Assembly: GCA_964527215.1 (NCBI GenBank)
Contig: CAZGNZ010000001.1
Location: 193,276-257,275 of the forward strand
Origin: an uncultured bacterium
GTDB lineage: Bacteria > Fidelibacterota > Marinisomatia > SCGC-AAA003-L08 > JACNLC01
Reading direction: 5' to 3'
DNA: 64,000 nt
Positions 1-64,000 of this stretch are shown one piece after another (the stretch's first letter is position 1; each line of letters begins with the position of its first letter). The notes beneath the pieces are model-generated. The model saw nothing but the letters and a program-made list of their open reading frames with translations, had not been told where the DNA came from and did not search any database. The position numbers and the translations under genes were made by a program.

Positions 1-2385
1 TCTCAGAACTTCAATACGGTAGGTACCGGAATTCAGACTGTCAAACGCAAAAGCACCGTTTGCCTGTGTGAGAACAGAATCCAGCTGCTCATCGTCCAGA
101 TACAGTTTTACCAGCTGATCCGTTTCCTCAATCGGCTGGAGGTTCGCATCCGTCAGACGTCCGCTGATGGATCCGTAATTTACCCGGAACAAATCCGCTC
201 CCGGTTCAGAGAGGTCCACTGTCAGATCATGCTGTGAAGAAATGGGATCGTCAAAAATATCCTCTGTTGAATTCACAATCCGGTAGGTGTCCGTAAGCTG
301 AATGGGTATCAGATACTGACCATTTTCATCCGTTAACATACTCCAGACGGTTTCATCCGAAGAATTCAAGGTAACAGACAAGGCATCAGCCACAGGCGCA
401 TCATCTGCGAAATCCCAGACATCACCCACAATGGCTGCGGGATAAAACCAGACCGTGTCGGAATCGGATATGGTCTGCAGGTCACTCAGCCAGGTTGTGC
501 CGGTGACAATGGCAGGGATCATCTCCGTGCTGCTGACAACTGAGGTCAGTGGTGCGGCAGCCGTTCCGTTGAGTGTGGTTGTCAGGATTTCACTGGTTCC
601 GTTCTGGAACAGACCGGCATCAGCAGTGAGGATCACTTCTGTGCCGTCAGGTACCCGGTCACCGTTGACGTCCAGCACAAGTGCCTGCACATTCGTGATG
701 GAAATTCCGTCCGCGGGGATGTACTCGGGCTCTGCGGTCACCTGAATGGTTCGCGGAATGCCCGGTTGATTGATCAGCGTCACGGCATCATCGAACTCAT
801 GAACACCGGCGGCATTGGTAATATGCGCCACATTCAGGAGTTCCAGATTCAGGTCTGCGGTAACCAGAACCGATATGGTCAAAAGCTGACTGTCGCCTGG
901 ATTCACCTCACCCAGATTCCAGCTGACAATACCCAGATTTTCGGTTCCGCCTTCAGATGCTGATATGAACTGTGTTCCGTCAGGCAGCACATCGTGTATC
1001 AGTGTATTGGGTGAGGGATACTCGCTGGTGTTTTCGAGATAAACGGTATAATTCAGGGTATCGCCGGTGAAGGAATAACCCTTATCGACGTCTTTCACAA
1101 ACAGGAAATCGGAGAATACCTGTACCGCAGTCAGAGCACTGTCTGCAGCCTGAGGATTGTTATCGATACTGATCTGTGCCAGATTCAAAATTTCTGTGCC
1201 GGATACAGCTTCCGGATCCACCGCTGCAGTCACCATCAGGGTGTCACTGAATTGCGGCCACAGGAGATCGTAAGTCCATTGAATTACACCGGTTTCGGAT
1301 TGATAATTATAGGTTCCATCTGCATTCAGGAAATTCAGCTCATCAGGCAGACTGTCCGTGAGTACCGCATCGAAAATGGTCTCGCTGCCGGTATTGGATA
1401 CTATTATCTGATACTGAAGCGTATCCCCGGGCTGAACAAGTTCCTGATCAACCGATTTAACAAGATTAACATCCGTCATTGAATATGGGACGTGAATCTG
1501 GCAGACAGCCGAGTCGCTGTCGGAAATTCCTGATGCATTGGTAATGACCGCTCTGTTCAGCAGCTCGGTTCCGGAAGGAGGATTCCCCGTGATCCGGGTC
1601 ATGATTCGAACCGAATCAATGGTGCCCGGCTGAAGTGTGCCGAGATACCATGTGATCATGTTATCGGCTGGATTCCCGGGCGGAATCATTTCCAGCAGCT
1701 GCAGATTTGGCGGCAGATGGTCAATCAATAATGTATTTTCGCCGGCAGTATTGCCGTTATAATGATATTCAAGGGTATAGGTGAGCGTATCATTCGGAGC
1801 AGCAGTTGTCAAATCCACTGATTTCTCGATTTCAAACGCGGCGTAAACTCCCGATTCGTCAACAGTCAGATCAACCGGATTGCTTTCAGCCGCAAACCCG
1901 TCTTCAGTGGTTGCCACTGCGATATTGCTCAGAATTGAGAAGGGGGTGCTCTCCGACAGATAACATTCCAGACCGGCCTGCCAGGTATCGTCGGCAGGCA
2001 GATTTTCAATGGTCCAGGAGACCAGACTGCCATTCACTTCCGCTTCAGGATCGGCACTCAGATATGCCAGACCTTCCGGCAGGGTGTCCTGCACGGTCAC
2101 CCATTCCGCTGCAGCATTCCCGGAATTGTGAACGGTAATTGTATAGAGTACCGTATCACCGGGAACCGCATTTTCATACGGACTGGATTTTGTGATGATG
2201 AGATGAGGAGCAGTTGAAATATCCGTGATGACTGTATTGGTTGTATCTGTAGTGAATGTCAGTTCGTTGGCATCCATATACAATACGTACGCACGGTTGA
2301 CCAGCTGATCATCCCGATCGGTCTGTCCGAAAACGGCTGCAGGCAGCAGCAGTGTCAGGAATATTATGTGTCTTAAAATACGCAA
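1..2385 (-). CDS. Large DUF11-repeat envelope protein, N-terminal 795 aa only (C-terminus runs off the left edge); 'giant' member of module A
   Basis: It is absent from the ORF track because there is no stop codon in the window. My own minus-strand translation from TTG 2385..2383 gives LRILRHIIFLTLLLPAAVFGQ (signal peptide). DUF11-type units follow (APHLIITKSSPYENAVPGDTVLYTITVHNSGNAAAEWVTVQDTLPEGLAYLS...). Next come a Big-like unit (PEYIPADGISITNVQALVLDVNGDRVPDGTEVILTADAGLF, codon frame checked against the start) and CarboxypepD_reg-like units (...QANGAFAFDSLNSGTYRIEVL at the window edge). The domain order matches the N-terminus of the 2420-aa protein at 12020..19282. The start codon choice is uncertain. 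Confidence 0.75.
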   Translation of the reverse strand, partial: MRILRHIIFLTLLLPAAVFGQTDRDDQLVNRAYVLYMDANELTFTTDTTNTVITDISTAPHLIITKSSPYENAVPGDTVLYTITVHNSGNAAAEWVTVQDTLPEGLAYLSADPEAEVNGSLVSWTIENLPADDTWQAGLECYLSESTPFSILSNIAVATTEDGFAAESNPVDLTVDESGVYAAFEIEKSVDLTTAAPNDTLTYTLEYHYNGNTAGENTLLIDHLPPNLQLLEMIPPGNPADNMITWYLGTLQPGTIDSVRIMTRITGNPPSGTELLNRAVITNASGISDSDSAVCQIHVPYSMTDVNLVKSVDQELVQPGDTLQYQIIVSNTGSETIFDAVLTDSLPDELNFLNADGTYNYQSETGVIQWTYDLLWPQFSDTLMVTAAVDPEAVSGTEILNLAQISIDNNPQAADSALTAVQVFSDFLFVKDVDKGYSFTGDTLNYTVYLENTSEYPSPNTLIHDVLPDGTQFISASEGGTENLGIVSWNLGEVNPGDSQLLTISVLVTADLNLELLNVAHITNAAGVHEFDDAVTLINQPGIPRTIQVTAEPEYIPADGISITNVQALVLDVNGDRVPDGTEVILTADAGLFQNGTSEILTTTLNGTAAAPLTSVVSSTEMIPAIVTGTTWLSDLQTISDSDTVWFYPAAIVGDVWDFADDAPVADALSVTLNSSDETVWSMLTDENGQYLIPIQLTDTYRIVNSTEDIFDDPISSQHDLTVDLSEPGADLFRVNYGSISGRLTDANLQPIEETDQLVKLYLDDEQLDSVLTQANGAFAFDSLNSGTYRIEVLR

Positions 2386-2432
2386 CCTAATGTCCTTTGC
2401 GGCGCAGGTTAAGTCCGTTATTCAGTAAGTTG

Positions 2433-2464
2433 AAAAAGCAGCCGGGCCGGAGCGACCCGACTGC
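2433..2464 (-). terminator. Rho-independent terminator-like hairpin plus T-run after the type-2 subunit gene of module A
   Basis: The minus strand reads GCAGTCGGG-tcgctccgg-CCCGGCTGC followed directly by TTTTT. The stem is 9 bp with one mismatch. It lies between the stop of 2523..4247 and the start of the downstream giant gene. Confidence 0.55.
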
Positions 2465-2522
2465 AATCCAAATTAGAAAAGAAACTGTGTAACGGAGAAA
2501 AACCATTGCGCAGGTTCACCCC

Positions 2523-4247
2523 CTAATCAATCATCACCTGGAAAGTGACGAATGTCGTGCCGCTGGGTCCGATGGACGGAATGGTGAATGACGCTGTTCC
2601 GTTGGCAAAGGACGCGGTATCACCATCGCTGGCATCTGTTTTGGATACACCGGCAATGGTCAGGGTTCCGGCCTGGTAAGTGGCATTGTCCGGCACTGCA
2701 TCGGTGACCAGAACATTGGTCGCCATCCCGGTTCCGGCATTCAGCAAATCCACCCGATAGGTCAGAACCGTGCCTGGCGGCTGCGGTCCGGTGGGTGTCA
2801 CGGATTTGGAAAGGATCAGGTATGGTGCCGTTACTGTCACGGTAACCGTTCCGCTGTCGGATATTGCAGGGTCACCAACGGAGGTTGCCGTAATGAGTGC
2901 CTGCTCGACGGTGCCGTCGTTTGTTCCTGCCGGCACAGTGGCGGCGGCGATGATGCAGGCGGTGTCGCCGGCATCCAGTTCACCCAGATCAGGTATCCCG
3001 TCGTTATTGGTGTCCGTCAGCAGAACATCGTCAGCATCAATCACTCCGTTGCCGTTGAAGTCCCAGTAGAAGGTCCAGGTCCAGAAGTTGCTCACATACG
3101 TGATGTTGAAAACATCGGTCCCGTTACCATCATTGGTGAAACATACCGGATAGAGTATTTGGTCACCGGGGTCACCGACTGTGGTCAGATCATCACCGGC
3201 GGATACGTCAAAAAGCTGGTCAACGGTAACCGTACCGCCCTGATACTCTTCAGGCGGATAAGGATCACCTTCATCATTTTCAGTTTCAACGACGATATCT
3301 ATGGGAATATCCGATCCTTCCGGGACACCTTCATCTATGGTCACCTGGAAGAAAACACAGTAGTAGTCGCTCGGATTCATCTGACCCAGATTGATGGTTA
3401 CCGAATTCGGGCTGGAGATGCCGAAGTCACCCTGAGTGGATGGCGGGTATTCAACGCCGTCATCGGGATCGGTGAGGGGCAGTGCGCTTCCCGGATCGCT
3501 GGATGTCGAGTAACCCATGCTGCCCGCGACATACGTCATGCCGTCCGGAATTCCGGAGGTAAGCAGTGTGGTTTCATAAGCCGGTGCGGAACCGATATTT
3601 TCGGCACACACCGTAAACGTAACCACATCTCCCGGTATCGGGCTGGGGTTGTCATTGGAAATGGTGATGTCCATCACGGATCCGGCAATGGTTGTGGTCA
3701 GCGTGGAGCTGTCCGAAACCGTTCCGTCAAACTGCGAGACGGCAGTCACATCCGTAGAAACGACATCTCCGTCCGGAGCGCCGCCGGGTGTGATATCGGT
3801 CACCAGAACGATAATATCCAGGAAATCATCGGCGGCAAGCGGACCGGTCTCCGTAATGAGGCTGTCGAGGCCGTCAATGATGCCGTTTCCGTCGATATCC
3901 ACGTAGATTTCAATCTCATAAGAGCCGGTGCCAATGACGGTCGAGAGCTCAGACAGATCAAAACTGTCAGTGCCGTTACCCGTGTTGATAACATCCATGG
4001 GATATGCATGGCTGCCCTGGGGGCTCATGTTGCTGGCAGTCTGATCCGGTATGATGTCCACACCGGCAATCTGACTGACGATGGTGGTTACGGCATTGGA
4101 CTGAACCTGGGGCATGGCATTTCCGTTGGCATCATCGTAGTCACCATACGCAACGTTGGTGATTTCGGTGCCTGCCGGAGTGCCTGCAGCCATCAGGAAG
4201 CCAGCCGTAAGCAGCAGGAGCAGTGAAAATTGTTTTAATGTATTCAT
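2523..4247 (-). CDS. Secreted multi-domain DUF11 protein, 'type 2' subunit (module A)
   Basis: 574-aa ORF with signal peptide MNTLKQFSLLLLLTAGFLMAAG. The N-terminal block TPAGTEITNVAYGDYDDANGNAMPQVQSN is conserved. There are two NxGNGxDxF Ig-like units with DxDGNGxIDxxD Ca-loop motifs. The C-terminal DUF11 unit (PGTVLTYRVDLLNAGTGMATNVLVTDAVPDNATY...VTFQVMID) ends exactly at the C-terminus. It is a paralog of 19406..21127. Confidence 0.88.
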   Translation of the reverse strand: MNTLKQFSLLLLLTAGFLMAAGTPAGTEITNVAYGDYDDANGNAMPQVQSNAVTTIVSQIAGVDIIPDQTASNMSPQGSHAYPMDVINTGNGTDSFDLSELSTVIGTGSYEIEIYVDIDGNGIIDGLDSLITETGPLAADDFLDIIVLVTDITPGGAPDGDVVSTDVTAVSQFDGTVSDSSTLTTTIAGSVMDITISNDNPSPIPGDVVTFTVCAENIGSAPAYETTLLTSGIPDGMTYVAGSMGYSTSSDPGSALPLTDPDDGVEYPPSTQGDFGISSPNSVTINLGQMNPSDYYCVFFQVTIDEGVPEGSDIPIDIVVETENDEGDPYPPEEYQGGTVTVDQLFDVSAGDDLTTVGDPGDQILYPVCFTNDGNGTDVFNITYVSNFWTWTFYWDFNGNGVIDADDVLLTDTNNDGIPDLGELDAGDTACIIAAATVPAGTNDGTVEQALITATSVGDPAISDSGTVTVTVTAPYLILSKSVTPTGPQPPGTVLTYRVDLLNAGTGMATNVLVTDAVPDNATYQAGTLTIAGVSKTDASDGDTASFANGTASFTIPSIGPSGTTFVTFQVMID

Positions 4248-4257
4248 GGCTTGATTC

Positions 4258-5985
4258 CTAATCTATGGTTACCTGGAATGTAACATATGTTGAACCGCCG
4301 GAGCCGAGTGTGGGAATATCAAAAATGACTGAATCATTTGAGAATGTTCCGTTGTCTCCGTCAGCGGCATCGGTTTTTGCAATACCGGCCACGGAAAGTG
4401 ATCCGGCAACGTAGGTGCAGTTTGTGGGAATGGCATCCGTAATCAGCACGCCAGTGGCCTGGCCGGTACCGGCGTTTATGACATCCACGCGGTAAGTCAG
4501 AACCGTGCCCGGAGGCTGATTCCCGGTGGGGGTCACCATCTTGCTGAGTGTCAGATAGGGAGCAGTCGCCGTAATGGTGGCCGTACCAGAAGTAGTGACT
4601 GTCGGGTCGCCAACGGATGTGGCGGTAACCGTCATTACATCACTGGTGCCGTCATTGGTGCCGGCGGGAACCGTGGTCATGCCGATAATGCAGACAGTTT
4701 CATCCTGACCCAGTGAACCAATGTCAATGATTCCGTCGTTAATGGTATCGGTAAGCTCAGTATCATCCGGATCTATGACACCGTTTCCGTTCTGATCAAA
4801 ATAGAATGTCCATGACCAGAAATTGCTGGTGTAGCTGATATTGAAGATGTCGTCGCCGTTACCGTCATTGGTAAAGCAGATGGGATAGAGCACGTCATCA
4901 CTGGGATCTGCGAAGTAAACTTCGTCACCGGTGGAACTGACGGCATATACCTGCTGCACCACAGCGGGTGTACTGGTATAGTTGCCGGAAGGATACGGTG
5001 TGCCTTCACTGTTATCAAATCCGACTGTGACATCGGCTTCAATGACGGTACCTTCCGGTGTGTCTTCGTCCACAACGACCTGATAGAATACACAGCCTGA
5101 TTCGCCGGGAGCGGCATCACCCCATACAATGGTTACCTGACCGGCGTTGGTCACATTGAAGTCACCTTCGGTCAGAGGGGGATATTCCACACCGTCGTCA
5201 GGATCGGTAAGCGGGCTGGCGTTGGCATAGTCGTCCGTACTGTACACAGCCATGCTGCCGGGGACGTAGGAGGAGTTCGCGGGGATTTCACCAATAATGG
5301 TGACACCGTACGAGATTGCACTTCCAGTATTGGAACCGCAGACCGAGAACGTAATCACGTCGCCGGGTTCCGGGGTGGTTGTGCTGGGTTCAACGGATAC
5401 AGCCAGTACCGCTGCTGCAATGGTATGGTCGGCTTCGGAATTGTCACTGACCGTTTCATCAAACTGGGAAGTGGCAATCAGGTTGGTGTACACATTGTCA
5501 CCATCCGGTGCGCCGCCAGGAGTGGTATCTTCAATCCGGTATATCAGATTCAGTTCCTCGTCAGCCGCCATGTTGGGGGTAACCGTGATGAGGCTGTCCA
5601 GACCGTCAATGATGCCGTTACCGTCGATATCATGCCAGAGGGTGATGTCAAAGGTTCCGGTTCCGGTGATTTCCGATTCCAGAGTCAGATCAAATGCATC
5701 GTCACAGTTGCCGGTGTTGGTCAACGTGATGAATGACAGGTGCACGGCCTGAGTGGGAATCGTGTTGGAGTGATAGTCGGGGTTCAAATCCACACCAGCC
5801 ACCTGGCTGACGATTGTGGATACCACGTTGGACTGAACCTGAGGCATAGCGTTGCCGTTGGCGTCATCGTAGTCACCGTAAGCAACATTTGTGATTTCCG
5901 TTCCACACGGGGTTCCGGCTGCCAGTACCAGACTTCCCATAACGGCAATCAAAGTTACAATTGAGCTAAAACGCAATGGTTTCAT
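4258..5985 (-). CDS. Secreted multi-domain DUF11 protein, 'type 1' subunit (module A)
   Basis: The ORF track gives 4258..6150. I place the start at ATG 5985, because AGAAAGGAGACTGAG precedes it and it yields the signal peptide MKPLRFSSIVTLIAVMGSLVLAAG. The architecture matches 2523..4247 but has extra Cys residues (GTPCGT, NTGNCDD). Its closest paralog is 21141..22868. Confidence 0.88.
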   Translation of the reverse strand: MKPLRFSSIVTLIAVMGSLVLAAGTPCGTEITNVAYGDYDDANGNAMPQVQSNVVSTIVSQVAGVDLNPDYHSNTIPTQAVHLSFITLTNTGNCDDAFDLTLESEITGTGTFDITLWHDIDGNGIIDGLDSLITVTPNMAADEELNLIYRIEDTTPGGAPDGDNVYTNLIATSQFDETVSDNSEADHTIAAAVLAVSVEPSTTTPEPGDVITFSVCGSNTGSAISYGVTIIGEIPANSSYVPGSMAVYSTDDYANASPLTDPDDGVEYPPLTEGDFNVTNAGQVTIVWGDAAPGESGCVFYQVVVDEDTPEGTVIEADVTVGFDNSEGTPYPSGNYTSTPAVVQQVYAVSSTGDEVYFADPSDDVLYPICFTNDGNGDDIFNISYTSNFWSWTFYFDQNGNGVIDPDDTELTDTINDGIIDIGSLGQDETVCIIGMTTVPAGTNDGTSDVMTVTATSVGDPTVTTSGTATITATAPYLTLSKMVTPTGNQPPGTVLTYRVDVINAGTGQATGVLITDAIPTNCTYVAGSLSVAGIAKTDAADGDNGTFSNDSVIFDIPTLGSGGSTYVTFQVTID

Positions 5986-6314
5986 CTCAGTCTCCTTTCT
6001 GTTTTGGGTTCTATTTGGATTGATCCATTTCTGGATCCTTGTGTTGAAATCGCTTGGAATTCGGCGAATTCCATCACTCTCTGTTATACTTCGTATAACA
6101 GAGAGTGTGTTTTGATGATTTTTAAATTTGTTCAATGGATTCAGTTTCATTGAGTCTGAAGCCGCCTCAGCATACTGAAGCAGCTTAATGATTGTATTAT
6201 TATGGTTTACCTATTTCAGATTTAGGATATACTACCTTGTTTGTCAGTGCGTCCAGACATTAGAAAACAGTTCCGGCATTATCATGTTTGGTCATAAAGG
6301 CTTGTTTCAGGCCA

Positions 6315-6779
6315 TTATCGGATCACCGCCAGAAACGTCACTTCCCGGGATTCGCCAGGAGCAAGAATATCCTGTATTTCCCATCGGATATGGGTGATGT
6401 CTTCAACGGGAGCCGGTTTCTCGACCACTTCACCGTTCTCATCGGTGACCAGTTTTACCGGCGGCCATTCCTGGAAATAATTGCCCTGGTCGAGCGAAAA
6501 TGTGATAACGGCCGGATCACCCGTCACGGATTGAGGCACATACACCACTCCCGGAGGAATGGGATCCACAATGGTGGGCTCACGCATTTCATCATCACCC
6601 ACATTGCTTGCTGTTATGATGTACCGCAGGGTATCCCCGGGAGAAAAAGTGAGTTCGCCGCCGCTGAGCTCCTGGGGGGTTTTATTCACTTTTTCCGGGG
6701 TGACGTCCAAATTCAGCAGAGGCCCCTGCTGTCCGAGCAGCCACCCAATACAAATGAAAAATATTATATAGTATCGCAT
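6315..6779 (-). CDS. Small secreted single-DUF11-domain protein (module A)
   Basis: The ORF runs 6315..6803. The preferred start is ATG 6779, preceded by GAGGAGG-tatc, giving the signal peptide MRYYIIFFICIGWLLGQQ. It has one DUF11-type unit (LTFSPGDTLRYIITASNVGDDEMREPTIVDPIPPGVVY...REVTFLAVIR). It is a paralog of 22986..23477. Confidence 0.82.
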   Translation of the reverse strand: MRYYIIFFICIGWLLGQQGPLLNLDVTPEKVNKTPQELSGGELTFSPGDTLRYIITASNVGDDEMREPTIVDPIPPGVVYVPQSVTGDPAVITFSLDQGNYFQEWPPVKLVTDENGEVVEKPAPVEDITHIRWEIQDILAPGESREVTFLAVIR

Positions 6780-6795
6780 GATACCTCCTCGTTCG

Positions 6796-8286
6796 TTAAT
6801 CAAGTCTTACCTTAAATGTGACCGTCTCGCCGGAACCTGCAGGCAGGGAAGTGCCGCGCTGAAACTGAATATTGGTTATCGGCGGGGTCTGGCTGGAATC
6901 ATAGTTGAATCCGCCGTCATGGCTGAACTGAATGGTCATCAGATTCCCTTCAGCCGAATTGGTTACATAAGTTGTATTCTCCGGAATGGTCTCATGAATC
7001 ATAACAAAACTGCTGAAGTCATCCCCTGAATTCAGATAGTGAATACTGTACAGAATGGTATCTCCAGGTGCGGCCTGACTCTGGTCCACAACCTTGGTTA
7101 AAGACAGCACCGGACTGATGACCTGTACCGCTGCGGTTTCTCCGGTAGAAATGATATCGAAATTGGAACCGTAAACAGAAACATTGTTGAAGTAGGATCC
7201 TCTCTGAAGACCCACATTGGCCTGAAAACTCAAGGTTGTTTCCGTGTCCGCATCCAGTGTGAAGTCTTCATCCCAGATAAGTTCATTGCCTTCGATGACA
7301 GGATCCTGTATCTGACTGCCTGACGATGAACCCGGGATATATGTGAACGGCAGCGGGAGGTAGTCGATGATGCCGGAAATGTCGGCCGGACCGTTACCCG
7401 TATTTGAAATCGTAATCGAATACTCGGTGACTCCACCGCTGCTGACAGTGGCGGGAGAAACCGACTTGGTGATGCTGATTTCCGGTTCCGGGTCTCCGAA
7501 GAATATGACATTTCCCAAGTCATAAAATGTAACGGGCGGATTATTCAGCAGCGTCAGACTGGCATCCAGCTGGTTGATCAGATACAGGCTTCCCGGAAAG
7601 AACCAAAATCCCAGTGAACTCCCGTATAAATCCCCTTCAAAAGTATAAGCCAGTCCCGTCAGACTGACGCCGCAGTCACCAATGAAGTTTGCTTCAAGGT
7701 CATTCAAATTGACGGTATAGAGATTACCGCTGGAAATAATGTAGAAATCATTCACGGTATAAAAATCAATATCACCGGAGTTGGCCGTGAAATCCGCTCC
7801 GGTGAGAGTACCGAAATACGTGACGGATCCGGTGACGGGATCTATTTCGTATAAGTCATTGGTATTCAGACGTGTACCAAACAGGCGGCCGTCCAGTGAA
7901 AATTCCATGCGCGGTGAAATTGCAAAACCAACATCACTGTTAATGATGGTGGTGATTTGGGTTTCCGTGTCAAAATACCCAACTCTGTAAGGTGAGGAAT
8001 TACTCGTGAAATACAAATTACCGGTGCCCGGCTGCGTACCCAATGCGTAACTGGCGAAGGCCGCATTTCCGACAAAAGTATATTCATCCGTGATCGTATC
8101 GTAGGCATAGATGGAGTAGGGGGAGTTTGCACTGATTCCGTACACCGTGCTGGCAGCCGCCCAATCCGGAAAGTGTATGGCGAAAACAGTCAGTATAAAG
8201 AGGGTGCGGCCAACACACCTCATAACGGAACCGCCTGCTCCGGAAATTGCAGCTTTGATTCTTTGAATTGCGTTACTGTCAATCAT
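6796..8286 (-). CDS. Secreted protein: beta-propeller-like N-terminal 'head' plus two C-terminal DUF11 domains (module A)
   Basis: 496-aa ORF. The signal peptide is best from internal M22 (MRCVGRTLFILTVFAIHFPDWAAA, ATG 8223), so the start is uncertain. The N-terminal ~270 aa has repeated ..LY.I/V....G.. strands. The C-terminal ~220 aa aligns by eye with the C-terminus of 23474..26029 (PGDTILYSIHYLNSGDDFSSFVMIHETIPENTTY vs PGDTLNYTIHYSNIGDDYASLVLIHESIPENTHY). Confidence 0.82.
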   Translation of the reverse strand: MIDSNAIQRIKAAISGAGGSVMRCVGRTLFILTVFAIHFPDWAAASTVYGISANSPYSIYAYDTITDEYTFVGNAAFASYALGTQPGTGNLYFTSNSSPYRVGYFDTETQITTIINSDVGFAISPRMEFSLDGRLFGTRLNTNDLYEIDPVTGSVTYFGTLTGADFTANSGDIDFYTVNDFYIISSGNLYTVNLNDLEANFIGDCGVSLTGLAYTFEGDLYGSSLGFWFFPGSLYLINQLDASLTLLNNPPVTFYDLGNVIFFGDPEPEISITKSVSPATVSSGGVTEYSITISNTGNGPADISGIIDYLPLPFTYIPGSSSGSQIQDPVIEGNELIWDEDFTLDADTETTLSFQANVGLQRGSYFNNVSVYGSNFDIISTGETAAVQVISPVLSLTKVVDQSQAAPGDTILYSIHYLNSGDDFSSFVMIHETIPENTTYVTNSAEGNLMTIQFSHDGGFNYDSSQTPPITNIQFQRGTSLPAGSGETVTFKVRLD

Positions 8287-8316
8287 GTTTATTAATACGA
8301 CAAAAATAGTCCCTTA

Positions 8317-8333
8317 TACAAAAACAGTGCCCA
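8317..8333 (-). promoter_or_regulatory. Weak sigma-54-like -24/-12 element upstream of module A
   Basis: The minus strand reads TGGGCAC-TGTTT-TTGTAT. GGCAC and TTG have the consensus spacing of TGGCACG-N4-TTGCW, but the -12 element reads GT instead of GC. It lies 20-30 nt upstream of ATG 8286. Confidence 0.3.
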
Positions 8334-8871
8334 ATGATAATTAGAAATCTTACACGGTGCAGAACAGTCGCGATGTAAATTTTCAGGTCAATATTTAAAG
8401 GGACTGTGCCAAAATGAAACATGTTTTCCAATTCAGCAGAGATGGGTTTATTCGGTGTTTGTGATCTGCACTGTGAAATTAAATTAAGAGAACTTAATTG
8501 AAATGGTGATGGACGATTTCTCACCATGTGCTTCGTCAGCCTTTGGATTGATTTCATGATATGAAACCAAATACAGATTTCAGTCAGTCTCGGCTGTGCA
8601 ATCCAACATGGCAAACTCTGATGGCATCCGGATGATGTCGTAAAAAGCCTTTATTTATTCTGCGTACAACCGGAACTTGAAATCTGAAAATCGAATTATA
8701 GAATTTGATCGTATGATCGTTCACATAACCTATTTAAATACGACCGAGATATCCAATATTTTTTGAAACGAATTTGCATACTGTCTGGCTGTATTGTGGA
8801 TCAGTAGACAATTCATTTCATTCAGATACCTCTCTTGTTTCCGAGCGTCAATGGGATAGACACGCTGCCGA

Positions 8872-8904
8872 AAAAACCCATAAACCCGCCGTTGAAGACG
8901 GGTT
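8872..8904 (-). terminator. Possible weak terminator after the 1024-aa barrel gene
   Basis: The minus strand reads AACCCG-tcttcaacgg-CGGGTT, then TATGGG and TTTTTT. The stem is short (6 bp) and the T-run is offset by 6 nt, so support is weak. Confidence 0.3.
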
Positions 8905-8945
8905 CATGGATTCTTCCGGCGATCAGGCCGCCAACCTTTTCAGCC

Positions 8946-11900
8946 TTACCGCCAGTCAAAAATAGTTTCGCTGAATTTAACATTGAAGTTGATGTAGAAG
9001 CGGGAGAGACTCTGGTCCAGCTGCGAAAAATCCGGATCGTCATAGCGATTGAATATATATCCGGCACCCAGCTGGATATTTTTATATACCAGATAATTCA
9101 CTTCCAGTGCATTGCCGAATTCCCATTCATTCGTGGCATCCATATTCAGGAGACGAAGATCCAGGGCGGTGCTCCAGCGGGTGGTCCAGTCATACTCGGT
9201 GCGCAGCCCAAAATAGTTCACGGCATTTTCATCATCAAACAGATCACCTTCTTCCTCAAGTACAAATCTTCTGGCAGCCCTGACCCCAAACTCCAGCTCC
9301 TGACGGGGCTGGTAATACCCGTGGGTACTGAATATCAGGCGGTCGCTTCGTACATCCGGGTTCACATGGGAATTGCGCTCAGTTGCATATTCCAGTTTGG
9401 CCAGAACCGTGAACAGGTCGTGTTGGTCCGGCCGGTAGGCAATTCCGAACTGATACCGGCCTTTTACCACTTCCTCGGAAACTTCCTTTCGGTAATCGGT
9501 ATGCGAATGTTCGAGACGCGTGATACCGCTGAATCCCTGGAACAGACGCATCGACCCGCCAAAGGTAAACACCTTCTTCACCGTTGTGTCATCCTGGCGA
9601 TGCTCAAACTTGCCTGAGCTCTTGTACGGTGCCTCCGGAAGGTACTCATAAGCCATAGACACAGCATTGTGATCCTGTGTCGCCGTCTGGAATGAATCGA
9701 TTGTCGCGGTATTTTCAAAGGCCAGGTTAAACGTCAGATCGGGACGGACAGTCCATTTATTGCGCAATCCGATTGTGGCTTTGGCCCGGTCTTCACCCAG
9801 TGCACCGCCCATTTCATACTTACCTGTGAAATCCGTATTTTCCCTGACTTTGGATTCAAACCCAAATACAGTTTCATTTGGTTTTGAACGGCTGTCGATG
9901 ATGCGGTGCTTAAAGAACAACCGAATCTTCTCCGTCATTTCCCAACCCATTCCCAGCAGAAGGCTGGTGGGCTTGGACTGATCTTCTGATTTCAGGTTCT
10001 GGTAATATTCCAATGATCCGGTGAGTTTATCGTTCAGTTTGTGGGAATATTTCCCGGTCAGCAGGGATGATTCACTGGATTCATCTCCGCTGGTGCGGTA
10101 TGCATTTTCAAAGCCCACCGCGAAGCTGCCGCGGCTGTTCAATACTTTTTCATAATCAAGTGTGAAAACACGTTTGGTGGTTTCAGCTGACAGACCGGGA
10201 TTCTTTTCCTCCTGCCAGAACTCCGAGTTCAGGGTTCCCTTTTTCATGTTCTTATAGGATGCGGACACACCGTATTTCCGGGTGTCTCTTTCACTCTTAC
10301 CGCTGTTCTGGGACATGTTGACAAAACTGCTGTCCACTTCCCGGTAGTATCCTTCCAGTGTCAGGTCATCCTGAGGGCGGGCGATAAACTCTGTCTTGTA
10401 TGCCAGGCCGTTGATGTTGTCATCGGTTTCATCACTGTGCTTTGATGCGGCCAGCTCGGCACGAACGGTCAGCCAGTCATTCACGGGAGCCCTGACATCC
10501 AGTCCCAACAGAGAATAATTGCCCGGTTCCTGTTCCTCGGCCACCAGGGTGGTTCCCAGATCGATTCCGCTGATGCGGCCCTTGATCCGCATGCCCCCGA
10601 TCAGATTTTGGGGACCGTCATGGGCCATTTCATAGGAAACAACAATGGTCACAGGATTCCCGTTTTCATCAATGCTTGGAACCGGCTGCTTAAAGAAAAG
10701 CGTGCCGTCCTCGTAGTCAATATCGTAATCATGATACCGAATCATAGGCTGCAGGTCCAGCACTTTTTCGGAATGATATTTATCTCTCGTTTCCAGCACC
10801 ACTTTGTCAGAGAAGCGTGTGATGTCGGTATCACCCAGATAATAAAACCCGGAAATGCCTTCTCCGCGGATACGCTTCAGCGACATTCCCCGGTCGGTTT
10901 CCGCACCAAAGCCGGTCACCTGGAATGCTCCGGATTTATATTGGGTGTACAAGCCGTTCAGGGTGCGGTTGTAGGATGCAAATTCGGTATCCTGAAGATC
11001 GGTTCGATAATCGCCCAGCACCGCATATGCCTTGTCATTTTCCACCCTCACGAAAAGCTTGGAATTGGTTTGAACATCATACATGATCTGTCCGGCATCG
11101 CCGTACAGTGAATACTGACTGGCCGGATCATCATCATCCTCAAGCTGGTTTTGCTTTTTCCGGTCGGAATCAAAGGAGGCCGTCACGCGGTATTCTTCCA
11201 GGAACGTTCCCCTGGCATAAAATGCAGTCCGTCCGCGGAGGGATGCATGATCCCCGTCAAGGATGGTCCCCTTGCGGCTGACAATATCCTGGCCGGCCAG
11301 CTCGTAGTCCTCAAAACCGTCATCATTGCTCATCAGTGCGCCATTGGCAAATCCAGTGAGAATCAGAGGTTCGATCGGACGGGCAAACCGAATGGGAAAC
11401 TGCTGGATGAGACCGTCAATATTGACCTCTATCACCGCGGTCCCCGGTTTTACGGGGGCTTTGATGGGAACGCGCAGGATTCCGCTGTCAATGGCCAGCT
11501 GATGGCCGGCAGACATGTCATCAAAATCAGGTTCCGCGATAGAACCGGACGTGATACTGACAGATGCGATTTTCAGATGATCCAGACGGAATCCCCAGGC
11601 GTCCCGGATTTCCAATTCCACATGTTTCAGGGAACTGCCGTCGGCCACACATTCCAGGTTCTCCTCCAGCGAAACAACCTCGTGGGCCGGCCCCAGAATG
11701 TGCATATTGCGGTTTACGGAGAATATGCGGCCTCTGGAACCCACCGCGTCCACACGGACGTTCACGGGTCCGTCCGGAACAGGTATATTCAGGAAATCCA
11801 ATTTACCGTCAATTCGAAATTCACCGGTAGCAGCGTGCTCATCATTAATAAACAGATCCGCTGCGGCTCCGGCTTTCCCGGCCACAGTCACGGCGATGCG

Positions 11901-12020
11901 ATGCAGTTTGGTTACATCACCCTCACGGGGCGACAGCATAATCACCTGACCGAACGTCATCCCAAGCAGCAGGAATGCTGCTGCAAATGAACGGATAATA
12001 TGGCCGGATCTGAACTGCAC
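8946..12020 (-). CDS. Predicted large outer-membrane beta-barrel protein with N-terminal soluble Ig-like region (usher/translocon-like; function unknown)
   Basis: 1024-aa ORF with signal peptide MQFRSGHIIRSFAAAFLLLGMTFGQ. The C-terminal ~650 aa is a continuous series of alternating-hydrophobicity strands separated by polar/G/D/N turns (e.g. LTFNLAFENTA, YQFGIAYRPD, LEFGVRAARRF, LGAGYIFNRYDD, RFYINFNVKF). It ends in an aromatic-rich tail (..FSETIFDWR). The GTG start overlaps the stop of the upstream giant gene (TAGTG at 12022..12018). Confidence 0.8.
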   Translation of the reverse strand: MQFRSGHIIRSFAAAFLLLGMTFGQVIMLSPREGDVTKLHRIAVTVAGKAGAAADLFINDEHAATGEFRIDGKLDFLNIPVPDGPVNVRVDAVGSRGRIFSVNRNMHILGPAHEVVSLEENLECVADGSSLKHVELEIRDAWGFRLDHLKIASVSITSGSIAEPDFDDMSAGHQLAIDSGILRVPIKAPVKPGTAVIEVNIDGLIQQFPIRFARPIEPLILTGFANGALMSNDDGFEDYELAGQDIVSRKGTILDGDHASLRGRTAFYARGTFLEEYRVTASFDSDRKKQNQLEDDDDPASQYSLYGDAGQIMYDVQTNSKLFVRVENDKAYAVLGDYRTDLQDTEFASYNRTLNGLYTQYKSGAFQVTGFGAETDRGMSLKRIRGEGISGFYYLGDTDITRFSDKVVLETRDKYHSEKVLDLQPMIRYHDYDIDYEDGTLFFKQPVPSIDENGNPVTIVVSYEMAHDGPQNLIGGMRIKGRISGIDLGTTLVAEEQEPGNYSLLGLDVRAPVNDWLTVRAELAASKHSDETDDNINGLAYKTEFIARPQDDLTLEGYYREVDSSFVNMSQNSGKSERDTRKYGVSASYKNMKKGTLNSEFWQEEKNPGLSAETTKRVFTLDYEKVLNSRGSFAVGFENAYRTSGDESSESSLLTGKYSHKLNDKLTGSLEYYQNLKSEDQSKPTSLLLGMGWEMTEKIRLFFKHRIIDSRSKPNETVFGFESKVRENTDFTGKYEMGGALGEDRAKATIGLRNKWTVRPDLTFNLAFENTATIDSFQTATQDHNAVSMAYEYLPEAPYKSSGKFEHRQDDTTVKKVFTFGGSMRLFQGFSGITRLEHSHTDYRKEVSEEVVKGRYQFGIAYRPDQHDLFTVLAKLEYATERNSHVNPDVRSDRLIFSTHGYYQPRQELEFGVRAARRFVLEEEGDLFDDENAVNYFGLRTEYDWTTRWSTALDLRLLNMDATNEWEFGNALEVNYLVYKNIQLGAGYIFNRYDDPDFSQLDQSLSRFYINFNVKFSETIFDWR

Positions 12021-15000
12021 TATTTCACTCGAATCTCGATTTCTGTCTGGTAATTCACTCTGAGTGCTCTGGTCCCTATCAGCGCCTGTATTTCCACAGG
12101 CAGAATAACAGTCCCGGGGACGCTTTTGCTTTGTCCTTTGAAACGGAACGTCCGTATTGGGTCAGTTCCGTCGATTAAAATTTCAGCCTGCATTTCCGAA
12201 AGCGGTTTTCCGCTCTCTGCAGTGAACAGGAACGTTTCATTCCCTGTCAGTTTCAGCAGTACCCGATCCGCTTTTTCAATCCGAGAGATATCTGCATTCA
12301 GGCGCAGCTCCATTTCCCCCCCGGAGTTGGCGTACATGGTCGGGACCGCTGCCGATTCCCGAAGAGAGCCGTCATGGAAGGTAATGACGGAATTTTCAGA
12401 TCTGCCGGGCATATGTTCTGCAGAATCTGAATTGTCCGGGACCGGAATCTGAAATTCAATAACGGCTTCTCCATTTGCTGACTGCGAGCTGAGGAACGTT
12501 ACCTGGATCCGACTTTCTGCCAGGTCCCGATCACGGGTAAGATAATGTGTGACCGCCTGGATTTTATCCCCCATTGAATCGGCTTCTTCATTATTTGCCG
12601 GTTGAATTCCCACAATTTTCAGATTCAGATGCTCCTGCCAATGGAGAAAATCAGCAATCCCATTCAAGACCTGCTTCGTTTCAGGATGCAAACTGGCGCC
12701 GGAAGAAAGGATGGATTCCGCGGAAAGGGCGGAAGTGAGGTAAATGTTTTCGATATATGCATGTGCAGCAGTGGACAGTTGACCGGATTCAAGATGTTCT
12801 GCATTCCGTACAAAAGCGGCAACGCTGTCCTCAGCTGATATTTTGTCCGGATCATTGATTTGAATGCTGTAGGAGAGGATCAGATCTGAATGTGATGAAA
12901 TAGCCGGAAGATTCCAGGATAGGGCGGCTGAACTGCCGGACGGCTCCGTGTTTTGACCGGCAATCCGTCCGGAACCGGCTGTGTATGCCCATCCTGAAGG
13001 CAGGTTTGCCGTGAACCGGTATCCTTCAAGTGAATCCCGTGCAGTGGTTTTGAAGACGGTTTCCAACTCAAGCACTGCTCTGGACAGATCGGTGCGCTGC
13101 GGTGAAGTGAACTTCAGTTCAATTCGCCGGTTTTGACGCCGGCCTTTACGGGTGCTGTTGTCCGCCACCGGTTCATCAGGCCCTTTGCCGTTGGTGCGGA
13201 TACGGCTTTCCGATATGCCCAAATCGCCGACCAGGAAACTCCGGATGTTTTCTGCTCTCGCCCGGGACAGTTCGTAGTTATCTGCAAATTCCAGCCGGCC
13301 GGATACGGGAACGCTGTCGGTGTGGCCGATAATTTCAAGTTTGACCCCCGGCTGCCAGTTCAAATACTGACCGATCCTGCGGACTTGATTTTGATCGGCT
13401 GCACTCAGACGGGCGCTGCCGGATTCGAAGTTGAAAAATGCAAAAATCTCAAGTGGATGGAACTGAACCGCCCGTACACCCGATGTCAGTGATTTCTGAC
13501 TTACTGTGAGGGGATCCGGCCGAATATCGGGACATGATCCGTCGGATGTGATCCCCTGAACCGGTACTTCCAGGAATCGGTGCATGACCGGATTCGTTTC
13601 CGGGAGACTGCTGCCGACACGGTTCAGGCGCAGTTTCAATCCGGCAATGATATCGTGCGCCTGCGGCTGCATTCGGCTGTCGCTGAAATACGGACCGTAC
13701 ATATGCAGAATCAGCCGGTTCCGTGCAATCCCGGCATCGGTCAGATACTCCTGAATCTGCATTCCGGCTGCCTGAGCAGCATCAGGGGATTCAGACAGAC
13801 TGCTGTCAGCAGGACAATGGATTTCGATGTCAATATCCAGTCCGGGTTCCCACTGCAGCAGCTCCGCAACCTGATTCAGCTGATCAACGGCTTCCTTCGA
13901 AAGCGTGCCAGTTCGGGAGTTCAAGGTGACGGTTTTCAGATACAGACCGTCTGCCCGAACGGCAAAGGGAGCTGTCAGTTCACCGGCTGCCAGACGGTAC
14001 CCAACGGTATTGGTGTATTCGAACCGGCCCGTGACGCTGCCATTGTCCGGAATGGGACCGATATCTGCCGGAACCAATTCACAGTTATAGGTCTGGTCAA
14101 CGGAATACTGCCACCCGCCAAGATTCCAGATCAGGCTGCGGTCATCGACTGCAATGTTCTCGAACGGTGCATCATTCAGTCGGGCGGAACCCTGCACGTA
14201 CCGGAAACCATTCGGAATGCTCATGATGAACCGCACATCTGCCAGCGGGTATTCGCTTGTGTATTCCGCCCGGGCTTGGATTCCCAGACTTTCAGGATTC
14301 TGCGGCCGGTGTTCCGGAGAACTGAATCTGAGTTCAATTCTACGGTTTGCGGCTCGTCCGGCAGATGCGGAATTGGCTGCCACCGGTTCATCAGGTCCCA
14401 TTCCCGCCGTATGCACGCGCTGCGGAGAAATCTGCCATCTGGAATCCAGATATCGCACAACAGCATTGGCCCGGGCGCGGGAAAGCTCATAATTGTCTTT
14501 AAACAACATCCCGAAGGACACCGGGACATTGTCCGTATGCCCGATCACATCAAGAACAACGAATTCCTGCATCCGCATGAAACTGCCGATCAGATCCACG
14601 GTCTCAAGATCGGTACTGTCCAGTACCGCGCTGCCGCTGTCAAAATTAAAATGGGTATCCATTTCAAACGGCTCAAACTCCTGCAGACGATAGCTGGGAT
14701 TGAGCACTTCCAGACTGATTTCAAGGGTGGGTATCTGACACAGCTCAAGTGATATGTCACCTGCAGCGGGTTCTTCAATGGGGAAATTGGCTTTTGCAAT
14801 GCCGCCGGGAGTTACTTTTGTCAACCGAGACCAGGGGTCGTTCATGAAATCCGTGGAATTGATGCGCACCACCGACCCTTCCGGGATGGTGTAACGGTTC
14901 AGGCGAATGACATGTTCACCCGGCTGCACATTTGGCACGGAGTATTTGCCGAATTCATCCGTAATGACCCTGATCCCGTTTTCCAGAATCAGCTCGACAT

Positions 15001-18000
15001 AGGGAAGAACTGCCTCACCGCTGTCATGGAGTCCGTTTTCATTTTCATCATAGAATACCTTGCCGAATATGAGTCCGTCCGTGAGCAGACCGTCGGGTTT
15101 TACCAAAACGGTTGCGGTTGCTACCGGGGAGGTTACCGGTGCGGATCCTCCCGGTGTTCCGCTGGCCCAGGCCTGGTTCTCGCAGTCTCCCGGACTTGAA
15201 TTCAATCCAATCACGGTGCGGAATTTCAGAACGGCCATCGAACCGGCAGTCAGGGATTCATTCAGTTCCCAAACCAGCTGCTGCTGCCGGCTGTTCAGTG
15301 CAGTAATCACCGGGTCAGCAATCCGGCTGCCGTCCAGGTAGGAACTTCCTTTTTTATATTTGAATCCGTTCGGGAGATGATCGGTGAGAGTCAGCTGGTG
15401 CAGGACGGTGCCAAAACTTTCATTTTGGGCTTCAAGGGTATAGGTAACGTAATCCCCATGGATTGCGGTTTGTCTGTTGGCGGTTTTTTCCAGCATCAGC
15501 ACCGGCGCGGAAACCTGGGTATCCGCATCGCTGCGCCCGTCCGCGGTGGTGCGAACGGTATCCAATCCGGAATACAGATAAGCGGTATTGACGATATATC
15601 CGCCGGTACTGAGTACATCCGAAGTGACCACGGCACTGAACCGTACGGAATCCATCTCTGCTTCCGAGAATTCCAGTGCATAAAATGTCAGGTCGTTCCG
15701 GACGGGATCGTATGAGTGATAGGTGATATCCTGAGGGTGCTCGATCGTATTCAGCAGCACTTCCAGACCGGTTGGCAATTCATCAACCAGCCAGGTGGTG
15801 TCTGCCACAGGGAATGATTCGGTGCCGAAGTGTATGGTATAGGTCAGCGTATCGCCCACAGCGGCATTTTCAATATCCACTTCCTTGTAGGTGGCCAGGG
15901 TGAGACGGTCCAGCCCGATATTGGCATTGATGACATAATAACCTTCGGTAAGGTCTTCCAGAACGATATTGCCCATACTGGCGTATTCTTCTTCACCATC
16001 ATACTGCACTTCCACTTCATAGGTGCCTTCATACAGCTGGGTAAATGCATAAAAGCCGGTTTCATCGGTGTACGTGGTATCTGTGAAACCCTCCTCAACA
16101 AATGACCGGTCCAGGCTGCGGCCGAGTGAGTCCGGCGGCGAACCGTTCAGGATAATGGGGATGCCGCCTTCCGCAATAATTTCGCCGGTTACCATATCAA
16201 TGATCCATCCGGAGATGGAAATCCAGTTGGTGATGATGATGTTTTCATTGAGGTCATCGTCGGATATGTCAATATCCTGGCCGACAGGGATGGGATCACC
16301 GTTGGGAGCCAAAATGGTGATGACGATGTAATATTCATCGGGATCTGTAATGGGTATCAGGTAATAGCCTTCGGTATCTGTCGTGTCTGCACCGACAAAA
16401 TCATCTCCGGAGTTATACACATCGACAATGGCACCCTGTATTGACACATCGCTGTAGTCAATCACCCATCCGGCTACGGCGCTGGGGTAGAAAGTTACAT
16501 CGGTTTCGGCGGTGTCATAGGTGGAGCTGCCGTAACGAACGGTCGCGGTGACATGCGAAATGACAGTCTCGTTGAGAACAATGCTGGATACAAGCTGCGA
16601 TGGGGCAATGCCATTATCCGTCTGCGTGGTAAGCAATGCCTCAGGAATGGTCCCTTCCGTCGCGGTGAAATCAACATCCACCGGTTTGTCCACGGGATTG
16701 CCAAGGAATGTATACACGGGAGCATACAGCAGCGCGCTGTTCAAGCCGTTACCCAGAATCCAGGGCGGTACGGCATAAAGCTCGATGGAAAGCGGCAGGA
16801 CATTTGTCGTTAGAGCGCTGGATTGGTCCGAACTGCCTTCAATGCAGGTGACAGAGGCGGTATTTTCAAATGTGGCTCCTTCGGGCAGCAGAACATCCAC
16901 CACGGTTTGGATGGTAAGTGTATGGGATGTCAGAGCGGGCATGTCGTCAAAGACCCAGGTCAAAACCTTGCTGAAATCGTCATATGCATAATCGCCGTCT
17001 GCGTCGTAAAGGGTCAGTTCCGGCGGCAGTGTGTCGTTCAGTGTTACCTGGGTAGCGGTATCCGAGCCGATATTATCCAGAATGAGCGTATAGATCAGTG
17101 TATCTCCGGGGAAGATTTCGATATCAGCTATTTTGGTCAGTTCCAGCTGCGGCGCGGAAACGACCAGAATTTCGGTTTCGTCAGACTGGTTTTCCAGTCC
17201 CGGGGCTGAACAGACGGCTCTGTTGGGAATCGCCGTTTCATTGGGGATTGGATTGGCGGTTTGGGCAGTAAGAAATAAGGTATCCGATGCTCCTGCGTAA
17301 AGCTGCGGAATATTCCAGGAAACCACATTGTCCTGCAGAGATGCTTCAGGGGTGGAATCCAGGAGTGTCAGCCAGTCTGAAAGGGTATCTGTCACCGTAA
17401 GGTTGTGGATGGTCAGGAATTCAGGATTGGCGATGATAATCTCGTAGGTCACCGAATCACCTGCATCAAAAATATCTCCGTCTGCCTGTTTCCGGATGTC
17501 CAGAACGGGCAGATGCATGGGGATATCCGCATTGATCAGCCAGACGGCTTCGGGCAGATCAGCAGCAGGCATTTCGCCAATCTGAATGAACTCCAGTTCA
17601 TTCTGGGGATCCATGACGGCCTGAAGCCGATAAGTACCGGCAGACAGCCCGTTGAAGGCGTATTTTCCGTTTTCATCCGTGTAAGTGGAATCAGTCCGTA
17701 TATCGTCAGACATGAGATAAATACGGATGTCGCCTACCGTGATTGGCACACCGGTGGCCAGGTTTGTCACAGAACCGGAAATGGTGCTGTGATTCAGAAT
17801 CTGTGACTGTCCTATTCCAGACATCATATCAACTGCAACCGTATTCACAGAACCGGTGCTGCGGCCGAAATGGTCTTCTGCAGTGCCGATTACGGTATAT
17901 TCTCCGGATTCCGTTACCGGCAGCAGGTACATCCCGTCAGCATCCGTCTGATCAGACCAGCGCAGCAGAGAGTCCCAGTCACGCAGTTCAGTTTGCGCGG

Positions 18001-19282
18001 CTACCACGGGCACATTGGTACTGTGGTCCATGATCCGCCCGGCGACGGCCAGGGGGTAAAAATGAACCAGAGTCTGATCCGAGATATTGTCAGGCGGTTC
18101 AGTGCCGGTTTGTACGGTGGCCGTTATTTCTGCAGTTATGATTTCATCCGTACTGACTGCAGATGTCAGAATTTCTGACACAATCCCGTCTTCCGTCGAT
18201 AAGGTTACCACAGTGGCTTCATTGGACCAGATTCCGGCAGTTGTCTCGAGTTCCACCTGAGTACCGTCCGGTACCGGCAGTCCCCAGAAACTGGTCACAC
18301 TGGCCGTAATCAGAGAAGCGGATTGTCCGTCTGCCGGGATCATATCCGGATTCGGAGTCACCGCAATGTGATACGGAGAATCTGCAGGGTTGAGAATCGT
18401 TTCAGCAGCGGCATGGAGTTCAGTACCGGTGTCATCGGTCAGCACTGCCTGGTTTTCAATCAGAGCATCTATTGGATATGAACCGGCTGCTTCAGCCGTT
18501 AGCACAAGTTCAATATCCGAACCAGGCAGAAGTGAACCCAATTCCCAGGTAATGAATTGGCCGTTTTGAAATCCGTTTGGAATAGAAGACAAATAGGTGA
18601 GTTCATCCGGCAGGATATCCGTTATCACTGTTCCGGATGTTGGATATGGACTGTTGTTTTCTATATAAATAGTATAGGTGAGGACATCCGAGTCGTAGGC
18701 AAAATCAGTATTGACAGTTTTGGAAAATTCGTAATTCACATCAGGATACTGGTCTATAACAACAATTGTGGTATCAGAAACAAAGGGTATGGTTCCGGCA
18801 GCAGAAACTGCCAGGTTGGAGATCTGAGTTCCAACAGGTGTCTCGGGATGTATGACAACGCGCAGGGTGAATTGGAGGATTTCTCCGGATTGAAAATTCG
18901 AGAAATTCCATATAACAACATTGTTTTGCATTGATGCAGGGGGACTTGAATCCAGAAAACCGACTGCGGCATTGAGGGTATCTGTAATGACCCCTTCCGG
19001 TATCGGAAAAATGCCGTTGTTTTCAGCTGTTATGGTATAGACAATCGTATCACCGGGAGCTGCTGACTGCTCGTCAGCGCTTTTTTGCAGCAGGATGTCA
19101 GGGACTGCAACATCAGTGATGACCGTATTGGTACTGTCACTGAACAGCGCACCGCCGGCATCCAGGAATTCTGCAAATGCCCGATTGGATATTTCCTGTC
19201 CGGATACGGATGTAATCAGGCTGAGCAAACCAGCCAGAACCGCACCAAAGCAATGGATCATGCTGCGAATGGATATTCTCAT
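12020..19282 (-). CDS. Giant (2420 aa) multi-domain envelope protein: DUF11 repeats, Big-like, CarboxypepD_reg-like and SdrD-B-like units plus four internal OmpA-like domains
   Basis: Single uninterrupted ORF with signal peptide MRISIRSMIHCFGAVLAGLLSLITSVSGQ. It has many PGDT(I/L).Y.I...N.G DUF11 units. Two canonical OmpA/MotB peptidoglycan-binding domains are present: FNFDSGSAVL...GHTDNVP...NYELSRARANAV...NRRIELRF at ~14320..14655, and FNFESGSARL...GHTDSVP...NYELSRARAENI...NRRIELKF at ~13105..13440. Each is followed by a DUF11-like unit and a degenerate OmpA-like unit lacking those motifs (~13640..13930 and ~12485..12712). Confidence 0.92.
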   Translation of the reverse strand: MRISIRSMIHCFGAVLAGLLSLITSVSGQEISNRAFAEFLDAGGALFSDSTNTVITDVAVPDILLQKSADEQSAAPGDTIVYTITAENNGIFPIPEGVITDTLNAAVGFLDSSPPASMQNNVVIWNFSNFQSGEILQFTLRVVIHPETPVGTQISNLAVSAAGTIPFVSDTTIVVIDQYPDVNYEFSKTVNTDFAYDSDVLTYTIYIENNSPYPTSGTVITDILPDELTYLSSIPNGFQNGQFITWELGSLLPGSDIELVLTAEAAGSYPIDALIENQAVLTDDTGTELHAAAETILNPADSPYHIAVTPNPDMIPADGQSASLITASVTSFWGLPVPDGTQVELETTAGIWSNEATVVTLSTEDGIVSEILTSAVSTDEIITAEITATVQTGTEPPDNISDQTLVHFYPLAVAGRIMDHSTNVPVVAAQTELRDWDSLLRWSDQTDADGMYLLPVTESGEYTVIGTAEDHFGRSTGSVNTVAVDMMSGIGQSQILNHSTISGSVTNLATGVPITVGDIRIYLMSDDIRTDSTYTDENGKYAFNGLSAGTYRLQAVMDPQNELEFIQIGEMPAADLPEAVWLINADIPMHLPVLDIRKQADGDIFDAGDSVTYEIIIANPEFLTIHNLTVTDTLSDWLTLLDSTPEASLQDNVVSWNIPQLYAGASDTLFLTAQTANPIPNETAIPNRAVCSAPGLENQSDETEILVVSAPQLELTKIADIEIFPGDTLIYTLILDNIGSDTATQVTLNDTLPPELTLYDADGDYAYDDFSKVLTWVFDDMPALTSHTLTIQTVVDVLLPEGATFENTASVTCIEGSSDQSSALTTNVLPLSIELYAVPPWILGNGLNSALLYAPVYTFLGNPVDKPVDVDFTATEGTIPEALLTTQTDNGIAPSQLVSSIVLNETVISHVTATVRYGSSTYDTAETDVTFYPSAVAGWVIDYSDVSIQGAIVDVYNSGDDFVGADTTDTEGYYLIPITDPDEYYIVITILAPNGDPIPVGQDIDISDDDLNENIIITNWISISGWIIDMVTGEIIAEGGIPIILNGSPPDSLGRSLDRSFVEEGFTDTTYTDETGFYAFTQLYEGTYEVEVQYDGEEEYASMGNIVLEDLTEGYYVINANIGLDRLTLATYKEVDIENAAVGDTLTYTIHFGTESFPVADTTWLVDELPTGLEVLLNTIEHPQDITYHSYDPVRNDLTFYALEFSEAEMDSVRFSAVVTSDVLSTGGYIVNTAYLYSGLDTVRTTADGRSDADTQVSAPVLMLEKTANRQTAIHGDYVTYTLEAQNESFGTVLHQLTLTDHLPNGFKYKKGSSYLDGSRIADPVITALNSRQQQLVWELNESLTAGSMAVLKFRTVIGLNSSPGDCENQAWASGTPGGSAPVTSPVATATVLVKPDGLLTDGLIFGKVFYDENENGLHDSGEAVLPYVELILENGIRVITDEFGKYSVPNVQPGEHVIRLNRYTIPEGSVVRINSTDFMNDPWSRLTKVTPGGIAKANFPIEEPAAGDISLELCQIPTLEISLEVLNPSYRLQEFEPFEMDTHFNFDSGSAVLDSTDLETVDLIGSFMRMQEFVVLDVIGHTDNVPVSFGMLFKDNYELSRARANAVVRYLDSRWQISPQRVHTAGMGPDEPVAANSASAGRAANRRIELRFSSPEHRPQNPESLGIQARAEYTSEYPLADVRFIMSIPNGFRYVQGSARLNDAPFENIAVDDRSLIWNLGGWQYSVDQTYNCELVPADIGPIPDNGSVTGRFEYTNTVGYRLAAGELTAPFAVRADGLYLKTVTLNSRTGTLSKEAVDQLNQVAELLQWEPGLDIDIEIHCPADSSLSESPDAAQAAGMQIQEYLTDAGIARNRLILHMYGPYFSDSRMQPQAHDIIAGLKLRLNRVGSSLPETNPVMHRFLEVPVQGITSDGSCPDIRPDPLTVSQKSLTSGVRAVQFHPLEIFAFFNFESGSARLSAADQNQVRRIGQYLNWQPGVKLEIIGHTDSVPVSGRLEFADNYELSRARAENIRSFLVGDLGISESRIRTNGKGPDEPVADNSTRKGRRQNRRIELKFTSPQRTDLSRAVLELETVFKTTARDSLEGYRFTANLPSGWAYTAGSGRIAGQNTEPSGSSAALSWNLPAISSHSDLILSYSIQINDPDKISAEDSVAAFVRNAEHLESGQLSTAAHAYIENIYLTSALSAESILSSGASLHPETKQVLNGIADFLHWQEHLNLKIVGIQPANNEEADSMGDKIQAVTHYLTRDRDLAESRIQVTFLSSQSANGEAVIEFQIPVPDNSDSAEHMPGRSENSVITFHDGSLRESAAVPTMYANSGGEMELRLNADISRIEKADRVLLKLTGNETFLFTAESGKPLSEMQAEILIDGTDPIRTFRFKGQSKSVPGTVILPVEIQALIGTRALRVNYQTEIEIRVK

Positions 19283-19318
19283 ATATGCCGGAGATTCATC
19301 AAAACTGAATTCTTGAAT

Positions 19319-19352
19319 ACCGGGTGGACTGGAAAAAATCCGCCCACCCGGT
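19319..19352 (-). promoter_or_regulatory. Strong intercistronic stem-loop between the type-2 subunit gene and the giant gene of module B
   Basis: ACCGGGTGG-(16 nt loop)-CCACCCGGT, a perfect 9-bp GC-rich stem. No T-run follows on the minus strand, so it is not a canonical terminator. Its position matches that of the 2433..2464 terminator in module A. Confidence 0.45.
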
Positions 19353-19405
19353 AATAACCAAGAAAATAAAGACAGTTTCAGTTTCGATGACTCAAGTCAC
19401 CGATC

Positions 19406-21127
19406 TTAGTCGATGGTTACCTGGAAAGTAACGTACGTCGAACCGCCAGCGCCCAGAGAAGGAATCGTGAACTGAGCGGTATTATTGGAGAACGTACCGC
19501 TGTCACCGTCGGCAGCATCGGTTTTGGCAACCCCTGCCAGTGACAGAGAACCGGCAACGTAAGTGGTGTTGGCCGGAATCGGATCGGTGATTACAACCTG
19601 AGTGGCCTGACCGGTTCCGATGTTCATGATATCTACCTGATAAGTCAGGACCGTTCCCGGAGGCTGGGGACCTTCCGGAGTCACGGATTTGACCAGGGAC
19701 AATGAAGGTGCGGTCACGGTCACAACCATTTCACCGGAATCACTGACAGCAGGATTACCGACGGAAGTTGCGGTGACAGAAATGACTTCTTCCGTGCCGT
19801 CGTTCGTACCGGCAGGAACGGTTGTCAGCGCGATAATGCACACCGTTTCATCGGCTGCAAGGGACCCCAGATCAATGATACCGTCATTGTTGGTGTCGGT
19901 TAACAAGATGTCATCCGGATCAATGGTACCGTTGCCGTTGAAATCCCAGTAGAAAGTCCACAGCCAGAAATTGCTGACATACGAAATGTTAAATATATCG
20001 TCGCCGTTACCGTCATTGGTGAAACAGAGACTGTATGTCACTTCATCACCCGGATCAGCGAATGCCAGATCATCATCGCCTGCGGTCACGCCGTAAACCT
20101 GTCCCACAACCATTGGTCCGCCGGTAATTTCTTCCGGAGGAAGCGGTGAACCTTCAGGATTTTCAGTTTCAACCGTGACATCAACCGGAATGGTTGTGCC
20201 TTCGGGCACGCCGTCATTCACAACTACCTGATAGAAAACACAGTATTCTTCCTGAGGTGCGATATCACCGAGAAAGAAAGTCGCAGAGTTGGCATTGGTG
20301 ACATTGAAGTCGCCTGCAAATTCAACCGGATATTCCACACCGTCGTCAGCATCCGTCAGAGGATTGGAATTGGGATAGTCATTGCTGGTGTAGAAAGCCA
20401 TGGTTTCAGGTGCATAGGTTGTATTGTCCGGAATGAATCCGATCAGTGAAGTATTGAAGCCAATCGCTGAACCGGTATTTTCCGTACATACCGAAATAGT
20501 GACGGTACCGCCGGGAAGCGGATTTTCATCATCCAGCGTGATTTCAGTTTCCATTACCGCTGTTGAGACGGTCGTGGTCAGGTTTGAGCTGTCGGATACC
20601 TGATCATCAAACTGGGAAACAGCCGTTACCGCAGTCTGAATCACGGTGCCGTTGTCAGCTCCGCCGTCGGTGGTATCTGTGATTTTGATGATGATGTCCA
20701 GTGACTCATCCGCGGCAAGGAGGCCGGTATCCGTGATAATGGCATCGTTGCCGTCGATAATACCGTTGCCGTTTTCATCCAGATAGATTTCCACATCAAA
20801 TTCGCCTGCACCCGTAATCTGCGAGATTTGACTCAGATCGAATACATCATCTCCGTTACCGGTATTCACCACATCCATGGGATACAGTTTAACACCGCCG
20901 GCTGCGATGTTTGAGGATGTCTGGTCCGGAATGAGATCCACACCGGCAACCTGACTGACGATTGTGGTGACAACATTGGAAGTTACCTGCGCCAGGGAGT
21001 TTCCGTTGGCGTCTTTATAGTTGCCGTAAGCAACGTTGGTGATGCTGGTACCGGCAGGCGTACCGGCTGCAAAGACCAAACTCATGGCCAGTGCTGTGAC
21101 GATTAATATAATTGAATTTCTTTTCAT
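19406..21127 (-). CDS. Secreted multi-domain DUF11 protein, 'type 2' subunit (module B)
   Basis: 573-aa ORF with signal peptide MKRNSIILIVTALAMSLVFAAG and GGAG upstream of the ATG. TPAGTSITNVAYGNYKDANGN... is collinear with 2523..4247 over the full length. The C-terminus is ...GSTYVTFQVTID. Confidence 0.88.
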   Translation of the reverse strand: MKRNSIILIVTALAMSLVFAAGTPAGTSITNVAYGNYKDANGNSLAQVTSNVVTTIVSQVAGVDLIPDQTSSNIAAGGVKLYPMDVVNTGNGDDVFDLSQISQITGAGEFDVEIYLDENGNGIIDGNDAIITDTGLLAADESLDIIIKITDTTDGGADNGTVIQTAVTAVSQFDDQVSDSSNLTTTVSTAVMETEITLDDENPLPGGTVTISVCTENTGSAIGFNTSLIGFIPDNTTYAPETMAFYTSNDYPNSNPLTDADDGVEYPVEFAGDFNVTNANSATFFLGDIAPQEEYCVFYQVVVNDGVPEGTTIPVDVTVETENPEGSPLPPEEITGGPMVVGQVYGVTAGDDDLAFADPGDEVTYSLCFTNDGNGDDIFNISYVSNFWLWTFYWDFNGNGTIDPDDILLTDTNNDGIIDLGSLAADETVCIIALTTVPAGTNDGTEEVISVTATSVGNPAVSDSGEMVVTVTAPSLSLVKSVTPEGPQPPGTVLTYQVDIMNIGTGQATQVVITDPIPANTTYVAGSLSLAGVAKTDAADGDSGTFSNNTAQFTIPSLGAGGSTYVTFQVTID

Positions 21128-21140
21128 TGCTCCAGTTTCC

Positions 21141-22868
21141 TTAGTTAATGACTACTTGAAAGGTTATGTATGTTGACCCGCCGGGGCCCATTGTCGGGAT
21201 TTGAAACTCCACCTGATTGCTGGAAAAAGTTCCGCTGTCTCCGTCGGCGGCATCTGTTTTGGCAACCCCGGCTACAGTCATACTGCCCGATATGTAAGTG
21301 GTGTGGGCAGGAACTGCGTCCGTAATGACCACGTCGGTTGCCTGACCTGTACCGGCATTCAGAACATCTACTCTGTATGTCAGCACAGTTCCGGGAGGCT
21401 GTTCTCCTTCCGGTGTCACGGATTTGTTAAGACTCAGAATTGGGGCCGTTACGGTGGTCGTAATGGTACCCGAGTCTGAAACAGTGTCGTCAAAAACGGA
21501 TGTTGCCGTTACCGTCATCACATCCACCGTCCCGTCATTGGTGCCGGCCGGGATGGCACTGGTGCCGATAATGCAGACCGTTTCGTCCTGATCCAGAGTA
21601 CCCAGATCGATAACACCGTCGGAATTGGTGTCTGTCAGCTCGGTATCGTCCGGATCGATGTTTCCGTTTCCGTTTGAATCAAAATAGAAAGTCCAGGACC
21701 AGAAGTTGCTGACATATGAAATGTTGAATACGTCTTCACCGTTTCCTGTGTTGGTGAAACAGATACTGTACGTCACTTCATCACCAGGATCAGCGACTGC
21801 GGTATCATCATCACCCGCTTCGACTCCGGCGAACTGATCAACAATGGAAGGATCACCATGATAGGTACCCGGTGGGTAGGGTGTCCCCTCGCCGTTTTCA
21901 AATGTCACATCTACTTCCGGCTGGATGGTGGTTCCGGCAGGTGTGCCGTCAACAACCACAACCTGATAGAAAACACAGCCTTCATCCATCGGAGCGGCAT
22001 CTCCCCAAACAACTGTGACCAGATCCGCATTGGTAACATTGAAATCACCTTCTGTGGCCGGGGGGTATTCCACCCCGTCATCTGCATCAGTCAGAGGATT
22101 GGCATTGGCAAACTCATCCGTCGGATAGTAACCGAGAGTACCCGGTACATATGTTGTATTTTCCGGGATTTCTCCGATGAAGGTGAGGTCGTAGGAGGTT
22201 GCAGACCCCGTGTTTTCAAAGCAGACTGAATATGTGATTGTCTCACCCGGCAGCGGACTGACGTCACTTGGCGTGACGGTGACATCCAGCACTGAAGCGG
22301 CCACGGTGTGATCCGTATCTGCCGTGTCAGTTACCGTGTCATCAAACTCTGATACGGCCGTGATCACCGAAGCGACATTGGCACCGTCAGGTGCTCCGCC
22401 GTTCGTGATATCCGTGATCAGGTATATCAGATCAAGCTCTTCATCAGCCGCCATCTCGGGGGTGATGGCAATCGGGGCGTCCAATCCGTCAATAACACCG
22501 TTTCCATTTATATCGTGATACAGTTCCACTGTAAAGGAAGCATCACCGGTAATGGTGGTGTTCACGGAAAGGGTGAACTGGTCGTTGCAGTTTCCAGTGT
22601 TTGTCAATGTCAGGGATGACAAATGAGTTGACTGGGTCGGGATGGTGTTTGACAGCAATGCAGGATGCAGGTCAACACCGGCGACCTGACTGACCGTCGT
22701 AGTAACCGTGTTGGATGTAACCTGGGCCAGGGAATTGCCGTTGGCATCCTTGTAATCCCCATAGGCTACATTTGTGATGGTTGTTCCGCAGGGGGTCCCG
22801 GCACCGAATGCCGTCGACCACAGCAGAACTGTCATCAATATTCCAGTATTAAAGCGTAGTAGCTTCAC
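21141..22868 (-). CDS. Secreted multi-domain DUF11 protein, 'type 1' subunit (module B)
   Basis: The ORF track gives 21141..22976. I place the start at GTG 22868, because AGAAAGGAGACAGTT precedes it (same RBS and spacing as paralog 4258..5985). This gives VKLLRFNTGILMTVLLWSTAFGAG. It shares the type-1 Cys pattern (GTPCGT, NTGNCND). Confidence 0.85.
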   Translation of the reverse strand: MKLLRFNTGILMTVLLWSTAFGAGTPCGTTITNVAYGDYKDANGNSLAQVTSNTVTTTVSQVAGVDLHPALLSNTIPTQSTHLSSLTLTNTGNCNDQFTLSVNTTITGDASFTVELYHDINGNGVIDGLDAPIAITPEMAADEELDLIYLITDITNGGAPDGANVASVITAVSEFDDTVTDTADTDHTVAASVLDVTVTPSDVSPLPGETITYSVCFENTGSATSYDLTFIGEIPENTTYVPGTLGYYPTDEFANANPLTDADDGVEYPPATEGDFNVTNADLVTVVWGDAAPMDEGCVFYQVVVVDGTPAGTTIQPEVDVTFENGEGTPYPPGTYHGDPSIVDQFAGVEAGDDDTAVADPGDEVTYSICFTNTGNGEDVFNISYVSNFWSWTFYFDSNGNGNIDPDDTELTDTNSDGVIDLGTLDQDETVCIIGTSAIPAGTNDGTVDVMTVTATSVFDDTVSDSGTITTTVTAPILSLNKSVTPEGEQPPGTVLTYRVDVLNAGTGQATDVVITDAVPAHTTYISGSMTVAGVAKTDAADGDSGTFSSNQVEFQIPTMGPGGSTYITFQVVIN

Positions 22869-22985
22869 AACTGTCTCCTTTCTTCTATCTTCTTGGTTTT
22901 TCGCATCTAATTGCGAGTGCCCGCAGTGTTTACGGCGGACATTGGTTTTTCTGAAGTTTTGTATTTTGGTTAACATTGATATTCT

Positions 22986-23477
22986 CTATTTAATGACTGC
23001 CAGAAATGTGTACTCACGTGATTCTCCCGGTTCCAGATCGGACAGAATCTGCCAGCGAATATGCGTGACGTCCTTTGCCTCTGCCGGTATTTCGACGGGA
23101 TTTCCGTTCTCATCAAGCTTGATTTTTGTTGGTGGCCATTCCTGAAATCTGCTGCCGTCGATACTGAAAGTGACGTCAGCATCATCAAAGGAGGCGGTTT
23201 CGGCGATGTACGCCACACCTTCCGGCAGAGGATCCACCACAGCCGCTTCAGTCATCAGCGCATCACCGATATTGGCTGCAGAAATCGTGTAGCGCAGTGT
23301 GTCCCCAGGTGAAAATGTGAGTTCGCCGCTTTCCTGCTCCTGCGGCGTTTTGCTGAGTTTTTCAGGGGTTATCTGAATGGATAATTCCGGCTGCGCAAGC
23401 AGCAGGCCCATGCAGACTGTCAGCAGTATTGGGAATTGAATTGTTTTCACTGGTTGCTCCATTGTAGGTATTGTCAT
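22986..23477 (-). CDS. Small secreted single-DUF11-domain protein (module B)
   Basis: 163-aa ORF with a hydrophobic N-terminus (FPILLTVCMGLLLAQP). LTFSPGDTLRYTISAANIGDALMTEAAVVDPLPEGVAY...REYTFLAVIK is paralogous to 6315..6779. ATGA start/stop overlap with the upstream gene. The exact start (23477 or 23462) is uncertain. Confidence 0.8.
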   Translation of the reverse strand: MTIPTMEQPVKTIQFPILLTVCMGLLLAQPELSIQITPEKLSKTPQEQESGELTFSPGDTLRYTISAANIGDALMTEAAVVDPLPEGVAYIAETASFDDADVTFSIDGSRFQEWPPTKIKLDENGNPVEIPAEAKDVTHIRWQILSDLEPGESREYTFLAVIK

Positions 23478-26029
23478 TGAATAATAACTTTAAATTCAAC
23501 TGTTTGTGATTCACCATCCAGTAACGGTACTGTCCGCATGAACTGCAGATGCGTGATGTTTTCGTTTTCATTGCCTGAGTATGTAAAACCGCCGTCGGCG
23601 CTGTAGGTGACGGTCATGTATTCACCGGCCGAGGATCCGGGCAGATAATGGGTGTTTTCCGGAATGCTTTCATGGATGAGAACCAGGCTGGCATAGTCAT
23701 CGCCGATATTGCTGTAATGGATGGTATAATTAAGGGTATCTCCCGGCACCGCAAGCTCATGATCCACTTCCTTGATCAGGGTCAGAAGGGGACCGAGCAC
23801 CTGCACCGGTGCCGTTGATCCCGTAGTAACCGGATCGAAATTGTCTCCGTCTGCCTGTGCCGAATTGGTGTAGGTTCCGCGATCCAGACCGACATTCACG
23901 TTGAATGACAAATAGCCGGGATCGGGTGCGCTGCTGCTGAGATTCCAGCTGCCCGACCATGTCAGAACATTATCCGATATTGTCGGATCATCACTGGTCA
24001 GACCTGATGAGGTCCCGGGAACATAGGAGAATTGTACCGGCAGGATGTCCGCGATTTCCGTGACATTGGCTGTTCCGGTGCCAATATTTTGAACCGCAAT
24101 GGTGTATGCCATTACGGAACCGGAACTGATGGAGTCCGCTGCCGCCGTCTTTTGTATATAAATCTGCGGATCAGATGATATCAGGGTTTCTACCGGATCA
24201 CTGATGAGGAATTCTGAATCCGATTCAAGGAAGGCAGTGTTGATGATGACCGAACTGTCCGGCAGACCGTCGGCAGTTTCCACCGTCAGAGTAACAGTGC
24301 CCGGAGTATCGGGAGCTACCTCACCCAGCAGCCAGGTGACGGTGTGAAGCCCGATGTCGTAAAAGCCGTTATCGCTGGCGCTGACAAAGCTGACATCGTT
24401 TGAGAGTGTATCCGTGACAACGACATTCTGCGCCCGGTCGGATCCCTCGTTGGAAAACTGCAGTGCATACTCGATGGAAGCCCCCGGTTCACTGAGCGCC
24501 GGTCCCGATTTATTGATGAACATTGATGCCGCGGAGGATATCTCGGTTTCAGCAGACCCTTCGCCTGCAGCCCCCTCGAAGGATATCAGCTCGACTTCGT
24601 TTTGGATGACTGTTCCGTCCGGAATAACCGCGTCGGTCTGAACGGTTAGAACCAGCTGAACTGTTTCTCCGGCCTCTATGGAGCTGATCGTCCAGGTGAC
24701 CTCATGACTGCCGCTGCTGTAGGATCCATTGTCCGATGCGCTGACAAACTGCAGATAATCAGACAGTTCATCAGTCACGACGATACCGGTGCCAACTGCG
24801 CTTCCGAAGTTGGTGATGGTAACCGCATAGGTAATTTCTTCACCGGCATCTGCACTGGGCGGGGCACTTTTCGCAACCCAAAATGCGGGCATGGCATTGA
24901 TGGACGTGGTGGTGTAGTCGGAGTCAGTGACATCCTCACTGCAGGTGATTTCCGCAGTATTGGTGATCAGTGTTCCATCCGAAACAAACGGGGAAATGCC
25001 CACTGTCAGGGTCAGGGTGTCGATTTCTCCAGGCTGCAGCGTACCGACAGACCAGGAAATCTCCTCCGACCAGACATCGTAACTTCCATTGTGGGATGCT
25101 GAGATGAAATAGGTTTCAAACGGCAGGTGATCTGTTACAACCACATTTGTGGCCGCGTCGTTTCCGATATTCGAAATCACCAGCTGATAATCCAGATGGC
25201 AGATGTCGCCGTTCCAGTCGTCGTCGTCATCATCGTCATCATCGTCGTCATCGTCGTCACCCCAGCCGCCGTCATCTCCGCCATAATCCGGGTCCCAGTC
25301 ATCAAGATCACCCAGATAGCAGTCGCAGTCGCTGTAGGGGATGTCATCATCATCGTCATCGTCGTCATCCCCGCCTTCATCGTCGTCATCATCATCCCCG
25401 CCTTCATCATCGTCATCGTCGTCGTCACCCCATCCGTCGTCATTGTCCCCGCCTTCGAAATCAAAATCATCTGATCCGCCGCTGCAGACATTGAGAAACA
25501 ACTCTGAAAGTTTGTCTATCACCAGCACCGGATCAGATTCCACTGTGGTAAGGCAGGTCGCGGATTCGCTGAGTCCGCTGTCTCCGACTGCCAGAATTTC
25601 ATTGCTCAGTTCCGTATTGTTCTGCAGCGGGGATGCAACCTGGGTCACAATCGTTAGAGTATCTGAGGAAAGAGGAAGCAGTTCATTGAAATTCCAACTG
25701 ACTGAATGGGTTTGAGAATCATAACTGCCGCCGGTGGAATTGATGTAAGTCACATCAAGCGGCAGCAGGTCAGACATCAGCACGCCGGCAGCGGACTCAT
25801 CGCACGGATTTGTGAGTGTCACCGTGTAATTCAGGTATTCTCCGGCTTCCACGGATTCCGGAGCGGTCACAGCGAGTGAAACGTGACAGTCAGGATTCTC
25901 GGAAAACAGGAATTTGACAGACAATAGCAGCACCGCTGCCGCAATAAACAGGCGGATGGCCGAGCGCTTTGAGGCGTTCGAGCCGTCGAATGAAAACGGG
26001 GAATCAGTTTGCGGTTTCAAGTGGTGCAT
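23474..26029 (-). CDS. Secreted multi-DUF11 protein with an internal poly-Asp insert (variable 'head' protein of module B)
   Basis: The ORF track gives 23474..26152. I prefer ATG 26029 (MHHLKPQTD...AIRLFIAAAVLLLSVKFLF), because the longer version overlaps the upstream gene by 107 nt. It has at least six DUF11-type units (e.g. AGEEITYAVTITNFGSAVGTGIVVTDELSDYLQFVS). The C-terminal ~220 aa is homologous to 6796..8286. Confidence 0.85.
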   Translation of the reverse strand: MHHLKPQTDSPFSFDGSNASKRSAIRLFIAAAVLLLSVKFLFSENPDCHVSLAVTAPESVEAGEYLNYTVTLTNPCDESAAGVLMSDLLPLDVTYINSTGGSYDSQTHSVSWNFNELLPLSSDTLTIVTQVASPLQNNTELSNEILAVGDSGLSESATCLTTVESDPVLVIDKLSELFLNVCSGGSDDFDFEGGDNDDGWGDDDDDDDEGGDDDDDDEGGDDDDDDDDDIPYSDCDCYLGDLDDWDPDYGGDDGGWGDDDDDDDDDDDDDDWNGDICHLDYQLVISNIGNDAATNVVVTDHLPFETYFISASHNGSYDVWSEEISWSVGTLQPGEIDTLTLTVGISPFVSDGTLITNTAEITCSEDVTDSDYTTTSINAMPAFWVAKSAPPSADAGEEITYAVTITNFGSAVGTGIVVTDELSDYLQFVSASDNGSYSSGSHEVTWTISSIEAGETVQLVLTVQTDAVIPDGTVIQNEVELISFEGAAGEGSAETEISSAASMFINKSGPALSEPGASIEYALQFSNEGSDRAQNVVVTDTLSNDVSFVSASDNGFYDIGLHTVTWLLGEVAPDTPGTVTLTVETADGLPDSSVIINTAFLESDSEFLISDPVETLISSDPQIYIQKTAAADSISSGSVMAYTIAVQNIGTGTANVTEIADILPVQFSYVPGTSSGLTSDDPTISDNVLTWSGSWNLSSSAPDPGYLSFNVNVGLDRGTYTNSAQADGDNFDPVTTGSTAPVQVLGPLLTLIKEVDHELAVPGDTLNYTIHYSNIGDDYASLVLIHESIPENTHYLPGSSAGEYMTVTYSADGGFTYSGNENENITHLQFMRTVPLLDGESQTVEFKVIIQ
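25215..25475 (-). repeat. Low-complexity GAY-codon tract encoding a ~85-aa poly-Asp/Gly/Trp insert
   Basis: It encodes GGSDDFDFEGGDNDDGWGDDDDDDDEGGDDDDDDEGGDDDDDDDDDIPYSDCDCYLGDLDDWDPDYGGDDGGWGDDDDDDDDDDDDDDWNGD inside one DUF11 unit. The + strand shows runs of gtcgtc/atcatc. Confidence 0.9.
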
Positions 26030-26045
26030 TCTGTCTGTGAATTCG

Positions 26046-26411
26046 TCAGCCGGCAAGACTTTTTGTGGATTGAGATTTGTTGATTGCAGCAAGTTCTTCC
26101 AGGCGATACGGAATTGTCGCAGTGTTGAAATCACCAGAACGAATGGTTTCAATCACATCAAGCAATTCATCATTTGCCATAAGCACCAGCTGTAACTTTC
26201 GATGAAACTTGTTGATGTATTTCACGAGGGCAAAATCACGCAGCGTTGAAACCATCAGGAGTACGGTATGAACAGATCGTGATTCAAGAATCTGGATCGC
26301 TTTTTCCAAATTGTCAGCCTCATAAACGGTGTCCGCCAGTGACATCGCCATCATTCCGTCCAGAATGCTGCTGCTGGCAAAACGACTGTGAGAAACAATT
26401 AAAACACCCAT
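26046..26411 (-). CDS. Degenerate (pseudo-)receiver-domain protein, first gene of module B
   Basis: 121-aa ORF with GGAG 5 nt upstream of the ATG. It has a CheY-like alternating pattern (VLIVSHS...TVLLMVST...LQLVLMAND...). By-eye alignment to CheY puts SH at the acidic pair, M/V at the phospho-Asp, A at the conserved T/S, and no conserved Lys. Confidence 0.6.
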   Translation of the reverse strand: MGVLIVSHSRFASSSILDGMMAMSLADTVYEADNLEKAIQILESRSVHTVLLMVSTLRDFALVKYINKFHRKLQLVLMANDELLDVIETIRSGDFNTATIPYRLEELAAINKSQSTKSLAG

Positions 26412-26450
26412 ATAAACTCCATTTACTTCCTTTCTTAATGCCTATTATTT

Positions 26451-26467
26451 ATGCAACTATCTTGCCG
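26451..26467 (-). promoter_or_regulatory. Sigma-54 (-24/-12) promoter for the module B operon
   Basis: The minus strand reads CGGCAAG-ATAG-TTGCAT, against the consensus TGGCACG-N4-TTGCW. The invariant GG and GC are at exact spacing. The -12 GC lies about 42 nt upstream of ATG 26411. A sigma-54-dependent activator gene is the immediate upstream neighbour. Confidence 0.55.
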
Positions 26468-26551
26468 TATTACATATGTATTATTTTTACAGTATGATAT
26501 AACCAGTCGAAGATGTTTTTTTGCCTTTGCAGAATGTGTGGAATATCTGCT

Positions 26552-26673
26552 TTCGGATAGGATTTTCTGACCGAAGGCTTGATGAATGTTTTATTATACT
26601 GTTAATATGTAACTTATGGTGGTATTGCCAGATTATCCGTTTATGGATAAAATATCGGATTCGGATAGTCCGA
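26552..26673. promoter_or_regulatory. Three inverted repeats sharing a CGGA/TCCG core, candidate enhancer (UAS) sites
   Basis: TTCGG-N14-CCGAA (26552..26575), TTATCC-N6-GGATAA (26633..26650) and TCGGA-TAG-TCCGA (26661..26673). They lie 85-210 nt upstream of the sigma-54 element, the usual bEBP distance. Which protein binds them is unknown. Confidence 0.3.
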
Positions 26674-26993
26674 ATTGCGGGATTTCACTGAGTGTAATCG
26701 CATTAACGAATCCACATCCTGGTGACGCGGTAATGGGGCAGGGCTGTGGCCAGTGTTAACAGCGTTAAAAAAAATGCGGTAGGCTGCGAAAAACGCGGAT
26801 TTGAAGCAATGCAATCCACAATCGGTGCGGATCGCCAGAGTTCATTCCATTTTTACACAGGTTTTGATTTGGGGTTGCTGCCGAATGTATCGGGAAATAC
26901 CAAAGCAGGTGGTTTGGAGGATGATTCAAACCGGTGGTTCACATGGCGGTTGGAACGCCGGAAATAAAAGTAAATAAGATGTACAGGTCTTAA

Positions 26994-28376
26994 TTAATTG
27001 GTTAGTATGTCATATTTTCGAAGACGACGGTCAAGTGCCTGCCAGGAGATGCCCAGCAGTTTTGCGACCTGAGCCCTGTTTTGATTTGAGCGATCCAGAG
27101 CCAGCCGAATGTACCTGGCTTCCATATCCCTGAGATTCAGATTTTTGTGTTCTGGATTTTCAGTGCTTTCAGATATCTTTGGTGAAAACAATCCTGAAAA
27201 ATTGCGTAAATGGAGGGATGATTTAATACAAGTAATTACAGCACGTTCAACCAAATTACGAAGTTCCCTGACATTGCCCGGGAATCGGTATTCCGCCAGC
27301 ATACTGAATACACCGGGATCAATATTTACAATGTGCTTATTCATGCGGTCACTGAAATATTTGGTGAAATACTCCAGGAGAATCGGAATATCTTCCTGCC
27401 GTTCGCGCAGTGGCGGAACATGGATATGAAATGTATTCAAGCGAAAATACAGATCTGTACGGAATCTGTTGTCATGGACCATATCTTCTATATCTTGATT
27501 GGTGGCTGATATTATTCGGACATCGGTATCCAATTCAGTATGCGATCCGATACGACTGATTTTCTTGACCTCAAGCACACGGGTGAATTTGGTCTGAAGA
27601 TTGATCGGAAGCTCGCCAATTTCATCCAGAAAGAGCGTGCCGTTCCGGGCGATTTCAAACCAGCCTATTTTGGCCTCGGTCGCATTGGTAAAGGCACCCT
27701 TTGTGTGACCGAAGAATTCACTTTCAAACAGTGTATCCGGAATGGCGGAGCAGTTGACGGCATAAAAATACTTTTCCTTGCGTGAGCTGAGATAATGGAT
27801 GCCTCTGGCCACCAGTTCCTTCCCTGTACCGCTTTCACCCGTGATCAGCACGGGTGTGTCGTCGGTTTGTGCCACCTGATGCATCTGGTCAATGATATTC
27901 CTCAGGCTGGGACTGTCACCGATAATTTCTCCGCCAATATTGGCCTGAATTTCGCGGCTGAGAAGAGAGTTGTTCAGCTGGGCATCAGCCAGACGGCTGT
28001 TAATTTCAATATATCTGCGCGTCTTTTCAATTGCACGGCGTAAATCAATAAAGCGCACTGGTTTGGCAATAAAATCAAAGGCTCCCAGTCTCATGGACTT
28101 GATAACCACATCCATATTGCCGTGCCCGGTTACCATAATCACTTCAATATCAGGGTATTCCTTACGAATTTTGCTGAGCACCTGAAGTCCGTCCATTTCA
28201 GGCATGCGAATATCCAGAAGGACAATATCAATTTCCGTGGTTTTCAGAATTTCAAAAGCTTCCGAAGGCAGACCGGCCAGATGCAGGTCGAAGTCGAAAT
28301 TGGATAAAAGATCCTTGAACGCCTCACGAATACGAATTTCATCGTCGAGAATTAAAATACTTAGTGGCTTTTCCAT
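26994..28376 (-). CDS. Sigma-54-dependent response regulator (NtrC family bEBP)
   Basis: Receiver domain (ILILDDE...DIVLLDIRMPEMDG...VTGHG...FDFIAKP). AAA+ domain with Walker A GESGTGKE, GAFTGA-type loop GAFTNA and RIISATNQD. C-terminal Fis-type HTH (RAQVAKLLGISWQALDRRLRKY). Confidence 0.93.
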   Translation of the reverse strand: MEKPLSILILDDEIRIREAFKDLLSNFDFDLHLAGLPSEAFEILKTTEIDIVLLDIRMPEMDGLQVLSKIRKEYPDIEVIMVTGHGNMDVVIKSMRLGAFDFIAKPVRFIDLRRAIEKTRRYIEINSRLADAQLNNSLLSREIQANIGGEIIGDSPSLRNIIDQMHQVAQTDDTPVLITGESGTGKELVARGIHYLSSRKEKYFYAVNCSAIPDTLFESEFFGHTKGAFTNATEAKIGWFEIARNGTLFLDEIGELPINLQTKFTRVLEVKKISRIGSHTELDTDVRIISATNQDIEDMVHDNRFRTDLYFRLNTFHIHVPPLRERQEDIPILLEYFTKYFSDRMNKHIVNIDPGVFSMLAEYRFPGNVRELRNLVERAVITCIKSSLHLRNFSGLFSPKISESTENPEHKNLNLRDMEARYIRLALDRSNQNRAQVAKLLGISWQALDRRLRKYDILTN

Positions 28377-29882
28377 TTAGCGATCTATCCTGTAGTGAGG
28401 TAATTGAATCATAACGCGCGTGTATTTTCCGATTCGGCTGCTGATTTTTATTTTTCCGTTCATATCTCTGATAATCCCGTAAGCCACTGCCAGACCAAGA
28501 CCTGTTCCATGCTGGGGATCCTTACTGGTAAAGAACGGATCAAACACCCGGTTGATTTTATTCTCCGGGATGCCTGCGCCGTCATCCTCCACTTCAAGAT
28601 AAATCCAGTCATTGTCATTTCGGGTTTGAATGATTATCCGTTTGGCCTCCTTTACATGGGGCGGAAGCGGATATTTTTCATTCAGCGCATCCCGGGCGTT
28701 CAGGAGAACATTCCACAGCACCTGTTCAATCCTGTAGCGGTTTCCCAGCGTGGTTCGGACAGATTCATCCAGCTCCAGGAAAATATGGATATTGTGCGTT
28801 TCCAGCTGGGCCGACATCAGCTTGAGCGTATCCGCTACCACATCATTCACATTGACTATTTCAACACTGCTGCTGTCCTGTTTCAAAGCAAAGATCTGCA
28901 GGTGTTTGACCAACTTCACAATTCGTCCGATATCCTGAAACAGCTGAGATGTTTTCTCCTCCAGAAAATCTGTTGTCAGTTCACCCGTCTGCTGCTTGTA
29001 AAGAATCGTATCCAATCCGATGGAGATGATAGAAAGCGGCTGATTGATCTCATGGGCCAGTGAGCCTGCCATTTCTCCAAGGGATTCCAGATTGGATTTC
29101 TCAAGAATCTTCATAATCTGCTGCTGTGTTCTGACTCCGCTGGTCAGAATATACTGTTCCAGATTCTCGTTCGGATTCAGGATGTCACTGGTGTCATGGG
29201 AAGTGTGGCTGAGATCAATCGTAATACACAGGATACCATATACCACGTCGCTGTCCACGATTGGAACGACCAGCTGTATGGTATCATAAGGCCGTCCGTC
29301 CAGACTGAATTTAAATTCATGGATATGCCTGTGTCCGCCAAGAGCCCGCGAAAAAGCCATTTTCCATGATTCGATCTGGTTTTCCCCGAACAGATTGCTT
29401 TCGTAATGTTCCCCTCGAGCCGTCCCCCAGCGTTTCTCCTGATGTTCATTTTGAATGATAATCCGTCCCTCGGGATCCAGAATGATGATATCGAAAGGAA
29501 GGTTATCAAAAGTCTTCTGAAAAATGGATGAGCTCAGTAAGCTGTCCAGTGAGCTGGTTATATCCTTGGATTCAGACCGGCTTTCAGGAAAAAGAGTGAT
29601 TAAGTACTGCCAGGCTCCCTTCTGATCAGTAAAACGGGTGAAACAACACTGCCATGGAGAAAGGGAGTGACGGATCGGAAGGATTTTTTGAAATTTTAAA
29701 TCCGGATTTTTCTTTTTCAGGTGAAACTGGATTTCCGAGATGATATGAGGATCAGGAATGATATATTCGAGCGGCTGATTCAGCAAATCGATTCTGTCCG
29801 TTGCAGTCAGATCACAAAATGGATCACTCACAGCGGTCAGTTCAAAGTTATCCTTTAAGATTAAAGAACCCGTTTTGGTCAT
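28377..29882 (-). CDS. PAS-domain sensor histidine kinase (no obvious TM segments)
   Basis: H-box SLAHEINQPLS, N-box NVLLNARDAL, G1 DDGAGIP, G2 GTGLGLAV. The stop abuts the start of the response regulator gene. Confidence 0.9.
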   Translation of the reverse strand: MTKTGSLILKDNFELTAVSDPFCDLTATDRIDLLNQPLEYIIPDPHIISEIQFHLKKKNPDLKFQKILPIRHSLSPWQCCFTRFTDQKGAWQYLITLFPESRSESKDITSSLDSLLSSSIFQKTFDNLPFDIIILDPEGRIIIQNEHQEKRWGTARGEHYESNLFGENQIESWKMAFSRALGGHRHIHEFKFSLDGRPYDTIQLVVPIVDSDVVYGILCITIDLSHTSHDTSDILNPNENLEQYILTSGVRTQQQIMKILEKSNLESLGEMAGSLAHEINQPLSIISIGLDTILYKQQTGELTTDFLEEKTSQLFQDIGRIVKLVKHLQIFALKQDSSSVEIVNVNDVVADTLKLMSAQLETHNIHIFLELDESVRTTLGNRYRIEQVLWNVLLNARDALNEKYPLPPHVKEAKRIIIQTRNDNDWIYLEVEDDGAGIPENKINRVFDPFFTSKDPQHGTGLGLAVAYGIIRDMNGKIKISSRIGKYTRVMIQLPHYRIDR

Positions 29883-30125
29883 ACTTCAGTTATATCCAGA
29901 ATGATGCTCAGGAAGGTTGCGCCGCAGAAGTGAAATCACCTGACAATCCCTAATTCAGCGGCTTTGGCAACAGGCAATTTACGATTAAATCACATTGTCC
30001 GCTATCGGATAATTTATGAATATCGGCGTGTTTTCGATAACGGCCGGAATGCGTGAAAATACCTTCAGCCCTGCAGAAGGATCTGCCTGATTCATATTAT
30101 CGAAAAAAGTGGTGCCGGAATCGAA

Positions 30126-31361
30126 TCATGGATATCTCGGCTGCCGGATATTCCGCTGCGGCGGGAGGCGGTACAAATCCGGAATACTGTCTTGAAAAAC
30201 GGTGAATTCATCATGGAAAAAGGACAGGAAATCTCTTTCGGCAGGGTGTCCCGGATAGGGAGCAAAGCAATGGTTTGTCTGATAGTTGCGCCAGACAAGC
30301 AGATAGGCAATCCTGCTCGCTTTCGGGCTTGATTTAATGGGATTCAGCAAATGCCGGGTAAACCAGTCCTTCGGTCTAATTCCGTTACGGCCGGTTTCCG
30401 TGAGAGCTGCGATCTTTCCGTGATCATCGGCGAAATCAACGATGTACTCCAGCCAGGCGATGAACTGATCTCCGTTTCCGGCATCCAGGGTTCCGTTATA
30501 GGCATCCAGACCGATGACGTCAACAACATCATCACCCGGATAATATGCCTCGTAGTCTGCCGTGGAACCCCAACTCGGAGAATATGCATATATCAAATGA
30601 TGTATCTGATGGTCGTCCCTGAGAACCTGGACTGTCATTCGCCAGAAAGCGATAAACTCTGCAGGCGTGCAGCTGTCCCGTCCCCACCAGAACCAGTTGC
30701 CCGTGTTCTCGTGATAAGGCCTGAAAATTACGGGAATTCCCGAACCGGACGGTGTTTCCAGTGTTTTCAGATATTGTGCAAGCAGGTCCAGGCGACGGAG
30801 GTATGCCTGATGATGCTCAGCCCCGGGAAGCAGCGTACGGATGACGGGAGTTCTGTCCCAGGAATCCTTTCCGGTGACGGGATGATCCTGATGCCAGCTG
30901 ATGGTGTTCACTCCGCCCATGGCATAGACATCTGCTATCCATGAACGCATATCCGCGAATCGAACCCCGTCCAGATTATGTTCAGCACCGTTTTCAATAT
31001 CGCCGAGATCCCAGCCGAATACAGCCGGATAGGCACCGGTCACCGCCTTCACATCAGAATTTCCCGGCACGTTGCTCCATTGAATTCCGTATGCGAGGTC
31101 GTCTTCATGCCCAAACAGAATACCCTCGCCCATCTGTGATTTCAGATTATAGAACAATGCCTGTGTTTCAGGATTGGCTTTGCGATCCACCGGACCGTAC
31201 TCCTGTATGTGATCGGTTTGCCGAGGTGAATACCGCGGATCGGGATGATGATGACAGCCGGTGGGGATCAGCGCGGTGCTGATCAGTATCGCTGTGAAAA
31301 ACAATCCCGGTTTTCCTAGATTTCCCTGAGTGTTCGGCAGTGTGAATTTTGCGATGTCCAT
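30126..31361 (-). CDS. Glycoside hydrolase family 26 (beta-mannanase-like) lipoprotein
   Basis: GH26 signature FRPYHENTGNWFWWG and the earlier FGHEDDLAYG. Lipoprotein-type signal (..ISTALIPTGC). Confidence 0.8.
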   Translation of the reverse strand: MDIAKFTLPNTQGNLGKPGLFFTAILISTALIPTGCHHHPDPRYSPRQTDHIQEYGPVDRKANPETQALFYNLKSQMGEGILFGHEDDLAYGIQWSNVPGNSDVKAVTGAYPAVFGWDLGDIENGAEHNLDGVRFADMRSWIADVYAMGGVNTISWHQDHPVTGKDSWDRTPVIRTLLPGAEHHQAYLRRLDLLAQYLKTLETPSGSGIPVIFRPYHENTGNWFWWGRDSCTPAEFIAFWRMTVQVLRDDHQIHHLIYAYSPSWGSTADYEAYYPGDDVVDVIGLDAYNGTLDAGNGDQFIAWLEYIVDFADDHGKIAALTETGRNGIRPKDWFTRHLLNPIKSSPKASRIAYLLVWRNYQTNHCFAPYPGHPAERDFLSFFHDEFTVFQDSIPDLYRLPPQRNIRQPRYP

Positions 31362-31412
31362 TGTTTGGCTGCTGTGTGATTTTAGAGGGTTTTTTCAATA
31401 TTCATTACAGAT

Positions 31413-33113
31413 TCAATCGTTTGATGCATGACCGGGTTCAATCCAGATCGGATTTGAGAGAGCCATGTGATTTCCCCGGTCGGATTTTGTTTTTACCTCG
31501 GCCCTGAAATAGCAGTTTCGGCTTCCGTTCTGCTGAATTCTGACCTCAAGGGAATAGGTTTCTTCATCGGGTTTTTCCTGAAATACTGCCGTTTCATGCT
31601 GCTGATTCAGGTCACCTTTGTATAAAACGATCTCCTCCAGCGGCCCAAATTCCCGAGTGGACTCGCAGAACAGACTGACGGCTGCATCAATGGCGTTCCC
31701 GAAGGGTGCAGCGGCTCCCATCTGGTATTTCCCGCCGGCTGCTGTCAGCTCTGTTTTCACGGCAGGACCATTGCTGACATAGCATCTTCCGGTTTTCAGA
31801 GCGTTGAGTATGGATTGACAGTCAGCCGTGCTGCTGTCTTTCAGGACAGCGGTCCAGCAGGTGCCGAACACCTGGTCGTCGGATTCATGCAGACTCAGCA
31901 TCGGGGTTTTGATTTGTCTGAATTTATTGAAATTGCCGTGAGCATCCGTTCCGCCGTAAATGAATTTCCTGAACCCCTGAAGCAGGAGTTTAATCCAGAT
32001 TTCGCGGCCGCGGAAAAAACCGGCATCCAGCGAACCGTTCAATATCTGAAATCCGGTGACAGCGTCAGACTTCAGATCCCGTTCCCGCCATTGGCCCCGC
32101 TTGATAAAGAGCCACTGAAAAAACGGTACAGGTACGGAAGGGTGGGCGGCAATGAAGAGGGCTGAATCGGGAAGCGATTCCCGAACGGATTCCACATCGT
32201 GTTCACAGTGAAAATCAAACCATTTCTCGGCACCGTCGCCCCGGCCCGAATAAAACCGGTCGCTGTTCAGAATCAGGCCGTGAACAATTCTCCTGCGCCC
32301 GTTAAACAGGCTTAATTCTTCACCGGGAAGAATGACTGCACCGGAAGCTTCGGAATTCAGCTGCTTGATCCTGGTGCGGGAGTCATGCCATTTCCTGAGC
32401 CGAGGATCGGTGTCCGTCCAGGAGCCCGGAAAGTCATCCAGATCGTAGGAATGATCTGCTGCGGCCAGAAACGTCAGTCCGCAATTGTCAGCGGCAGACC
32501 GGGTGATTGACAGCGGAGCGCCAAATTCCACCATGTCTTCCGTCAGACGGGTGTGGCAGTGGAGGTCGCCGGCAAGCGAAAAAGTGTTTCCCGGCAGATT
32601 CGAATCTCCAAAATAGACCGTCATGGCTTTCGGTTCCAGCTGCCTGAGATTGTGGGTTCGGCAGATTCCGGATTTTCCGTTGATCCGATAGTGCAGGACC
32701 GCATCAACTTCTGCCGGGCCGGTCAATTGGTTGGTCGGCAGTACAAATTCGCGGCTGAACCAGTGGCTTTGCAGCTCGGTATTCAGGCTGAACTGCTGTT
32801 CCAGAACTGCCTCTGAATATTGACGGATTTTGACAACGACCCTTTCCAGAGTGACAGGGTACCGGTGCGCATCCTTGACAATCAGAAAAACCGACAGGGA
32901 TTTTTCGGGGGCAACACGATACGGGGCGTCAAAAATAATTTCCGGCTCACGCATGAAATACCGGCTGCCCGAGAATGGAAATCGATAGTGGATTTCCGCA
33001 TATCCCGCAGCTGCAGGCAGCCAGAAGGACAGATCAGACAATAGCGCCGAGAATTCCATGCTCAATATTAAACAGTCCGGAATATTGATTGAAACAGCAA
33101 AGGATCGGCTCAT
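31413..33113 (-). CDS. PHP-domain (CehA/McbA-like) metallohydrolase family protein
   Basis: GDLHCHT, AADHSYD and GGTDAHGNF motifs are typical of PHP/polymerase-histidinol-phosphatase-fold metal sites. The substrate is unknown. Confidence 0.55.
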   Translation of the reverse strand: MSRSFAVSINIPDCLILSMEFSALLSDLSFWLPAAAGYAEIHYRFPFSGSRYFMREPEIIFDAPYRVAPEKSLSVFLIVKDAHRYPVTLERVVVKIRQYSEAVLEQQFSLNTELQSHWFSREFVLPTNQLTGPAEVDAVLHYRINGKSGICRTHNLRQLEPKAMTVYFGDSNLPGNTFSLAGDLHCHTRLTEDMVEFGAPLSITRSAADNCGLTFLAAADHSYDLDDFPGSWTDTDPRLRKWHDSRTRIKQLNSEASGAVILPGEELSLFNGRRRIVHGLILNSDRFYSGRGDGAEKWFDFHCEHDVESVRESLPDSALFIAAHPSVPVPFFQWLFIKRGQWRERDLKSDAVTGFQILNGSLDAGFFRGREIWIKLLLQGFRKFIYGGTDAHGNFNKFRQIKTPMLSLHESDDQVFGTCWTAVLKDSSTADCQSILNALKTGRCYVSNGPAVKTELTAAGGKYQMGAAAPFGNAIDAAVSLFCESTREFGPLEEIVLYKGDLNQQHETAVFQEKPDEETYSLEVRIQQNGSRNCYFRAEVKTKSDRGNHMALSNPIWIEPGHASND

Positions 33114-33414
33114 GGGGACGGCTGTCGGAATGATGCTCCAGCGCAGAGTCTGACATCAATTCGTCCAACGGCGATTGCATGCGGAAACAGCGTCATTGAC
33201 GCATTTTTTGAAAAGACCGGAAATCCGTCAGGCTTCGGTGGGCAGGGATAACGAAATCCCGAGGAGGGGATAGGGCAATCAGCAAAACAAACAGATCAGC
33301 GGCAGACAGCGCGGGGAAAACTTGTCAAAGCATTGAAGTCAGGAATAATGCAAAAAGGTAAATCTCCAAATCTGTAAGCTTTGGGATATTGTGCGTCATC
33401 TGTTTTTTTTATCG

Positions 33415-33684
33415 TCAGACTAGAATTTCAATAAAGCCAAAATCGGGCTGCTTCAGTCGGTTGTTAATCTCATTTTTATTAAAATATTCAGGGTCAAATT
33501 CACCCCCCATCCATTCGATGATGCTGTCATATTCCTCGTTATCAGGGTGCTTCAATATTTGTAATAAATTCCGCAAATTCCCAAACACCGCCGCAGTCTT
33601 CCGGAGGGCAATGATTTTTGCCGGCTTTCTTCCAGCCTTGCTGAAAACATGGGTGGGCAAGGTGAGATTCAATTCGAAGCACAA
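33415..33684 (-). CDS. Hypothetical small protein (in AT-rich islet)
   Basis: 89-aa ORF with no recognisable motif. It may be a gene remnant. Confidence 0.3.
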   Translation of the reverse strand: MCFELNLTLPTHVFSKAGRKPAKIIALRKTAAVFGNLRNLLQILKHPDNEEYDSIIEWMGGEFDPEYFNKNEINNRLKQPDFGFIEILV

Positions 33685-33821
33685 GTCCGCACCAGGAACA
33701 GCAGCGGATGCGCAGTACTTTCCTGTATAATCACAAGAAAGCTGAAACGGTACTGCCGCTTGATTTCACTGCTGTCTCGGCTGTGATTTTTGACATTGAG
33801 TCAGGGCGTTTTTATATTTCC

Positions 33822-35129
33822 CTACCATACCGATACTCTTTTAGACTCAGGAATATAATATTCCGATTCAGGGTTAATATTGAAAAGCTGATAAAACTTA
33901 TTTTGATTGTAAACAGGTCCAATTGCCCTGAATCTTTGAGGTGTGTGTACTCTTTTATATGACACAATTTTAAATTCAGTAGTTGATTTTTCTTTCCAGA
34001 ATCCGGCATATTGGACGAAATATTCTTTCAGCGATTCATTTATCTCATGATTGGATATGTTTTCGTTTTTATCCTTCAAGTAATTTTCCAATGCCAATAT
34101 TGAAACTTCAACTCCGGCTAAATCTGCATGGTTTTCCTGTAATGTTACTTCCCCATCAACAAATAAACTGTCATGATAGGAATAACTGTTGAATTGATCA
34201 ATCAAGTTTTGATGTACAGCATTCCTGTTGTCTTTACTGAATAGGATTCCTGAAAATGTTTTTCTCAGCAAATTCATTTTCTTTCCGTCCATGTCATAAT
34301 TTTCTCCGACTACATCAAAAGCATGTGTCATTTCATGTGCAATTGTCCTTCCAAGGGTAGCAAAAAGATAGATGATGTCGTCACTGCTGTCAAAATCATA
34401 TAACATTCCGGCATAAAGAATAATTTTATTGCTTCCTGCATAGTAAAAACAGTCTGTTTCATAAGGTGTTCGCCAGTCAGTCTGAATCTTTTCCATTTCA
34501 GTTTTGTATGATTTTGCCAGTTTAAGGTTGTCCGAATAGGAGGTGTTTGACAGTAAAGGAATTTCGGGAAAATCAGATATTGAAGGAGCTCCAATTTCAA
34601 ATCTCAAATTATCCAGTTTTTTAAGGAAAAACTTCTTGTAACCCTTCCCAATAATATCAGTGTGTTCAATTTTGTATCGGTAGGCCAAAGAAAGATAATC
34701 AATGATTTCCCTGATCATTGCTTCTTTTTGATGAGTGACCGTTATTTTCGAGAAGATTATTCCAAAATTCATGGGGAAGTTTTTCTGCACTTCTGCAACA
34801 CGTTTCTTCGGATTTTCAATAGTTCCGGAGGTGCTATTATAAAAACTTCTTAATTGTTTTAAAGCGTACAAGTGTTGATCGTCAAGTTCATACGTTAAAC
34901 TGCCGCTTAGAATTTCAATTGATTTCTTTTCTATCTCTTCCCAAAGGATACCAACCTGGTTTATTACAACATAGTTTTCCGGCAAAACCGTCTGGTTGAT
35001 CCATTCACTGTTTACAGATTGATAAAAATCAGAAATGGGTGCATTGGTCTGTGCAAGCATTATTGTATTTGGCAATAGCAGGTGAACTGCAAACAAAAAT
35101 ATTATGGATATTGTTTTTCTATTTCTCAT
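33822..35129 (-). CDS. Compact M13-family (neprilysin/PepO-like) zinc metallopeptidase
   Basis: Signal peptide. M13 N-terminal motif DFYQSVNSEWI. HExxH as IAHEMTHAFD. Third ligand motif ENHADLAG (cf. GENIADxGG). C-terminal ...TPQRFRAIGPVYN...RVSVW. At 435 aa it is much shorter than typical ~650-700-aa M13 enzymes. Confidence 0.72.
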   Translation of the reverse strand: MRNRKTISIIFLFAVHLLLPNTIMLAQTNAPISDFYQSVNSEWINQTVLPENYVVINQVGILWEEIEKKSIEILSGSLTYELDDQHLYALKQLRSFYNSTSGTIENPKKRVAEVQKNFPMNFGIIFSKITVTHQKEAMIREIIDYLSLAYRYKIEHTDIIGKGYKKFFLKKLDNLRFEIGAPSISDFPEIPLLSNTSYSDNLKLAKSYKTEMEKIQTDWRTPYETDCFYYAGSNKIILYAGMLYDFDSSDDIIYLFATLGRTIAHEMTHAFDVVGENYDMDGKKMNLLRKTFSGILFSKDNRNAVHQNLIDQFNSYSYHDSLFVDGEVTLQENHADLAGVEVSILALENYLKDKNENISNHEINESLKEYFVQYAGFWKEKSTTEFKIVSYKRVHTPQRFRAIGPVYNQNKFYQLFNINPESEYYIPESKRVSVW

Positions 35130-35185
35130 TTGTTCCCCTTTGGTTATTTTAATCTATAGACAGAAAAAATATTGAACACAGCCAT

Positions 35186-35758
35186 TTAATTTTTACCACT
35201 TTTCATTTTGTGTTTTTTAAGCAGCTCTTTCAAACTTTCTATTCCATAATGTTCTCGTTCTTCATCTGTTGTAAGTGGGTCTATTGGAGCCCATAATTCC
35301 TGGTTGTCTTCAAATACTCTCTGGGTTCCGTATTTTTGAAATCCTTTTGTGTAAAGCAGATACCTGTCATAAAACGCAGCTGTAAAATAACGAGCTTCTT
35401 CATTTCCATTTTCAAATGAGCTTTTTGCCAATTGATAAGCCAAATAATAATTTTCTGCACTGACGCTTTTTACGCTGCCGTCACAAAATACGAGTCCTGT
35501 GTGATTTAAAATATATGCTGCGTGAAATTTGTCATTATCAGTCACAATCTTGTCCTCTGCCAATAACTGCAGAACCTTTTTTCTTCTTACCCTATCGCTT
35601 ATTTCCAATGGATCGTTAGAGTCGGATTGCCTTAGCGCAATGTCATCATTATACATTTTTGTTAATTCTCGACAATCCGTTAGCTGTTCGCTTTTTTTCT
35701 CGCTGCATGAACTGAGAAAAAGTGACAGTATAGCAGCCAATAATATCCATCTTCTCAT
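35186..35758 (-). CDS. Hypothetical lipoprotein
   Basis: Lipobox LFLSSC after a hydrophobic N-terminus. No recognised catalytic motif. AT-rich codon usage. Confidence 0.6.
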   Translation of the reverse strand: MRRWILLAAILSLFLSSCSEKKSEQLTDCRELTKMYNDDIALRQSDSNDPLEISDRVRRKKVLQLLAEDKIVTDNDKFHAAYILNHTGLVFCDGSVKSVSAENYYLAYQLAKSSFENGNEEARYFTAAFYDRYLLYTKGFQKYGTQRVFEDNQELWAPIDPLTTDEEREHYGIESLKELLKKHKMKSGKN

Positions 35759-36352
35759 ATCTTTCTCCCTGCATTCATTGTTTTTCGCACCGGTTTGGTG
35801 CTTTTAATTATGTATTGCCATGACGGCGCAAAACGCAGCTGTTTTCGATGATTTTTTAGTCTGCTTATGAACGATTATTTTTTTACCGGCTCTCTGTCAG
35901 CCTTGTTGAAAACATTGACGGACGAGGTAAATGGCGCATTGACCTTTTCGCTAAACGCAATTGCGTATATTTGGAATATGATTATTAAAATCCTGCTGCG
36001 ATTTAACGGGAAACAACGATGTTAAAGTGAATCAATGAAAAATGTTACTCAAAAACTGATTGATTAAAATTACAGCGAAGAGGCTGAAAAATCCTATATC
36101 TGTACTCGCTGATTATGTGAAGTCGCAATCAGCGTCTCACCTCATATAAACATTATTCATTAAATCCGCAGTCCGTTCGACAGTGCTTAACCGCCGCCCC
36201 TCTCGGACACAAAATTCAAACATTATTCCGTTACCAATGCTTTATCATCTCACCGTATTATAAATGTTCTGGAAATGCATTTTATCCTGCTGTTAAGGCG
36301 TGTCCGCCATTTCCGGAGAAGACTTCATCGTTTAATAAATACGGGAAAAACC

Positions 36353-37873
36353 ATGCTGAAATTCATGCTGATGATACTGGACGGATTCGGACTGCGGTCG
36401 GAATCGGAAAACAATGCTGTCCTTCTTGCAGACACCCCCAACATCGACCGTCTCATGGCCGGCTGTCCCATGGTGCCCCTGGAAGCTTCGGGTCCGGCGG
36501 TGGGTCTGCCCGACGGCGTCATGGGCAACTCCGAGGTGGGGCATATGAATATCGGCGCGGGCCGGATTGTCCGGCAGGATCTGGTGCGCATCAACGACGA
36601 TGCCGCTTCCGGCCGCCTGGCGGAAAATACCGAATTGATAAACCTTTTTCAGTCCGTAAAGCAGAACCACCGCACCCTGCATCTCATGGGGCTGTTCAGT
36701 GACGGCGGCGTTCACAGCCATCTGGATCACCTGGAAACCATCATACGGGCTGCCGCAAACTTCGGACTCAGTGACATCGCGGTGCATGCCGTCACGGACG
36801 GTCGGGACACTCCGCCCCGCAGCGGCATCAGATACATTGCCGGTTTCCAGCAGAAAATGAACGAAATCGGCGTCGGACGCATTGCCACTGTCTGCGGAAG
36901 ATACTACATGATGGACCGTGACCAGCGCTGGGACCGGGTGGAAAAAGGGTACCGCCTGCTCACCGAATCGGACGGGGAAAAATATGACGAACCCGCTGCT
37001 GCCGTGCAGGCCAGCTACGACAATGATGTGACAGACGAATTCATCCTGCCCAAAGTAATCGGTACGCCCCAGCCGCTGCAGGACGGCGACGGACTTCTCC
37101 TGTTCAACTACCGCGCCGACCGCATGCGCGAAATTACGAGGGCATTGACGGAAGACGGATTCAGCGCTTTCAGCGTCCGGCCTCTGAATCTGCATCTGAC
37201 CACGATGACCCGCTATCAGGAAAATTTCACCGTTCCGGTCCTGTTTCCGCCGGAACAGCTGACCAATATTTTCGGAGAAATCCTGGCGCAGCACCATCTG
37301 CGTCAACTGAGAATAGCCGAAACCGAGAAGTATGCCCACGTGACCTATTTTTTCAACGGCGGCAGCGAACAGACTTTTGACGGGGAAGACCGGATTCTGG
37401 TACCGTCGCCCAAAGTCGCCACCTACGACCTGCAGCCGGAAATGAGTGCGCCTGAGGTGACGGACGGTGTCATGGAGGCCATCCGCAGCGACAAGTATGA
37501 AGGCATCATCCTGAATTTCGCCAACCCGGACATGGTGGGCCACACCGGGATTCTGGCTGCCGCAATACGGGCCGCCGAAACGGTGGACCGCTCCGTGGGC
37601 CGCATCACCGAACTGCTGGCGGAAAAGGACGCCGCCCTGTTTCTTACCGCCGATCACGGCAATCTGGAAATGATGGTCGATCCCGAAACCGGTCAGCCCC
37701 ATACGGCACACACCACCAATCCGGTGCCCTTCCTGTTAAAGACCGCCCGATCCGGTCTGTCGTTGGATGGAACCGGTAAACTGGCCGATATCGCCCCCAC
37801 CATACTTGATTTTCTGGAAGTGGCGCAGCCGAAGGAAATGACCGGGCGGAGTCTGCTCACACGCCGGGGCTGA
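36353..37873 (+). CDS. gpmI: 2,3-bisphosphoglycerate-independent phosphoglycerate mutase
   Basis: MLKFMLMILDGFGLR...NSEVGHMNIGAGR...TDGRDTPP...ADHGN are classic iPGM motifs. The ORF opens at 36275, but the conserved N-terminus begins at ATG 36353. Confidence 0.95.
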   Translation: MLKFMLMILDGFGLRSESENNAVLLADTPNIDRLMAGCPMVPLEASGPAVGLPDGVMGNSEVGHMNIGAGRIVRQDLVRINDDAASGRLAENTELINLFQSVKQNHRTLHLMGLFSDGGVHSHLDHLETIIRAAANFGLSDIAVHAVTDGRDTPPRSGIRYIAGFQQKMNEIGVGRIATVCGRYYMMDRDQRWDRVEKGYRLLTESDGEKYDEPAAAVQASYDNDVTDEFILPKVIGTPQPLQDGDGLLLFNYRADRMREITRALTEDGFSAFSVRPLNLHLTTMTRYQENFTVPVLFPPEQLTNIFGEILAQHHLRQLRIAETEKYAHVTYFFNGGSEQTFDGEDRILVPSPKVATYDLQPEMSAPEVTDGVMEAIRSDKYEGIILNFANPDMVGHTGILAAAIRAAETVDRSVGRITELLAEKDAALFLTADHGNLEMMVDPETGQPHTAHTTNPVPFLLKTARSGLSLDGTGKLADIAPTILDFLEVAQPKEMTGRSLLTRRG

Positions 37874-37902
37874 TCCCGAAGCGCAGCCGTACATCCGCAT
37901 TT

Positions 37903-37938
37903 GCCCTTGTCGAAAGAAACCCGCAGGGGCTAATTTTT
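37903..37938 (+). terminator. Possible rho-independent terminator after gpmI
   Basis: GCCCTTG...CAGGGGC stem (includes G-U pairs) followed by TAATTTTTGG. Confidence 0.4.
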
Positions 37939-38041
37939 GGTCAGGTACCGGACATCAATTGTCTGTTCCGCAATATCTTACTGCTGCAGAAACCGCAGCA
38001 TTCCGGATAACGCCTTCGCGGGCGTCGATGAGACTTCCTGA

Positions 38042-39631
38042 ATGATCACACGAATTGGTATAACAACCGCACTCCTGTTTCTGACCTGCCTGACGGGGCA
38101 GAATTTCATCTATGAGCCGGATGACTGGGAAATCATCCATCCGCCCGGTGCCGTCAATGCGGTAACGGCGGACTACTACAATGTGTATTTCGGCACCGAT
38201 GAGGGCATATATACCTGGAATATCACGGATCAGGAACTGTTTTACGACTACGGGCTGTCCCGGGATTTGGCCGGACTGAAGATATATCATCTCTATTACG
38301 ACACCCATACCAGCAATTTCTGGTGTTCTCATGAAGACGGCCTGAGTTTCAAATCGGACATGGCCTCCCATTGGCGGCGGGCGGTTTTTGATCCTCCGCA
38401 CTGGGAAGTGGATGACATCGGCAGCACGTCTGACTACATCTGCATCCGCAACGGAGGGGAATACCGTTTTGTGAATCCATTCAGCGGGTATCTGGAAGAT
38501 CCGGAGTATCCGCCGGACGATTCGGATATTGAGTGGGGCAATTCGCGTTTCGGCCGCGCCGGCGTCGATGTGACCCTGTTCGGATATCAGCTGGATCCGG
38601 CATATCAGTCTGTTAAGCGGCTGAATGACGAATTTTTCTACGCTGTGCCGACCGTGGCACTGGAGGATTTTGACGGGAACACCTTTATCGGAACCGCATC
38701 CGGTACCATCTACATCAGCCGCTTCCGTTCCCGGCTGGTGGAACCGCTGCAGGTGGGGCTGGGCCTGCCTGAAATCACCGAGGTGTATGAGGATGAAACC
38801 GGCAGCTGGTGGTTTGGTGACAGCGAATATAAGCGGAAAGGTTTTTCTCAGTACTCCCGGGATCTCTTTCTGTCGCGCTGGCTGCCTGATCAGGGACGAT
38901 GGATAAACTATTATTCTGATGAAAGCAGCGTGATTCGAAATACGAATATCAACTGCATGGTTCGGGATGGATATTTCCTGTTCTGCGGGACCATGGAAGG
39001 GATACTGGCATTGAATGTTGACGGCCGCGACTGGGAATCCGTCACTCGCGGATTGAAGGATGACGCGGTCTGGGATCTGGCCGTTATCGGCGATGTGCTG
39101 CTGGCAGCCACTGCCCGGGGCATCAGTGAAATCGCCCTGGAATCACTGTTGGTACTGCCGCCCACCAAGCAGTATGAACGATTCAACCGCATTGAGGTCT
39201 ATGATTTTGAAAAGGATGCCCGGTACCTGTATGTCGCCGCGGCAAACGGGCTGCACCGGATGGAATTGGACACGGGATTCTGGCAGCGCCTGGATGATCG
39301 TTTCTACCGGGAAGTACATGTCACGGACAGCGGAATTTTTGCTTCGGACGGGATGATCTGGAAAATTATCCCCGGGGAAGATCCGGAGATGGTCCATGCC
39401 GGTGATGTCTTTAATTTTCATCCGAACAGGAACTATCTCTGGATCAATGAGAGAAATTCAGCCGTCCTTATCGACCGGAATTCCGCAGGGGAATGGACAT
39501 TCACAAAGGAGGACGGAATCCCGGGATCACTTATTTACCAGCTGGGTTCAGACGGAGAATTTGTCTGGTTTGCCACCAATAACGGAATCGCATATTTCAA
39601 CTGGAGTCGGTATTTTAAACTTGAAAAATAG
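38042..39631 (+). CDS. Secreted beta-propeller protein with Reg_prop-like repeats
   Basis: Signal peptide MITRIGITTALLFLTCLTG. Recurrent (F/A)GT..G(I/L) blades (VYFGTDEGIYTW, TFIGTASGTIYIS, LFCGTMEGILAL, LLAATARGISEI, YVAAANGLHRM, VWFATNNGIAYF). Confidence 0.6.
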   Translation: MITRIGITTALLFLTCLTGQNFIYEPDDWEIIHPPGAVNAVTADYYNVYFGTDEGIYTWNITDQELFYDYGLSRDLAGLKIYHLYYDTHTSNFWCSHEDGLSFKSDMASHWRRAVFDPPHWEVDDIGSTSDYICIRNGGEYRFVNPFSGYLEDPEYPPDDSDIEWGNSRFGRAGVDVTLFGYQLDPAYQSVKRLNDEFFYAVPTVALEDFDGNTFIGTASGTIYISRFRSRLVEPLQVGLGLPEITEVYEDETGSWWFGDSEYKRKGFSQYSRDLFLSRWLPDQGRWINYYSDESSVIRNTNINCMVRDGYFLFCGTMEGILALNVDGRDWESVTRGLKDDAVWDLAVIGDVLLAATARGISEIALESLLVLPPTKQYERFNRIEVYDFEKDARYLYVAAANGLHRMELDTGFWQRLDDRFYREVHVTDSGIFASDGMIWKIIPGEDPEMVHAGDVFNFHPNRNYLWINERNSAVLIDRNSAGEWTFTKEDGIPGSLIYQLGSDGEFVWFATNNGIAYFNWSRYFKLEK

Positions 39632-39638
39632 CCTGATA

Positions 39639-40805
39639 ATGTTTGCAGTCATCGCTCTTTTCTGGTCCTGTTCGGGGTCACGACAGAGTATAAATCCCGC
39701 ACACCGAAGCGGCCGCTCTGAAATGATGGTTCAGGTACTGTACCCGGAGGGTGATCTGATCCGCGTGAATGTACATGCCCGGGTGCCCAATCAGCGGTTT
39801 ATCTTTCTGAAGGAAAAAGACCATTTTGCCTGTAGGGTCGAGTATATCCTCAATATCATCAACCAGGAGTCCGGAAAGCAGGTATTCCATAAATCATGGA
39901 AAGACAGATACACCGAATCATACTATGAAGACACTCGGGATCCGCATCGGTATATCTGGACGGACTGGAGTCTGAGTCTTTCTCCCGGTGACTATGTCTT
40001 CTCGCTGATGGTTGTTGATCTCGACAGCCGCCGTGAATGGAATATGAAGGAGAAGGTGCAGATAGTGCCGCCCGACGGATGGAGCCGTCCGTTTCTGGTT
40101 ACTCCCGGAAAAGAGGGTTTCCAGCTGGCGGGAACGCTCCTGCAGGGGAAAGTGGATACGGCATGGTTCCGCTTCTATGCCCAGGAAGAACTGCCGGCGT
40201 CCGGCATGAAGTATGAACTCAAATACCGGAAAACCGTTCTGGATTCCGGAATCGTAACTCCCCAGACGGCAGGTTCTGAAAATCAGTTTCAGTTCGCTGT
40301 CCCGGTTCAGACCGAATGGGCGGGTGAACTGGAACTGAAAGTCTCAATGAATGACCGAAGTGAGACTGTCCGGTTTACGGTTATTCAAACCTCCGCTGAC
40401 CAGTATCTTCAGGATCTGGAGGAGGTGGTGAAACTGATGTCGCTGATTCTTGAAAATGATGAGTATCAGGAACTGAAGAAAATGAAACCGGACCGGCAGC
40501 GTCAGTTTATTATCCGTTACTGGACGGAGCATGATCCCACGCCGGGCACGGCTGAAAACGAACTGATGGTGGAATTTTTTGAAAGAGTGGATTATGCCAA
40601 TATCCACTTCGGCGCACTGAATGTCGGCTGGCGCTCGGACCGCGGACGAATCTACATCAAGTACGGTGCACCCTCCTCCATTGAAACATCATCGCAGGAT
40701 GTGTACGGAAGAACCTATCAAATCTGGTACTATCCCTCCAATAAACAATTTGTTTTTATGGATGATGGTTTTGGAGATTATCGACTTCTCCGAGAGGTAA
40801 ATTAG
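39639..40805 (+). CDS. GWxTD domain-containing lipoprotein
   Basis: The ORF opens at 39396, overlapping the previous gene. In-frame ATG 39639 gives MFAVIALFWSCSG (lipobox). The C-terminal GWRSDRGRIYIKYGAPSSIE matches the GWxTD domain signature. Confidence 0.75.
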   Translation: MFAVIALFWSCSGSRQSINPAHRSGRSEMMVQVLYPEGDLIRVNVHARVPNQRFIFLKEKDHFACRVEYILNIINQESGKQVFHKSWKDRYTESYYEDTRDPHRYIWTDWSLSLSPGDYVFSLMVVDLDSRREWNMKEKVQIVPPDGWSRPFLVTPGKEGFQLAGTLLQGKVDTAWFRFYAQEELPASGMKYELKYRKTVLDSGIVTPQTAGSENQFQFAVPVQTEWAGELELKVSMNDRSETVRFTVIQTSADQYLQDLEEVVKLMSLILENDEYQELKKMKPDRQRQFIIRYWTEHDPTPGTAENELMVEFFERVDYANIHFGALNVGWRSDRGRIYIKYGAPSSIETSSQDVYGRTYQIWYYPSNKQFVFMDDGFGDYRLLREVN

Positions 40806-40806
40806 T

Positions 40807-41628
40807 TTGTCAAATCATCATACGTTATCACTTTCCGATCATTTTTCCTATTCGCAGATCAGCACATTCAAAATGTGCCGTGAGCAGTACAAGCTTATCT
40901 ATATCGACGGCATTCGCAAAGACGATGAAAGCATTGAAGCATTCATGGGAAAATGCGTCCATGCCACCCTGGAATGGCTGTATCAGCCAAAAAATCTGGA
41001 GAAACCCTACATCACATTTGACCGCGTGTGCCAGAAGTATGATGATATCTGGCTGGAATTGTGGCACGACACAATATACATCTCGGATCCCCGCAGTTCA
41101 ACGGATGGATATTATTCCATCGGCAAGCGCTGTCTGGCGAATTACTACAGCAAATATGGTCCGACCTTTGAAGAAGGGGTGACGGGCGTGGAGCTGGAGC
41201 TTGATTTTGAACTGGAGGGGGGCTACCTGTTTCGCGGCGTCATCGACCGGCTGGACAATCCCAACCCCGGCAAGTGGGTGATTCACGATTACAAGACCGG
41301 AAAGCATATAAAATCCGAACGGTCCGCTCGAAATGACATTCAGCTGGCGCTGTATCAGATTGCAGTGGAGTCCAATTTTGAGAATGTATCCGAAGTGGAG
41401 TTGAAATGGCACTACCTCAGAAACGGGCATGAAGTCACCATTTCCCACACCGAAGAGGAAATCCAGCAGTTCAAACAAAAACTGATTCGGGAAGTGGATA
41501 AAATCATCAGACTTTCACAGGACCCCGCCAACTTTTATCCCCGTGAATCGGTGCTGTGCAACTGGTGCTACCGCTGGGCGGAATGCTCAGCCAAATCAAC
41601 ACCCAATCCTGCCCCCAGAGCAACCTGA
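40807..41628 (+). CDS. PD-(D/E)XK nuclease with Cas4/AddB-like Cys cluster
   Basis: GVIDRLD...IHDYKTGK (D...D/ExK core). One N-terminal Cys (FKMCREQY) plus C-terminal CNWCYRWAEC (CX2CX5C), the pattern of 4Fe-4S RecB-family nucleases. TTG start. Confidence 0.75.
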   Translation: MSNHHTLSLSDHFSYSQISTFKMCREQYKLIYIDGIRKDDESIEAFMGKCVHATLEWLYQPKNLEKPYITFDRVCQKYDDIWLELWHDTIYISDPRSSTDGYYSIGKRCLANYYSKYGPTFEEGVTGVELELDFELEGGYLFRGVIDRLDNPNPGKWVIHDYKTGKHIKSERSARNDIQLALYQIAVESNFENVSEVELKWHYLRNGHEVTISHTEEEIQQFKQKLIREVDKIIRLSQDPANFYPRESVLCNWCYRWAECSAKSTPNPAPRAT

Positions 41629-41734
41629 CGATCCCTGCTTTATGATCGGCATTGGTTAAAATATCCTTCTGCCGCATGCGCAGGACCCAGGCAGCAAAAA
41701 CAGTATCCGTCAACCCATCAAACCCGGATAGGAT

Positions 41735-42178
41735 ATGTCTGATTTAAAAATCTGTACGCCGATAACAGACAACGATTTTGCGAATTATTATACCCTGCGC
41801 TGGCTTGTGCTTCGTAAACCCTGGAATCAGCCGCCCGGCAGTGAAAAAGATGAGCTGGAAAGCGAAGCGCTGCACCGGATGGTATGTGACCGGGAAGGCA
41901 TTGTTCGGGGAACCGGCCGGCTGCATCTGAACAGTCCCGCTGAAGCACAGATCCGGTATATGGCTGTTCATCCGGAGTTTCACCGGCAGGGAATCGGACG
42001 AATGATTCTGATGGCCCTTGAAGCTGCCGCCCGGGGAGAGCACGCGAAGCGGATCGTTCTCAATGCCCGGGACAATGCCCTTGCCTTCTATAAAGCGCTT
42101 GGATATGTTCAGAAGGGGAAATCGTATGTGCTGTATGACAGCATCCAGCATTTCTTGATGGAGAAAATACTGCTATAG
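41735..42178 (+). CDS. GNAT family N-acetyltransferase
   Basis: Acetyl-CoA motif A: RYMAVHPEFHRQGIGRMIL...ARDNALAFYKALGY. Confidence 0.85.
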   Translation: MSDLKICTPITDNDFANYYTLRWLVLRKPWNQPPGSEKDELESEALHRMVCDREGIVRGTGRLHLNSPAEAQIRYMAVHPEFHRQGIGRMILMALEAAARGEHAKRIVLNARDNALAFYKALGYVQKGKSYVLYDSIQHFLMEKILL

Positions 42179-43273
42179 ATCTATCAGAGCCTGATCATAT
42201 TCCGCGGCCGTTCGGACCCAGCTGAAGCGGGCCAGTTTCGACCGGATATCCGGCGGCGGAGTTCCGTCAAAATTTCCGAGCATTGACTTTAAACGGATTT
42301 CCAGTTCATCTGCATCCCCGTAAAACTGTGCATTTCGAGGGAATTCGGAATACAGCTCCGGGTAGGACAGCCGTGTCGGCAGCAGCGCAAGGGTCCGACA
42401 GTAAATTGCTTCCAGAACGCTGAGTCCGAAAAAATCATGTGTGGAAACCACCGGCAGCAGATCAGCCTGCCAAAGCATCCTGCAGTAGTCCGCCCGATCC
42501 CTGACAAATCCCCGATGGATGATTTCCCGGTCCAGCTGACGGATCAGGCTGTCAGTTTCAGAATCCGTCCGACCGGGCTGTGCCCCCAGCAGCACGGTTC
42601 TGAACTGGAACCCATCCGATTTCAGACGAACCAGCAGCTGAAGAAATTCCAGCGGGTTTTTATCGTATTCCCAACGGTGATTCCAACAGATGACCGGAAG
42701 TCTGCACAGTCGGTCCCGGGTCTGGAACCGATCGAAAGAATTCGAATCAAACCCAAGATATCTGACGGTGCTTTTTTTTGATATTTTACTCGGGGATTCC
42801 GGCAGCCGGTGATCCGGCATCTGCTTCAAAAAAGCATTCAGGCCCTTGTGAAATTCCCGAAGGTGATAATTCGAATTGAACCAGACTGCGTCCGCAGCCA
42901 AAGCCGACACGGTATTGATATACCCGTAATGATGATCCCGATGATGGAGCTGATCGGTATCCAGCCTGGATTTCGGATAGGTAAACTGGTTTTCATGAAA
43001 ATAGAGGACGGTCCTGACTGCCGGCAGGCTCCGCCGGACCAGTCCCAGGAATTCAGCAAGGTTTACCATATCCGTAGCGATGACAGCGTCTGCCTGAAAA
43101 CCGGATTCCAGAACCATTTCTGCCAGAGTCACGGCACCGCCGTGCATTCGCCATTTCCAGTGTCTGCCCGGAAGCTTCAGAATTCTGACATCATGCCGGC
43201 TGTGTTTTCTGTACCCCTGTGCCCAGTGGGCATGAGACGCCGTCCAGTAGCTGTCCGCAATAAGTATTTTCAT
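42173..43273 (-). CDS. DUF3524-type GT4-like glycosyltransferase (homolog family of eukaryotic tRNA-queuosine mannosyltransferase)
   Basis: MKILIADSYWTASHAHWAQGY...RILKLPGRHWKWRMHGGAVTLA is the characteristic DUF3524 N-terminus. The ORF opens at 43411, but the conserved N-terminus starts at ATG 43273. Confidence 0.7.
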   Translation of the reverse strand: MKILIADSYWTASHAHWAQGYRKHSRHDVRILKLPGRHWKWRMHGGAVTLAEMVLESGFQADAVIATDMVNLAEFLGLVRRSLPAVRTVLYFHENQFTYPKSRLDTDQLHHRDHHYGYINTVSALAADAVWFNSNYHLREFHKGLNAFLKQMPDHRLPESPSKISKKSTVRYLGFDSNSFDRFQTRDRLCRLPVICWNHRWEYDKNPLEFLQLLVRLKSDGFQFRTVLLGAQPGRTDSETDSLIRQLDREIIHRGFVRDRADYCRMLWQADLLPVVSTHDFFGLSVLEAIYCRTLALLPTRLSYPELYSEFPRNAQFYGDADELEIRLKSMLGNFDGTPPPDIRSKLARFSWVRTAAEYDQALIDL

Positions 43274-43825
43274 TGATTTTCGTATTCGCTGCAGCGGAAA
43301 GTTACAGCAGTCCGGACCGTTCCATGCCACAACAATGGTCACACCCCGCACGGGTGACAGAGCGGCTGGCAGACGACCGGGATCTGCCTGATGACCGGGA
43401 AGGCAGCACATGCATTCTTGGCTGCCGAATACTCCGGACAGACCGGTCTGAAGCGACCATTCAGACGGATTCCGAATTCAGACAGTAGCGCTGTTTCCAG
43501 CAGGAAATGATACAAAACCCGCCGACACAAACCGAACGCTGAAGGGATCGGAAATTGCGTATTAAAACCTGCTGAAGGGGTAAAAATATGAAACACCGGG
43601 GGCCGTAATCAGCGGTTCTGAATACGGCATGAACCCTGTTAAAAAAAAATTATATAACCGTCAAGCATAAACTTCACCTAAAGCATTGATATTTACAGGA
43701 ATTGGCAGAATAAGTTTTACATATTGATACAAAGAATATTTGGATATGAAAAGGGGGGCGGGTATAGTTTCCGCTGGGTTATTTTATATGGATTTGATAA
43801 TTAAGAAATCATAATGGAGTCTTAA

Positions 43826-46800
43826 GTGAAAACAACGCGTCTGTATACCGCACTTACATTTATTTTCTTAACCTTCCTCTCTGCCGGGACGCTGGGCAGA
43901 TTTGAGCTGATGGAACCATCAGATTCTGAAACACGATTGAACTTTCGGCTGGATCAGTTTTCAATGACTGAAACGGGTCGATTCCAGAAGTTTGAAATCG
44001 AGACCGCGGGGAAAACAACGGAAGCCGGGATGCCGGAACTGCCGGTTTTCTCCACAATGTTCCAGATGGAGCCCGGAATCACCTATGAGGTTACATACCA
44101 GGTTCGGCAATCCAGCGTGATGACAGATATCGATCTTCTGCCTTCCAGCGGGATTGAAGAACCGGAACCCGGTCAGGAAACTGCCGATCCGGATGACAGC
44201 GCTTACGGCACTATCGCAGTGTATCCCCAGAGTAATATTTCAATATCAGAACCGCACATCATGCGGGGACTGGAGCTGGCGGTAGTGACCCTGATTCCCT
44301 TCAGCTATTCACCTCAGACCCGGCAGTTGGAGATTTATGAAGAGGTTGAAATTCAGGTGTTTGAAAGCGGCACCCGTCCGATTGGGAATATCGTGAACAT
44401 GCCCCGGTCCCGCACCTTTGAACCGCTGTATGAATCCCTAATTGTGAATTATGAGCCGACCGACCGGGATGAAGATTTTCAGCAGCCGGCAATACTGTAT
44501 GTCTGCGGCGGCGGCAGCAACGGTGCCATCAATCATCCATCCTTCAACGATCTGGTGGAATGGCGTCATCAGAGAGGCTGGGTGGTATATACGGCACACA
44601 CCGGTCAGACCGGATCCAGCAGCAGCAACATCAAAAATTATATCGAAGATGCCTATGAAACCCTGAACCCACCACCGGAAATCGTGGGCCTGGTCGGAGA
44701 CGTGGGCGGATCATTTGATATCCCCACCTGGTATGAAAACTGGTCCTGGTACAGCGGGGAAGGGGATCACCCCTATTCACAGCTGGACGGCACCGATATT
44801 TTCCCGGAAGTATTGATCGGACGTATCTCCGTCAACAGCAGCACGGATATTGCCAATGTGATCAACAAGACAATTGCATACGAGCAGGCATATTATGTTG
44901 AAAACAACTGGCTGGAAAAAGCCGCGCTGGTGGGTGACCCGACTCATTCCGGCCTGTCCACAATTATTACAAACCAGTATATCGAAAACATGATGTCGAA
45001 TTACGGATTTGAGGACATTCGAACCAACTACGGTGACGGGAACTACTCTTCCTGGATGCAGAGCCAGCTGAATGAAGGAATTGCCTATTTCAACTACCGG
45101 GGCTACATCGGTACCAGCGGATTTGGCACGTCCAACATCAACAATGCCAATAACGGTTATATGACGCCCTTTGTCACATTTCTGACATGTTCAACCGGCG
45201 GATTTTCCGGAACAGCCATTACGGAAAGCTTCCTGCGCGCAGGCACGGTTGCCTCGCCAAAGGGGGGTGTGGCTGCCATTGGAACCGCCACTTCAGGAAC
45301 CCATACCCTGTATAACAATATTGTCCAGATGGGTATTTACGAAGGCATATTCTCACGCGGGCTGGAGACCGCAGGCGGTGCCCTTGCATCCGGCAAACTG
45401 GCCCTTTACAATGCCTATCCAAACAATCCGGATGATAAGGTCAGCATCTTTACCCACTGGAACAATCTTATGGGTGATCCGGGACTGCATCTTTGGACCG
45501 ATACACCGCTGCAGCTGATTGTTGAACATGCCGAAACCGTGGGTGCCGGCACCAACATCATTGATGTCCTCGTTACCGATACCGACGGCATTCCCGTTGA
45601 GGATGCCTGGGTGACACTGCTCGCGGATGATGATGCGATTTTTACCACCGTTCTGACCAATTCGGAAGGTTTGGCAACATTGCCCCTGAATACCGAATAT
45701 ACCGGTGACGTTCTCGTGACTGTCACAAAGAAAAATGTTGCTCCCAGTCAAACCAGCTTTGATATCTCCAGTGATGGTCCGGCAGTTAACATCGTCGAAA
45801 CAGACATCACGGTAGATGATTCCGCAGGGAACAATGACGGGATACTGAACCCCGGTGAAACCGTCACACTCACCATCGCTTTCGCCAATTACGGCAATGA
45901 ACCTGCCGAAAATGTTGTTGCCACGATTTCCTCTGATAACGAACTGGTTGAATTTCAGAACACCTCTTCAACGTTTGAATTTTTTGATTTAGGCCAGCTT
46001 TACTACGGAAACTATGAGTTCACTCTGGCTGCGGAAGCCGTTCAGAATGAGGCTCTGGGACTTCGAATTGATATGATGGATGCGGGCGGCGTCAGCGGCG
46101 TGGCGTCTGTACCCATGCACGTCAATGGTGCAAAACTGGAAATTGACGGATACTCTGTTGTAGGTCAGGATTATCTGCTGGCAGGCGTATCCAATCAGGT
46201 CCGGGTAGAACTCTACAACGAGGGCATGGTCTCATCAGAAAACGTTCAGGGATATGTCATCAGCCATACCCAGCTGCTGGATGTGGAAACCGCAGATTTG
46301 AGCTGGAACAGCATCGAAAGTCTGGGAAGTGCAGAAAGCAGTCAGACATTTTCCGTTTATGCCAGCAACGATATTATCCGTGGCTCAATCCTGAGTCTGG
46401 AAATAGAGTTGTGGAATGATGCCGGTTACGACCGATCGGTAATCCTGAACCTCCAGGTGGGCGAGGTCACGGTTATGGATCCTCTCGGACCCGATGCATT
46501 TGGACATTATATCTATGATTCCGAAGATCTGAATTACAGTCTGGCAGTTCCCTATGACTGGATTGAAATTGATCCTTCACTGGGCGGAGACGGGACATCG
46601 CTGAACCTGAACGATCAGGGGTACGGCAACCCGGTTTCACAGCTGTCCGCCCATTTGGATATCCCCTTCACCTTTACCTTTTACGGTGTGGATTATACAG
46701 AAATCAGCGTAAGCAGCAACGGCTGGATTTCTTTCGGGGATGTAGAGAGCGAATCGTTCCGGAATTATCCGTTGCCCGGACCCGGCGGACCGTCCCCAAT

Positions 46801-47374
46801 GGTGGCCGTGTTCTGGGATGATTTGAAAACATCGGGCGGCGGACAGGCATACAGTTATATTGACGAAGATGCCGGCATCGTCATTATAGAATGGTCCGAC
46901 ATGCACACCTATGACAACAACAGTCCCGAAACCTTTCAGATTATACTCATCGACGCCATATCTCCCACCGGTGATGATGAAATGATCCTGCAGTACAAAG
47001 ACTTCAATAATACTACCACCGGCAATCTGGAGAGCGGCGGTGTGATTCACGGCTCTCACTGCACGGTTGGTATTGAAAACCATTTGGGAACGGACGGTCT
47101 CCTGTACACCTATGACGATGAATATCCGGAAGCAGCCCTGGAAATCACAGATGAGACCGCACTCTTTATCACTACCCGGCAGCCGCTGGCACTGCTGAAG
47201 GGCGATGTAAATCAGGATGGCGGCGTGGATATTCTGGATATTGTGCTGGTGGTCAATGATATCGTAAATATTACTCCCCTGGGACCGCTGGAACTGTATA
47301 TCGCGGATATGGATGAAAACGGTATTGTCAATATTCTGGATGTGATCCAGATGATCAACAATATTGTACAGTAA
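43826..47374 (+). CDS. Peptidase C25 (gingipain)-like secreted protein with NIDO-like domain and C-terminal dockerin-like module
   Basis: Signal peptide. C25-type blocks (YSQLDGTDIFPEVLIGRISV; FNYRGYIGTSGFG...FVTFLTCSTGGF). Later IPFTFTFYGVDYTEISVSSNGWISF...VAVFWDDL (NIDO-like). The tail is GDVNQDGGVDILDIVLVVNDIV...ADMDENGIVNILDVIQMINNIVQ at 47201..47371. Confidence 0.8.
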   Translation: MKTTRLYTALTFIFLTFLSAGTLGRFELMEPSDSETRLNFRLDQFSMTETGRFQKFEIETAGKTTEAGMPELPVFSTMFQMEPGITYEVTYQVRQSSVMTDIDLLPSSGIEEPEPGQETADPDDSAYGTIAVYPQSNISISEPHIMRGLELAVVTLIPFSYSPQTRQLEIYEEVEIQVFESGTRPIGNIVNMPRSRTFEPLYESLIVNYEPTDRDEDFQQPAILYVCGGGSNGAINHPSFNDLVEWRHQRGWVVYTAHTGQTGSSSSNIKNYIEDAYETLNPPPEIVGLVGDVGGSFDIPTWYENWSWYSGEGDHPYSQLDGTDIFPEVLIGRISVNSSTDIANVINKTIAYEQAYYVENNWLEKAALVGDPTHSGLSTIITNQYIENMMSNYGFEDIRTNYGDGNYSSWMQSQLNEGIAYFNYRGYIGTSGFGTSNINNANNGYMTPFVTFLTCSTGGFSGTAITESFLRAGTVASPKGGVAAIGTATSGTHTLYNNIVQMGIYEGIFSRGLETAGGALASGKLALYNAYPNNPDDKVSIFTHWNNLMGDPGLHLWTDTPLQLIVEHAETVGAGTNIIDVLVTDTDGIPVEDAWVTLLADDDAIFTTVLTNSEGLATLPLNTEYTGDVLVTVTKKNVAPSQTSFDISSDGPAVNIVETDITVDDSAGNNDGILNPGETVTLTIAFANYGNEPAENVVATISSDNELVEFQNTSSTFEFFDLGQLYYGNYEFTLAAEAVQNEALGLRIDMMDAGGVSGVASVPMHVNGAKLEIDGYSVVGQDYLLAGVSNQVRVELYNEGMVSSENVQGYVISHTQLLDVETADLSWNSIESLGSAESSQTFSVYASNDIIRGSILSLEIELWNDAGYDRSVILNLQVGEVTVMDPLGPDAFGHYIYDSEDLNYSLAVPYDWIEIDPSLGGDGTSLNLNDQGYGNPVSQLSAHLDIPFTFTFYGVDYTEISVSSNGWISFGDVESESFRNYPLPGPGGPSPMVAVFWDDLKTSGGGQAYSYIDEDAGIVIIEWSDMHTYDNNSPETFQIILIDAISPTGDDEMILQYKDFNNTTTGNLESGGVIHGSHCTVGIENHLGTDGLLYTYDDEYPEAALEITDETALFITTRQPLALLKGDVNQDGGVDILDIVLVVNDIVNITPLGPLELYIADMDENGIVNILDVIQMINNIVQ

Positions 47375-47409
47375 CAAAAACCGGGACGGACTTAATCGGG
47401 ATCTGATCA

Positions 47410-48573
47410 GTGGAAATTCTGATACTGTTCATACTGATAATTACTCTTTTGCTGCTGGGATGGCGGGAAAACCACCGCCATCTCATTTCCCTGCAGCGGA
47501 TCCCCATGCGCATACACATCAATGGAGCAAGGGGTAAATCCAGTGTTACTCGTCTGATCGCCGCCGGATTGCGAAACGGCGGACTGCGGACTCTGGCCAA
47601 GACCACCGGTTCAGCACCCAGAGTCATTACCATGGAGGGGAAGGATCAGGTGATCCATCGTCTTCGCAGTGCATCCATTGGCGAGCAGGTTCGTCTGCTG
47701 AGGGGATTTGCCCGTCAGAAGCCGGATGTTGTGGTGATGGAATGCATGGCCGTACAGCCCCAGTACCAGTGGGTGGCTGAGCAGAAAATGGTGCAGTCCA
47801 CCATTGGTGTGATCACCAATGTCCGTCCGGATCATCTGGAGGAAATGGGGCCCCGGCTTTCGGATATTGCCTATTCGCTTTCCAATACCATTCCCTTCAA
47901 CGGCCTCATGGTTACGGCTGAGCACAAGAAGCTGAAAGAACTGCGGGAAATCGCAGGCAAACGACATACTCGGCTGTTTGAGGTTCATTCTGAAGATATT
48001 TCCCTGGATTACATGAACCGGTTTCCATATCTGGAGCATGATGAAAATGTGGCCCTCGCAGTCAAAGTATGCGAACTGGCCGGTATTTCCCGGAAAACTG
48101 CTTTGGACGGAATGATTCATGCCAAACCGGATCCGGGTGCACTGGTACTGTGGAAACTGAAATTCAATGGTAATACCTGTCGGTTTGTCAATGCATTTGC
48201 CGCCAATGATCCACTGTCCACGTTGAAAATCTGGCAGCTGGTGGAACATCGTCTTGTCGATGAAAAAACATGTGTTTTCCTGAACACAAGACCGGACCGG
48301 CGTTCACGAACGCGGCAGATGATGAGTCTTGTAAAAGACTATATTAAACCCAGTATTCTTATTATTCGCGGTGACAATCTCTCCGTTTCGCTTTTGGATG
48401 AATTAAGAAAAGCCCGAATTGCCGTACACACGTATCCCCTGAGTGTAAAACCTGAAGAAGCCGTCTCCAAACTGGCCAAACTGGATAAGCATTTTATATT
48501 TGGTATTGGCAATATGGTCGGGTGGGGAGACAGTTTTGTAACAACGCTGAAGAAGTATCGTATCAATGATTGA
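47410..48573 (+). CDS. pgsB: Poly-gamma-glutamate synthase PgsB/CapB
   Basis: Collinear by eye with B. subtilis PgsB: N-terminal TM, INGARGKSSVTRL (cf. INGIRGKSTVTRL), ECMAVQPQYQ, PDPGAL, FAANDPLST. GTG start. Confidence 0.93.
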   Translation: MEILILFILIITLLLLGWRENHRHLISLQRIPMRIHINGARGKSSVTRLIAAGLRNGGLRTLAKTTGSAPRVITMEGKDQVIHRLRSASIGEQVRLLRGFARQKPDVVVMECMAVQPQYQWVAEQKMVQSTIGVITNVRPDHLEEMGPRLSDIAYSLSNTIPFNGLMVTAEHKKLKELREIAGKRHTRLFEVHSEDISLDYMNRFPYLEHDENVALAVKVCELAGISRKTALDGMIHAKPDPGALVLWKLKFNGNTCRFVNAFAANDPLSTLKIWQLVEHRLVDEKTCVFLNTRPDRRSRTRQMMSLVKDYIKPSILIIRGDNLSVSLLDELRKARIAVHTYPLSVKPEEAVSKLAKLDKHFIFGIGNMVGWGDSFVTTLKKYRIND

Positions 48574-49018
48574 AAATGTTGAAATTGCTGTCGGACTTGG
48601 AATTGTTCTGAGTCTGTTTCTGACCGAAACACTGGGTGTCACCGCCGGCGGAGTAATCGTTCCGGGGTACATCGCTCTGTACCTGCACCATCCCTGGCAG
48701 GTGATAAGTACGTTTGCCGTCGCACTGACGGTGTATTTTATCATCCAGGGACTGTCCCGTGTCATGCTGATTTACGGGAAACGCCGACTGGTTCTCAGCC
48801 TGCTCCTGGGATTTTTCCTGGGGGTTCTTACCAAAAAATATCTTCTGTTCCCGGAAGAAGGGGTAAACCTGGCCGTGATCGGTAATATTATTCCGGGTCT
48901 GATTGCCAGCTGGATGGACAGGCAGGGAGTCACGCGTACTGCAAGTGTGATCCTGATCGTGGCCGTGGTCGTTCAGCTGTTTCTTATGGTGACCGGACTG
49001 GAGGTGCCCAATGTTTAG
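48566..49018 (+). CDS. pgsC: Poly-gamma-glutamate biosynthesis membrane protein PgsC/CapC
   Basis: GGVIVPGYIALY, MLIYGKRR and IIPGLIASW match PgsC (AGLVVPGYLAL, MILYGRRK, IVPGLIAN). 8-nt overlap with pgsB. Confidence 0.9.
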   Translation: MIENVEIAVGLGIVLSLFLTETLGVTAGGVIVPGYIALYLHHPWQVISTFAVALTVYFIIQGLSRVMLIYGKRRLVLSLLLGFFLGVLTKKYLLFPEEGVNLAVIGNIIPGLIASWMDRQGVTRTASVILIVAVVVQLFLMVTGLEVPNV

Positions 49019-50132
49019 ACCTGCAATTCAGCAGACACGGGTTCTGGTTGGAATCGCAGTGTTTAATCTTTTGGTTTTTTTGATCGCATCAAAATCCACC
49101 GTTGTGGCAGAAGCCCGAGGATACACCGAGAAAATTGAATCCGCGCGTCTGATGCAGTCTGCAATGCAGACGCTGAAGGAATCCCGAACCGGAGCTGATG
49201 CCGTGTTCGTGGATGTTGAAAATGATCCCAACGAAACCGCTTTGGTCGGGCCCCAGTACAGCCTGATTACCACAGATGAGGGGAATCTGGATCACAAGCT
49301 CACCACCCTGAATCCCAATTTTGCGGCACTGTTTGTCGATCTGCTTCTGGAAGCAGGCTGTCAGCCGGGAGATCCGGTGGCAGTGGCCGTGACCGGATCC
49401 ATGCCGGGCGCAAATCTGGCATTGTATTCCGCGATGAGCGTTCTGGACCTTGAACCGTTTATCATAACATCCGTCGGCGCATCACAATGGGGAGCCACTG
49501 ATCCGTGGTTCACATGGCTGGATATGGAAACCATCCTGAAGAACGCCGGGGTATTTGAATTCAAGAGTTCTGCGGCATCCATCGGCGGAAAGGGAGATAC
49601 CGGTAAAGGAGTCAGTCTGCGGGGCCGGGAACTGCTTTGGGAATCCATTTACCGGAACAATATCGCTCTGATCCAGGAAGCCAACCTGCTGCAGAGTATG
49701 GATGTCCGTCAGTCAACTTACGAGGGCAATCTGCCGCTGGATCAATACAAAGCCTATATCAATATTGGCGGGGGTGCTGCAAGCGTCGGTCCCAGTATTA
49801 ATGCAAGGCTGATTCCAACCGGTGTGGTTCCCGCAGAAGAACTTCGCGGCTTAGGCGGACGCAGTGTGCTTTCTGAATTTGCACAGGCCGGGGTATCTGT
49901 GGTGCATCTGCTGGATGTTCCAGAAATTTCCGCGGATAACGACCTTCCGTCCGCACCCGTTCCACTGCCGGAAATCGGCAGCGGAAAACTGTATTCCGAA
50001 TTGAAATATAATATCTGGATCGCTTTTACTGCACTGCTGCTGACTGTCGGTGTGACCATTTATATCGGTGTGCTGAGTCATCGTCAGATCAAGCACAGAA
50101 TGGAGACCTATGAACCCGAATCAATCCTGTAA
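49011..50132 (+). CDS. Likely 'poly-gamma-glutamate system protein' (PgsA-replacing third component)
   Basis: 373 aa with TM segments at both ends. It overlaps pgsC by 8 nt. It has no similarity to the metallophosphoesterase-like PgsA/CapA. The assignment rests on position and my memory of the family that accompanies PgsBC outside Bacillus, so it needs an HMM check. Confidence 0.5.
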   Translation: MFRPAIQQTRVLVGIAVFNLLVFLIASKSTVVAEARGYTEKIESARLMQSAMQTLKESRTGADAVFVDVENDPNETALVGPQYSLITTDEGNLDHKLTTLNPNFAALFVDLLLEAGCQPGDPVAVAVTGSMPGANLALYSAMSVLDLEPFIITSVGASQWGATDPWFTWLDMETILKNAGVFEFKSSAASIGGKGDTGKGVSLRGRELLWESIYRNNIALIQEANLLQSMDVRQSTYEGNLPLDQYKAYINIGGGAASVGPSINARLIPTGVVPAEELRGLGGRSVLSEFAQAGVSVVHLLDVPEISADNDLPSAPVPLPEIGSGKLYSELKYNIWIAFTALLLTVGVTIYIGVLSHRQIKHRMETYEPESIL

Positions 50133-51021
50133 GTTTTGGCTGATCTTTTCCGTTTTCCTCTGCAGTACGGCCCTGTCCGGGGTCATTTCACCGCTGGAGT
50201 CGGAGAAGCGGGAAATTCTGACCATCAATGAAAAACGGCGGACCTACTATCAACTCCACAATGAACCTCTGAACTACCAGATCAAGGGTCCCCGTGAACT
50301 CACGCTGTACGCTCGAAAAGCGGTTCCAAAACACAACAAAAAACTGCATGGTTTCGGGTACCAGATTGGGCTGGATGACGGAGAGCCGGTGCTGGTTTCA
50401 CACGAGAAAGCGCTCTACAGTGCCGTCAAATCCGGAGCTCATCCCGGACACAGTTATACTTCCAGCGGAAAATACATCATCAAGATTCCCGCCGGACATC
50501 ACACCCTCACGCTGGCACCGCTGAAACCCCGAAGCGGACCGGTGCTGATTCGAATCATTGCTTCAGATCCGCCGGACAAGGAAAACGGCATATTCCTGGC
50601 GCCCAGTCATGGAGAAGATCCGGTACATCTCAGAATCGCCGGTAAAAAAATCCGGTATTTTGAACTGCTTGGAAACCAGCCGCTGAATTTCGATCTGGAC
50701 GGTCCGGGAGTAATGGAAGTCCGGAGCAGGCTGGCCTTCCTCGACTGGATGGGACCGGAAGAACCCTACCGCATTCGGGTGAAACTCGACGGTGTTCCGG
50801 AAGGGACCTTTTTCTTTACGGCAGACAAATCCGATGCCACGGATGTCATGGAAGACAAAACCATCGTCCCCGGTAAATGGCGTTCCTGCGACATCAGGAT
50901 TCCACAGGGGGCTCACAACGTGACTCTCGAACTGCTCAACCGGGATAAAAAGGTGTACGTTCGCTGCAAAGAATACAAGCCTGCTGCAGAATCGAACCAG
51001 CGTTTGAATCCGAAGCGATGA
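50110..51021 (+). CDS. Secreted protein made of two tandem homologous ~130-aa domains (unknown function)
   Basis: Signal peptide FWLIFSVFLCSTALSG. Half 1 is YYQLHNEPLNYQIKGPRELTLYAR...GYQIGLDDGEPV...IKIPAGHHTLTL. Half 2 is YFELLGNQPLNFDLDGPGVMEVRSR...RIRVKLDGVPEG...IRIPQGAHNVTLEL. 23-nt overlap with the upstream gene. Confidence 0.75.
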   Translation: MNPNQSCKFWLIFSVFLCSTALSGVISPLESEKREILTINEKRRTYYQLHNEPLNYQIKGPRELTLYARKAVPKHNKKLHGFGYQIGLDDGEPVLVSHEKALYSAVKSGAHPGHSYTSSGKYIIKIPAGHHTLTLAPLKPRSGPVLIRIIASDPPDKENGIFLAPSHGEDPVHLRIAGKKIRYFELLGNQPLNFDLDGPGVMEVRSRLAFLDWMGPEEPYRIRVKLDGVPEGTFFFTADKSDATDVMEDKTIVPGKWRSCDIRIPQGAHNVTLELLNRDKKVYVRCKEYKPAAESNQRLNPKR

Positions 51022-52070
51022 ACCGGTTTTTTATCAAATTCACCCTCGGTTTTTTAACAGCCATGCTGCCGGCCGCCATCCTGGCTTCCGGATTCTCGGT
51101 ACCGGTGGTGCTGACACCTGCAGTATCGGTGGGATACGACTCCAATTTTCTGAAACTGTCTGATGAGGAAATGGACCGCGCAGATCTGGACCGCAGCTAT
51201 CTGGGTGATTCAGAAAACTTTGATTCCGCGTTCCTCAAACCGGAATTTCGACTGCAGTATGCGCCGTATCTCCTGGGTGAGAATGAAACCAGACTGGTTT
51301 TTTGGACAGCATACTCTCACTACACTCAATCAGACATAAAAGGCTATGCTTCCTGGCTCGTGCGGCTGGAGCAGCATCTTGGCCCCTATTCCTGGCTGAA
51401 ACTCCAGATTTCCCAACTGCCTGAATTTTATCTGCGAACCTATATCGACCGGGACTACACCAGCAAGCTTCGCCAGGACTGCAGTTTCTCCTATGAATCA
51501 TGGTACGTCAGTTATTCCCTGCCCCTGATGAAAAAGACATGGGCTCAGGTGAAGCGGCAGGAGTCCAAGGAATATTATAATCCGGTGTTTGCGGAATTCG
51601 ACACGGAAAAAACCGGAACCGAATTGAAAATCTCCAGCACACTGGTTCGCGACTGGCGGTTTCAGGCCTGGGCGGAGATGGGGTCCGCGGACAATGTTTC
51701 ATTTCAGTCGGGACTGAACAGTACCCGTCAGGACCGTTCGTATGACTATCTCGAATACGGCGGCAGCATTCGCCGAACGCTGGATTGCTGGATTAAGGAT
51801 ATTGCCCTCAAAGCGGATTTTCATTACCGGGAATACCATACCGATGATCCTGAGGATCCCCTGCATGCCGGCCGGGAGCATCTGGACGGGAAATTTACCC
51901 TCACTATGAATCGCCCTCTGACTGGTAACTGGAATGCCCAGCTGAACCTTCGCTACCGCAATAAATTCACGGAATCGGGATACGACTGGGTAGAGGATTT
52001 AAAATCATTTGAGCAGTTCCAGATTTGGCTCAAAATCAGTTACCGTTTTCATTCAGACATTCTTTATTAA
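51018..52070 (+). CDS. Predicted small outer-membrane beta-barrel protein
   Basis: Signal peptide. Amphipathic strand pattern throughout. C-terminal ...FQIWLKISYRFHSDILY ends in an aromatic residue. ATGA overlap with the upstream gene. Confidence 0.65.
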   Translation: MNRFFIKFTLGFLTAMLPAAILASGFSVPVVLTPAVSVGYDSNFLKLSDEEMDRADLDRSYLGDSENFDSAFLKPEFRLQYAPYLLGENETRLVFWTAYSHYTQSDIKGYASWLVRLEQHLGPYSWLKLQISQLPEFYLRTYIDRDYTSKLRQDCSFSYESWYVSYSLPLMKKTWAQVKRQESKEYYNPVFAEFDTEKTGTELKISSTLVRDWRFQAWAEMGSADNVSFQSGLNSTRQDRSYDYLEYGGSIRRTLDCWIKDIALKADFHYREYHTDDPEDPLHAGREHLDGKFTLTMNRPLTGNWNAQLNLRYRNKFTESGYDWVEDLKSFEQFQIWLKISYRFHSDILY

Positions 52071-52094
52071 ACTCGATGATTGGAATTTTTGCAG

Positions 52095-53180
52095 ATGAAA
52101 CACTTTAAGTACCCACTGTATTTCCTGCTGACACTGGCATTTTTTACGCAGGCCTGCATATCACCCTCAGACCCGGAAGGTCTGAAATCTGAACATGTCA
52201 TCACCATTGACACCATTGGATACTGCAAGGATTTTGACCTGAATGATACCCTGCTGGTGCTGGCTGCCAATGAAAACGGCTATATGGTATTTGAATATGA
52301 ATTTGATGCCCAGGGACAGTTCCATTATGAGTTTATTTATGACGACAATGATATGGACAATGACGGAAGCGGGGTGGATAAAATTTCTTCCGTGCAAATC
52401 TCCGAGCAGTTTCCGCTGCTGTACCTGATGGATCACAGCGACGGTGTGTACTACACCAATATCGGAATGCCCGATGATGATCTTGCAACGGGCAAGCTGG
52501 GCGGAGGTCTTTCGGAAAACCGGGATATTGTGCGCAGCATGATCCTGGATGATTCCCGTCCGGACCAGCCCATTCTGTATTCCCTGCGCAAGCCGGGCAG
52601 CGCTGAAAATTATACGGAAATCAATGCCCGGTACCTGTCGGCGTTTGGAGAAAACCCGATGTTTGTTTTTGAAAATGATACACCCAGCTGGGGAATCCTG
52701 AATGAGGCAGCGGAAAGTATCTGCCTGGCCGACAGTCTGATGTCGGTGACCCTGTCCGAACTGGGTGTGGCGGTGTACAGGCAGCAGGCGGACGGTTCGC
52801 TGGTTGAATTTACCGCTTTCGATACACCGGGTATCGCGCAGACCGTGTATTCCGTTGGTCAGAGAATATTTGCGGGTCTGGATGAGGATTTTGGTTGTTA
52901 CACCGCGTTACTTGATTCGGTAGGCAATATTGACCATACATTTAATATCGCAGAAGGTTATTCGGTTCGCAGCATTCACTATAACGACGGTATTCTGGCG
53001 CTGGCCTGCGGGAACGACGGCGTGCTGCTTTTTGAATGGAGCGGGACAGACAGCGATCACACATTTGAAGAACTGGGCTGGCTGGAATCGGCGTATGCCT
53101 ATCGAGCCCACGTTTATGACAGTCAGAAAATTTTTGTGGCCACCCGCAGTGGTCTGCAGTTATTTAATCTGGAAAACTAA
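52095..53180 (+). CDS. Hypothetical lipoprotein (possibly beta-propeller)
   Basis: MKHFKYPLYFLLTLAFFTQAC has a lipobox. The ORF opens at 52080. No catalytic motifs were recognised. Confidence 0.65.
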   Translation: MKHFKYPLYFLLTLAFFTQACISPSDPEGLKSEHVITIDTIGYCKDFDLNDTLLVLAANENGYMVFEYEFDAQGQFHYEFIYDDNDMDNDGSGVDKISSVQISEQFPLLYLMDHSDGVYYTNIGMPDDDLATGKLGGGLSENRDIVRSMILDDSRPDQPILYSLRKPGSAENYTEINARYLSAFGENPMFVFENDTPSWGILNEAAESICLADSLMSVTLSELGVAVYRQQADGSLVEFTAFDTPGIAQTVYSVGQRIFAGLDEDFGCYTALLDSVGNIDHTFNIAEGYSVRSIHYNDGILALACGNDGVLLFEWSGTDSDHTFEELGWLESAYAYRAHVYDSQKIFVATRSGLQLFNLEN

Positions 53181-53192
53181 AAAGGAATCATT

Positions 53193-56105
53193 ATGCGGTT
53201 CTTAATCATATTTTTGGTGTTTTCATTGGCAGCGGCCCAGTTTGACTGGGCGGAAGACGGTGTACCGGTGCGTCAGGGTGACCATATTGAATGGCAGCGC
53301 GGAGGAGATATCGGGGATGCGGATGAAATGATTATCGTCTGGTCCGACACCCGATATGGTGATCGGGATATCTTTGTGCAGAAGATAAACAACCTGGGTG
53401 AAAGGCAGTGGAACATTATGGGTGCACCTGTTGTGATTGCAGAAGGACGGCAGGAAGACCCCATCATCATATCCGACGGAAACGGTGGCTGCTACTGTAT
53501 GTGGGTTGATTATGAAGCCGAACCGGAGGATGGGGACATTTATGGGCAGCATATTAACGCCGACGGCGAGATACAGTGGGATCCCAGAGGGGTTCCGCTG
53601 TCTGTTGAACCCGGGAAACAGGTTGCTCCCAATATGAGCAGCGACGGGGCCGGCGGCGCTTTCGCCATCTGGGATGATAAGAATGCCGCCAATGACGGTC
53701 ATATCTATGCCACTCACATGAGTCCGGCCGGGGTTCTGGCAAGCGGAACCGGGATTCCCATTATCACCAGTGCCGGTGCGCACGGGGCAGTAAGTATCGA
53801 ATCAAGCGGGTCCGGCTATGCCATGCTGGTCTGGGAACAGTGGGGCAATGGAGACTTCACTGATCTGTATGCCCAGCGTATTGACACCAGCTGTGACACC
53901 CAGTGGACCACTCCGGAAGAAGGCGGGATCATGTTCTGCAGCGCTCCCGATTTCCAGTATAAACCCAAAGTGAATGATTTCAACGGTGACGTTTCCGCGG
54001 TTGTCTGGGAAGACCGCCGCAACAACCCGGAATCGGGCGATATTTATATCCAGCTGCTGGATTCCGACGGAAACTCGCTGCTGGCAGCGGACGGAGAACC
54101 GGTATGCGACAATGAGTTTCATCAGTTCGGTGCCCGTGTGAAGGCCGATGATTCCGGAGCATATATTGTGTGGGAAGATAAGCGTTACGGTGATAATTCC
54201 GATATTTATATTCAGCGCTGGACGGTGGCTGACGGAGCGGAGTTTGATGACAATGGGTTTTCGCTGGCATCAATCGGGTTTGGAAAATCTGCTCCGCGTC
54301 TGACAACGGACGGCGAAGGCGGAACATGGGTCGTTTGGGAAGATGAGCGGGAAAACAGTTTCCCGCAGGTTGAAATTTATGTGCAGCACGTGGATGAAAG
54401 CGGAACCATCGCATTTGATGATAACGGCCTGCTTGTCTGTGACGCGGAAAATCTGCAGTTTAACCCGCTGGTGCGTTCCGACGGCAGCGGCGGAGCATTG
54501 GTGTGCTGGGGTGACAAACGGACCGGCAGTATCGGTCTGTACGTACAGCATCTGGATGTGGAAACCGGAATTACGCTTGAGCCCAACGGCATTGAAATTT
54601 ACTACGGGATCGACGGCCATGCCCATAACGGATCATCCGTCTATCTCGGCAATGACCAGGCATTTCTGTTCTGGCAGGATGAACGGGCCGGCAGTGAAAA
54701 TCCCCTGATATACGGCGTGATTGTGGATGAGAATTTTGATGATATTGACAATCAGAACGGCCTCAAGATTTCAGAGAATCCCTATCAGGAGAATCCCAAA
54801 GCCGTCCGTGTCGGCGACAATGTATTCATGAATTTCAAAAGCAAGGATTCCATGGGCACATTTATTCAGTACTACATTGTGCTGGACAATCAGCTGACGG
54901 TCGTGTCCAGCAGCAATCTTGGTGAACCCGTTTACGCCATAAACTGGGCTTTCAATCAGGATTATTCTGTTCAAACGACAGGCAGCGATGATCATGTCTA
55001 TTTTGCCTATTCCGATCTGCGCAACTGGAGCGATTATGATGTGTATGTTCAGAAAATCAATGATCAGGGTGTGCGTCAGTGGGATTCCGAAGCGCTGCTG
55101 CTGGGCGGTACCGACGGAGATGATATCGTCCAGAGCATTGAACCGATGCCTGACGGCGGCTGCGTTGTGGTCTGGCAGGGCGGTCCCTGGGATGATCTGA
55201 ATATTTATGCCAATGCTTTTGACAGCAGCGGCGAACATTTGGACAGCTGGGGCACTGACGGACTGGAGATCTCTGCCGGGACAGGGAATCAGTCGAACGC
55301 TGTCAGCGTCAGTACTGACGACGGCATATTGATTGTCTGGAAGGACACCCGCAACGAAAATGCTGATCTGTTTGGTCAGTTTGTGGATTTTGACGGAAAT
55401 ATTCTGGGTGATGAGGACGGATTTGTCATCGCCGATGCCCTCAATGATCAGCAGAATCCCGCTGTTACCTACAACCCGATGCTGGATGAAGTACTGATCT
55501 GCTGGGAAGATTTTGAAAACGGTCTGGATTTTGACCTCAACTGTCGGACATTCAGTGATGAATATCTTATGCTGGACGATGTATCGGCCATCACGGCAAT
55601 TCCCAATATCAATGAAACCCAGCCGTTTGTGTATACTTCCATGGAAGGTAATTACATGATTGCCTGGGAAGATACCCGAAATACGGGCGGTCTGGTATCG
55701 GATATATTCTACCAGGAATATCAGCAGTTCCCCCAGGAACCGGAGTTTGCGGCCGGCGGAATTCCCATCTGTGACTTTGTGTTCAAACAGGAATCCCCCA
55801 AGATTGACCTGTATGCCGGATCAACCGGTTCGTACATGATTTACTGGGATGACTCCCGAAGTTCAGGTAAGGAAGATCTCATAAATATTTATGCCCAGTC
55901 ACGAACACTGGGTGATCCCTTCTGTCATTCCGGTGATGTGAATTTCGACGGCAGTCTGGACATTCTTGATATTGTATCCATCGTGGGCTATATCCTTGGC
56001 AATATTGAATTTTCTGACAATCAGGTCTGTGCTGCGGATTACAATGCCGACAGCAATGTGGATATTCTGGATATTGTAGGTGCAGTGGCAGAGATTCTGG
56101 AGTAA
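53193..56105 (+). CDS. Secreted ~15-repeat protein (WxDxR...DIYxQ repeats) with C-terminal dockerin-like module
   Basis: Signal peptide MRFLIIFLVFSLAAAQ. Repeats of ~55-60 aa include IIVWSDTRYGDRDIFVQKIN, AVVWEDRRNNPESGDIYIQLLD, YIVWEDKRYGDNSDIYIQRW, WVVWEDERENSFPQVEIYVQHVD, LVCWGDKRTGSIGLYVQHLD, LIVWKDTRNENADLFGQFVD and MIYWDDSRSSGKEDLINIYAQS. The tail is GDVNFDGSLDILDIV...ADYNADSNVDILDIV at 55932..56102. Confidence 0.85.
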   Translation: MRFLIIFLVFSLAAAQFDWAEDGVPVRQGDHIEWQRGGDIGDADEMIIVWSDTRYGDRDIFVQKINNLGERQWNIMGAPVVIAEGRQEDPIIISDGNGGCYCMWVDYEAEPEDGDIYGQHINADGEIQWDPRGVPLSVEPGKQVAPNMSSDGAGGAFAIWDDKNAANDGHIYATHMSPAGVLASGTGIPIITSAGAHGAVSIESSGSGYAMLVWEQWGNGDFTDLYAQRIDTSCDTQWTTPEEGGIMFCSAPDFQYKPKVNDFNGDVSAVVWEDRRNNPESGDIYIQLLDSDGNSLLAADGEPVCDNEFHQFGARVKADDSGAYIVWEDKRYGDNSDIYIQRWTVADGAEFDDNGFSLASIGFGKSAPRLTTDGEGGTWVVWEDERENSFPQVEIYVQHVDESGTIAFDDNGLLVCDAENLQFNPLVRSDGSGGALVCWGDKRTGSIGLYVQHLDVETGITLEPNGIEIYYGIDGHAHNGSSVYLGNDQAFLFWQDERAGSENPLIYGVIVDENFDDIDNQNGLKISENPYQENPKAVRVGDNVFMNFKSKDSMGTFIQYYIVLDNQLTVVSSSNLGEPVYAINWAFNQDYSVQTTGSDDHVYFAYSDLRNWSDYDVYVQKINDQGVRQWDSEALLLGGTDGDDIVQSIEPMPDGGCVVVWQGGPWDDLNIYANAFDSSGEHLDSWGTDGLEISAGTGNQSNAVSVSTDDGILIVWKDTRNENADLFGQFVDFDGNILGDEDGFVIADALNDQQNPAVTYNPMLDEVLICWEDFENGLDFDLNCRTFSDEYLMLDDVSAITAIPNINETQPFVYTSMEGNYMIAWEDTRNTGGLVSDIFYQEYQQFPQEPEFAAGGIPICDFVFKQESPKIDLYAGSTGSYMIYWDDSRSSGKEDLINIYAQSRTLGDPFCHSGDVNFDGSLDILDIVSIVGYILGNIEFSDNQVCAADYNADSNVDILDIVGAVAEILE

Positions 56106-56109
56106 TGTG

Positions 56110-58338
56110 ATGCGTATTCTGTCCATCCTGTTAGCCATCGGATTTCTGTTTGGCGAAAGCCGGCTGATTGACCGTTGGCACACCTACGAGGAGGTTCGGG
56201 ATCAGCTGCTGGCCTGGGATGAGGAATTCGGCAGCAGTACCAGTTCAGTACCGCCGTGGTACAATGACTCCGGAATCATTTATCATCTGGAAACCATTGG
56301 TCATTCTTCATTGGACAGCCTCCCGTTCTGGGGGGTTCGTCTATCCTACAATGCGGATGTGAAAGAGGATGAACCGCGGATTTTAATTCTCGGTCAGTGC
56401 CACGCCGAAGAGATATTCGGTGTGGAATCTGCCATGAAGATGATTGAGATGTTCCTGTATCCCATCCAGGAACTGCAGAATTATATTCTGTATATGGCGC
56501 CGCTGCTTGAGTCCGCGGAAATTTGGATCGTTCCCACCTACAACCCTGAAGGTCTGCAGGTAGTGCATGGATTTGATGATGACGGTGTGTGGATACAGGA
56601 TGAGTCCTACCGAAAGAACAAAAGGGATATCAATCTGAACGGGCTTTTCGATTTTGAAATTGGTATCGGGAATGACAGTGACGGGGTGGACCTGAACCGG
56701 AATTATGATTTCAACTGGATATTCGGAGATGCAGAATGGGTGGTGGATCCCGGCGGTACCGATTACATTTCAAATTATGATTATTATCGGGGACCGGGAC
56801 CTGCGTCCGAACCCGAAATTCAGGCCATGATGGCCTTTGCAAAAGAACAGCAGTTCACCACCTCCATTGCCTACCACAGCTCACGATCCGGAAATGTTTC
56901 GGAGAAGGTGATCTACAGCTGGGAATGGATTGAAGGCGGTAAGTATTCTCCCGATCACACTGTTATTTTTCCCATTGGCGAAACCATTGCAGGCTTGATA
57001 CCCAAAGAAAGCGGCAGCGGTACATACACGCCGGTCACCAGCAAATCCCGCAAGGGGAATGCCCACGACTGGTTTTACACCCAGACCGGATGCATTCAAT
57101 TTTTGATTGAACAGGGGACTTCCAACCTGCAGCCGAATGATCCTGAAATCATAGACGATACGGTGATCCGCAATCTGGCGGGTGCATTCTACATGATGAA
57201 CAGAACGATCGGATTCGGGCAGTATCAGCTGGGTGCCGAATCTTATCAGGTGACGGGTCTCGTCACAGACCTCGACACCGGGCTTCCGGTCGCAGGGGCG
57301 CAGGTACACATCCCTGAACTTTCCGGTCCCATGCTGGAACCGCGCCTGACCAATGAGTTCGGCCGCTACCACCGGCTCCTGACCTACGGAACATATACGA
57401 TTGATGTATCTGCCCGGGGGTATGAACATAATTCCGTATCCGTAACACCCAGCAGCAGTGCGGTATCCCATCGTGACGTTCAATTGGTTCCTTTGGCGCA
57501 GCATATGCTGACAGTCAATATTGATCCGGCGTACGGTGAAGACAGTGCGGCCATGGTGGTTGCCGATGAGTACGGAAGCGATACGCTGACTGTCACCAAC
57601 AGCATCCAGCTGGAGCTCTGGGAGAATGAATACGACATCTACTTCATTGATGAGGGTCTTTTTCCGAAGATGCACCATGTGGTTCTTACCGAAGATCATA
57701 CTCTGGATATCGACCTGAAATGGGCCGGCGTGCTGTGGTCGGAAAGTTTCGAAAACCTGAGCGACTGGACGGCAGACGGGCCGTGGCTCACGGACTGGGA
57801 CATCCTGTCATCACAGGATAATCTGGTTTATGAAGACGGTGCTGATGTCCAATTGACCTATTCAGGCAGCGATCTGACGGACGCAGGCTACCAGCAGTAT
57901 GCCCTTGTTCTGGACTGGCAGTATGAGCTGGAATGGGATTTTGACACTTTGGGAATTTCCGTATCTGCCGGCGGTGCACAGCAGGATCATACCTGGATGG
58001 GGCACAATTGGGAGTTCCATCAGGATTTCAGACCTGTCGAGCTGAGTGATCAGCCGGCGGAAATCAGCATTTGGATCCATCCCGATGAAACCCTTGGCTA
58101 CCGCGGCGTGGATATCGAACAGATGATGATCGTATTTGAACCCGACGGGGAGTGTGTTTTCGGTGATTATAATCAGGACGGCAGCGTAGATGTGTCCGAT
58201 GTAGTGACTCTCCTGAATGACATTCTTGAATATATGCCCATCACAGGCAGTCGTTTCTGCGCAGCGGAGGGAACCGGAGACGGCCGCATTGATATCTTGG
58301 ATCTGGTCTATCTGGTGGCGGTGATACTTGAACTTTAA
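56110..58338 (+). CDS. M14 zinc carboxypeptidase with CarboxypepD_reg-like domain and C-terminal dockerin-like module
   Basis: HxxE as GQCHAEE, DLNRNYDF, SIAYHS and LIEQG (M14 zinc and substrate motifs). VTGLVTDLDTGLPVAGAQVHI...GTYTIDVSARGYE. The tail is GDYNQDGSVDVSDVV...GTGDGRIDILDLV at 58162..58335. The start is set at ATG 56110 (signal peptide MRILSILLAIGFLFG); the ORF opens at 56080. Confidence 0.88.
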   Translation: MRILSILLAIGFLFGESRLIDRWHTYEEVRDQLLAWDEEFGSSTSSVPPWYNDSGIIYHLETIGHSSLDSLPFWGVRLSYNADVKEDEPRILILGQCHAEEIFGVESAMKMIEMFLYPIQELQNYILYMAPLLESAEIWIVPTYNPEGLQVVHGFDDDGVWIQDESYRKNKRDINLNGLFDFEIGIGNDSDGVDLNRNYDFNWIFGDAEWVVDPGGTDYISNYDYYRGPGPASEPEIQAMMAFAKEQQFTTSIAYHSSRSGNVSEKVIYSWEWIEGGKYSPDHTVIFPIGETIAGLIPKESGSGTYTPVTSKSRKGNAHDWFYTQTGCIQFLIEQGTSNLQPNDPEIIDDTVIRNLAGAFYMMNRTIGFGQYQLGAESYQVTGLVTDLDTGLPVAGAQVHIPELSGPMLEPRLTNEFGRYHRLLTYGTYTIDVSARGYEHNSVSVTPSSSAVSHRDVQLVPLAQHMLTVNIDPAYGEDSAAMVVADEYGSDTLTVTNSIQLELWENEYDIYFIDEGLFPKMHHVVLTEDHTLDIDLKWAGVLWSESFENLSDWTADGPWLTDWDILSSQDNLVYEDGADVQLTYSGSDLTDAGYQQYALVLDWQYELEWDFDTLGISVSAGGAQQDHTWMGHNWEFHQDFRPVELSDQPAEISIWIHPDETLGYRGVDIEQMMIVFEPDGECVFGDYNQDGSVDVSDVVTLLNDILEYMPITGSRFCAAEGTGDGRIDILDLVYLVAVILEL

Positions 58339-58351
58339 ACGAAAGCAGGAT

Positions 58352-61225
58352 ATGAAACGTACACACCTAATTCTTACTCTACTATTGGCGGGACTCTGGG
58401 CTTCTGATGCAGTGACGGCACCTCTGACAATGAAGCAGATGTATGGAGAACGGGATGTCCAGTATCAGCGCGGGGAATACCTAATCGTGCTGCCGACCGC
58501 TCAGCTGGAATCACTGCTGGGTGATTTTATCGCATTTAAAAACACTCAGGGGTATGATGTAAACGTCGTCAATCTCGCGGAAGAAGGTGTGACTTCAGGG
58601 CTGGATATGCGGAGTTTTATGCACGGCTACTGGCTGGAGCATCCCATGCTGGAATATGTGCTCCTTGTTGGGGATGTCACCGGTTCATTCGTGATCCCTT
58701 CCACACATATTCAGTCCATTAATGAACCGGAAAATGATGTGACCGATTATGCCTATACCTTTTTCACCGATGATCCGGCGGATGACTCCTACGATGCGCT
58801 GACACCTCACTTTCTCATCGGCAGAATTTCCATTCAGACACCCACTGACCTGATTATGGCGCTGAATAAGACCATACAATATTACACTTTGGAAAACGTG
58901 GTCAATTCGGGTGTGGAGAATTATCTGAACCGGGCACTGCTGGTGGCCGGGAATTACGCCAATAACGAGGGTTATGAAATTCCGCCGTACCAATGGCCGG
59001 TGACACCGGTATGGACATCCCTCTGGCTCATGGAACTGCTTGAGGACTACGGGTATGCCCAGGTGGATACCGCGTTTTTCCATGCCGGGTATCAGGTGCC
59101 GTACAACCCGCTGCTGTTTGAGGCCTGGAACAACGGTGTGGGCGTAGTCACCTACCGTGGCTGGGGCAATTCCCATGGCTGGCACTATCCTGAGTTTCAT
59201 ATTGATTATATTGATGATCTGGAAAACGGCTGGAAACAGCCCATCGTTTTCAGCTGTGTCTGCAACACCGGAGATTTCGGCTCGGAAGAATACGGCGGTC
59301 CGGCCCACTGCTTTGGTGATGAACTGCTGTTTGCCGGTTCACCCGGCACACCCAAAGGGGCCTCCGCAGTCGTGGGACCGTCTGATCTGGATACCGACAC
59401 ACGATACAACAATGTGATTTTCGGTGCCATGTGGGATGCCTTGCTGGACGGTGAAGCCTATGAGCTTGGTGCAGCCCTTTTTGCCGGAAAACAGGCCCTG
59501 ATTGATGAATTCCCGCACCTTTGCTGCGATGTCGAAGACGTGGTGGCCTTTTATCATCACGTGTATGGCGTCATTGGGGACCCCAGCCTGCCGGTGTGGC
59601 TGATGGAACCGGTGGAGATGACAGTGAATCTGGATGAAAACAGTGATTTGCATCAGAGTTTTATCGCAGCCGTGATTCAGGATAATGACGGACAGGCGCT
59701 GAAGGATGTGGTGGGGGCATTGATATATGAGGATGAACTGACTGCCAAGGGCATTTCCAATGATTTGGGTGAGCTGTGGATTGATTTTGCTGATGTTGCA
59801 CCGGGCGGCACCCTGGATCTTTATCTGAACAAACCGCAGTTTTATCAGAAGCATATCAGACTCAATTTTGTGGAAGACGACGGGACGGTTTTCAATCCCA
59901 CGCCCTTTGTTGAATTTGATGTGGTACCGCTGCTTCAATCCGGGGAATCCTGGCTTGTGTCCGGTGAAAGCGCACAGATTGCACTGCAGATTGTCAACGG
60001 CAGTCCCTTTGATTACGAGGATATTCTGGTGCGGGTCATCTCTGACGGCAGCGTCAACGGGCTGTTTTATGATGAAGTATTTTCGATTGATGCCTATCAG
60101 ACCATTGAAACGGGAATTCTGGTGGACGGCATCACTGCCATCCTGCCGCGAGGTACCAGAGTGGATTTTGAAATTGAATTTCTGACCTATCCGAATGAAC
60201 AGCATGCCGGTGATTTTTCCTTCAGCATGATTGTGGGTCCCATTGAGGATACGGACCCTGTCCCTCCGGACGATTACGGCTACTGGGCATACGACAATCT
60301 TGATACCGCATATCCTGAAGCGCCGGTGTACAGCTGGGAAGATATCTCGGAAATCGGAACGGACCTTTATCTTACCGACGACAGTCATGCCTCCGATGTG
60401 GAAATCGGCTTCCCGTTCACATATTATGGTGAAACGTATGAAACCATGACGGTCTGCTCCAACGGCTGGGCATCCTTTGAACCGTGTATGATTGATTATT
60501 TCTGGAATTTCAGCATCCCGATGCCGCTGGGTCCCAGTGCCATGCTGGCTCCCTATTTTGATGATCTGGATGACAACGGGAAAGAGCCGTTTGAAGATTT
60601 GAACGGAAACTACCAGTGGGATGACGGAGAGCCGTACATTGATGTGAATGAAGACGGACAGTACAATGCCGGGGAACCATTCCGCGTGTACACCTGGCAG
60701 GATACGGAAAACGGGCGCTTTATTATCCAGTGGCATGATCTGGCAAACGGGGAACTGGACCATCTCTGTGATGAGGGATACTGTCCCCGGGAAACCTTTC
60801 AGCTGATCCTCTACGATCCGGAAATGTATCCCACCAGGACCGGAGACGGGGAAATTGTTTTTCAGTATTTTGAGATCAATGATGATGATGATGAAAACGG
60901 CAACTATTCGACTGTCGGGATCGAATCACCGGATCAGGAAACCGGTGTACAGTATGTTTTCAATCATCTGTATGCCCCCGGAGCGGTTCAGCTTGAACAG
61001 GGAGTGGCGGTAAAATATACCACTGACGGTCCGCAGGTTTGTCCGCAGGGCGACGTGAATACCGACGGAAGCTTTGATATTCTGGATATCGTGGCCATGG
61101 TGTCCAACATACTCAACGGTGTTCCTGTTTTTGATGAAGTGCAGGCCTGCAGCGCCGATGTGAATGAGGATGGTTCGGTAGATATACTGGACATCGTTCT
61201 GGGTGTGGCCATTATTCTCGGTTAA
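58352..61225 (+). CDS. Peptidase C25-like secreted protein with NIDO-like domain and C-terminal dockerin-like module
   Basis: Signal peptide MKRTHLILTLLLAGLWA. YAYTFFTDD...HFLIGRISI; TYRGWGNSHGW...IVFSCVCNTGDF. IGFPFTYYGETYETMTVCSNGWASF...LAPYFDDLD has an acidic insert (DLNGNYQWDDGEPYIDVNEDGQYNAGEP). The tail is GDVNTDGSFDILDIV...ADVNEDGSVDILDIV at 61049..61222. Confidence 0.8.
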   Translation: MKRTHLILTLLLAGLWASDAVTAPLTMKQMYGERDVQYQRGEYLIVLPTAQLESLLGDFIAFKNTQGYDVNVVNLAEEGVTSGLDMRSFMHGYWLEHPMLEYVLLVGDVTGSFVIPSTHIQSINEPENDVTDYAYTFFTDDPADDSYDALTPHFLIGRISIQTPTDLIMALNKTIQYYTLENVVNSGVENYLNRALLVAGNYANNEGYEIPPYQWPVTPVWTSLWLMELLEDYGYAQVDTAFFHAGYQVPYNPLLFEAWNNGVGVVTYRGWGNSHGWHYPEFHIDYIDDLENGWKQPIVFSCVCNTGDFGSEEYGGPAHCFGDELLFAGSPGTPKGASAVVGPSDLDTDTRYNNVIFGAMWDALLDGEAYELGAALFAGKQALIDEFPHLCCDVEDVVAFYHHVYGVIGDPSLPVWLMEPVEMTVNLDENSDLHQSFIAAVIQDNDGQALKDVVGALIYEDELTAKGISNDLGELWIDFADVAPGGTLDLYLNKPQFYQKHIRLNFVEDDGTVFNPTPFVEFDVVPLLQSGESWLVSGESAQIALQIVNGSPFDYEDILVRVISDGSVNGLFYDEVFSIDAYQTIETGILVDGITAILPRGTRVDFEIEFLTYPNEQHAGDFSFSMIVGPIEDTDPVPPDDYGYWAYDNLDTAYPEAPVYSWEDISEIGTDLYLTDDSHASDVEIGFPFTYYGETYETMTVCSNGWASFEPCMIDYFWNFSIPMPLGPSAMLAPYFDDLDDNGKEPFEDLNGNYQWDDGEPYIDVNEDGQYNAGEPFRVYTWQDTENGRFIIQWHDLANGELDHLCDEGYCPRETFQLILYDPEMYPTRTGDGEIVFQYFEINDDDDENGNYSTVGIESPDQETGVQYVFNHLYAPGAVQLEQGVAVKYTTDGPQVCPQGDVNTDGSFDILDIVAMVSNILNGVPVFDEVQACSADVNEDGSVDILDIVLGVAIILG

Positions 61226-61247
61226 ATCTTGACAGAGTGAAATCCCG

Positions 61248-61703
61248 GTGAAGAAACGTTTCTATGAAGATGGACTGCGTTTCGAGTGCACCGGATGTGG
61301 TGATTGCTGCCGCTTCTCAGAAGCGGCAGTTTTTGTTACGGATGAGGAAGTCCGTGCGATCGCCGGATTTTTGGAAATGACTGAAGAGAAATTCCGCAGC
61401 CGGTATGTGGATCCGGATAAGACACCTCAGCAACTGAATAATCCAACCGAAGACTGCATATTTTTGAATACGGATACAATGAAATGCCGGATATACGATG
61501 TTCGTCCCAGTCAGTGCCGCACCTTCCCGTTCTGGGGAGAGATTATTAAATCAAAATACCGCTGGAAATATATCAAAACCCAGTGCAAAGGGGTGGATCA
61601 GGGACGGTTGTACACGTACGAGGAAATTCGGAATATTGCCCGAAACCGGATGGACACAGGGCCCGGTCCCGTCGAACCTTCAGAACCGCCAGAGGAAGAA
61701 TAG
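61248..61703 (+). CDS. YkgJ-family Cys-cluster (CxxCxxCC) protein
   Basis: FECTGCGDCCRF plus the later CIFL...C...C pattern. GTG start. Confidence 0.7.
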   Translation: MKKRFYEDGLRFECTGCGDCCRFSEAAVFVTDEEVRAIAGFLEMTEEKFRSRYVDPDKTPQQLNNPTEDCIFLNTDTMKCRIYDVRPSQCRTFPFWGEIIKSKYRWKYIKTQCKGVDQGRLYTYEEIRNIARNRMDTGPGPVEPSEPPEEE

Positions 61704-61805
61704 AGATGGCCGTTATCCGGATGGCATGCCGGCAGCACCGATAATTCGGCTCATTCAGCGGATTAAACCGCCGACGCGCAACCGCTGATGGCATGTCTTC
61801 TTCTT

Positions 61806-62954
61806 TTAATCAAACTCACCGATATAAAGCCAAATATCCTGCAGGAAATATTGGTGCTCATCAGGCGCGATTTTTCCAAGAATCACAAACTGGTTTTCCC
61901 GGTTGCTCAAAATTTTCACGATTTCATAATTGCTTTTATCGGGTATATCCATTTTTTGGATGATATCACCTGCGGTATCCATTGTCAAAATCTTCGGAAC
62001 GGGGTAGACTTTCATGTCCGGGACGTAAGTGACGGCCAGGAGCATCTGATTGGAGTCCCAGGCAGCGGCTGAGCCGAAACTGCATTTTCCTAGGAAATCA
62101 TATCCGCGTTTCCAGATGAATTCACTGCTGCCTGAGCTGGGATGAAACTGCACGACAGCCTGCTTGGAATTCAGACTGCCGGCAGCTGCAAACAATCCGG
62201 TTTCAACAGGAGTTATGACCCCGTCCTCCGGATCCAAATCCAGCTGCATATCCCACTCCCGTTCCAGTTTCCAGGTCCACTTCTGCACGGACCATTTCAG
62301 TTTGTAATCGGGGGTCAAAATCGCACTGGAAATAAGAAAACCCTGATTGAGACAGTGCTGCAGCCCCTTGGGTTCAAAGCTTTGAACACCGCCCAGATAA
62401 TCATCAATACAAAGAGAGCCGTCAGGTTCAATCATTGCCAGCCAGATCGGCCACTGGGGGTCGTCCGGTTTGCGGCCGATGGTCATGGTCTTTCCTTCCA
62501 CGAGGGGTATCCCGCCGCTGAACTCGGTATAGGCCGGTCCCTTATAATCTTTTTTCCAGATGAATTCGCCTTCCGCTGACAGTTTGGCCGCCCAGGCTTC
62601 CATGTGGGGGGTGCCCCAGTAATGCTTATTTCCGACGAGGATGATGCTGCCGTCATGCATCTCGGAAATCGAAAGGGGTCGAATGGAGCCTTCTCCCTCC
62701 AGAACATGTTTCCAGAGAATATCGCCTTCAGGATTCAGACGGACAATGAATGCGGTGTAAATAATTCGAGCGTGATCCTGACTTGTGCCGGTATATCCGG
62801 TAATGACCAGATCACCGTTCAAGGTTTGGAGTATATCAATGGGAACATCCATCTGTCCCAGGTCAAGCAGTTTGTCAACGGGTTCTGAGAAAAGAACCGA
62901 GGTAAACAAAAGAAGCAGAGATGCGGTGCGGATGAAACATCGGATAGGGACCAT
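61806..62954 (-). CDS. Hypothetical secreted protein (beta-rich)
   Basis: 382-aa ORF with signal peptide FIRTASLLLLFTSVLFSEP. No motif recognised. Confidence 0.65.
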   Translation of the reverse strand: MVPIRCFIRTASLLLLFTSVLFSEPVDKLLDLGQMDVPIDILQTLNGDLVITGYTGTSQDHARIIYTAFIVRLNPEGDILWKHVLEGEGSIRPLSISEMHDGSIILVGNKHYWGTPHMEAWAAKLSAEGEFIWKKDYKGPAYTEFSGGIPLVEGKTMTIGRKPDDPQWPIWLAMIEPDGSLCIDDYLGGVQSFEPKGLQHCLNQGFLISSAILTPDYKLKWSVQKWTWKLEREWDMQLDLDPEDGVITPVETGLFAAAGSLNSKQAVVQFHPSSGSSEFIWKRGYDFLGKCSFGSAAAWDSNQMLLAVTYVPDMKVYPVPKILTMDTAGDIIQKMDIPDKSNYEIVKILSNRENQFVILGKIAPDEHQYFLQDIWLYIGEFD

Positions 62955-63201
62955 GATACTTCCTGTACTGTTTAATATAATGAAAGGGCTGCGGCAGAAG
63001 GCGAGGGTTCAGCAGCAGTAAACGATATCGTGTTGAACAGGCGGAACGGATAAATGTTATGGAAGCCCGGAACCAATACAGATTCAACCATCTATGAATC
63101 ACTCTGTCAGCGCATGGAATTCGGTTTCAGGATGAAATTGCCGCAGTATTTATAGACCAACTGCATTCATGGATATTATTGAAATGGGAGAGAGGGTGTA
63201 G

Positions 63202-63556
63202 TGGAGGCGGGCGGAATTGAACCGCCGTCCGAATATAAGCCACAGTGAGTATCTACATGCTTAGGATTTTCAGAGGTTCTTACTTGTCGTTCGGGAAAAT
63301 CCAACCTCCGGACAAGCCAGTCTGTGGGTTCTCGTTTACTGCAGCCAGACGATGCAGCAAACCAGTCTGCTGAATTTGACACCCCTTACCGAAACCGCAG
63401 ACAAATCCCGGCAGGGATGGCAGCCGTCAGTTAAGCGGCAGCAGAGTAGCCGTAATCGGCATTTGTTTTGGTTTCCCAGATGATTAACGAGGTTACCAGG
63501 AGTTCCTCGGCATGCAACTTAAAGCCGCTTTATACCCGTCGAAACCAGTCGCCCCC
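63202..63556 (-). ncRNA. ssrA: tmRNA (ssrA), 355 nt, CCA not encoded
   Basis: The minus-strand 5' end GGGGGCGACTGGTTTCGACGGG... matches the tmRNA 5' consensus (cf. E. coli GGGGCUGAUUCUGGAUUCGACGGG). The 3' end GGACGGCGGTTCAATTCCGCCCGCCTCCA is a T-arm plus acceptor. The acceptor stem 5'-GGGGGCG pairs with CGCCUCC-3' and contains the G3:U70 alanine identity pair. The internal tag frame GCC GAT TAC GGC TAC TCT GCT GCC GCT TAA (63460..63431) encodes ADYGYSAAA*. Confidence 0.92.
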
Positions 63557-64000
63557 ATTTCAAATAGCAGAACAAATTTACAGACAATTTCAATCTTGCT
63601 CCAAAAAATATTAATGGACAGTCGATGGTCAGTTGGTCTCGTACCGGATCAAATATGTTTCGGACTGCTGCGGAGGAATCCATCAATCGATCATAAAAGC
63701 AATCGCATATGATGATAAACAATAATATATAGGATTATTTGGTTATGCTTCTGTAATTTTGCATCGAACATTTCAATGAATATTATTTAACCTTATTGTT
63801 TCATGCGACTTTTCAGTATAGAAATATTGATGTGTTGATACGGAAAAAGCAAATATATACCTCGTTTCAAGTACCTTTCAGTGAAGTTGTATCCGTTACG
63901 GAACCCGCAGGATTATCATTTCGCAGGTCAAAATATAATGGATGAATGCGTACGGATCGTGCGCAGAGATCATTATTCAGGATTATTGCCAATCCGTATC

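Follow-up and report, generated by a model that had tools for sequence, protein, structure and literature searches.

The locus described here raises the question of what two paralogous gene modules, rich in Ig-like domains and each closing with a predicted outer-membrane barrel, might build at the surface of a bacterium whose genome is Marinimicrobia-like. The initial annotation had suggested an undescribed fibre- or pilus-like system without recognizable chaperone, usher, sortase, T9SS or type V pilin parts, and our analysis supports this suggestion. Within the window, by which we mean the whole 64,000-nucleotide stretch of DNA from an uncultured bacterium that was analyzed, positions 1-26411 hold two minus-strand modules with the common order head, small protein, type-1 subunit, type-2 subunit, OmpA giant and barrel (Table 1). 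All previously proposed open reading frames are present at their coordinates on the minus strand, and the shared order is borne out for both modules. The notion of a repeated five-gene unit was right as to duplication in a block but not as to size, as the barrel makes it a unit of six genes. Whether module A ends in the same manner had been left to an extension past the window edge, which shows a complete six-gene unit: giant A (2647 aa) contains OmpA and is followed, after a gap of 3 nt, by a 1030-aa barrel of its own, and the barrel at 8946-12020 is that of module B alone. The receiver-like gene, formerly counted as a member of module B, lies outside the repeated unit; by eye, neither the phospho-acceptor Asp nor the conserved Lys is present in its product, whose similarity to the NtrC N-terminus is only weak.

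Table 1. Predicted features of the two modules and their surroundings (coordinates counted from the first letter of the window).
Feature	Position	Strand	Remarks
Giant A, N-terminal 795 aa of 2647	1..2385	-	cut by window edge; signal peptide, donor hairpin ~2209-2313, 4 complete CLIPPER domains, Big_1, CarboxypepD_reg
Giant A OmpA domains and 1030-aa barrel	past window edge	-	
Type-2 subunit A, 574 aa	2523..4247	-	donor hairpin 'AGTPAGTEITNVAYGDY..SNAVTTIVS' 4074-4187; truncated C-terminal CLIPPER acceptor domain 2526-2825
Type-1 subunit A, 575 aa	4258..5985	-	donor hairpin (with Cys, 'GTPCGT') 5806-5919; truncated acceptor 4261-4560
Small protein A, 154 aa	6315..6779	-	one truncated CLIPPER domain of the head-C-terminal subtype; no donor motif
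Head A, 496 or 475 aa	6796..8286	-	variable DUF6923-like N-terminal part, 1 complete CLIPPER domain; truncated C-terminal acceptor domain 6799-7116; no donor motif
Sigma-54-like -24/-12 box GGGCAC-N5-TTGTA	8317..8332	-	~31 nt upstream of head A; weak lead
GC hairpin and T-run, terminator-like	8871..8904 (approx.)	-	directly after barrel B stop
Barrel B, 1024 aa	8946..12020	-	signal peptide, two Ig-like domains (residues ~27-213), very large beta-barrel
Giant B, 2420 aa	12020..19282	-	donor hairpin 19103-19201; 6 complete CLIPPER domains, Big_1, 4 CarboxypepD_reg stretches, two OmpA peptidoglycan-binding domains; no C-terminal acceptor
Type-2 subunit B, 573 aa	19406..21127	-	donor 20954-21067 (Asn31); acceptor 19409-19708 (Lys480, Asp515)
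Type-1 subunit B, 575 aa	21141..22868	-	donor 22689-22802; acceptor 21144-21443
Small protein B, 163 aa	22986..23477	-	acceptor-only; start overlaps head B stop (ATGA)
Head B, 851 aa from MHHLK start	23474..26029	-	ORF reaches 26152; 5 complete CLIPPER domains, poly-Asp/Gly tract, truncated C-terminal acceptor 23477-23794; no donor motif
Receiver-like ORF, 121 aa	26046..26411	-	opens the transcription unit of module B
Sigma-54-like -24/-12 box CGGCAA-N5-TTGCA	26452..26467	-	41 nt upstream of receiver-like gene
NtrC-type sigma-54 activator	26994-28376	-	directly upstream of the locus
PAS histidine kinase	28377-29882	-	next to the NtrC-type activator

The assignment of DUF11 units to almost every protein of the locus holds, in Pfam and NCBIfam, for all but the barrel and the receiver-like protein, but in the type-1 and type-2 subunits it holds only for the C-terminal domain. 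With these same two exceptions, all locus proteins pass TIGR01451 and also the PF01345 cut-off, which only small protein A narrowly misses (23.4 vs. 24.6 bits). The remainder of the type-1 and type-2 subunits, which does not reach the Pfam DUF11 threshold, is all-beta by AF2, and the AF2 model of type-2 B has five all-beta domains. Comparison of type-2 with PDB chains gave no match or Ig-domain matches only, and a fold search with its AF2 model returned just generic Ig arrays (TM <= 0.28). In giant B, OmpA (PF00691) scores 139 bits over two stretches, residues ~1540-1660 and 1950-2060, and both giants match Big_1/Invasin_D3 below the cut-off of that model. Rfam had no match anywhere in the locus.

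The evidence that carries our interpretation lies at the protein termini. The CLIPPER domain (DUF11, an Ig domain of CnaA-like type) was modeled by an HMM of length 120 built from 142 complete domains of these loci. Internal domains of giants and heads extend to position ~115-120 of this HMM, and the C-terminal domains of type-1 and type-2 cover positions 1-86 and end at the last residue of the protein; Pfam agrees on the truncation (2-84 of 114), and the heads and small proteins of ~60 loci all close with the identical truncated strand. Judged by profile coverage, the C-termini of head, small, type-1 and type-2 proteins are thus CLIPPER domains short of their last two strands, and these two strands find their match in a hairpin situated right after the signal peptide of type-1, type-2 and the giants. 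An HMM of this N-terminal segment also recognizes the ends of complete CLIPPER domains. In chimeras, addition of the 38-aa mature subunit N-terminus raised the family HMM score by 14-15 bits and lengthened the match to position 105-107, compared with +1.0 +/- 1.7 bits (maximum +5.9) in 20 shuffled controls. Head C-termini gained 6-12 bits, the N-termini of the window's giants contributed only ~2 bits in the local chimera test, and the small proteins yielded no result because of insertions. The DUF11 model of Pfam itself changed by +0.2 to +2.9 bits, with similar coverage in a reversed control, and only DUF7619 rose, by 5-9 bits; Pfam DUF11 scoring was replaced by the family-domain HMM with shuffled controls.

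Donor and acceptor are distributed unevenly among the proteins. The donor motif is found in all subunits and at residues ~20-65 of the giants of 34 related loci, none was detected in any head or small protein, and no C-terminal CLIPPER domain was found in the giants. A homologue search with the small protein, limited by its word index, gave 5 matches. Heads and small proteins carry a truncated domain without a hairpin, which rules out completion within the same molecule, and the hairpin of the giants, which have no truncated domain, is equally without a partner in its own chain. This bears on the view that the locus encodes separate monomeric envelope proteins, with the giant as a CLIPPER-stalk fibrillar adhesin on an OmpA-like anchor, the barrel, together with its peptidoglycan-binding partner, acting chiefly as an OmpM- or SlpA-like porin or link between outer membrane and peptidoglycan, and the type-1/2 hairpin either completing its own C-terminal domain as a circular permutation or belonging to domain 1. 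The hairpin is indeed confidently structured within the AF2 monomer of type-2 (pLDDT 77-90), a CLIPPER stalk with an OmpA-like anchor is already on record in A. silvestris B9T28_05395 (PMC12617251), fusions of the barrel to OmpA or SPOR resemble tethers, and SlpA, MtrB and LptD are the best fold matches of the barrel. However, TM-scores to SlpA and MtrB reach just 0.2-0.28, no part of the subunit protein is better conserved than its N-terminal segment, whose Asn is invariant, and a strict five-part synteny across phyla would not be expected of unrelated adhesins. Together with the reciprocal distribution of hairpin and truncated, Lys- and acid-bearing domain, these points make us regard separate monomers as unlikely.

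The split also runs through the residues of a potential isopeptide bond. In the solved CLIPPER domain (PDB 9IFR) the triad consists of Lys715, Asp748 and Asn806 (PMC12617251), and the triad of the locus agrees with it in position. Its residues are K7, D41 and N97 in the consensus of the 142 complete domains, and none of N31, K480 and D515 (type-2 B numbering) varies among 53 homologs of 34-63% identity; heads and small proteins, too, have kept the Lys and the acidic residue. In the terminal domains the Asn comes from the N-terminal segment, and Lys and Asp are supplied by the acceptor. This allocation suggests that the junctions are probably sealed by intermolecular Lys-Asn bonds; that such isopeptide bonds form, possibly spontaneously, is an inference from the conserved residues.

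We propose that each module encodes a chaperone-free surface fibre, assembled by donor-strand complementation of a split CLIPPER domain and composed of tip, shaft, giant base and barrel conduit. We consider this reading reasonably probable, with the reservation that complementation between molecules is inferred from sequence. The N-terminal hairpin of one protein would complete the terminal domain of the next, and the result would be a linear chain with type-1 and type-2 subunits as its shaft. Its tip would be the head or else the small protein, which we read as a headless tip or cap. The giant, having a donor and no acceptor, would end the chain as its base, and its two OmpA domains would fasten the chain to peptidoglycan. 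The subunits, and lastly the stalk of the giant, are envisaged to pass through the 1024-aa outer-membrane barrel, both export and surface location being inferred; this barrel may be usher-like in role, with its Ig domains in the periplasm and its conserved inserted beta-domain as a possible plug. The junctions would resemble a natural Tag/Catcher pair and involve neither sortase nor chaperone. The tip, shaft and base roles deduced from the split domain agree with the gene order. A single linear chain does not account for the two acceptor-only proteins of each operon.

Alternatively, type-1 and type-2 could be abundant lattice subunits of a two-dimensional sheath or S-layer-like coat, anchored to outer membrane and peptidoglycan by giant and barrel. 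The duplicated subunit genes, the mid-size, all-beta, multi-domain character of their products, the anchor-like giant and barrel, and the weak resemblance of the latter to the S-layer-associated SlpA are compatible with this idea. With a single donor and a single acceptor each, the subunits would nevertheless form linear polymers instead of lattices, and dedicated tip-type and base-type proteins suit a polar fibre; evidence for lateral contacts is lacking, as is any SLH or S-layer family match. A coat therefore appears rather improbable to us.

The barrel deserves separate attention. In the AF2 model of barrel B (pLDDT 79.6) DSSP assigns ~35-40 strands, and the best-conserved stretch is the small inserted beta-domain at residues ~383-466. 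The protein has no Pfam or NCBIfam match and no close PDB relative: a PDB profile search retrieved its N-terminal Ig domains only and no usher, and a fold search with the AF2 model gave nothing beyond generic large barrels (TM <= 0.28). The family comprises ~2,600 clusters at E<=1e-30, most of them 1.6-2.5-kaa proteins with the layout donor-stalk-(OmpA or SPOR)-barrel, SPOR standing in for OmpA in some fusions; the donor motif lies within the first 100 residues in 55 of 106 long barrel fusions.

Could the fibre proposed here be a diverged form of a known pathway, such as chaperone-usher, type V secretion (autotransporter), type V pili, T9SS cargo or sortase pili? The chaperone-usher logic of tip first, donor strand, terminator and barrel is shared, the fused forms run from passenger to barrel as autotransporters do, and FimD is among the weak fold matches of the barrel (TM 0.19-0.23). 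All five were nonetheless rejected, as features that define each of them were looked for and proved absent. No Usher-family (PF00577) match was obtained when every locus protein was scanned, nor is there a PapD-like chaperone among the ORFs of either module. The proteins end in '..TFQVTID' without an LPXTG sorting signal, and the window contains no sortase. Matches to Autotransporter, ShlB, IAT or POTRA are absent, the sub-threshold Big_1/Invasin_D3 domain of the giants being the sole related match, and the modeled strand number exceeds the 12-16 of type V secretion and lies far above 12-24. The cleavage site lacks a lipobox Cys, no protein matches the FimA/Mfa family, and neither Por_Secre_tail nor CHU_C was found at C-termini that are instead truncated CLIPPER domains. 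Descent from any of these pathways is hence very improbable. A clear match to a characterized system would have refuted the initial annotation, and barrel and subunits produced none in Pfam, NCBIfam, PDB sequence and fold searches.

In its proposed working, the locus resembles chaperone-usher pili and archaeal threads without being homologous to them. Chaperone-usher pili (type 1, P, Csu) combine, as the proposed fibre would, an incomplete Ig-like fold with the N-terminal donor of the next subunit, a donor-less tip protein, a terminator or anchor subunit that closes the chain, a barrel from the same operon with periplasmic and inserted domains, and a tip-to-base gene order. Apart from the missing PapD-like chaperone and Usher-family barrel, the locus differs in that a CnaA-like CLIPPER domain provides two strands as donor hairpin where the pili use a single G strand, its subunits are 575-aa five-domain proteins, its base is a 2,400-aa peptidoglycan-bound giant, its barrel has ~35-40 strands in place of 24, and a covalent lock is possible. 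Type V pilins (FimA/Mfa) are proteolytically matured lipoproteins that donate a C-terminal strand; type V pili of Bacteroidia share with the proposed fibre polymerization by strand exchange, tip, shaft and anchor proteins and an FCB-group host, but not the lipobox or FimA family. Sortase-assembled Gram-positive pili have CnaA/CnaB-type Ig domains, Lys-Asn/Asp isopeptide chemistry, and covalently linked tip, shaft and base pilins, whereas the link proposed here would be autocatalytic within a rebuilt domain, in a diderm and with OmpA anchoring instead of sortase and LPXTG. The same domains and chemistry recur in the engineered SpyTag/SpyCatcher pair, of which the proposed split-domain ligation would be a natural counterpart. 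Archaeal threads (Saci_0406) are chaperone-free and rely on head-to-tail donor-strand complementation, with proposed inter-subunit isopeptide bonds in which Asn57 reacts with the amine at the N-terminus of subunit n+2, a type-I-pilin-like fold and an adjoining cap-like partner (PMC9715654). The fibre proposed here would share the chaperone-free head-to-tail complementation, the isopeptide proposal and the neighboring cap-like partner, but a canonical Lys/Asp/Asn triad is split over subunits n and n+1, and the host is a diderm in which an outer-membrane barrel and an anchor to peptidoglycan come into play. For CLIPPER-stalk fibrillar adhesins with an OmpA-like anchor, the published description (Costa et al., 2025, PMC12617251) is of a monomer that bears its adhesive domain at the N-terminus; the giants share the tandem stalk, the anchor and the intramolecular triad of internal domains, but begin with a donor hairpin instead and come with a barrel, coupled or fused, and with acceptor-bearing partners.

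The system is not confined to this genome. Among 185,579 species-representative genomes it occurs in at least 428, with barrel relatives encoded at 428 genome loci. Dispersal of the genes in related genomes would likewise have refuted the initial annotation; in ~60 of 80 loci examined the order head-small-subunit-giant-barrel is conserved across several phyla, with giant and barrel overlapping or abutting. Syntenic genomes belong to Marinimicrobia, Ignavibacteriota/Bacteroidota and KSB1; the cultured Erythrobacter sp. KY5 has an operon with an equal parts list in which giant and barrel are fused, and the culturable Rhizorhabdus also carries the operon. The literature contains the CLIPPER domain paper and analogous archaeal and Gram-positive systems, and we found no account there of the operon or the barrel. 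More tentatively, and as a possibility that we would not yet call probable, the system may represent a widespread, unrecognized class of diderm pilus, in which an N-terminal two-strand "tag" completes the C-terminal CLIPPER "catcher" of the preceding subunit with enzyme-free intermolecular Lys-Asn ligation, and each fibre is exported, ended and anchored by a single ~35-40-strand barrel, which is frequently fused to the base subunit and to a module that binds peptidoglycan.

The initial annotation had further inferred an old block duplication, from closest relatives at equal positions and a DNA identity of roughly two thirds. Same-position amino acid identities between the modules confirm the positional paralogy (type-1 65%, type-2 61%, small protein 56%, C-terminal part of the head 46%, giant 37% over 2433 aa), and paralogous DNA is 60-68% identical, so the estimate was right. 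Neighbor-joining trees of barrel and subunit alike sort orthologues of other organisms into the A clade and the B clade, in keeping with an old duplication, and the type-1/type-2 duplication predates that of the block.

As regards expression, the stop/start overlaps TAGTG (12020) and ATGA (23474-23477) are both real. The stoichiometric co-expression that had been deduced from them is not shown; what is seen is only translational coupling of giant with barrel and of head with small protein. The terminator-like hairpin after barrel B divides modules B and A into two transcription units. The two sigma-54-like boxes are suggestive by position alone, and such boxes are not enriched in the window (21 found, 33 expected). 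The adjacent NtrC-type activator and PAS histidine kinase are candidate regulators of the locus, and we infer that they probably control its expression.

Bacterial surface fibres are known from the chaperone-usher, type IV, type V, curli and sortase-assembled classes. If our reading is true, a further class would stand beside them, and outer-membrane barrels would gain a new family of very large members, for which neither Pfam nor NCBIfam has a model. Its reach would be at least 428 genomes and thousands of protein clusters in several phyla, and its carriers include abundant uncultured ocean and sediment lineages as well as cultured Sphingomonadales. The presence of the operon in culturable Erythrobacter and Rhizorhabdus makes the hypothesis directly testable. 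Mutually specific tag/catcher pairs of tip, shaft and base type would then exist in nature and be available for protein engineering. For the bacteria themselves, the system would explain the route by which giant OmpA-anchored CLIPPER adhesins reach the surface, and it would amount to sortase-free covalent pilus polymerization in Gram-negative bacteria.

The locus comprises two complete six-gene operons (head, small protein, type-1 subunit, type-2 subunit, giant and barrel), because in public assemblies module A, which the window truncates, continues leftward to end in a 2647-aa OmpA giant, followed 3 nt on by its own 1030-aa barrel, as module B does. The operons are set apart by a terminator-like hairpin and a spacer of 660 nt. 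All 12 open reading frames that the initial annotation had placed on the minus strand are present at their coordinates, and DUF11/TIGR01451 was matched (Pfam, NCBIfam) in every product except the barrel and the receiver-like protein. Signal-peptide-like segments stand at the N-termini of the translations, as had been claimed for the whole locus; the exception is the receiver-like ORF ahead of module B, which lacks one. The stop/start overlaps TAGTG and ATGA are real. The 2420-aa giant of module B contains two OmpA domains together with CarboxypepD_reg, SdrD_B and Big_1 (Pfam, NCBIfam), and the 1024-aa barrel protein matched no Pfam or NCBIfam family. Features with coordinates are collected in the table.

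Features of the locus and its surroundings, in window coordinates
Feature	Position	Strand	Remark
Type-1 donor, module A	5806-5919	-	Cys in 'GTPCGT'
Spacer small A/type-1 A	5986-6314	-	about 330 nt; module B counterpart 117 nt
Sigma-54-like -24/-12 box	8317-8332	-	
Type-1 donor, module B	22689-22802	-	Cys in 'GTPCGT'
Asp/Gly tract of head B	24900-25500	-	
Receiver-like protein	26046-26411	-	121 aa
Sigma-54-like -24/-12 box	26452-26467	-	
NtrC-type sigma-54 activator and PAS histidine kinase	26994-29882	-	directly upstream of locus
GH26 mannanase-like gene	30126-31361	-	flanks locus
GWxTD-domain protein gene	39396-40805	+	flanks locus
Type I dockerin enzymes	43826-47374, 53193-56105, 58328-61225	+	
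tmRNA gene	63199-63556	-	Rfam RF00023, 181 bits

Each gene of module A had been proposed to have its closest relative at the same position of module B, and the amino-acid identities of all five compared pairs bear this out: 65% for type-1, 61% for type-2, 56% for the small proteins, 46% for the C-terminal part of the heads and 37% for the giants, which are collinear across 2433 aa. Measured DNA identity between paralogs is 60-68%, close to the two thirds estimated by eye. The proposed old block duplication is upheld by neighbour-joining trees of barrel and subunit, in which orthologues of other organisms fall within the A and B clades; the inferred order is type-1/type-2 first and the block second, both being old. 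The long module A spacer that separates the small protein gene from type-1 has no Rfam match and may contain an internal promoter driving the shaft genes.

DUF11, which has recently received the new name CLIPPER, proved by crystallography to be a CnaA-like Ig domain in which an isopeptide bond joins Lys715 to Asn806, with Asp748 as catalyst (Costa et al., PMC12617251). In the C-terminal domain of the type-1 and type-2 subunits, residues 474-573 of type-2, the Pfam match covers positions 2-84 of 114 and runs up to the last residue of the protein. A family HMM made from 142 complete domains of the interior of giants and heads (consensus K7, D41 and N97) matches internal domains of these proteins to positions about 115-120, and its match to the subunit terminal domains stops at position 86, where the stop codon falls. 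The absent strands, 'pdGT.I.N.A.v....sN.v.t.V', are resembled by the mature N-terminus of the subunits, 'AGTPAGTxITNxAxGxYxDANGN...V.SN.V.T.V', the best conserved region of these proteins (62 homologues). When this 38-aa segment was appended to the truncated subunit domain, the score under the family HMM rose by 14-15 bits and the match now reached position 105-107; the gain was +1.0 +/- 1.7 bits with shuffled segments and 6-12 bits for head C-termini. Under Pfam's own model the gain was negligible, and the donors of the window's giants scored weakly. An HMM of the segment matched both mature N-termini of the giants (i-E 2e-4 and 4e-3) and the end of one internal type-1 domain; its matches to where complete CLIPPER domains end were weak. 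N31 of the segment and K480 and D515 of the C-terminal domain (type-2 B numbering) are invariant in 53 aligned homologues of 34-63% identity. Three tests support the reading of the segment as the putative missing strands of the truncated domain.

Donor (the N-terminal hairpin after the signal peptide) and truncated acceptor are both present in the type-1 and type-2 subunits. Giants carry a donor, at residues about 20-65 in 34 loci, and have no C-terminal CLIPPER domain; heads and small proteins carry the truncated acceptor, and no donor motif was found in those of related loci. A common truncated strand, '..G..g.v.F.V.[IV]x', closes every head and small protein, and the Lys plus an Asp or Glu are conserved in them. 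Among long fusion proteins of other phyla, the donor motif lies within the first 100 residues in 55 of 106 and is visible by eye in many of the remainder. Self-completion is impossible for heads and small proteins, which have an acceptor without a donor, and giants are donor-only. Intramolecular complementation therefore fails to account for the pattern, which complementation between proteins does explain, as far as the sequences allow this to be predicted. The homology of the small protein is with the head's C-terminal acceptor domain, not with the subunit acceptor, and the protein looks like a head lacking its head. Type-2 donors have Ala ('GTPAGT') in place of the type-1 Cys, a difference retained in P0125/P0122, an orthologous subunit pair of another organism, which suggests different places in the putative fibre for the two types. 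In head B, a tract of ~100 aa that is nearly all Asp and Gly breaks up the CLIPPER repeats and may bind cations.

The AF2 model of the barrel (40 homologues, pLDDT 79.6) consists of a signal peptide, two Ig-like domains (about 27-213) and about 35-40 long beta-strands up to the C-terminus, with an inserted small beta-domain (residues about 383-466) that carries the best conserved family motifs. A fold search returned no close solved structure (TM <= 0.28); the best weak matches, SlpA, MtrB, LptD, SprA and FimD, are also very large barrels, and a PDB profile search matched the Ig domains only. Full-length relatives occur in Marinimicrobia, at 40-48% identity, and in MAGs of Ignavibacteriota/Bacteroidota, at about 33%; going by what the closest homologues are called, the host of the locus is itself Marinimicrobia-like. 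When a single genome per species was scanned, 428 loci with barrel relatives emerged, and ORFs were called in the best 80 of these and classified against the window proteins. Synteny is conserved in about 60 of the 80, with head, small protein, one subunit, OmpA giant and barrel all co-directional and the giant and barrel genes overlapping or abutting. In a smaller Ignavibacteriota/Bacteroidota group without the OmpA giant (L057, L069, L070, L080-L082 and L084), a 580-670-aa subunit-like gene alone directly precedes the barrel; large CLIPPER genes are sometimes found downstream of the barrel in such loci.

An exhaustive profile search returned 5,778 cluster representatives of the barrel family at E <= 0.001 and 2,631 at E <= 1e-30, mostly of 1.6-2.5 kaa with the barrel C-terminal. 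Architectures include stalk-barrel (Sphingomonadales), stalk-OmpA-barrel (Latescibacterota), stalk-SPOR-barrel and barrel-OmpA. These fusions bind giant, barrel and peptidoglycan binding together as a single functional unit. The operon of the cultured Erythrobacter sp. KY5, with its genes at 1813846-1824102 of CP021912, opens with a subunit of 327 aa, continues with a small protein of 162 aa and a second subunit of 393 aa, and closes with a giant-barrel fusion of 1739 aa and a head of 752 aa.

The sigma-54-like boxes lie 31-41 nt ahead of the first gene of each module, and the pattern is not enriched across the window as a whole. Together with the adjoining activator and kinase, their positions make sigma-54 control of the locus a lead, not a result. 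The receiver-like protein, with only weak similarity to the NtrC N-terminus, apparently lacks the phospho-acceptor Asp and the conserved Lys (by eye). Type I dockerins end two gingipain-like C25 peptidases and a GH43-like protein, no cohesin was detected within the window, and the type-1 and type-2 subunits carry dockerin-like 'DxNGNGxIDxxD' loops; docking of these enzymes on the fibre is pure speculation. The flanking GH26 and GWxTD genes are consistent with a particle-degrading lifestyle within the FCB group.

We propose that the first protein to enter the barrel, once exported by Sec, would be a tip-type acceptor, either a head or the headless small protein. Type-1 and type-2 subunits would then be added from the periplasmic side, each inserting its N-terminal hairpin into the open C-terminal domain of the preceding subunit. 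Lys, Asp and Asn would meet in the reconstituted domain, where an isopeptide bond may form. The final addition would be the giant, whose place is taken in most lineages by the N-terminal stalk of the barrel itself; as the giant has no acceptor, growth would end with it. Giant or stalk would thread the lumen, and OmpA or SPOR would fix the fibre to peptidoglycan. Assembly would thus start from the tip and proceed by growth at the base, with the terminator doubling as anchor, a polarity that the gene order parallels. The parts list, split domain, conserved triad, synteny and fusions are established; location at the surface and the route of export are assumptions, and there is no junction structure or contact map. 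We regard the fibre model as a whole as moderately probable, and the covalent lock at the junctions as a tentative addition whose chances are at best evenly balanced. A weak point is that the model leaves the role of the second acceptor-only protein unexplained.

Chaperone-usher pili work by the same principle and polarity as proposed here (tip first, base growth, anchoring terminator), archaeal threads (PMC9715654) are alike in working principle, and Gram-positive pilins have the proposed chemistry in common. The giants taken alone resemble the OmpA-anchored CLIPPER adhesins, which Costa et al. (PMC12617251) treated as monomers. Membership of chaperone-usher, type V secretion, type V pili, T9SS cargo or sortase pili was rejected, since every criterion that gave a clear outcome failed, which agrees with the earlier failure to recognise a chaperone, usher, sortase, T9SS or type V pilin signature. 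A full-text literature search turned up no account of the operon, nor of the barrel family or the split domain. On these two grounds, and with the caveat that the mechanism is a sequence inference, we rate the system as a categorically new class of fibre.

What the first reader, a model, noticed from the sequence alone, without database searches (positions are those of the whole stretch)
12020..19282. 2420-aa protein with a duplicated OmpA - DUF11-like - degenerate-OmpA supermodule embedded after surface-type repeats
Seen in the sequence: the N-terminal ~1500 aa is adhesin-like (DUF11, Big-like, CarboxypepD_reg-like, SdrD-B-like FYDENENGLHDSGEA). The C-terminal ~900 aa contains two canonical peptidoglycan-binding OmpA domains (NRRIELRF at ~14322..14350, NRRIELKF at ~13105..13135).

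Each OmpA domain is followed by a DUF11-like sandwich and a second OmpA-like fold. The second fold keeps the scaffold (e.g. LNQVAELLQWEPGLDIDIEIHC; LNGIADFLHWQEHLNLKIVGI) but has lost the GHTD/NxxLSxxRA/NRR motifs. This ~400-aa supermodule is present twice.

Established knowledge: OmpA-like domains act in the periplasm, binding peptidoglycan.

Inference: either the whole giant (and perhaps the whole DUF11 system) is periplasmic, or the protein must cross the outer membrane with its C-terminal third left inside. Either option is unusual for DUF11 proteins, which are generally annotated as surface proteins.
Basis: partly seen in the sequence, partly recalled or inferred. Interest (0 to 1): 0.72.

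Follow-up and report, generated by a model that had tools for sequence, protein, structure and literature searches.

The report
Wall-anchored giant fibre protein with partner barrel
A 2420-residue secreted fibre protein ends in a duplicated cell-wall-binding module, half of whose wall-binding units have lost their binding residues; it belongs to a conserved, uncharacterised gene pair with a huge predicted outer-membrane barrel in Marinimicrobia-like bacteria, which suggests how the fibre crosses the outer membrane while staying tied to the wall.

Summary
ORF 12020..19282(-) encodes 2420 aa. It has a Sec-type signal, a stalk of about 1500 aa, and a C-terminal third made of two ~400-aa supermodules (34% identity, E 4e-49). 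Each supermodule is a canonical OmpA/MotB-like domain, then a beta-sandwich, then a degenerate OmpA-like domain.

- **Canonical units:** they keep the diaminopimelate-contact Asp and Arg (D1584/R1604, D1989/R2009) and the NRR motif.
- **Degenerate units:** they are true OmpA homologues (hhalign 97%; canonical OmpA at the same position in orthologues). They have Pro in place of the Asp and lack NRR.
- **Sandwich:** it is a divergent DUF11/CLIPPER domain.

A CLIPPER stalk with a C-terminal OmpA-like anchor is already published for an Acinetobacter adhesin, so it is not exceptional.

The added result concerns the next gene (8946..12020). It encodes a family with no Pfam or NCBIfam match, confidently predicted as two Ig-like domains plus a very large beta-barrel. 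In 65 of 65 related loci it follows a DUF11 protein, and 45 of those carry OmpA.

The best reading is that the barrel passes or sheathes the stalk while the OmpA units clamp it to peptidoglycan. Topology is inferred, not shown. I rate it a new variant of a known kind, of moderate interest.

The parts
12020..19282 (-). Whole ORF, 2420 aa: signal peptide, CLIPPER/Ig-like stalk, two peptidoglycan-anchor supermodules, C-terminal tail
19199..19282 (-). Sec-type signal peptide (aa 1-28, MRISIRSMIHCFGAVLAGLLSLITSVSG|QE). There is no lipobox Cys.
   Evidence: Read from the translation. Cleavage site is inferred. The database copy P0071 starts at Met8.
14738..19198 (-). Stalk, aa 29-1515. Six CLIPPER/DUF11 domains lie at aa 56-164, 176-290, 587-699, 706-820, 1125-1243 and 1255-1381, interspersed with Big_1, CarboxypepD_reg and one SdrD_B domain (about aa 1400-1500).
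   Evidence: The six-domain alignment has invariant Lys and Asn and two invariant Asp (the DT[LI] Asp is the triad candidate); the N-terminal part, with the Lys, aligns to CLIPPER structure 9IFR.
14315..14677 (-). Canonical OmpA/MotB-like domain 1 (aa 1536-1656), with GHTD D1584, NYELSRARA R1604 and NRR 1646
13937..14290 (-). Spacer beta-sandwich 1 (aa 1665-1782): a divergent CLIPPER-like domain with no lysine in the N-terminal strand segment where the stalk domains carry theirs
   Evidence: AF2 pLDDT 85-90, all-beta
13673..13936 (-). Degenerate OmpA-like domain 1 (aa 1783-1870). Pro1824 replaces the diaminopimelate-binding Asp, Ala replaces the Arg, and there is no NRR.
13100..13462 (-). Canonical OmpA/MotB-like domain 2 (aa 1941-2061), with D1989, R2009 and NRR 2051
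12713..13075 (-). Spacer beta-sandwich 2 (aa 2070-2190)
   Evidence: (weak DUF11 hit at 2075-2161)
12458..12703 (-). Degenerate OmpA-like domain 2 (aa 2194-2275). Pro2228 sits at the Asp position, and there is no NRR.
12023..12415 (-). C-terminal tail (aa 2290-2420). It matches no known family and is not conserved in partner proteins of related loci.
8946..12020 (-). Partner gene, 1024 aa: signal peptide, two Ig-like domains, then a very large predicted outer-membrane beta-barrel. Its start overlaps the stop codon of the giant ORF.
19406..26152 (-). Upstream cluster genes on the same strand: 892 aa (6 DUF11), 163 aa (DUF11), 611 aa and 573 aa (paralogues with a C-terminal DUF11)
   Evidence: The same gene order is seen in related loci.
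2523..8286 (-). Downstream cluster genes: 496 aa (DUF6923 + DUF11), and 630 aa and 574 aa (two more paralogues of the ~575-aa family)

Best explanation
The ORF encodes the wall-anchored base of a surface fibre in a diderm of the FCB group, probably Marinimicrobia-like.

**Shown**
- The protein has a Sec-type signal.
- It has a stalk of about 14 Ig-like domains. Six of these are CLIPPER/DUF11 domains with conserved residues consistent with isopeptide formation.
- Its C-terminal third is built from a duplicated unit: OmpA, CLIPPER-like sandwich, degenerate OmpA.
- Only the first OmpA of each unit keeps the Asp/Arg pair that binds the diaminopimelate of peptidoglycan.
- The adjacent gene encodes a conserved protein of about 1000 aa, predicted as two Ig-like domains plus a giant beta-barrel. 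In relatives it always follows a DUF11 protein.

**Inferred mechanism**
1. After Sec export, the two functional OmpA units bind peptidoglycan in the periplasm.
2. The partner barrel lets the folded Ig-like stalk pass the outer membrane, or sheathes it there.
3. The bulky, wall-bound C-terminal third cannot follow. The fibre is therefore clamped across the envelope.
4. The degenerate OmpA units no longer bind peptidoglycan. They act as rigid spacers or pseudo-dimer partners, keeping two active sites per protein, as in the orthologues, but further apart.
For: - **Architecture and duplication:**
- **Canonical units:** the sequence aligns to YiaD, OprF, AbOmpA, TssL and MotB/PomB. The model superposes on OprF 5u1h and AbOmpA 3td3/3td5 (target TM 0.81-0.86), and less closely on MotB 3cyq (0.74), E about 1e-8 to 1e-9. 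D1584/R1604 and D1989/R2009 correspond to AbOmpA Asp271/Arg286 (role of these residues from PMC12108004).
- **Degenerate units:** they are OmpA homologues. The same duplicated and degenerate layout exists in a relative that is 30% identical over its full length (P0321). It is therefore old and maintained.
- **Partner barrel model:** mean pLDDT 82, with more than 30 long consecutive strands. Foldseek probability is 1.0 to SlpA, MtrB, LptD and FimD and 0.97-1.0 to SprA, the outer-membrane barrels it hit.
- **Synteny:** 65 of 65 loci have a same-strand upstream DUF11 ORF ending 0-235 nt before the barrel. 39 carry OmpA-sandwich-OmpA and 6 carry one OmpA.
- **Fusions:** barrel followed by OmpA (P0266/P0268), and DUF11 + CarboxypepD_reg followed by barrel (P0267, P0271-P0310).
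- **Literature:** a CLIPPER-stalk adhesin with an OmpA-like anchor is described in PMC12617251.
Against: - No experiment or computation here shows on which side of the outer membrane the stalk lies.
Barrel closure, strand number and lumen size are therefore inferred from the secondary-structure string.
- Foldseek TM-scores to known barrels are low (about 0.2).
- 20 of 65 related loci have no OmpA within 9 kb. The wall anchor is therefore an accessory, not part of the core mechanism.
- The C-terminal tail is not conserved, so no docking element for the barrel was identified.
- No N-terminal adhesive head domain was recognised.
- Peptidoglycan binding is inferred from residues only.
Confidence: 0.5

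Rival explanations
1. The whole giant protein stays in the periplasm as a peptidoglycan-associated scaffold or corset, comparable to the view of chlamydial OmcB (a DUF11-repeat protein) as a largely periplasmic layer. The barrel would be only its outer-membrane attachment point.
For: - The OmpA units must be periplasmic in a diderm (established knowledge of OmpA, Pal and MotB).
- A neighbouring DUF11 protein hits the Pfam family Chlam_OMP6.
- No secretion signal other than Sec was found.
Against: - About 14 Ig-like domains in series would be far longer than the width of a periplasm (inference from domain count).
- Isopeptide-type CLIPPER stalks are characteristic of load-bearing surface fibres (PMC12617251).
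- A dedicated barrel of more than 30 strands is hard to explain as a mere attachment point.
- DUF11-then-barrel fusions have the passenger-translocator order.
Confidence: 0.15
2. The pair is primarily an envelope tether, a functional analogue of OmpA/OprF, SlpA or OmpM. The barrel sits in the outer membrane and the OmpA-bearing partner ties it to the wall. The stalk is a secondary surface coat and not an adhesin.
For: - Barrel+OmpA single-chain variants have the classical OmpA order (P0266/P0268).
- One of the best Foldseek barrel matches is the SlpA outer-membrane tether.
- There are two peptidoglycan sites per protein, both in this protein and in its orthologues.
Against: - 20 of 65 loci lack OmpA altogether.
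- The cluster carries many paralogous DUF11 proteins, which looks more like a fibre or coat system.
- This rival largely overlaps the best explanation on where each part sits.
Confidence: 0.15
3. The OmpA-like units bind a ligand other than the cell's own peptidoglycan, for example a polysaccharide or foreign cell wall at the surface. The whole protein would then be extracellular.
For: None directly. The cell-envelope layout of this uncultured lineage is unknown.
Against: - The Asp/Arg/NRR signature of diaminopimelate binding is intact in both canonical units.
- The closest sequence and structure matches are all periplasmic peptidoglycan binders.
Confidence: 0.07
4. The 'degenerate OmpA' units are unrelated folds, and their resemblance to OmpA is chance.
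For: - The Pfam scores are below the curated cut-off.
- deg2 alone is weak (12.9 bits).
- The deg1 model has only pLDDT 50-82.
Against: - hhalign 97%, E 1.2e-10.
- There is positional homology with canonical OmpA in all single-module orthologues.
- A BLAST match links deg1 to OmpA2, E 3e-5.
- The secondary-structure order matches.
Confidence: 0.03

Closest known systems
Acinetobacter silvestris B9T28_05395, a CLIPPER (DUF11) fibrillar adhesin with an OmpA-like anchoring domain (PMC12617251; PDB 9IFR)
   Same: It is a Gram-negative protein of similar size (2129 aa) with a signal peptide, a stalk of CLIPPER repeats and a C-terminal OmpA-like anchor. The profile of this protein's CLIPPER domains matches 9IFR (E 1.8e-6), including the first-strand Lys.
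   Different: - As described, that protein has one OmpA-like anchor, a recognisable CshA-like adhesive head and cadherin-like repeats.
- Here there is no recognised head domain.
- Here the anchor is a duplicated OmpA/CLIPPER-like/degenerate-OmpA supermodule.
- Here a dedicated giant barrel gene follows. No partner barrel is mentioned in the passages of that paper read here.
Peptidoglycan-binding OmpA-like domains: AbOmpA 3TD3/3TD5, OprF 5U1H, Pal, MotB/PomB, TssL/TagL
   Same: - Pfam scores are above the cut-off and the fold is the same (target TM 0.80-0.88 to the OprF, AbOmpA and Pal domains; 0.5-0.75 to MotB/PomB fragments).
- The Asp and Arg that contact diaminopimelate are conserved, as is NRR.
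- The long loop between GHTD and NxxLS resembles that of MotB/PomB.
   Different: - The domains occur four times in one chain, and two of the four have lost the binding residues.
- They sit at the C-terminus of a 1500-aa Ig-like stalk. They are not attached to a barrel, a lipid anchor or a stator.
Inverse autotransporters (intimin, invasin)
   Same: They have the same functional triad: a periplasmic peptidoglycan-binding domain, an outer-membrane barrel and an Ig-like (Big) stalk outside. The Ig-like domains of the partner protein match the invasin and intimin D00-D1 domains in Foldseek.
   Different: - Those proteins are single chains with LysM, a small barrel and a C-terminal passenger (own knowledge).
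- Here there are two chains, OmpA in place of LysM, a barrel several times larger, and the stalk is N-terminal to the anchor.
Large outer-membrane barrels that pass or sheathe other proteins: MtrB, usher FimD, T9SS SprA, and SlpA
   Same: These are the outer-membrane barrels among the Foldseek matches for the partner protein (probability 0.97-1.0). MtrB and ushers enclose a partner protein that spans the outer membrane.
   Different: - TM is only about 0.2.
- There is no sequence homology to any PDB chain in the barrel part.
- No chaperone, cytochrome or T9SS component lies in the cluster.
Sortase-assembled Gram-positive pili (isopeptide CnaA/CnaB pilins with a wall-linked basal pilin)
   Same: The domains are stabilised by isopeptide-type chemistry. 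The cluster holds several paralogous subunits, and one subunit is tied to the cell wall.
   Different: - No sortase or LPXTG motif is present.
- Wall attachment would be non-covalent, through OmpA.
- An outer membrane has to be crossed.
- Polymerisation of subunits is pure speculation here.

Membership tests
OmpA-like peptidoglycan-binding domain (PF00691): units 1 and 3 (aa 1536-1656, 1941-2061) | Pfam score above the gathering cut-off | tested here: met
   52.8 and 71.2 bits against 27.2
OmpA-like peptidoglycan-binding domain (PF00691): units 1 and 3 | Alpha/beta fold superposable on solved OmpA-like domains | tested here: met
   For unit 1: Foldseek E 1.9e-9 to 5u1h and target TM 0.81-0.88 to 5u1h, 3td3, 3td5 and 4g4w. 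Unit 3 was not modelled, but it is 53% identical to unit 1.
OmpA-like peptidoglycan-binding domain (PF00691): units 1 and 3 | Diaminopimelate-contact Asp and Arg (AbOmpA Asp271/Arg286) and the NRR motif | tested here: met
   D1584/R1604/NRR1646 and D1989/R2009/NRR2051 (PMC12108004)
OmpA-like peptidoglycan-binding domain (PF00691): units 1 and 3 | Actual binding of peptidoglycan | not testable with these tools
   Needs a pull-down with purified sacculi
OmpA-like domain: degenerate units 2 and 4 (aa 1783-1870, 2194-2275) | Homology to the OmpA-like fold | tested here: met
   hhalign 97%, E 1.2e-10; canonical OmpA at the same position in orthologues; secondary-structure order. Pfam scores are below the cut-off (22.2 and 15.5 bits).
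OmpA-like domain: degenerate units 2 and 4 | Peptidoglycan-contact Asp, Arg and NRR | tested here: not met
   Pro1824 and Pro2228 sit at the Asp position. The Arg is replaced (Ala in deg1; probably Lys in deg2, though that alignment is uncertain). There is no NRR, and the match stops before the last helix and strand.
CLIPPER / DUF11 (PF01345): six stalk domains | Pfam score above the cut-off, and the Lys/Asp/Asn positions of the intramolecular isopeptide bond | tested here: met
   190 bits over 6 stretches. K, D and N are invariant in the alignment of the six domains; the N-terminal half of the profile, with the Lys, aligns to 9IFR. Bond formation itself is not testable here.
CLIPPER / DUF11: the two spacer sandwiches | Recognisable homology to DUF11, and the isopeptide residues | tested here: inconclusive
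   There is no Pfam hit and hhalign gives only 43.5%. However, the sandwich profile retrieves bona fide DUF11 repeats. No lysine is present in the N-terminal segment of sandwich 1 (read from the sequence; the hhalign match does not cover that strand).
Gram-negative fibrillar adhesin with an OmpA-like anchor (sensu PMC12617251) | Signal peptide, repeat stalk and C-terminal OmpA-like anchor | tested here: met
Gram-negative fibrillar adhesin with an OmpA-like anchor (sensu PMC12617251) | Distal adhesive (ligand-binding) head domain | tested here: not met
   The mature N-terminus runs straight into a CLIPPER domain (aa 56-164). No adhesive-domain family was hit.
T9SS cargo | C-terminal sorting domain (type A or type B CTD) | tested here: not met
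   The tail (aa 2290-2420) has no Pfam hit at E<=10 and no NCBIfam hit at E<=0.1
Chaperone-usher pilus | PapD-like chaperone and usher family barrel | tested here: not met
   There is no chaperone or usher Pfam family in the cluster. The barrel has no Pfam, NCBIfam or PDB sequence match. The FimD match is structural only, with TM about 0.2.
Inverse autotransporter | Single chain with LysM, a small barrel and a C-terminal Big passenger | tested here: not met
   There are two genes, OmpA in place of LysM, and a barrel region of about 800 aa

The most novel reading that the evidence does not exclude
The cluster may encode a previously unrecognised way of assembling and exporting surface fibres in FCB-group diderms.

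- A giant family-specific outer-membrane barrel, with no Pfam or NCBIfam model, would act like an usher or translocon for folded, isopeptide-stabilised CLIPPER proteins.
- The four paralogous ~575-630-aa proteins and the 163-aa and 892-aa proteins would be fibre or coat subunits.
- The 2420-aa protein would be the basal subunit. It would be held non-covalently to peptidoglycan by OmpA units.

This would be a sortase-free, diderm counterpart of wall-anchored Gram-positive pili.
Probability: 0.15. Interest if true: 0.85.

Novelty: new variant of a known kind. Interest (0 to 1): 0.55.

Why it matters
How giant Sec-exported fibrillar proteins with a C-terminal peptidoglycan anchor cross the outer membrane of Gram-negative bacteria is not explained in the literature read here.

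This locus offers a concrete candidate. It is a conserved, unannotated family of giant barrels. The family was found at 372 places in the species-representative genomes, and the 80 loci listed came from Neomarinimicrobiota, Fidelibacterota, KSB1 and Ignavibacteriota/Bacteroidota. In every locus that could be checked, the barrel gene sits directly after a DUF11 protein.

It also gives a clean natural example of OmpA-like domains turning into non-binding structural modules. The number of active wall-binding sites stays at two.

These are abundant, uncultured marine and sediment lineages. Their surface fibres probably shape particle attachment. Distant fused homologues in cultivable Sphingomonadales (for example Erythrobacter sp. 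KY5) would make the idea testable.

Tried and rejected
- **Separate fold comparison of the sandwich and the degenerate unit.** This was not possible. I replaced it with profile-profile comparisons.
- **First homology search with the C-terminal 920 aa.** It returned only generic multi-OmpA proteins. The true orthologues appeared only with the full-length query.
- **T9SS, T1SS and chaperone-usher explanations.** No CTD, RTX, chaperone or usher families were found.
- **A conserved C-terminal docking tail.** jackhmmer with the tail found 0 of 65 partner proteins.
- **A sigma-54 promoter for the cluster next to the sigma-54 activator.** The consensus TGGCAC-N5-TTGC with one mismatch gave 2 matches against 4.8 expected, and neither is near the cluster.
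- **Sequence homology of the barrel to solved structures.** Only the N-terminal Ig-like domains matched.
- **Literature.** There is no paper linking Marinimicrobia and DUF11. The search on fibrillar adhesin, OmpA anchor and outer membrane returned only two papers (a vesicle review and a photodynamic-therapy study), and neither was opened.
- **Organism name.** The look-up of the Rhizorhabdus fusion protein failed.

Full report
**1. What is there**

The window carries a 2420-codon ORF on the minus strand at 12020..19282. Its N-terminus reads as a Sec-type signal peptide without a lipobox (MRISIRSMIHCFGAVLAGLLSLITSVSG|QE; read). Pfam finds DUF11 (six stretches), CarboxypepD_reg (five), SdrD_B, Big_1 and OmpA. 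NCBIfam matches the OmpA parts best to TssL, YiaD, MotD/MotB and other peptidoglycan anchors.

- NRRIELRF at aa 1646-1653 = 14324-14347
- NRRIELKF at aa 2051-2058 = 13109-13132
- GHTD at aa 1581 and 1986
- FYDENENGLHDSGEA at aa 1410

**2. The duplicated supermodule**

Residues 1520-1857 align with 1925-2259 at 34% identity over 347 columns (E 4e-49). The alignment runs through the canonical OmpA domain, the spacer and into the second OmpA-like unit.

Scanned piece by piece:
- The canonical units score 52.8 and 71.2 bits against the Pfam cut-off of 27.2.
- The second units score 22.2 bits (E 1.8e-4) and 15.5 bits (E 0.023).
- The two spacers and the last 130 residues hit nothing.

**3. Are the degenerate units really OmpA-like?**

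Yes. Four lines of evidence agree.
- deg1 matches OmpA2 directly (25.6% identity, E 3e-5 in that pairwise comparison).
- A two-sequence profile of deg1 and deg2 matches a 16-sequence profile of canonical OmpA domains with hhalign probability 97% and E 1.2e-10 over 84 columns. The match covers strand 1 through strand 3 but not the C-terminal helix and strand that carry NRR.
- Orthologues P0072-P0075 and P0077 (about 35% identity) have a single supermodule. In it the unit at this position is a fully canonical OmpA domain with NxxLSxxRA and NRR, and with G[FY]TD in place of GHTD.
- The AF2 model of aa 1515-1930 (mean pLDDT 69) gives deg1 the same helix-strand-helix-strand order as OmpA1 but without the third helix, at pLDDT 50-82.

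**4. Peptidoglycan-contact residues**

The alignment of OmpA2 with A. baumannii OmpA (3TD3) puts the Asp of GHTD on Asp271 and the second Arg of LSRARA on Arg286. PMC12108004 reports these two residues as binding diaminopimelate.
- In this protein the equivalents are D1584/R1604 and D1989/R2009, followed by NRR at 1646 and 2051.
- The loop between the two motifs is five residues longer than in AbOmpA. From my own knowledge, this resembles MotB/PomB.
- The OmpA1 model superposes on OprF 5u1h and AbOmpA 3td3/3td5 with target TM 0.80-0.86, on Pal (4g4w, 1oap) with 0.86-0.88, and on MotB fragments with 0.5-0.75.
- In the degenerate units Pro1824 and Pro2228 occupy the Asp position. The Arg is replaced and NRR is absent.
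- Both copies share the Pro, so degeneration preceded the duplication (inference).

**5. The spacer**

AF2 predicts a confident all-beta domain (pLDDT 85-90).
- Against this protein's own six DUF11 domains, hhalign gives only 43.5% (E 2.4e-4). The match covers the LPxGxxY...W motif.
- A profile of seven spacers was searched exhaustively against 1.84 billion representatives. It found 625 proteins at E<=1e-3. Many of them are giant proteins with up to 19 matched stretches.
- Wherever I could re-detect those stretches with a local run of the same profile, they overlapped bona fide DUF11 domains.

The spacer is therefore a divergent CLIPPER/DUF11 domain. No lysine is present in the N-terminal segment where the stalk domains carry theirs (read from the sequence; the hhalign match does not reach that strand).

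**6. The stalk**

The six CLIPPER domains (aa 56-164, 176-290, 587-699, 706-820, 1125-1243, 1255-1381) share invariant Lys and Asn and two invariant Asp, including the Asp of the DT[LI] motif. The N-terminal half of their profile, which carries the Lys, matches the solved CLIPPER domain 9IFR (E 1.8e-6).

PMC12617251 shows that this fold carries a Lys-Asn isopeptide bond that confers thermal and protease stability. The same paper describes the source protein as a Gram-negative fibrillar adhesin with a C-terminal 'OmpA-like anchoring domain'. The general architecture is therefore already described.

**7. How old and how common is this layout?**

- A representative that is 30% identical over almost the full length (P0321, 2409 aa) has the same arrangement: OmpA, sandwich, degenerate unit, OmpA, sandwich, degenerate unit.
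- Between the two proteins the degenerate units are conserved about as well as the sandwiches (16-23% identity, 44% positives). The canonical units are better conserved (28-33%, 52-55%).
- Other relatives carry one supermodule with two canonical OmpA domains. In a few of them the first unit is the degenerate one.
- No partner protein in 65 related loci has more than two OmpA matches.
- The number of intact wall-binding sites stays at two. The duplication spaces them further apart (inference).

**8. The neighbour changes the picture**

The giant ORF's stop codon overlaps the first candidate start codon of a 1024-aa ORF (8946..12020). That ORF has no Pfam or NCBIfam hit.
- Its homologues are about 1000-aa 'hypothetical proteins' of Marinimicrobia/Neomarinimicrobiota and Bacteroidota/Ignavibacteriota MAGs.
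- With a 62-sequence alignment, AF2 gives mean pLDDT 82. The model has a signal helix, two Ig-like sandwiches (aa 27-213) and then more than 30 long consecutive beta-strands up to aa 1016.
- Foldseek matches the Ig-like part to GH2, invasin and intimin domains. It matches the rest to large outer-membrane barrels (SlpA, MtrB, LptD, SprA, FimD) with probability 0.97-1.0 but TM of only about 0.2.
- A profile search of PDB sequences hits only the Ig-like part.

I read this as a very large outer-membrane barrel with no close known relative. Closure and strand number could not be checked without coordinates.

**9. Synteny**

A scan of one genome per species found 372 places that encode a relative of the barrel. 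The best 80 were returned. By their record titles they are MAGs of Neomarinimicrobiota, Fidelibacterota, KSB1 and Ignavibacteriota/Bacteroidota, plus several labelled Lentisphaeria or only 'bacterium'.
- In all 65 loci with enough upstream sequence, a same-strand ORF containing DUF11 ends 0-235 nt before the barrel match.
- 39 of these ORFs carry OmpA-sandwich-OmpA, 6 carry one OmpA, and 20 carry none.
- The 20 without OmpA have no OmpA anywhere within 9 kb. Seven of them show a recurrent order: about 1000-1290 aa, about 165 aa, about 600 aa, about 920-1200 aa with 6-8 DUF11, then the barrel; the rest differ.
- That order mirrors this window: 892 aa, 163 aa, 611 aa, 573 aa, the giant protein, then the barrel.

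Fusions link the parts.
- P0266 and P0268 have the barrel followed by an OmpA domain.
- P0267 and about 40 proteins of about 1700 aa, those with organism names coming from Sphingomonadales and other Alphaproteobacteria, have DUF11 + CarboxypepD_reg followed by the barrel. One is from Erythrobacter sp. KY5.

**10. Mechanism**

*Shown:* the domain composition, the intact and lost binding residues, the conserved gene pair and the fusions.

*Inferred:*
- The OmpA units bind peptidoglycan in the periplasm.
- The partner barrel passes or sheathes the Ig-like stalk.
- The wall-bound C-terminal third stays inside as anchor and stopper.
- The degenerate units act as spacers or pseudo-dimer partners.

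The wall anchor is an accessory of the system, not its core, because a third of the loci lack it. The fully periplasmic alternative is not excluded. It fits poorly with a stalk of about 14 domains and with a dedicated giant barrel.

**11. Verdict**

The claim of exceptionality is overstated.

What is new is the duplicated, half-degenerate anchor supermodule and, above all, the unannotated giant barrel that always accompanies these DUF11 proteins. I rate it a new variant of a known kind, with interest 0.55.

Noticed in passing
window 8946-12020 (-); related loci L004-L083: A family of ~1000-aa proteins with two Ig-like domains and a very large predicted outer-membrane beta-barrel. It has no Pfam or NCBIfam model and no PDB sequence relative in the barrel part. 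It was found at 372 places in the species-representative genomes, and a DUF11 gene stood directly upstream in all 65 loci that could be checked.
   Followed up: yes
window 2523-4247, 4258-6150, 19406-21127, 21141-22976 (all -): Four paralogues of 573-630 aa (55-65% identical). All four end in a DUF11 domain with ...TFQV(T/M/V)I(D/N). The two shorter ones (574 and 573 aa) start with a signal peptide followed by AGTPAGTxITNVAYG; the 611- and 630-aa ORFs have longer called N-termini in which that motif was not seen. There is a weak hit to 'choice-of-anchor T'. They could be fibre or coat subunits of the same system.
   Followed up: partly
L010, L012, L016, L025-L027, L029 and others: A variant of the cluster has no OmpA domain anywhere within 9 kb of the barrel. 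Its recurrent gene order is ~1000-1290 aa, ~165 aa, ~600 aa, ~920-1200 aa, then the barrel. The wall anchor is therefore optional.
   Followed up: partly
L085 8001-13220 (Erythrobacter sp. KY5, CP021912.1); L084 9001-13116: Single-chain fusions exist. One type has a DUF11/CarboxypepD_reg N-terminal part plus the barrel, in cultivable Sphingomonadales, with a CLIPPER gene directly downstream. The other has the barrel plus a C-terminal OmpA, in a metagenome contig. These could serve as experimental models.
   Followed up: partly
window 26994-29882 (-): A sigma-54-dependent response regulator and a PAS histidine kinase lie immediately upstream of the DUF11 cluster on the same strand. No TGGCAC-N5-TTGC promoter match was found near the cluster.
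   Followed up: partly
window 43826-47374, 53193-56105, 56080-58338, 58328-61225 (+): Two C25 (gingipain-like) peptidases, an M14 carboxypeptidase and a protein with a sub-threshold GH43 match (30.2 bits against a cut-off of 32.2) all end in a dockerin type I domain. This is an unexpected set of dockerin-tagged hydrolases in this kind of genome.
   Followed up: no
window 47410-49018 (+): A Mur-ligase-like gene resembling CapB is followed by a CapC homologue. This suggests poly-gamma-glutamate synthesis. Four ORFs with no family match follow (49011-53180).
   Followed up: no
window 34001-36000: GC content drops sharply (0.36 against about 0.50 elsewhere). The region covers an M13 peptidase ORF (33822-35129) and a 190-aa ORF with no family match. 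It may be foreign DNA.
   Followed up: no
window 38042-39631 and 39396-40805 (+): Two long same-strand ORFs overlap by about 235 nt, and the second has a GWxTD domain. The cause could be a miscalled start or a frameshift.
   Followed up: no

Follow-up and report, generated by a model that had tools for sequence, protein, structure and literature searches.

A CLIPPER domain split between the two termini of four secreted paralogs points to self-linking surface-fibre subunits

The four paralogs and their gene cassettes

The window, the whole 64,000-nucleotide stretch of DNA analysed, holds two gene modules, A and B, each with two genes for secreted paralogs of about 575 residues (B1 and B2, A1 and A2; Table 1). 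All four open reading frames were found where the initial annotation had placed them, on the minus strand, and the type motifs it listed were recovered in the alignment: GTPCGT and NTGNC(N/D)D in B1 and A1 (type 1), GTPAGT and NTGNG(D/T)D in B2 and A2 (type 2). The B1 frame stays open further, to an ATG at 22976; the database protein P0001 has the 575-aa form. Pairwise identity in the alignment is 55–65%, and paralog matches in the database search reached E-values down to 1e-238. The proteins have AxA-type signal peptides (residues 1–22 in B1), and conservation begins right at the predicted mature N-terminus. Both ends had been described as near-invariant; this is fair for the block behind the signal peptide (76–89% pairwise), but overstated for the C-terminal domain, which is common to all four at 63–74% pairwise and in which one or another paralog departs from the quoted pattern at several positions (e.g. 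PAHTTY in B1). The broader proposal of conserved termini around a more variable middle was borne out across 154 homologs, with mean column conservation of 0.77 in the N-terminal block, 0.62 in the C-terminal domain and 0.49–0.56 in between.

Table 1. Positions in the window of the cassette features of modules B and A.
Feature	Position	Strand	Description
B1, type-1 shaft subunit, module B	21141..22868	-	575 aa, GTG start; identical to P0001
B1 donor block	22677..22802	-	mature residues 23–64, AGTPCGTTITN33VAYG...; profile gain, hhalign, co-variation
B1 acceptor	21144..21455	-	residues 472–575, truncated CLIPPER/DUF11 with Lys482 and Asp517; PF01345 profile 2–82 of 114
B2, type-2 shaft subunit, module B	19406..21127	-	573 aa; Asn31, Lys480, Asp515
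B2 donor block	20942..21067	-	
B2 acceptor	19409..19720	-	
RNA hairpin, gap between type-2 and anchor genes, module B	19283..19405	-	-53.8 kcal/mol, z -7.7
Module B small protein	22986..23477	-	163 aa, single acceptor-like truncated CLIPPER with insertion, ..TFLAVIK (stop)
Module B tip candidate	23474..26152	-	892 aa, six CLIPPER domains, lacks N-terminal donor block
Module B anchor	12020..19282	-	2420 aa, donor block at mature N-terminus, CLIPPER repeats
Module B anchor, donor block	19097..19198		QEISNRAFAEF..TNTVITDV
Module B anchor, OmpA-like peptidoglycan-binding domain	14327..14665		
Module B anchor, OmpA-like peptidoglycan-binding domain	13115..13429		
Conserved ~1,030-aa protein	8946..12020	-	1024 aa here; putative outer-membrane beta-barrel of the cassette
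Module A tip candidate	6796..8286	-	496 aa, DUF6923 repeat region and two CLIPPER domains
Module A small protein	6315..6803	-	162 aa, paralog of 22986..23477
A1, type-1 shaft subunit, module A	4258..5985	-	575 aa
A1 donor block	5794..5919	-	
A1 acceptor	4261..4572	-	
A2, type-2 shaft subunit, module A	2523..4247	-	574 aa
A2 donor block	4062..4187	-	
A2 acceptor	2526..2837	-	
Terminator-like hairpin, gap between type-2 and anchor genes, module A	2438..2464	-	stem of 12 bp followed by a U run
Module A anchor, N-terminal part	1..2421	-	continues beyond the window
Module A anchor, donor block	about 2212..2322		behind signal peptide, ..QLVNRAYVLYMDAN..TNTVITDIS

The same cassette is spread over many phyla of diderms, including Marinimicrobia/Fidelibacterota, Lentisphaerota, Acidobacteriota, Desulfobacterota, Latescibacterota, Gemmatimonadota and Ignavibacteriales; Oligosphaera ethanolica DSM 24202 is one of its cultured carriers. 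In 31/31 loci with enough flank its order is tip, small protein, shaft, anchor, ~1,030-aa protein. Each role has its own ends: the tip an acceptor (truncated CLIPPER domain) at the very C-terminus, the shaft both donor block and acceptor, and the anchor a donor block at the mature N-terminus. A shaft-built acceptor profile aligned end to end with the tip C-termini, which keep the Lys in 45/51 and Asp or Glu in 49/51; in 47 anchors, conservation of the donor Asn is about 90%. In the window, the last CLIPPER domain of the 892-aa tip (785–892) matches the whole acceptor profile (h2-104) and ends at the stop codon; the acceptor that closes the 496-aa tip also ends at its stop codon; the anchors match the donor profile weakly (6.9 bits; z 3.8 for the anchor chimera). 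The 163-aa and 162-aa proteins are possibly caps or a chaperone. The ~1,030-aa protein, always last in the cassette and, in L017, L020, L033, L074 and L076, fused to the C-terminal end of the anchor, has a signal peptide and a conserved C-terminal ..NFYVTLHMKF.. but neither a transmembrane helix nor cysteine; the 1024-aa copy had no match in Pfam, NCBIfam or PDB sequences. It is likely the outer-membrane component of the cassette. In each module a strong hairpin lies 3' of the second shaft gene, which would fit production of shaft subunits in excess over the anchor. Genes for C25 peptidases occur elsewhere in the window, with no evident link to the cassette.

A CLIPPER domain divided between the termini

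CLIPPER (DUF11, PF01345) is an intramolecular isopeptide domain of known crystal structure (9IFR; Costa et al., Protein Sci 2025, PMC12617251). PF01345 matched all four paralogs at 34–42 bits (cutoff 24.6), as did TIGR01451. The match runs from profile position 2 to 82–84 of 114 and, as initially annotated, reaches exactly to the stop codon in every paralog in the Pfam search. The shaft subunits do not hold this domain, a nine-strand CnaA-like sandwich, complete in one polypeptide; the truncated C-terminal domain makes up about two thirds of the fold and carries the Lys and the catalytic Asp, and the mature N-terminus (AGTPxGTxITN...) corresponds to the missing last third, the last two strands, with the isopeptide Asn.

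The effect of appending the N-terminal block was measured with a local CLIPPER profile built from eight complete domains, taken from the 892-aa tip candidate and the 2420-aa anchor of the same module. The B1 C-terminus alone scored 33.7 bits and 48.3 bits with the mature N-block (+14.6, z about 8), as against a mean of 35.2 bits (sd 1.6, maximum 43.3) for shuffled N-blocks (n = 500). All donor/acceptor combinations gained 10–15 bits with this profile (16/16), cross-type combinations scoring alike. For tips and small proteins the same chimera test was uninformative, because their local alignments stop at an internal insertion. The PF01345 score was not raised by the N-block (38.9 to 35.9 bits; shuffled control 37.1), DUF7619 rose from 17.7 to 27.4 bits, DUF7927 rose slightly, and no other model did. 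When 22 diverse acceptor-plus-donor chimeras were aligned to complete domains by hhalign (99.2% probability, E = 2e-19), the alignment crossed the junction without a gap, and the Lys, Asp and donor Asn fell on the Lys, Asp and invariant Asn of the complete domains. The K-to-D spacing in the split domain is 35 and K-to-N 104, including a 14-residue insertion, compared with 33 and 91 in the CLIPPER crystal structure (PMC12617251).

Isopeptide triads in the Ig-like domains, a check proposed with the initial annotation, differ by domain: the split terminal domain keeps its triad, on separate halves, but the internal CLIPPER domain D2 often has none. The N/K/D triad is intact in 149/154 shaft homologs (97%); the remaining five have Ala or Thr for the donor Asn and retain Lys and Asp. 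D2 has lost its own triad in 87/182, and a D2 with a Cys pair keeps it in just 1/39 (Fisher p = 8e-14). In the D2 of the window's clade a disulfide replaces the isopeptide triad.

The two ends also co-vary. The C-terminal domain received 22 of the 50 strongest long-range pairs of the N-block, while no window of the same size elsewhere held more than 10 of those pairs (0/288); one cluster joins N-block columns 13–15 with acceptor columns 517–524. Such co-variation is equally expected for pairing in cis and in trans. Two natural fusions of a shaft subunit with an anchor, P0165 and P0184, show the halves joined in one chain: the segment that follows completes the acceptor (..TVTFRTTID NLSLGATVSNTAF..), leaving the N-terminal donor of the protein itself free. 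The search of representatives that yielded them was dominated by giant multi-repeat adhesins and was of use for fusions alone. At the level of sequence, then, the terminal domain is split over both ends of the subunit, with colinearity, conservation, co-variation, cassette composition and fusions in agreement. If this model is right, the conservation of both termini has a simple explanation: they are the parts of a single domain.

Structure prediction did not discriminate. AlphaFold models the N-block confidently in full-length B1 and, against expectation, still does so with the C-terminal domain deleted (pLDDT 90–91), so that the model places this block without needing the acceptor; the probable cause is packing of the hairpin against domain 1 as well, much as D2's end packs against D3. 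On that deletion pTM rises from 0.47 to 0.74. Fold searches with both models returned generic Ig-like rods only (integrin legs, PrgB, antigen I/II, RTX repeats, BcpA). In PDB sequence searches neither the family nor the chimera profile found a match, nor did the 1024-aa protein, and the CLIPPER crystal entry was missed as well.

Cysteines and the type-1/type-2 pair

The four cysteines reported as common to all paralogs are present (C216, C298, C370 and C432 in B1 numbering), and the two pairs co-occur perfectly across homologs (36/36 and 6/6), a pattern suggesting that they behave as disulfides. One disulfide per Ig-like domain, as had been proposed, fits D2 and D3, with a pair each, but not the split terminal domain, which has no Cys. 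A further pair, Cys27 and Cys94, occurs in 3/154 homologs only (B1, A1 and P0003), always together. The N-terminal tail co-varies with domain 1 columns near Cys94, and this pair is probably a disulfide stapling the tail to domain 1.

The proposed order of events, with the type split preceding the module duplication, is the most likely one: informative amino-acid sites among the four paralogs divide 33 by type, 17 by module and 8 across both, the Cys27/Cys94 pair is shared by B1 and A1, and a third module, L083 of a relative, repeats the order type 1 then type 2, its P0003 being nearest A1 (70%) and its P0005 nearest A2 (69%). Within the N-terminal block the same count is 0:5:0, i.e. module-specific, and donors of both types within a module are more alike than same-type donors of different modules. 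Recent gene conversion was considered as the cause and rejected, the same-codon fraction (32–52%) being that of the background. Acceptor changes compensating the module-specific donor residues, or type-specific ones, were looked for and none was convincing.

As a general feature the pairing did not hold up: 59/62 loci from other species have a single shaft gene, the counter-evidence that had been named with the initial annotation; the type pair is thus a lineage-specific elaboration and not a requirement of the system. Tandem shaft pairs elsewhere (L085, L086) arose independently. Judged by sequence, type 2 looks like the ancestral subunit of single-gene shafts, and type 1 is the product of a recent, lineage-specific duplication and has acquired Cys27 and Cys94. 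We consider it unlikely that both types are obligatory here, alternating along the shaft or with type 1 as a tip-side adaptor. The order type 1 to type 2 with 10–13 nt spacing, kept in modules A, B and L083, would fit such a requirement, as would the concentration of type differences in domain 1 and Cys27/Cys94; against it stand the single-gene loci, the equivalence of donors and acceptors in both types, with cross combinations scoring alike, and the donor likeness by module just described, unaccompanied by compensating type-specific changes in the acceptors. With donor and acceptor common to both types, either one could be built into the same fibre.

Proposed assembly and known systems

Head-to-tail polymerisation, one of the possibilities first raised for these proteins, is now the best-supported reading, with the termini as two parts of one split CLIPPER domain. 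The four genes likely encode two recently diverged versions of a self-linking surface-fibre shaft subunit. Each subunit would be a rod of Ig-like domains whose last CLIPPER/DUF11 domain is ended early by the stop codon, and the N-terminal hairpin of one subunit would complete its neighbour's C-terminal domain, in trans as we infer, giving a continuous Ig-like chain. Complementation would place Asn33 beside Lys482 and Asp517, so that the joint would probably lock as an autocatalytic Lys-Asn isopeptide without a sortase. Acceptor-only proteins (892 aa and 496 aa, possibly the 163/162-aa caps) would end the chain distally, and the donor-only giant protein with OmpA domains would fasten it to the cell wall. 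Passage through the outer membrane and the role of type 1 are conjectural parts of this scheme.

Pili of the chaperone-usher kind and type V pili are very stable even with no covalent bonds between subunits. With these as precedent, and with Ala or Thr for the donor Asn in the five homologs that keep Lys and Asp, the head-to-tail joint could be non-covalent and the triad a relic or packing aid. This is improbable, given triad retention in 97% of the split domains, which come from many phyla, as against its loss from D2 in about half of the homologs, and given a spacing and alignment that match the experimentally shown CLIPPER bond. Closure in cis, in which each N-terminus completes its own C-terminal domain in a monomeric, fibre-less adhesin or envelope protein, is very unlikely: the co-variation is equally expected from it and the confident N-block of the full-length AlphaFold model speaks for it, but the acceptor-only tips and donor-only anchors of every cassette are impossible to complete in cis, P0165 and P0184 have a donor left over once the downstream segment has completed the acceptor, the acidobacterial subunits (L076; about 310 aa, a single domain between donor and acceptor) leave little room to fold back, and the pTM gain on removing the C-terminal domain is expected if a monomer model cannot place it.

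Beyond trans complementation with a covalent joint, the cassette may represent a previously unrecognised class of diderm pilus whose subunits would join and lock by themselves outside the cell, by natural split-domain ligation that needs no sortase, chaperone or usher, with its own ~1,030-aa outer-membrane protein and an OmpA-type anchor; we offer this wider reading tentatively, as somewhat doubtful. The kind of fibre is probably so far undescribed for bacteria with an outer membrane: a literature search, thin in its coverage of subscription journals, found no description of this cassette. A 'tafi' paper retrieved under 'DUF11' matched through DUF1102 alone and is unrelated. To our knowledge, covalent pili have up to now been associated with Gram-positive sortases. 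If the proposal is true, covalent self-ligating fibres join the Gram-negative repertoire of surface structures, the widespread 'DUF11 repeat proteins' and a family-less large outer-membrane protein gain a function, and the carriers are phyla of marine and sediment habitats that are abundant but for the most part uncultured. The system would also offer natural orthogonal tag/catcher pairs of CnaA-like fold for protein engineering. The type-1/type-2 pair would then be a small testable case of shaft-subunit diversification, with a joint putatively stapled by a disulfide against an unstapled one, and the D2 disulfide in place of an isopeptide, as examples.

Among known systems, CLIPPER domains belong to the same domain family, with the same Lys/catalytic Asp/Asn triad at matching spacing and alignment and with use in stalks of Gram-negative surface proteins. 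The paper describing them covers intramolecular bonds only, and truncated or split domains go unmentioned (PMC12617251). Here, unlike there, the domain is divided between the polypeptide's two ends; the stop codon lies in the loop before the Asn strand, so the predicted bond would join two molecules and not strands of one. Chaperone-usher pili (Fim, Pap) share the incomplete Ig-like fold completed, as predicted here, by a neighbour's N-terminal extension, the acceptor-only tip adhesin, the chain ended by its last subunit, the large outer-membrane protein in the operon and the hairpin behind the major subunit gene. Sequence, co-variation, fusions and operon composition favour an analogous principle of complementation here. 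Our cassette differs in its two-strand hairpin donor of about 40 residues, its rod-like subunit of 4–5 domains and 575 aa where theirs has one domain, its predicted covalent lock and its anchor with OmpA domains; neither a PapD-like chaperone nor a FimD-like usher was found among the cassette proteins in Pfam and NCBIfam. Type V pili (FimA/Mfa1) have a lipobox Cys and an N-terminal strand released by a protease; cassette proteins show no lipobox, and in the shaft subunits conservation sets in right behind the AxA-type signal peptide. The fusion of the anchor with its ~1,030-aa partner in five loci invites comparison with an autotransporter, a passenger with a C-terminal or partner outer-membrane beta-barrel; the ~1,030-aa protein has no family match.

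Sortase pili (SpaA, BcpA, Spy0128) are likewise covalent multi-domain Ig-like chains, a property predicted here, with isopeptide folds and disulfides in the shaft, and BcpA and the antigen I/II C-domains are among the fold matches. In contrast to them, our cassette has diderm hosts, no C-terminal membrane anchor and no pilin-motif transpeptidation, and its link would be autocatalytic, inside a reconstituted domain; LPXTG sorting signals are absent from the C-termini of all cassette proteins, the one internal LPxT[GAN] lying in the 2420-aa protein. Engineered split isopeptide domains are the subject of a review (PMC6539128). Isopeptag/pilin-C, SpyTag/SpyCatcher and SnoopTag/SnoopCatcher were made in the laboratory by dividing intramolecular domains that Gram-positive adhesins carry. 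They too consist of a large part and a short strand, which re-associate and ligate spontaneously; here the split would be natural, and with both halves on every subunit it would give polymers. Similar in principle are the 'exchange and lock' fibres of BsaA from Clostridium perfringens (bioRxiv 10.1101/2024.11.04.621531) and archaeal threads, in which the N-terminal amine is bonded to an Asn of subunit n-2 (PMC9715654). Their sortase-free donor-strand insertion followed by an intermolecular isopeptide is what we predict for this cassette; their folds (TasA-like; thread subunit) are unrelated, the bonds are of a different kind, they have no outer-membrane component, and their hosts are Gram-positive bacteria and archaea.

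Shaft-subunit termini and the CLIPPER domain

PF01345, now named CLIPPER, is an Ig domain of CnaA-like fold in which an intramolecular isopeptide bond links a first-strand Lys to a late-strand Asn, with an Asp as the catalyst (K715, N806 and D748 in PDB 9IFR; PMC12617251). The PF01345 match in all four paralogs (type-1 shaft subunits B1 and A1, type-2 shaft subunits B2 and A2, of the putative fibre cassettes termed modules B and A) covered only profile positions 2–84 of 114 and halted at the stop codon (..TFQVxI[DN], then stop), the position at which the initial annotation had placed the end of the C-terminal DUF11 domain. This truncated part holds K482 and D517 (B1 numbering, used throughout). 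The complete CLIPPER domains of the adjacent 892-aa putative tip and 2420-aa anchor proteins of module B run beyond the stop point (e.g. ..LTVQTD AVIPDGTVIQNEVEL..ETEISS). Residue for residue, this continuation corresponds to AGTPxGTxITNVAYG..SNxVxTxV, which forms the mature N-terminus of the paralogs; in both, an Asn lies 11 residues past the junction.

A local profile was built from eight complete CLIPPER domains of the neighbouring 892-aa and 2420-aa proteins. The B1 C-terminus (acceptor) alone scored 33.7 bits against this profile and 48.3 bits when the N-terminal block (donor) was appended (shuffled N-block control, n = 500: mean 35.2, SD 1.6, maximum 43.3). Pairing each of the four acceptors with each of the four donors gave a gain of 10–15 bits in all 16 cases. 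When 22 diverse acceptor-plus-donor chimeras were compared with complete domains by hhalign (99.2% probability, E = 2e-19), no gap was found across the junction and K, D and N paired with their counterparts. Among 182 homologs, 22 of the 50 strongest long-range co-variation pairs of the N-block fell in the C-terminal domain, >400 residues away; every other window of equal size contained ≤10 such pairs. The local profile, hhalign and co-variation thus support, at the level of sequence, one CLIPPER domain divided between the two termini.

The paralogs are part of a large family of secreted proteins of 540–620 aa, whose range spans Marinimicrobia/Fidelibacterota and numerous further diderm phyla. 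In the source databases its members are named only as 'DUF11 domain-containing' or 'TIGR01451 repeat' proteins, and NCBIfam has no family-specific model. The conserved termini and variable middle described for the four paralogs hold family-wide: per-column conservation over 154 distinct homologs averaged 0.77 in the N-terminal block, the highest value, 0.62 in the C-terminal domain and 0.49–0.56 in the three middle domains (D1–D3). One architectural variant, the 825-aa P0201, is a '1.5x' shaft subunit that contains a complete domain internally. D-x-N/D-G-N/D-G-x-I-D loops are repeated in domains 1 and 3 of all four paralogs (B1 residues 119–130, 397–408 and 413–423); they look like calcium-binding loops, and one homolog, P0098, has an EF-hand_5 Pfam match.

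Cassette order and the proposed joint between subunits

Cassette order was identical in 31 of 31 loci with enough flanking DNA: tip, ~165-aa protein, shaft, anchor and ~1,030-aa protein. The putative tip is a variable protein; its last domain covers the entire acceptor profile and runs up to the stop codon. The anchor (1,600–2,400 aa) carries a donor block directly after the signal peptide, followed by CLIPPER repeats and OmpA domains, which in the 2420-aa anchor are two OmpA-like peptidoglycan-binding domains. Tips are without a donor and anchors without a terminal acceptor; neither can be completed in cis. In two natural fusions of a shaft subunit to an anchor, P0165 (2,130 aa) and P0184 (3,188 aa, with an OmpA domain at its end), the downstream segment completes the acceptor (..TVTFRTTID NLSLGATVSNTAFVGY..) and the N-terminal donor of the protein is left free. 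The short shaft subunits (~310 aa) of L076 and other Acidobacteriota loci have a single middle domain between donor and acceptor. Co-variation is blind to the difference between cis and trans; the cassette, the natural fusions and the short subunits favour pairing in trans, which would join one subunit to the next.

The full-length B1 model had a mean pLDDT of 82.7 and a pTM of 0.47. Without the C-terminal domain these values were 92.6 and 0.74, and the N-block remained at 90–91, against the expected collapse. The higher pTM would fit, but does not prove, a monomer model unable to place the acceptor domain. The hits of fold searches with both models were adhesins, pilins and integrin legs, all built as rods of Ig-like domains.

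The triad N33/K482/D517 was intact in 149 of 154 homologs; tips kept the Lys in 45 and the Asp or Glu in 49 of 51 cases, and the donor Asn was kept in about 90% of anchors. Of 182 homologs, only 95 carried a further K/D/N triad in the internal CLIPPER domain D2 (B1 residues ~194–345). Near-invariance of the triad in the split domain, but frequent loss in D2, therefore indicates that selection holds it where two molecules would join. Judged from these residues, the joint between subunits would be covalent, through a Lys–Asn isopeptide bond. In the clade of the window, D2 has the C216/C298 pair in place of the triad. Across the 182 homologs the two were almost mutually exclusive: 94 had the triad without the pair, 38 the pair without the triad, 1 had both and 49 had neither (p = 8e-14). 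This distribution looks like an evolutionary swap of an isopeptide bond for a disulfide.

Subunit types and module duplication

Alignment of the four proteins reproduced every motif listed in the initial annotation: GTPCGT and NTGNC(N/D)D in B1 and A1, GTPAGT and NTGNG(D/T)D in B2 and A2, and, common to all four, the block after the signal peptide and four Cys. Pairwise identity was 65% for B1–A1, 62% for B2–A2, 62% for B1–B2 and 55–61% for the remaining pairs. Of the informative amino-acid sites, 33 group the proteins by type, 17 by module and 8 in the cross pattern, which favours the type split. L083, a cassette in a relative, contains P0003 next to the type-2-like P0005, in the same order as in the window; because the former is closest to A1 and the latter to A2, the types most likely diverged before the module duplication, as had been proposed. 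Pairing of the two types is not general: only one shaft gene is present at 59 of the 62 loci of other species, and further tandem pairs arose separately (L085, 86% identity; L086, 66%).

The N-terminal block is the exception, with informative sites of 0:5:0, all module-specific. Recent gene conversion was rejected as the cause: identical residues of the block used the same codon in 32–52% of cases, equal to the rest of the genes. Acceptor changes compensating the module-specific donor residues were looked for and no convincing one was found. The pair in L083 is not homogenised.

Cys27 and Cys94 were present in only 3 of 154 homologs (B1, A1 and P0003), always together; type 2 keeps the ancestral Ala/Gly at these positions. 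Co-variation between the N-terminal tail and columns of D1 close to Cys94 agrees with a putative Cys27–Cys94 disulfide that would staple the tail to D1. C216 and C298 co-occurred in 36 of 36 homologs, within D2, and C370 and C432 in 6 of 6, within D3.

Other cassette features and known systems

Positions of features in the window
Feature	Positions	Strand	Remark
B1	21141-22868	-	ORF, 573-575 aa class, type 1, module B
B2	19406-21127	-	ORF, 573-575 aa class, type 2, module B
A1	4258-5985	-	ORF, 573-575 aa class, type 1, module A
A2	2523-4247	-	ORF, 573-575 aa class, type 2, module A
Donor blocks	22677-22802, 20942-21067, 5794-5919, 4062-4187	-	aa identity 89% within module vs 78-80% within type
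Second anchor	1-2421	-	anchor of module A; two cassettes in the window
~165-aa secreted protein	22986-23477, 6315-6803	-	between tip and shaft in every cassette; about 75 homologs in the loci analysed
~1,030-aa protein	8946-12020	-	signal peptide, no hydrophobic helix, no Cys
Hairpin, module B	19283-19405	-	gap between second shaft gene and anchor gene; -53.8 kcal/mol, z -7.7
Hairpin, module A	2438-2464	-	gap between second shaft gene and anchor gene; 12-bp GC-rich stem, then U run
Sigma-54-type response regulator, PAS histidine kinase	26994-28376, 28377-29882	-	directly upstream of module B
Acidic insert, 892-aa tip	~25208-25510	-	~100 residues, extremely acidic, low complexity (Asp runs with Gly/Glu/Trp)
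Two C25 (gingipain-family) peptidases, GH43-like protein	43826-47374, 58328-61225, 53193-56105	+	each has a type I dockerin at its C-terminal end; no evident tie to fibre cassette
Low-GC segment	34001-36000		GC 0.36 vs about 0.50; overlaps M13 peptidase gene (33822-35129)
tmRNA gene	63199-63556	-	Rfam RF00023, 181 bits

The ~1,030-aa protein had no match in Pfam, NCBIfam or PDB sequences. It has a highly conserved C-terminus (..NFYVTLHMKFSE.IFNW[KR]), and in several phyla it is joined to the anchor C-terminus (L017, L020, L033, L076, and L074 of the cultured Oligosphaera ethanolica DSM 24202), an arrangement like that of a very large autotransporter barrel; a putative outer-membrane barrel is a reasonable reading. 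The ~165-aa protein is made up of one truncated CLIPPER domain, acceptor-like, into which a hairpin is inserted (..ITFSIDGG..THIRW..); the Asp of this domain is conserved at about 90% and a first-strand Lys at about 70%; chain cap, length control and donor chaperone are candidate roles. None of the cassette proteins contains a C-terminal LPXTG motif or a lipobox. The hairpins, very stable in both modules, may set the shaft-to-anchor ratio by partial termination or mRNA stabilisation. The response regulator and PAS kinase may provide dedicated regulation of the cassette; PAS kinase/regulator genes also lie beside it in two other lineages (L003, L085). The acidic insert of the tip sits between its first and second CLIPPER domains and may bind cations.

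Chaperone-usher and type V pili use strand complementation, sortase pili have covalent shafts, and split isopeptide domains that ligate are used as engineered tags. BsaA of C. perfringens (bioRxiv 10.1101/2024.11.04.621531) and archaeal threads (PMC9715654) already combine strand insertion with a subsequent isopeptide lock. A literature search, with most subscription journals outside its scope, found no description of a natural CLIPPER split for polymerisation in diderms with such a cassette. There is a fair chance that the proposed split-CLIPPER fibre represents a distinct pilus class.
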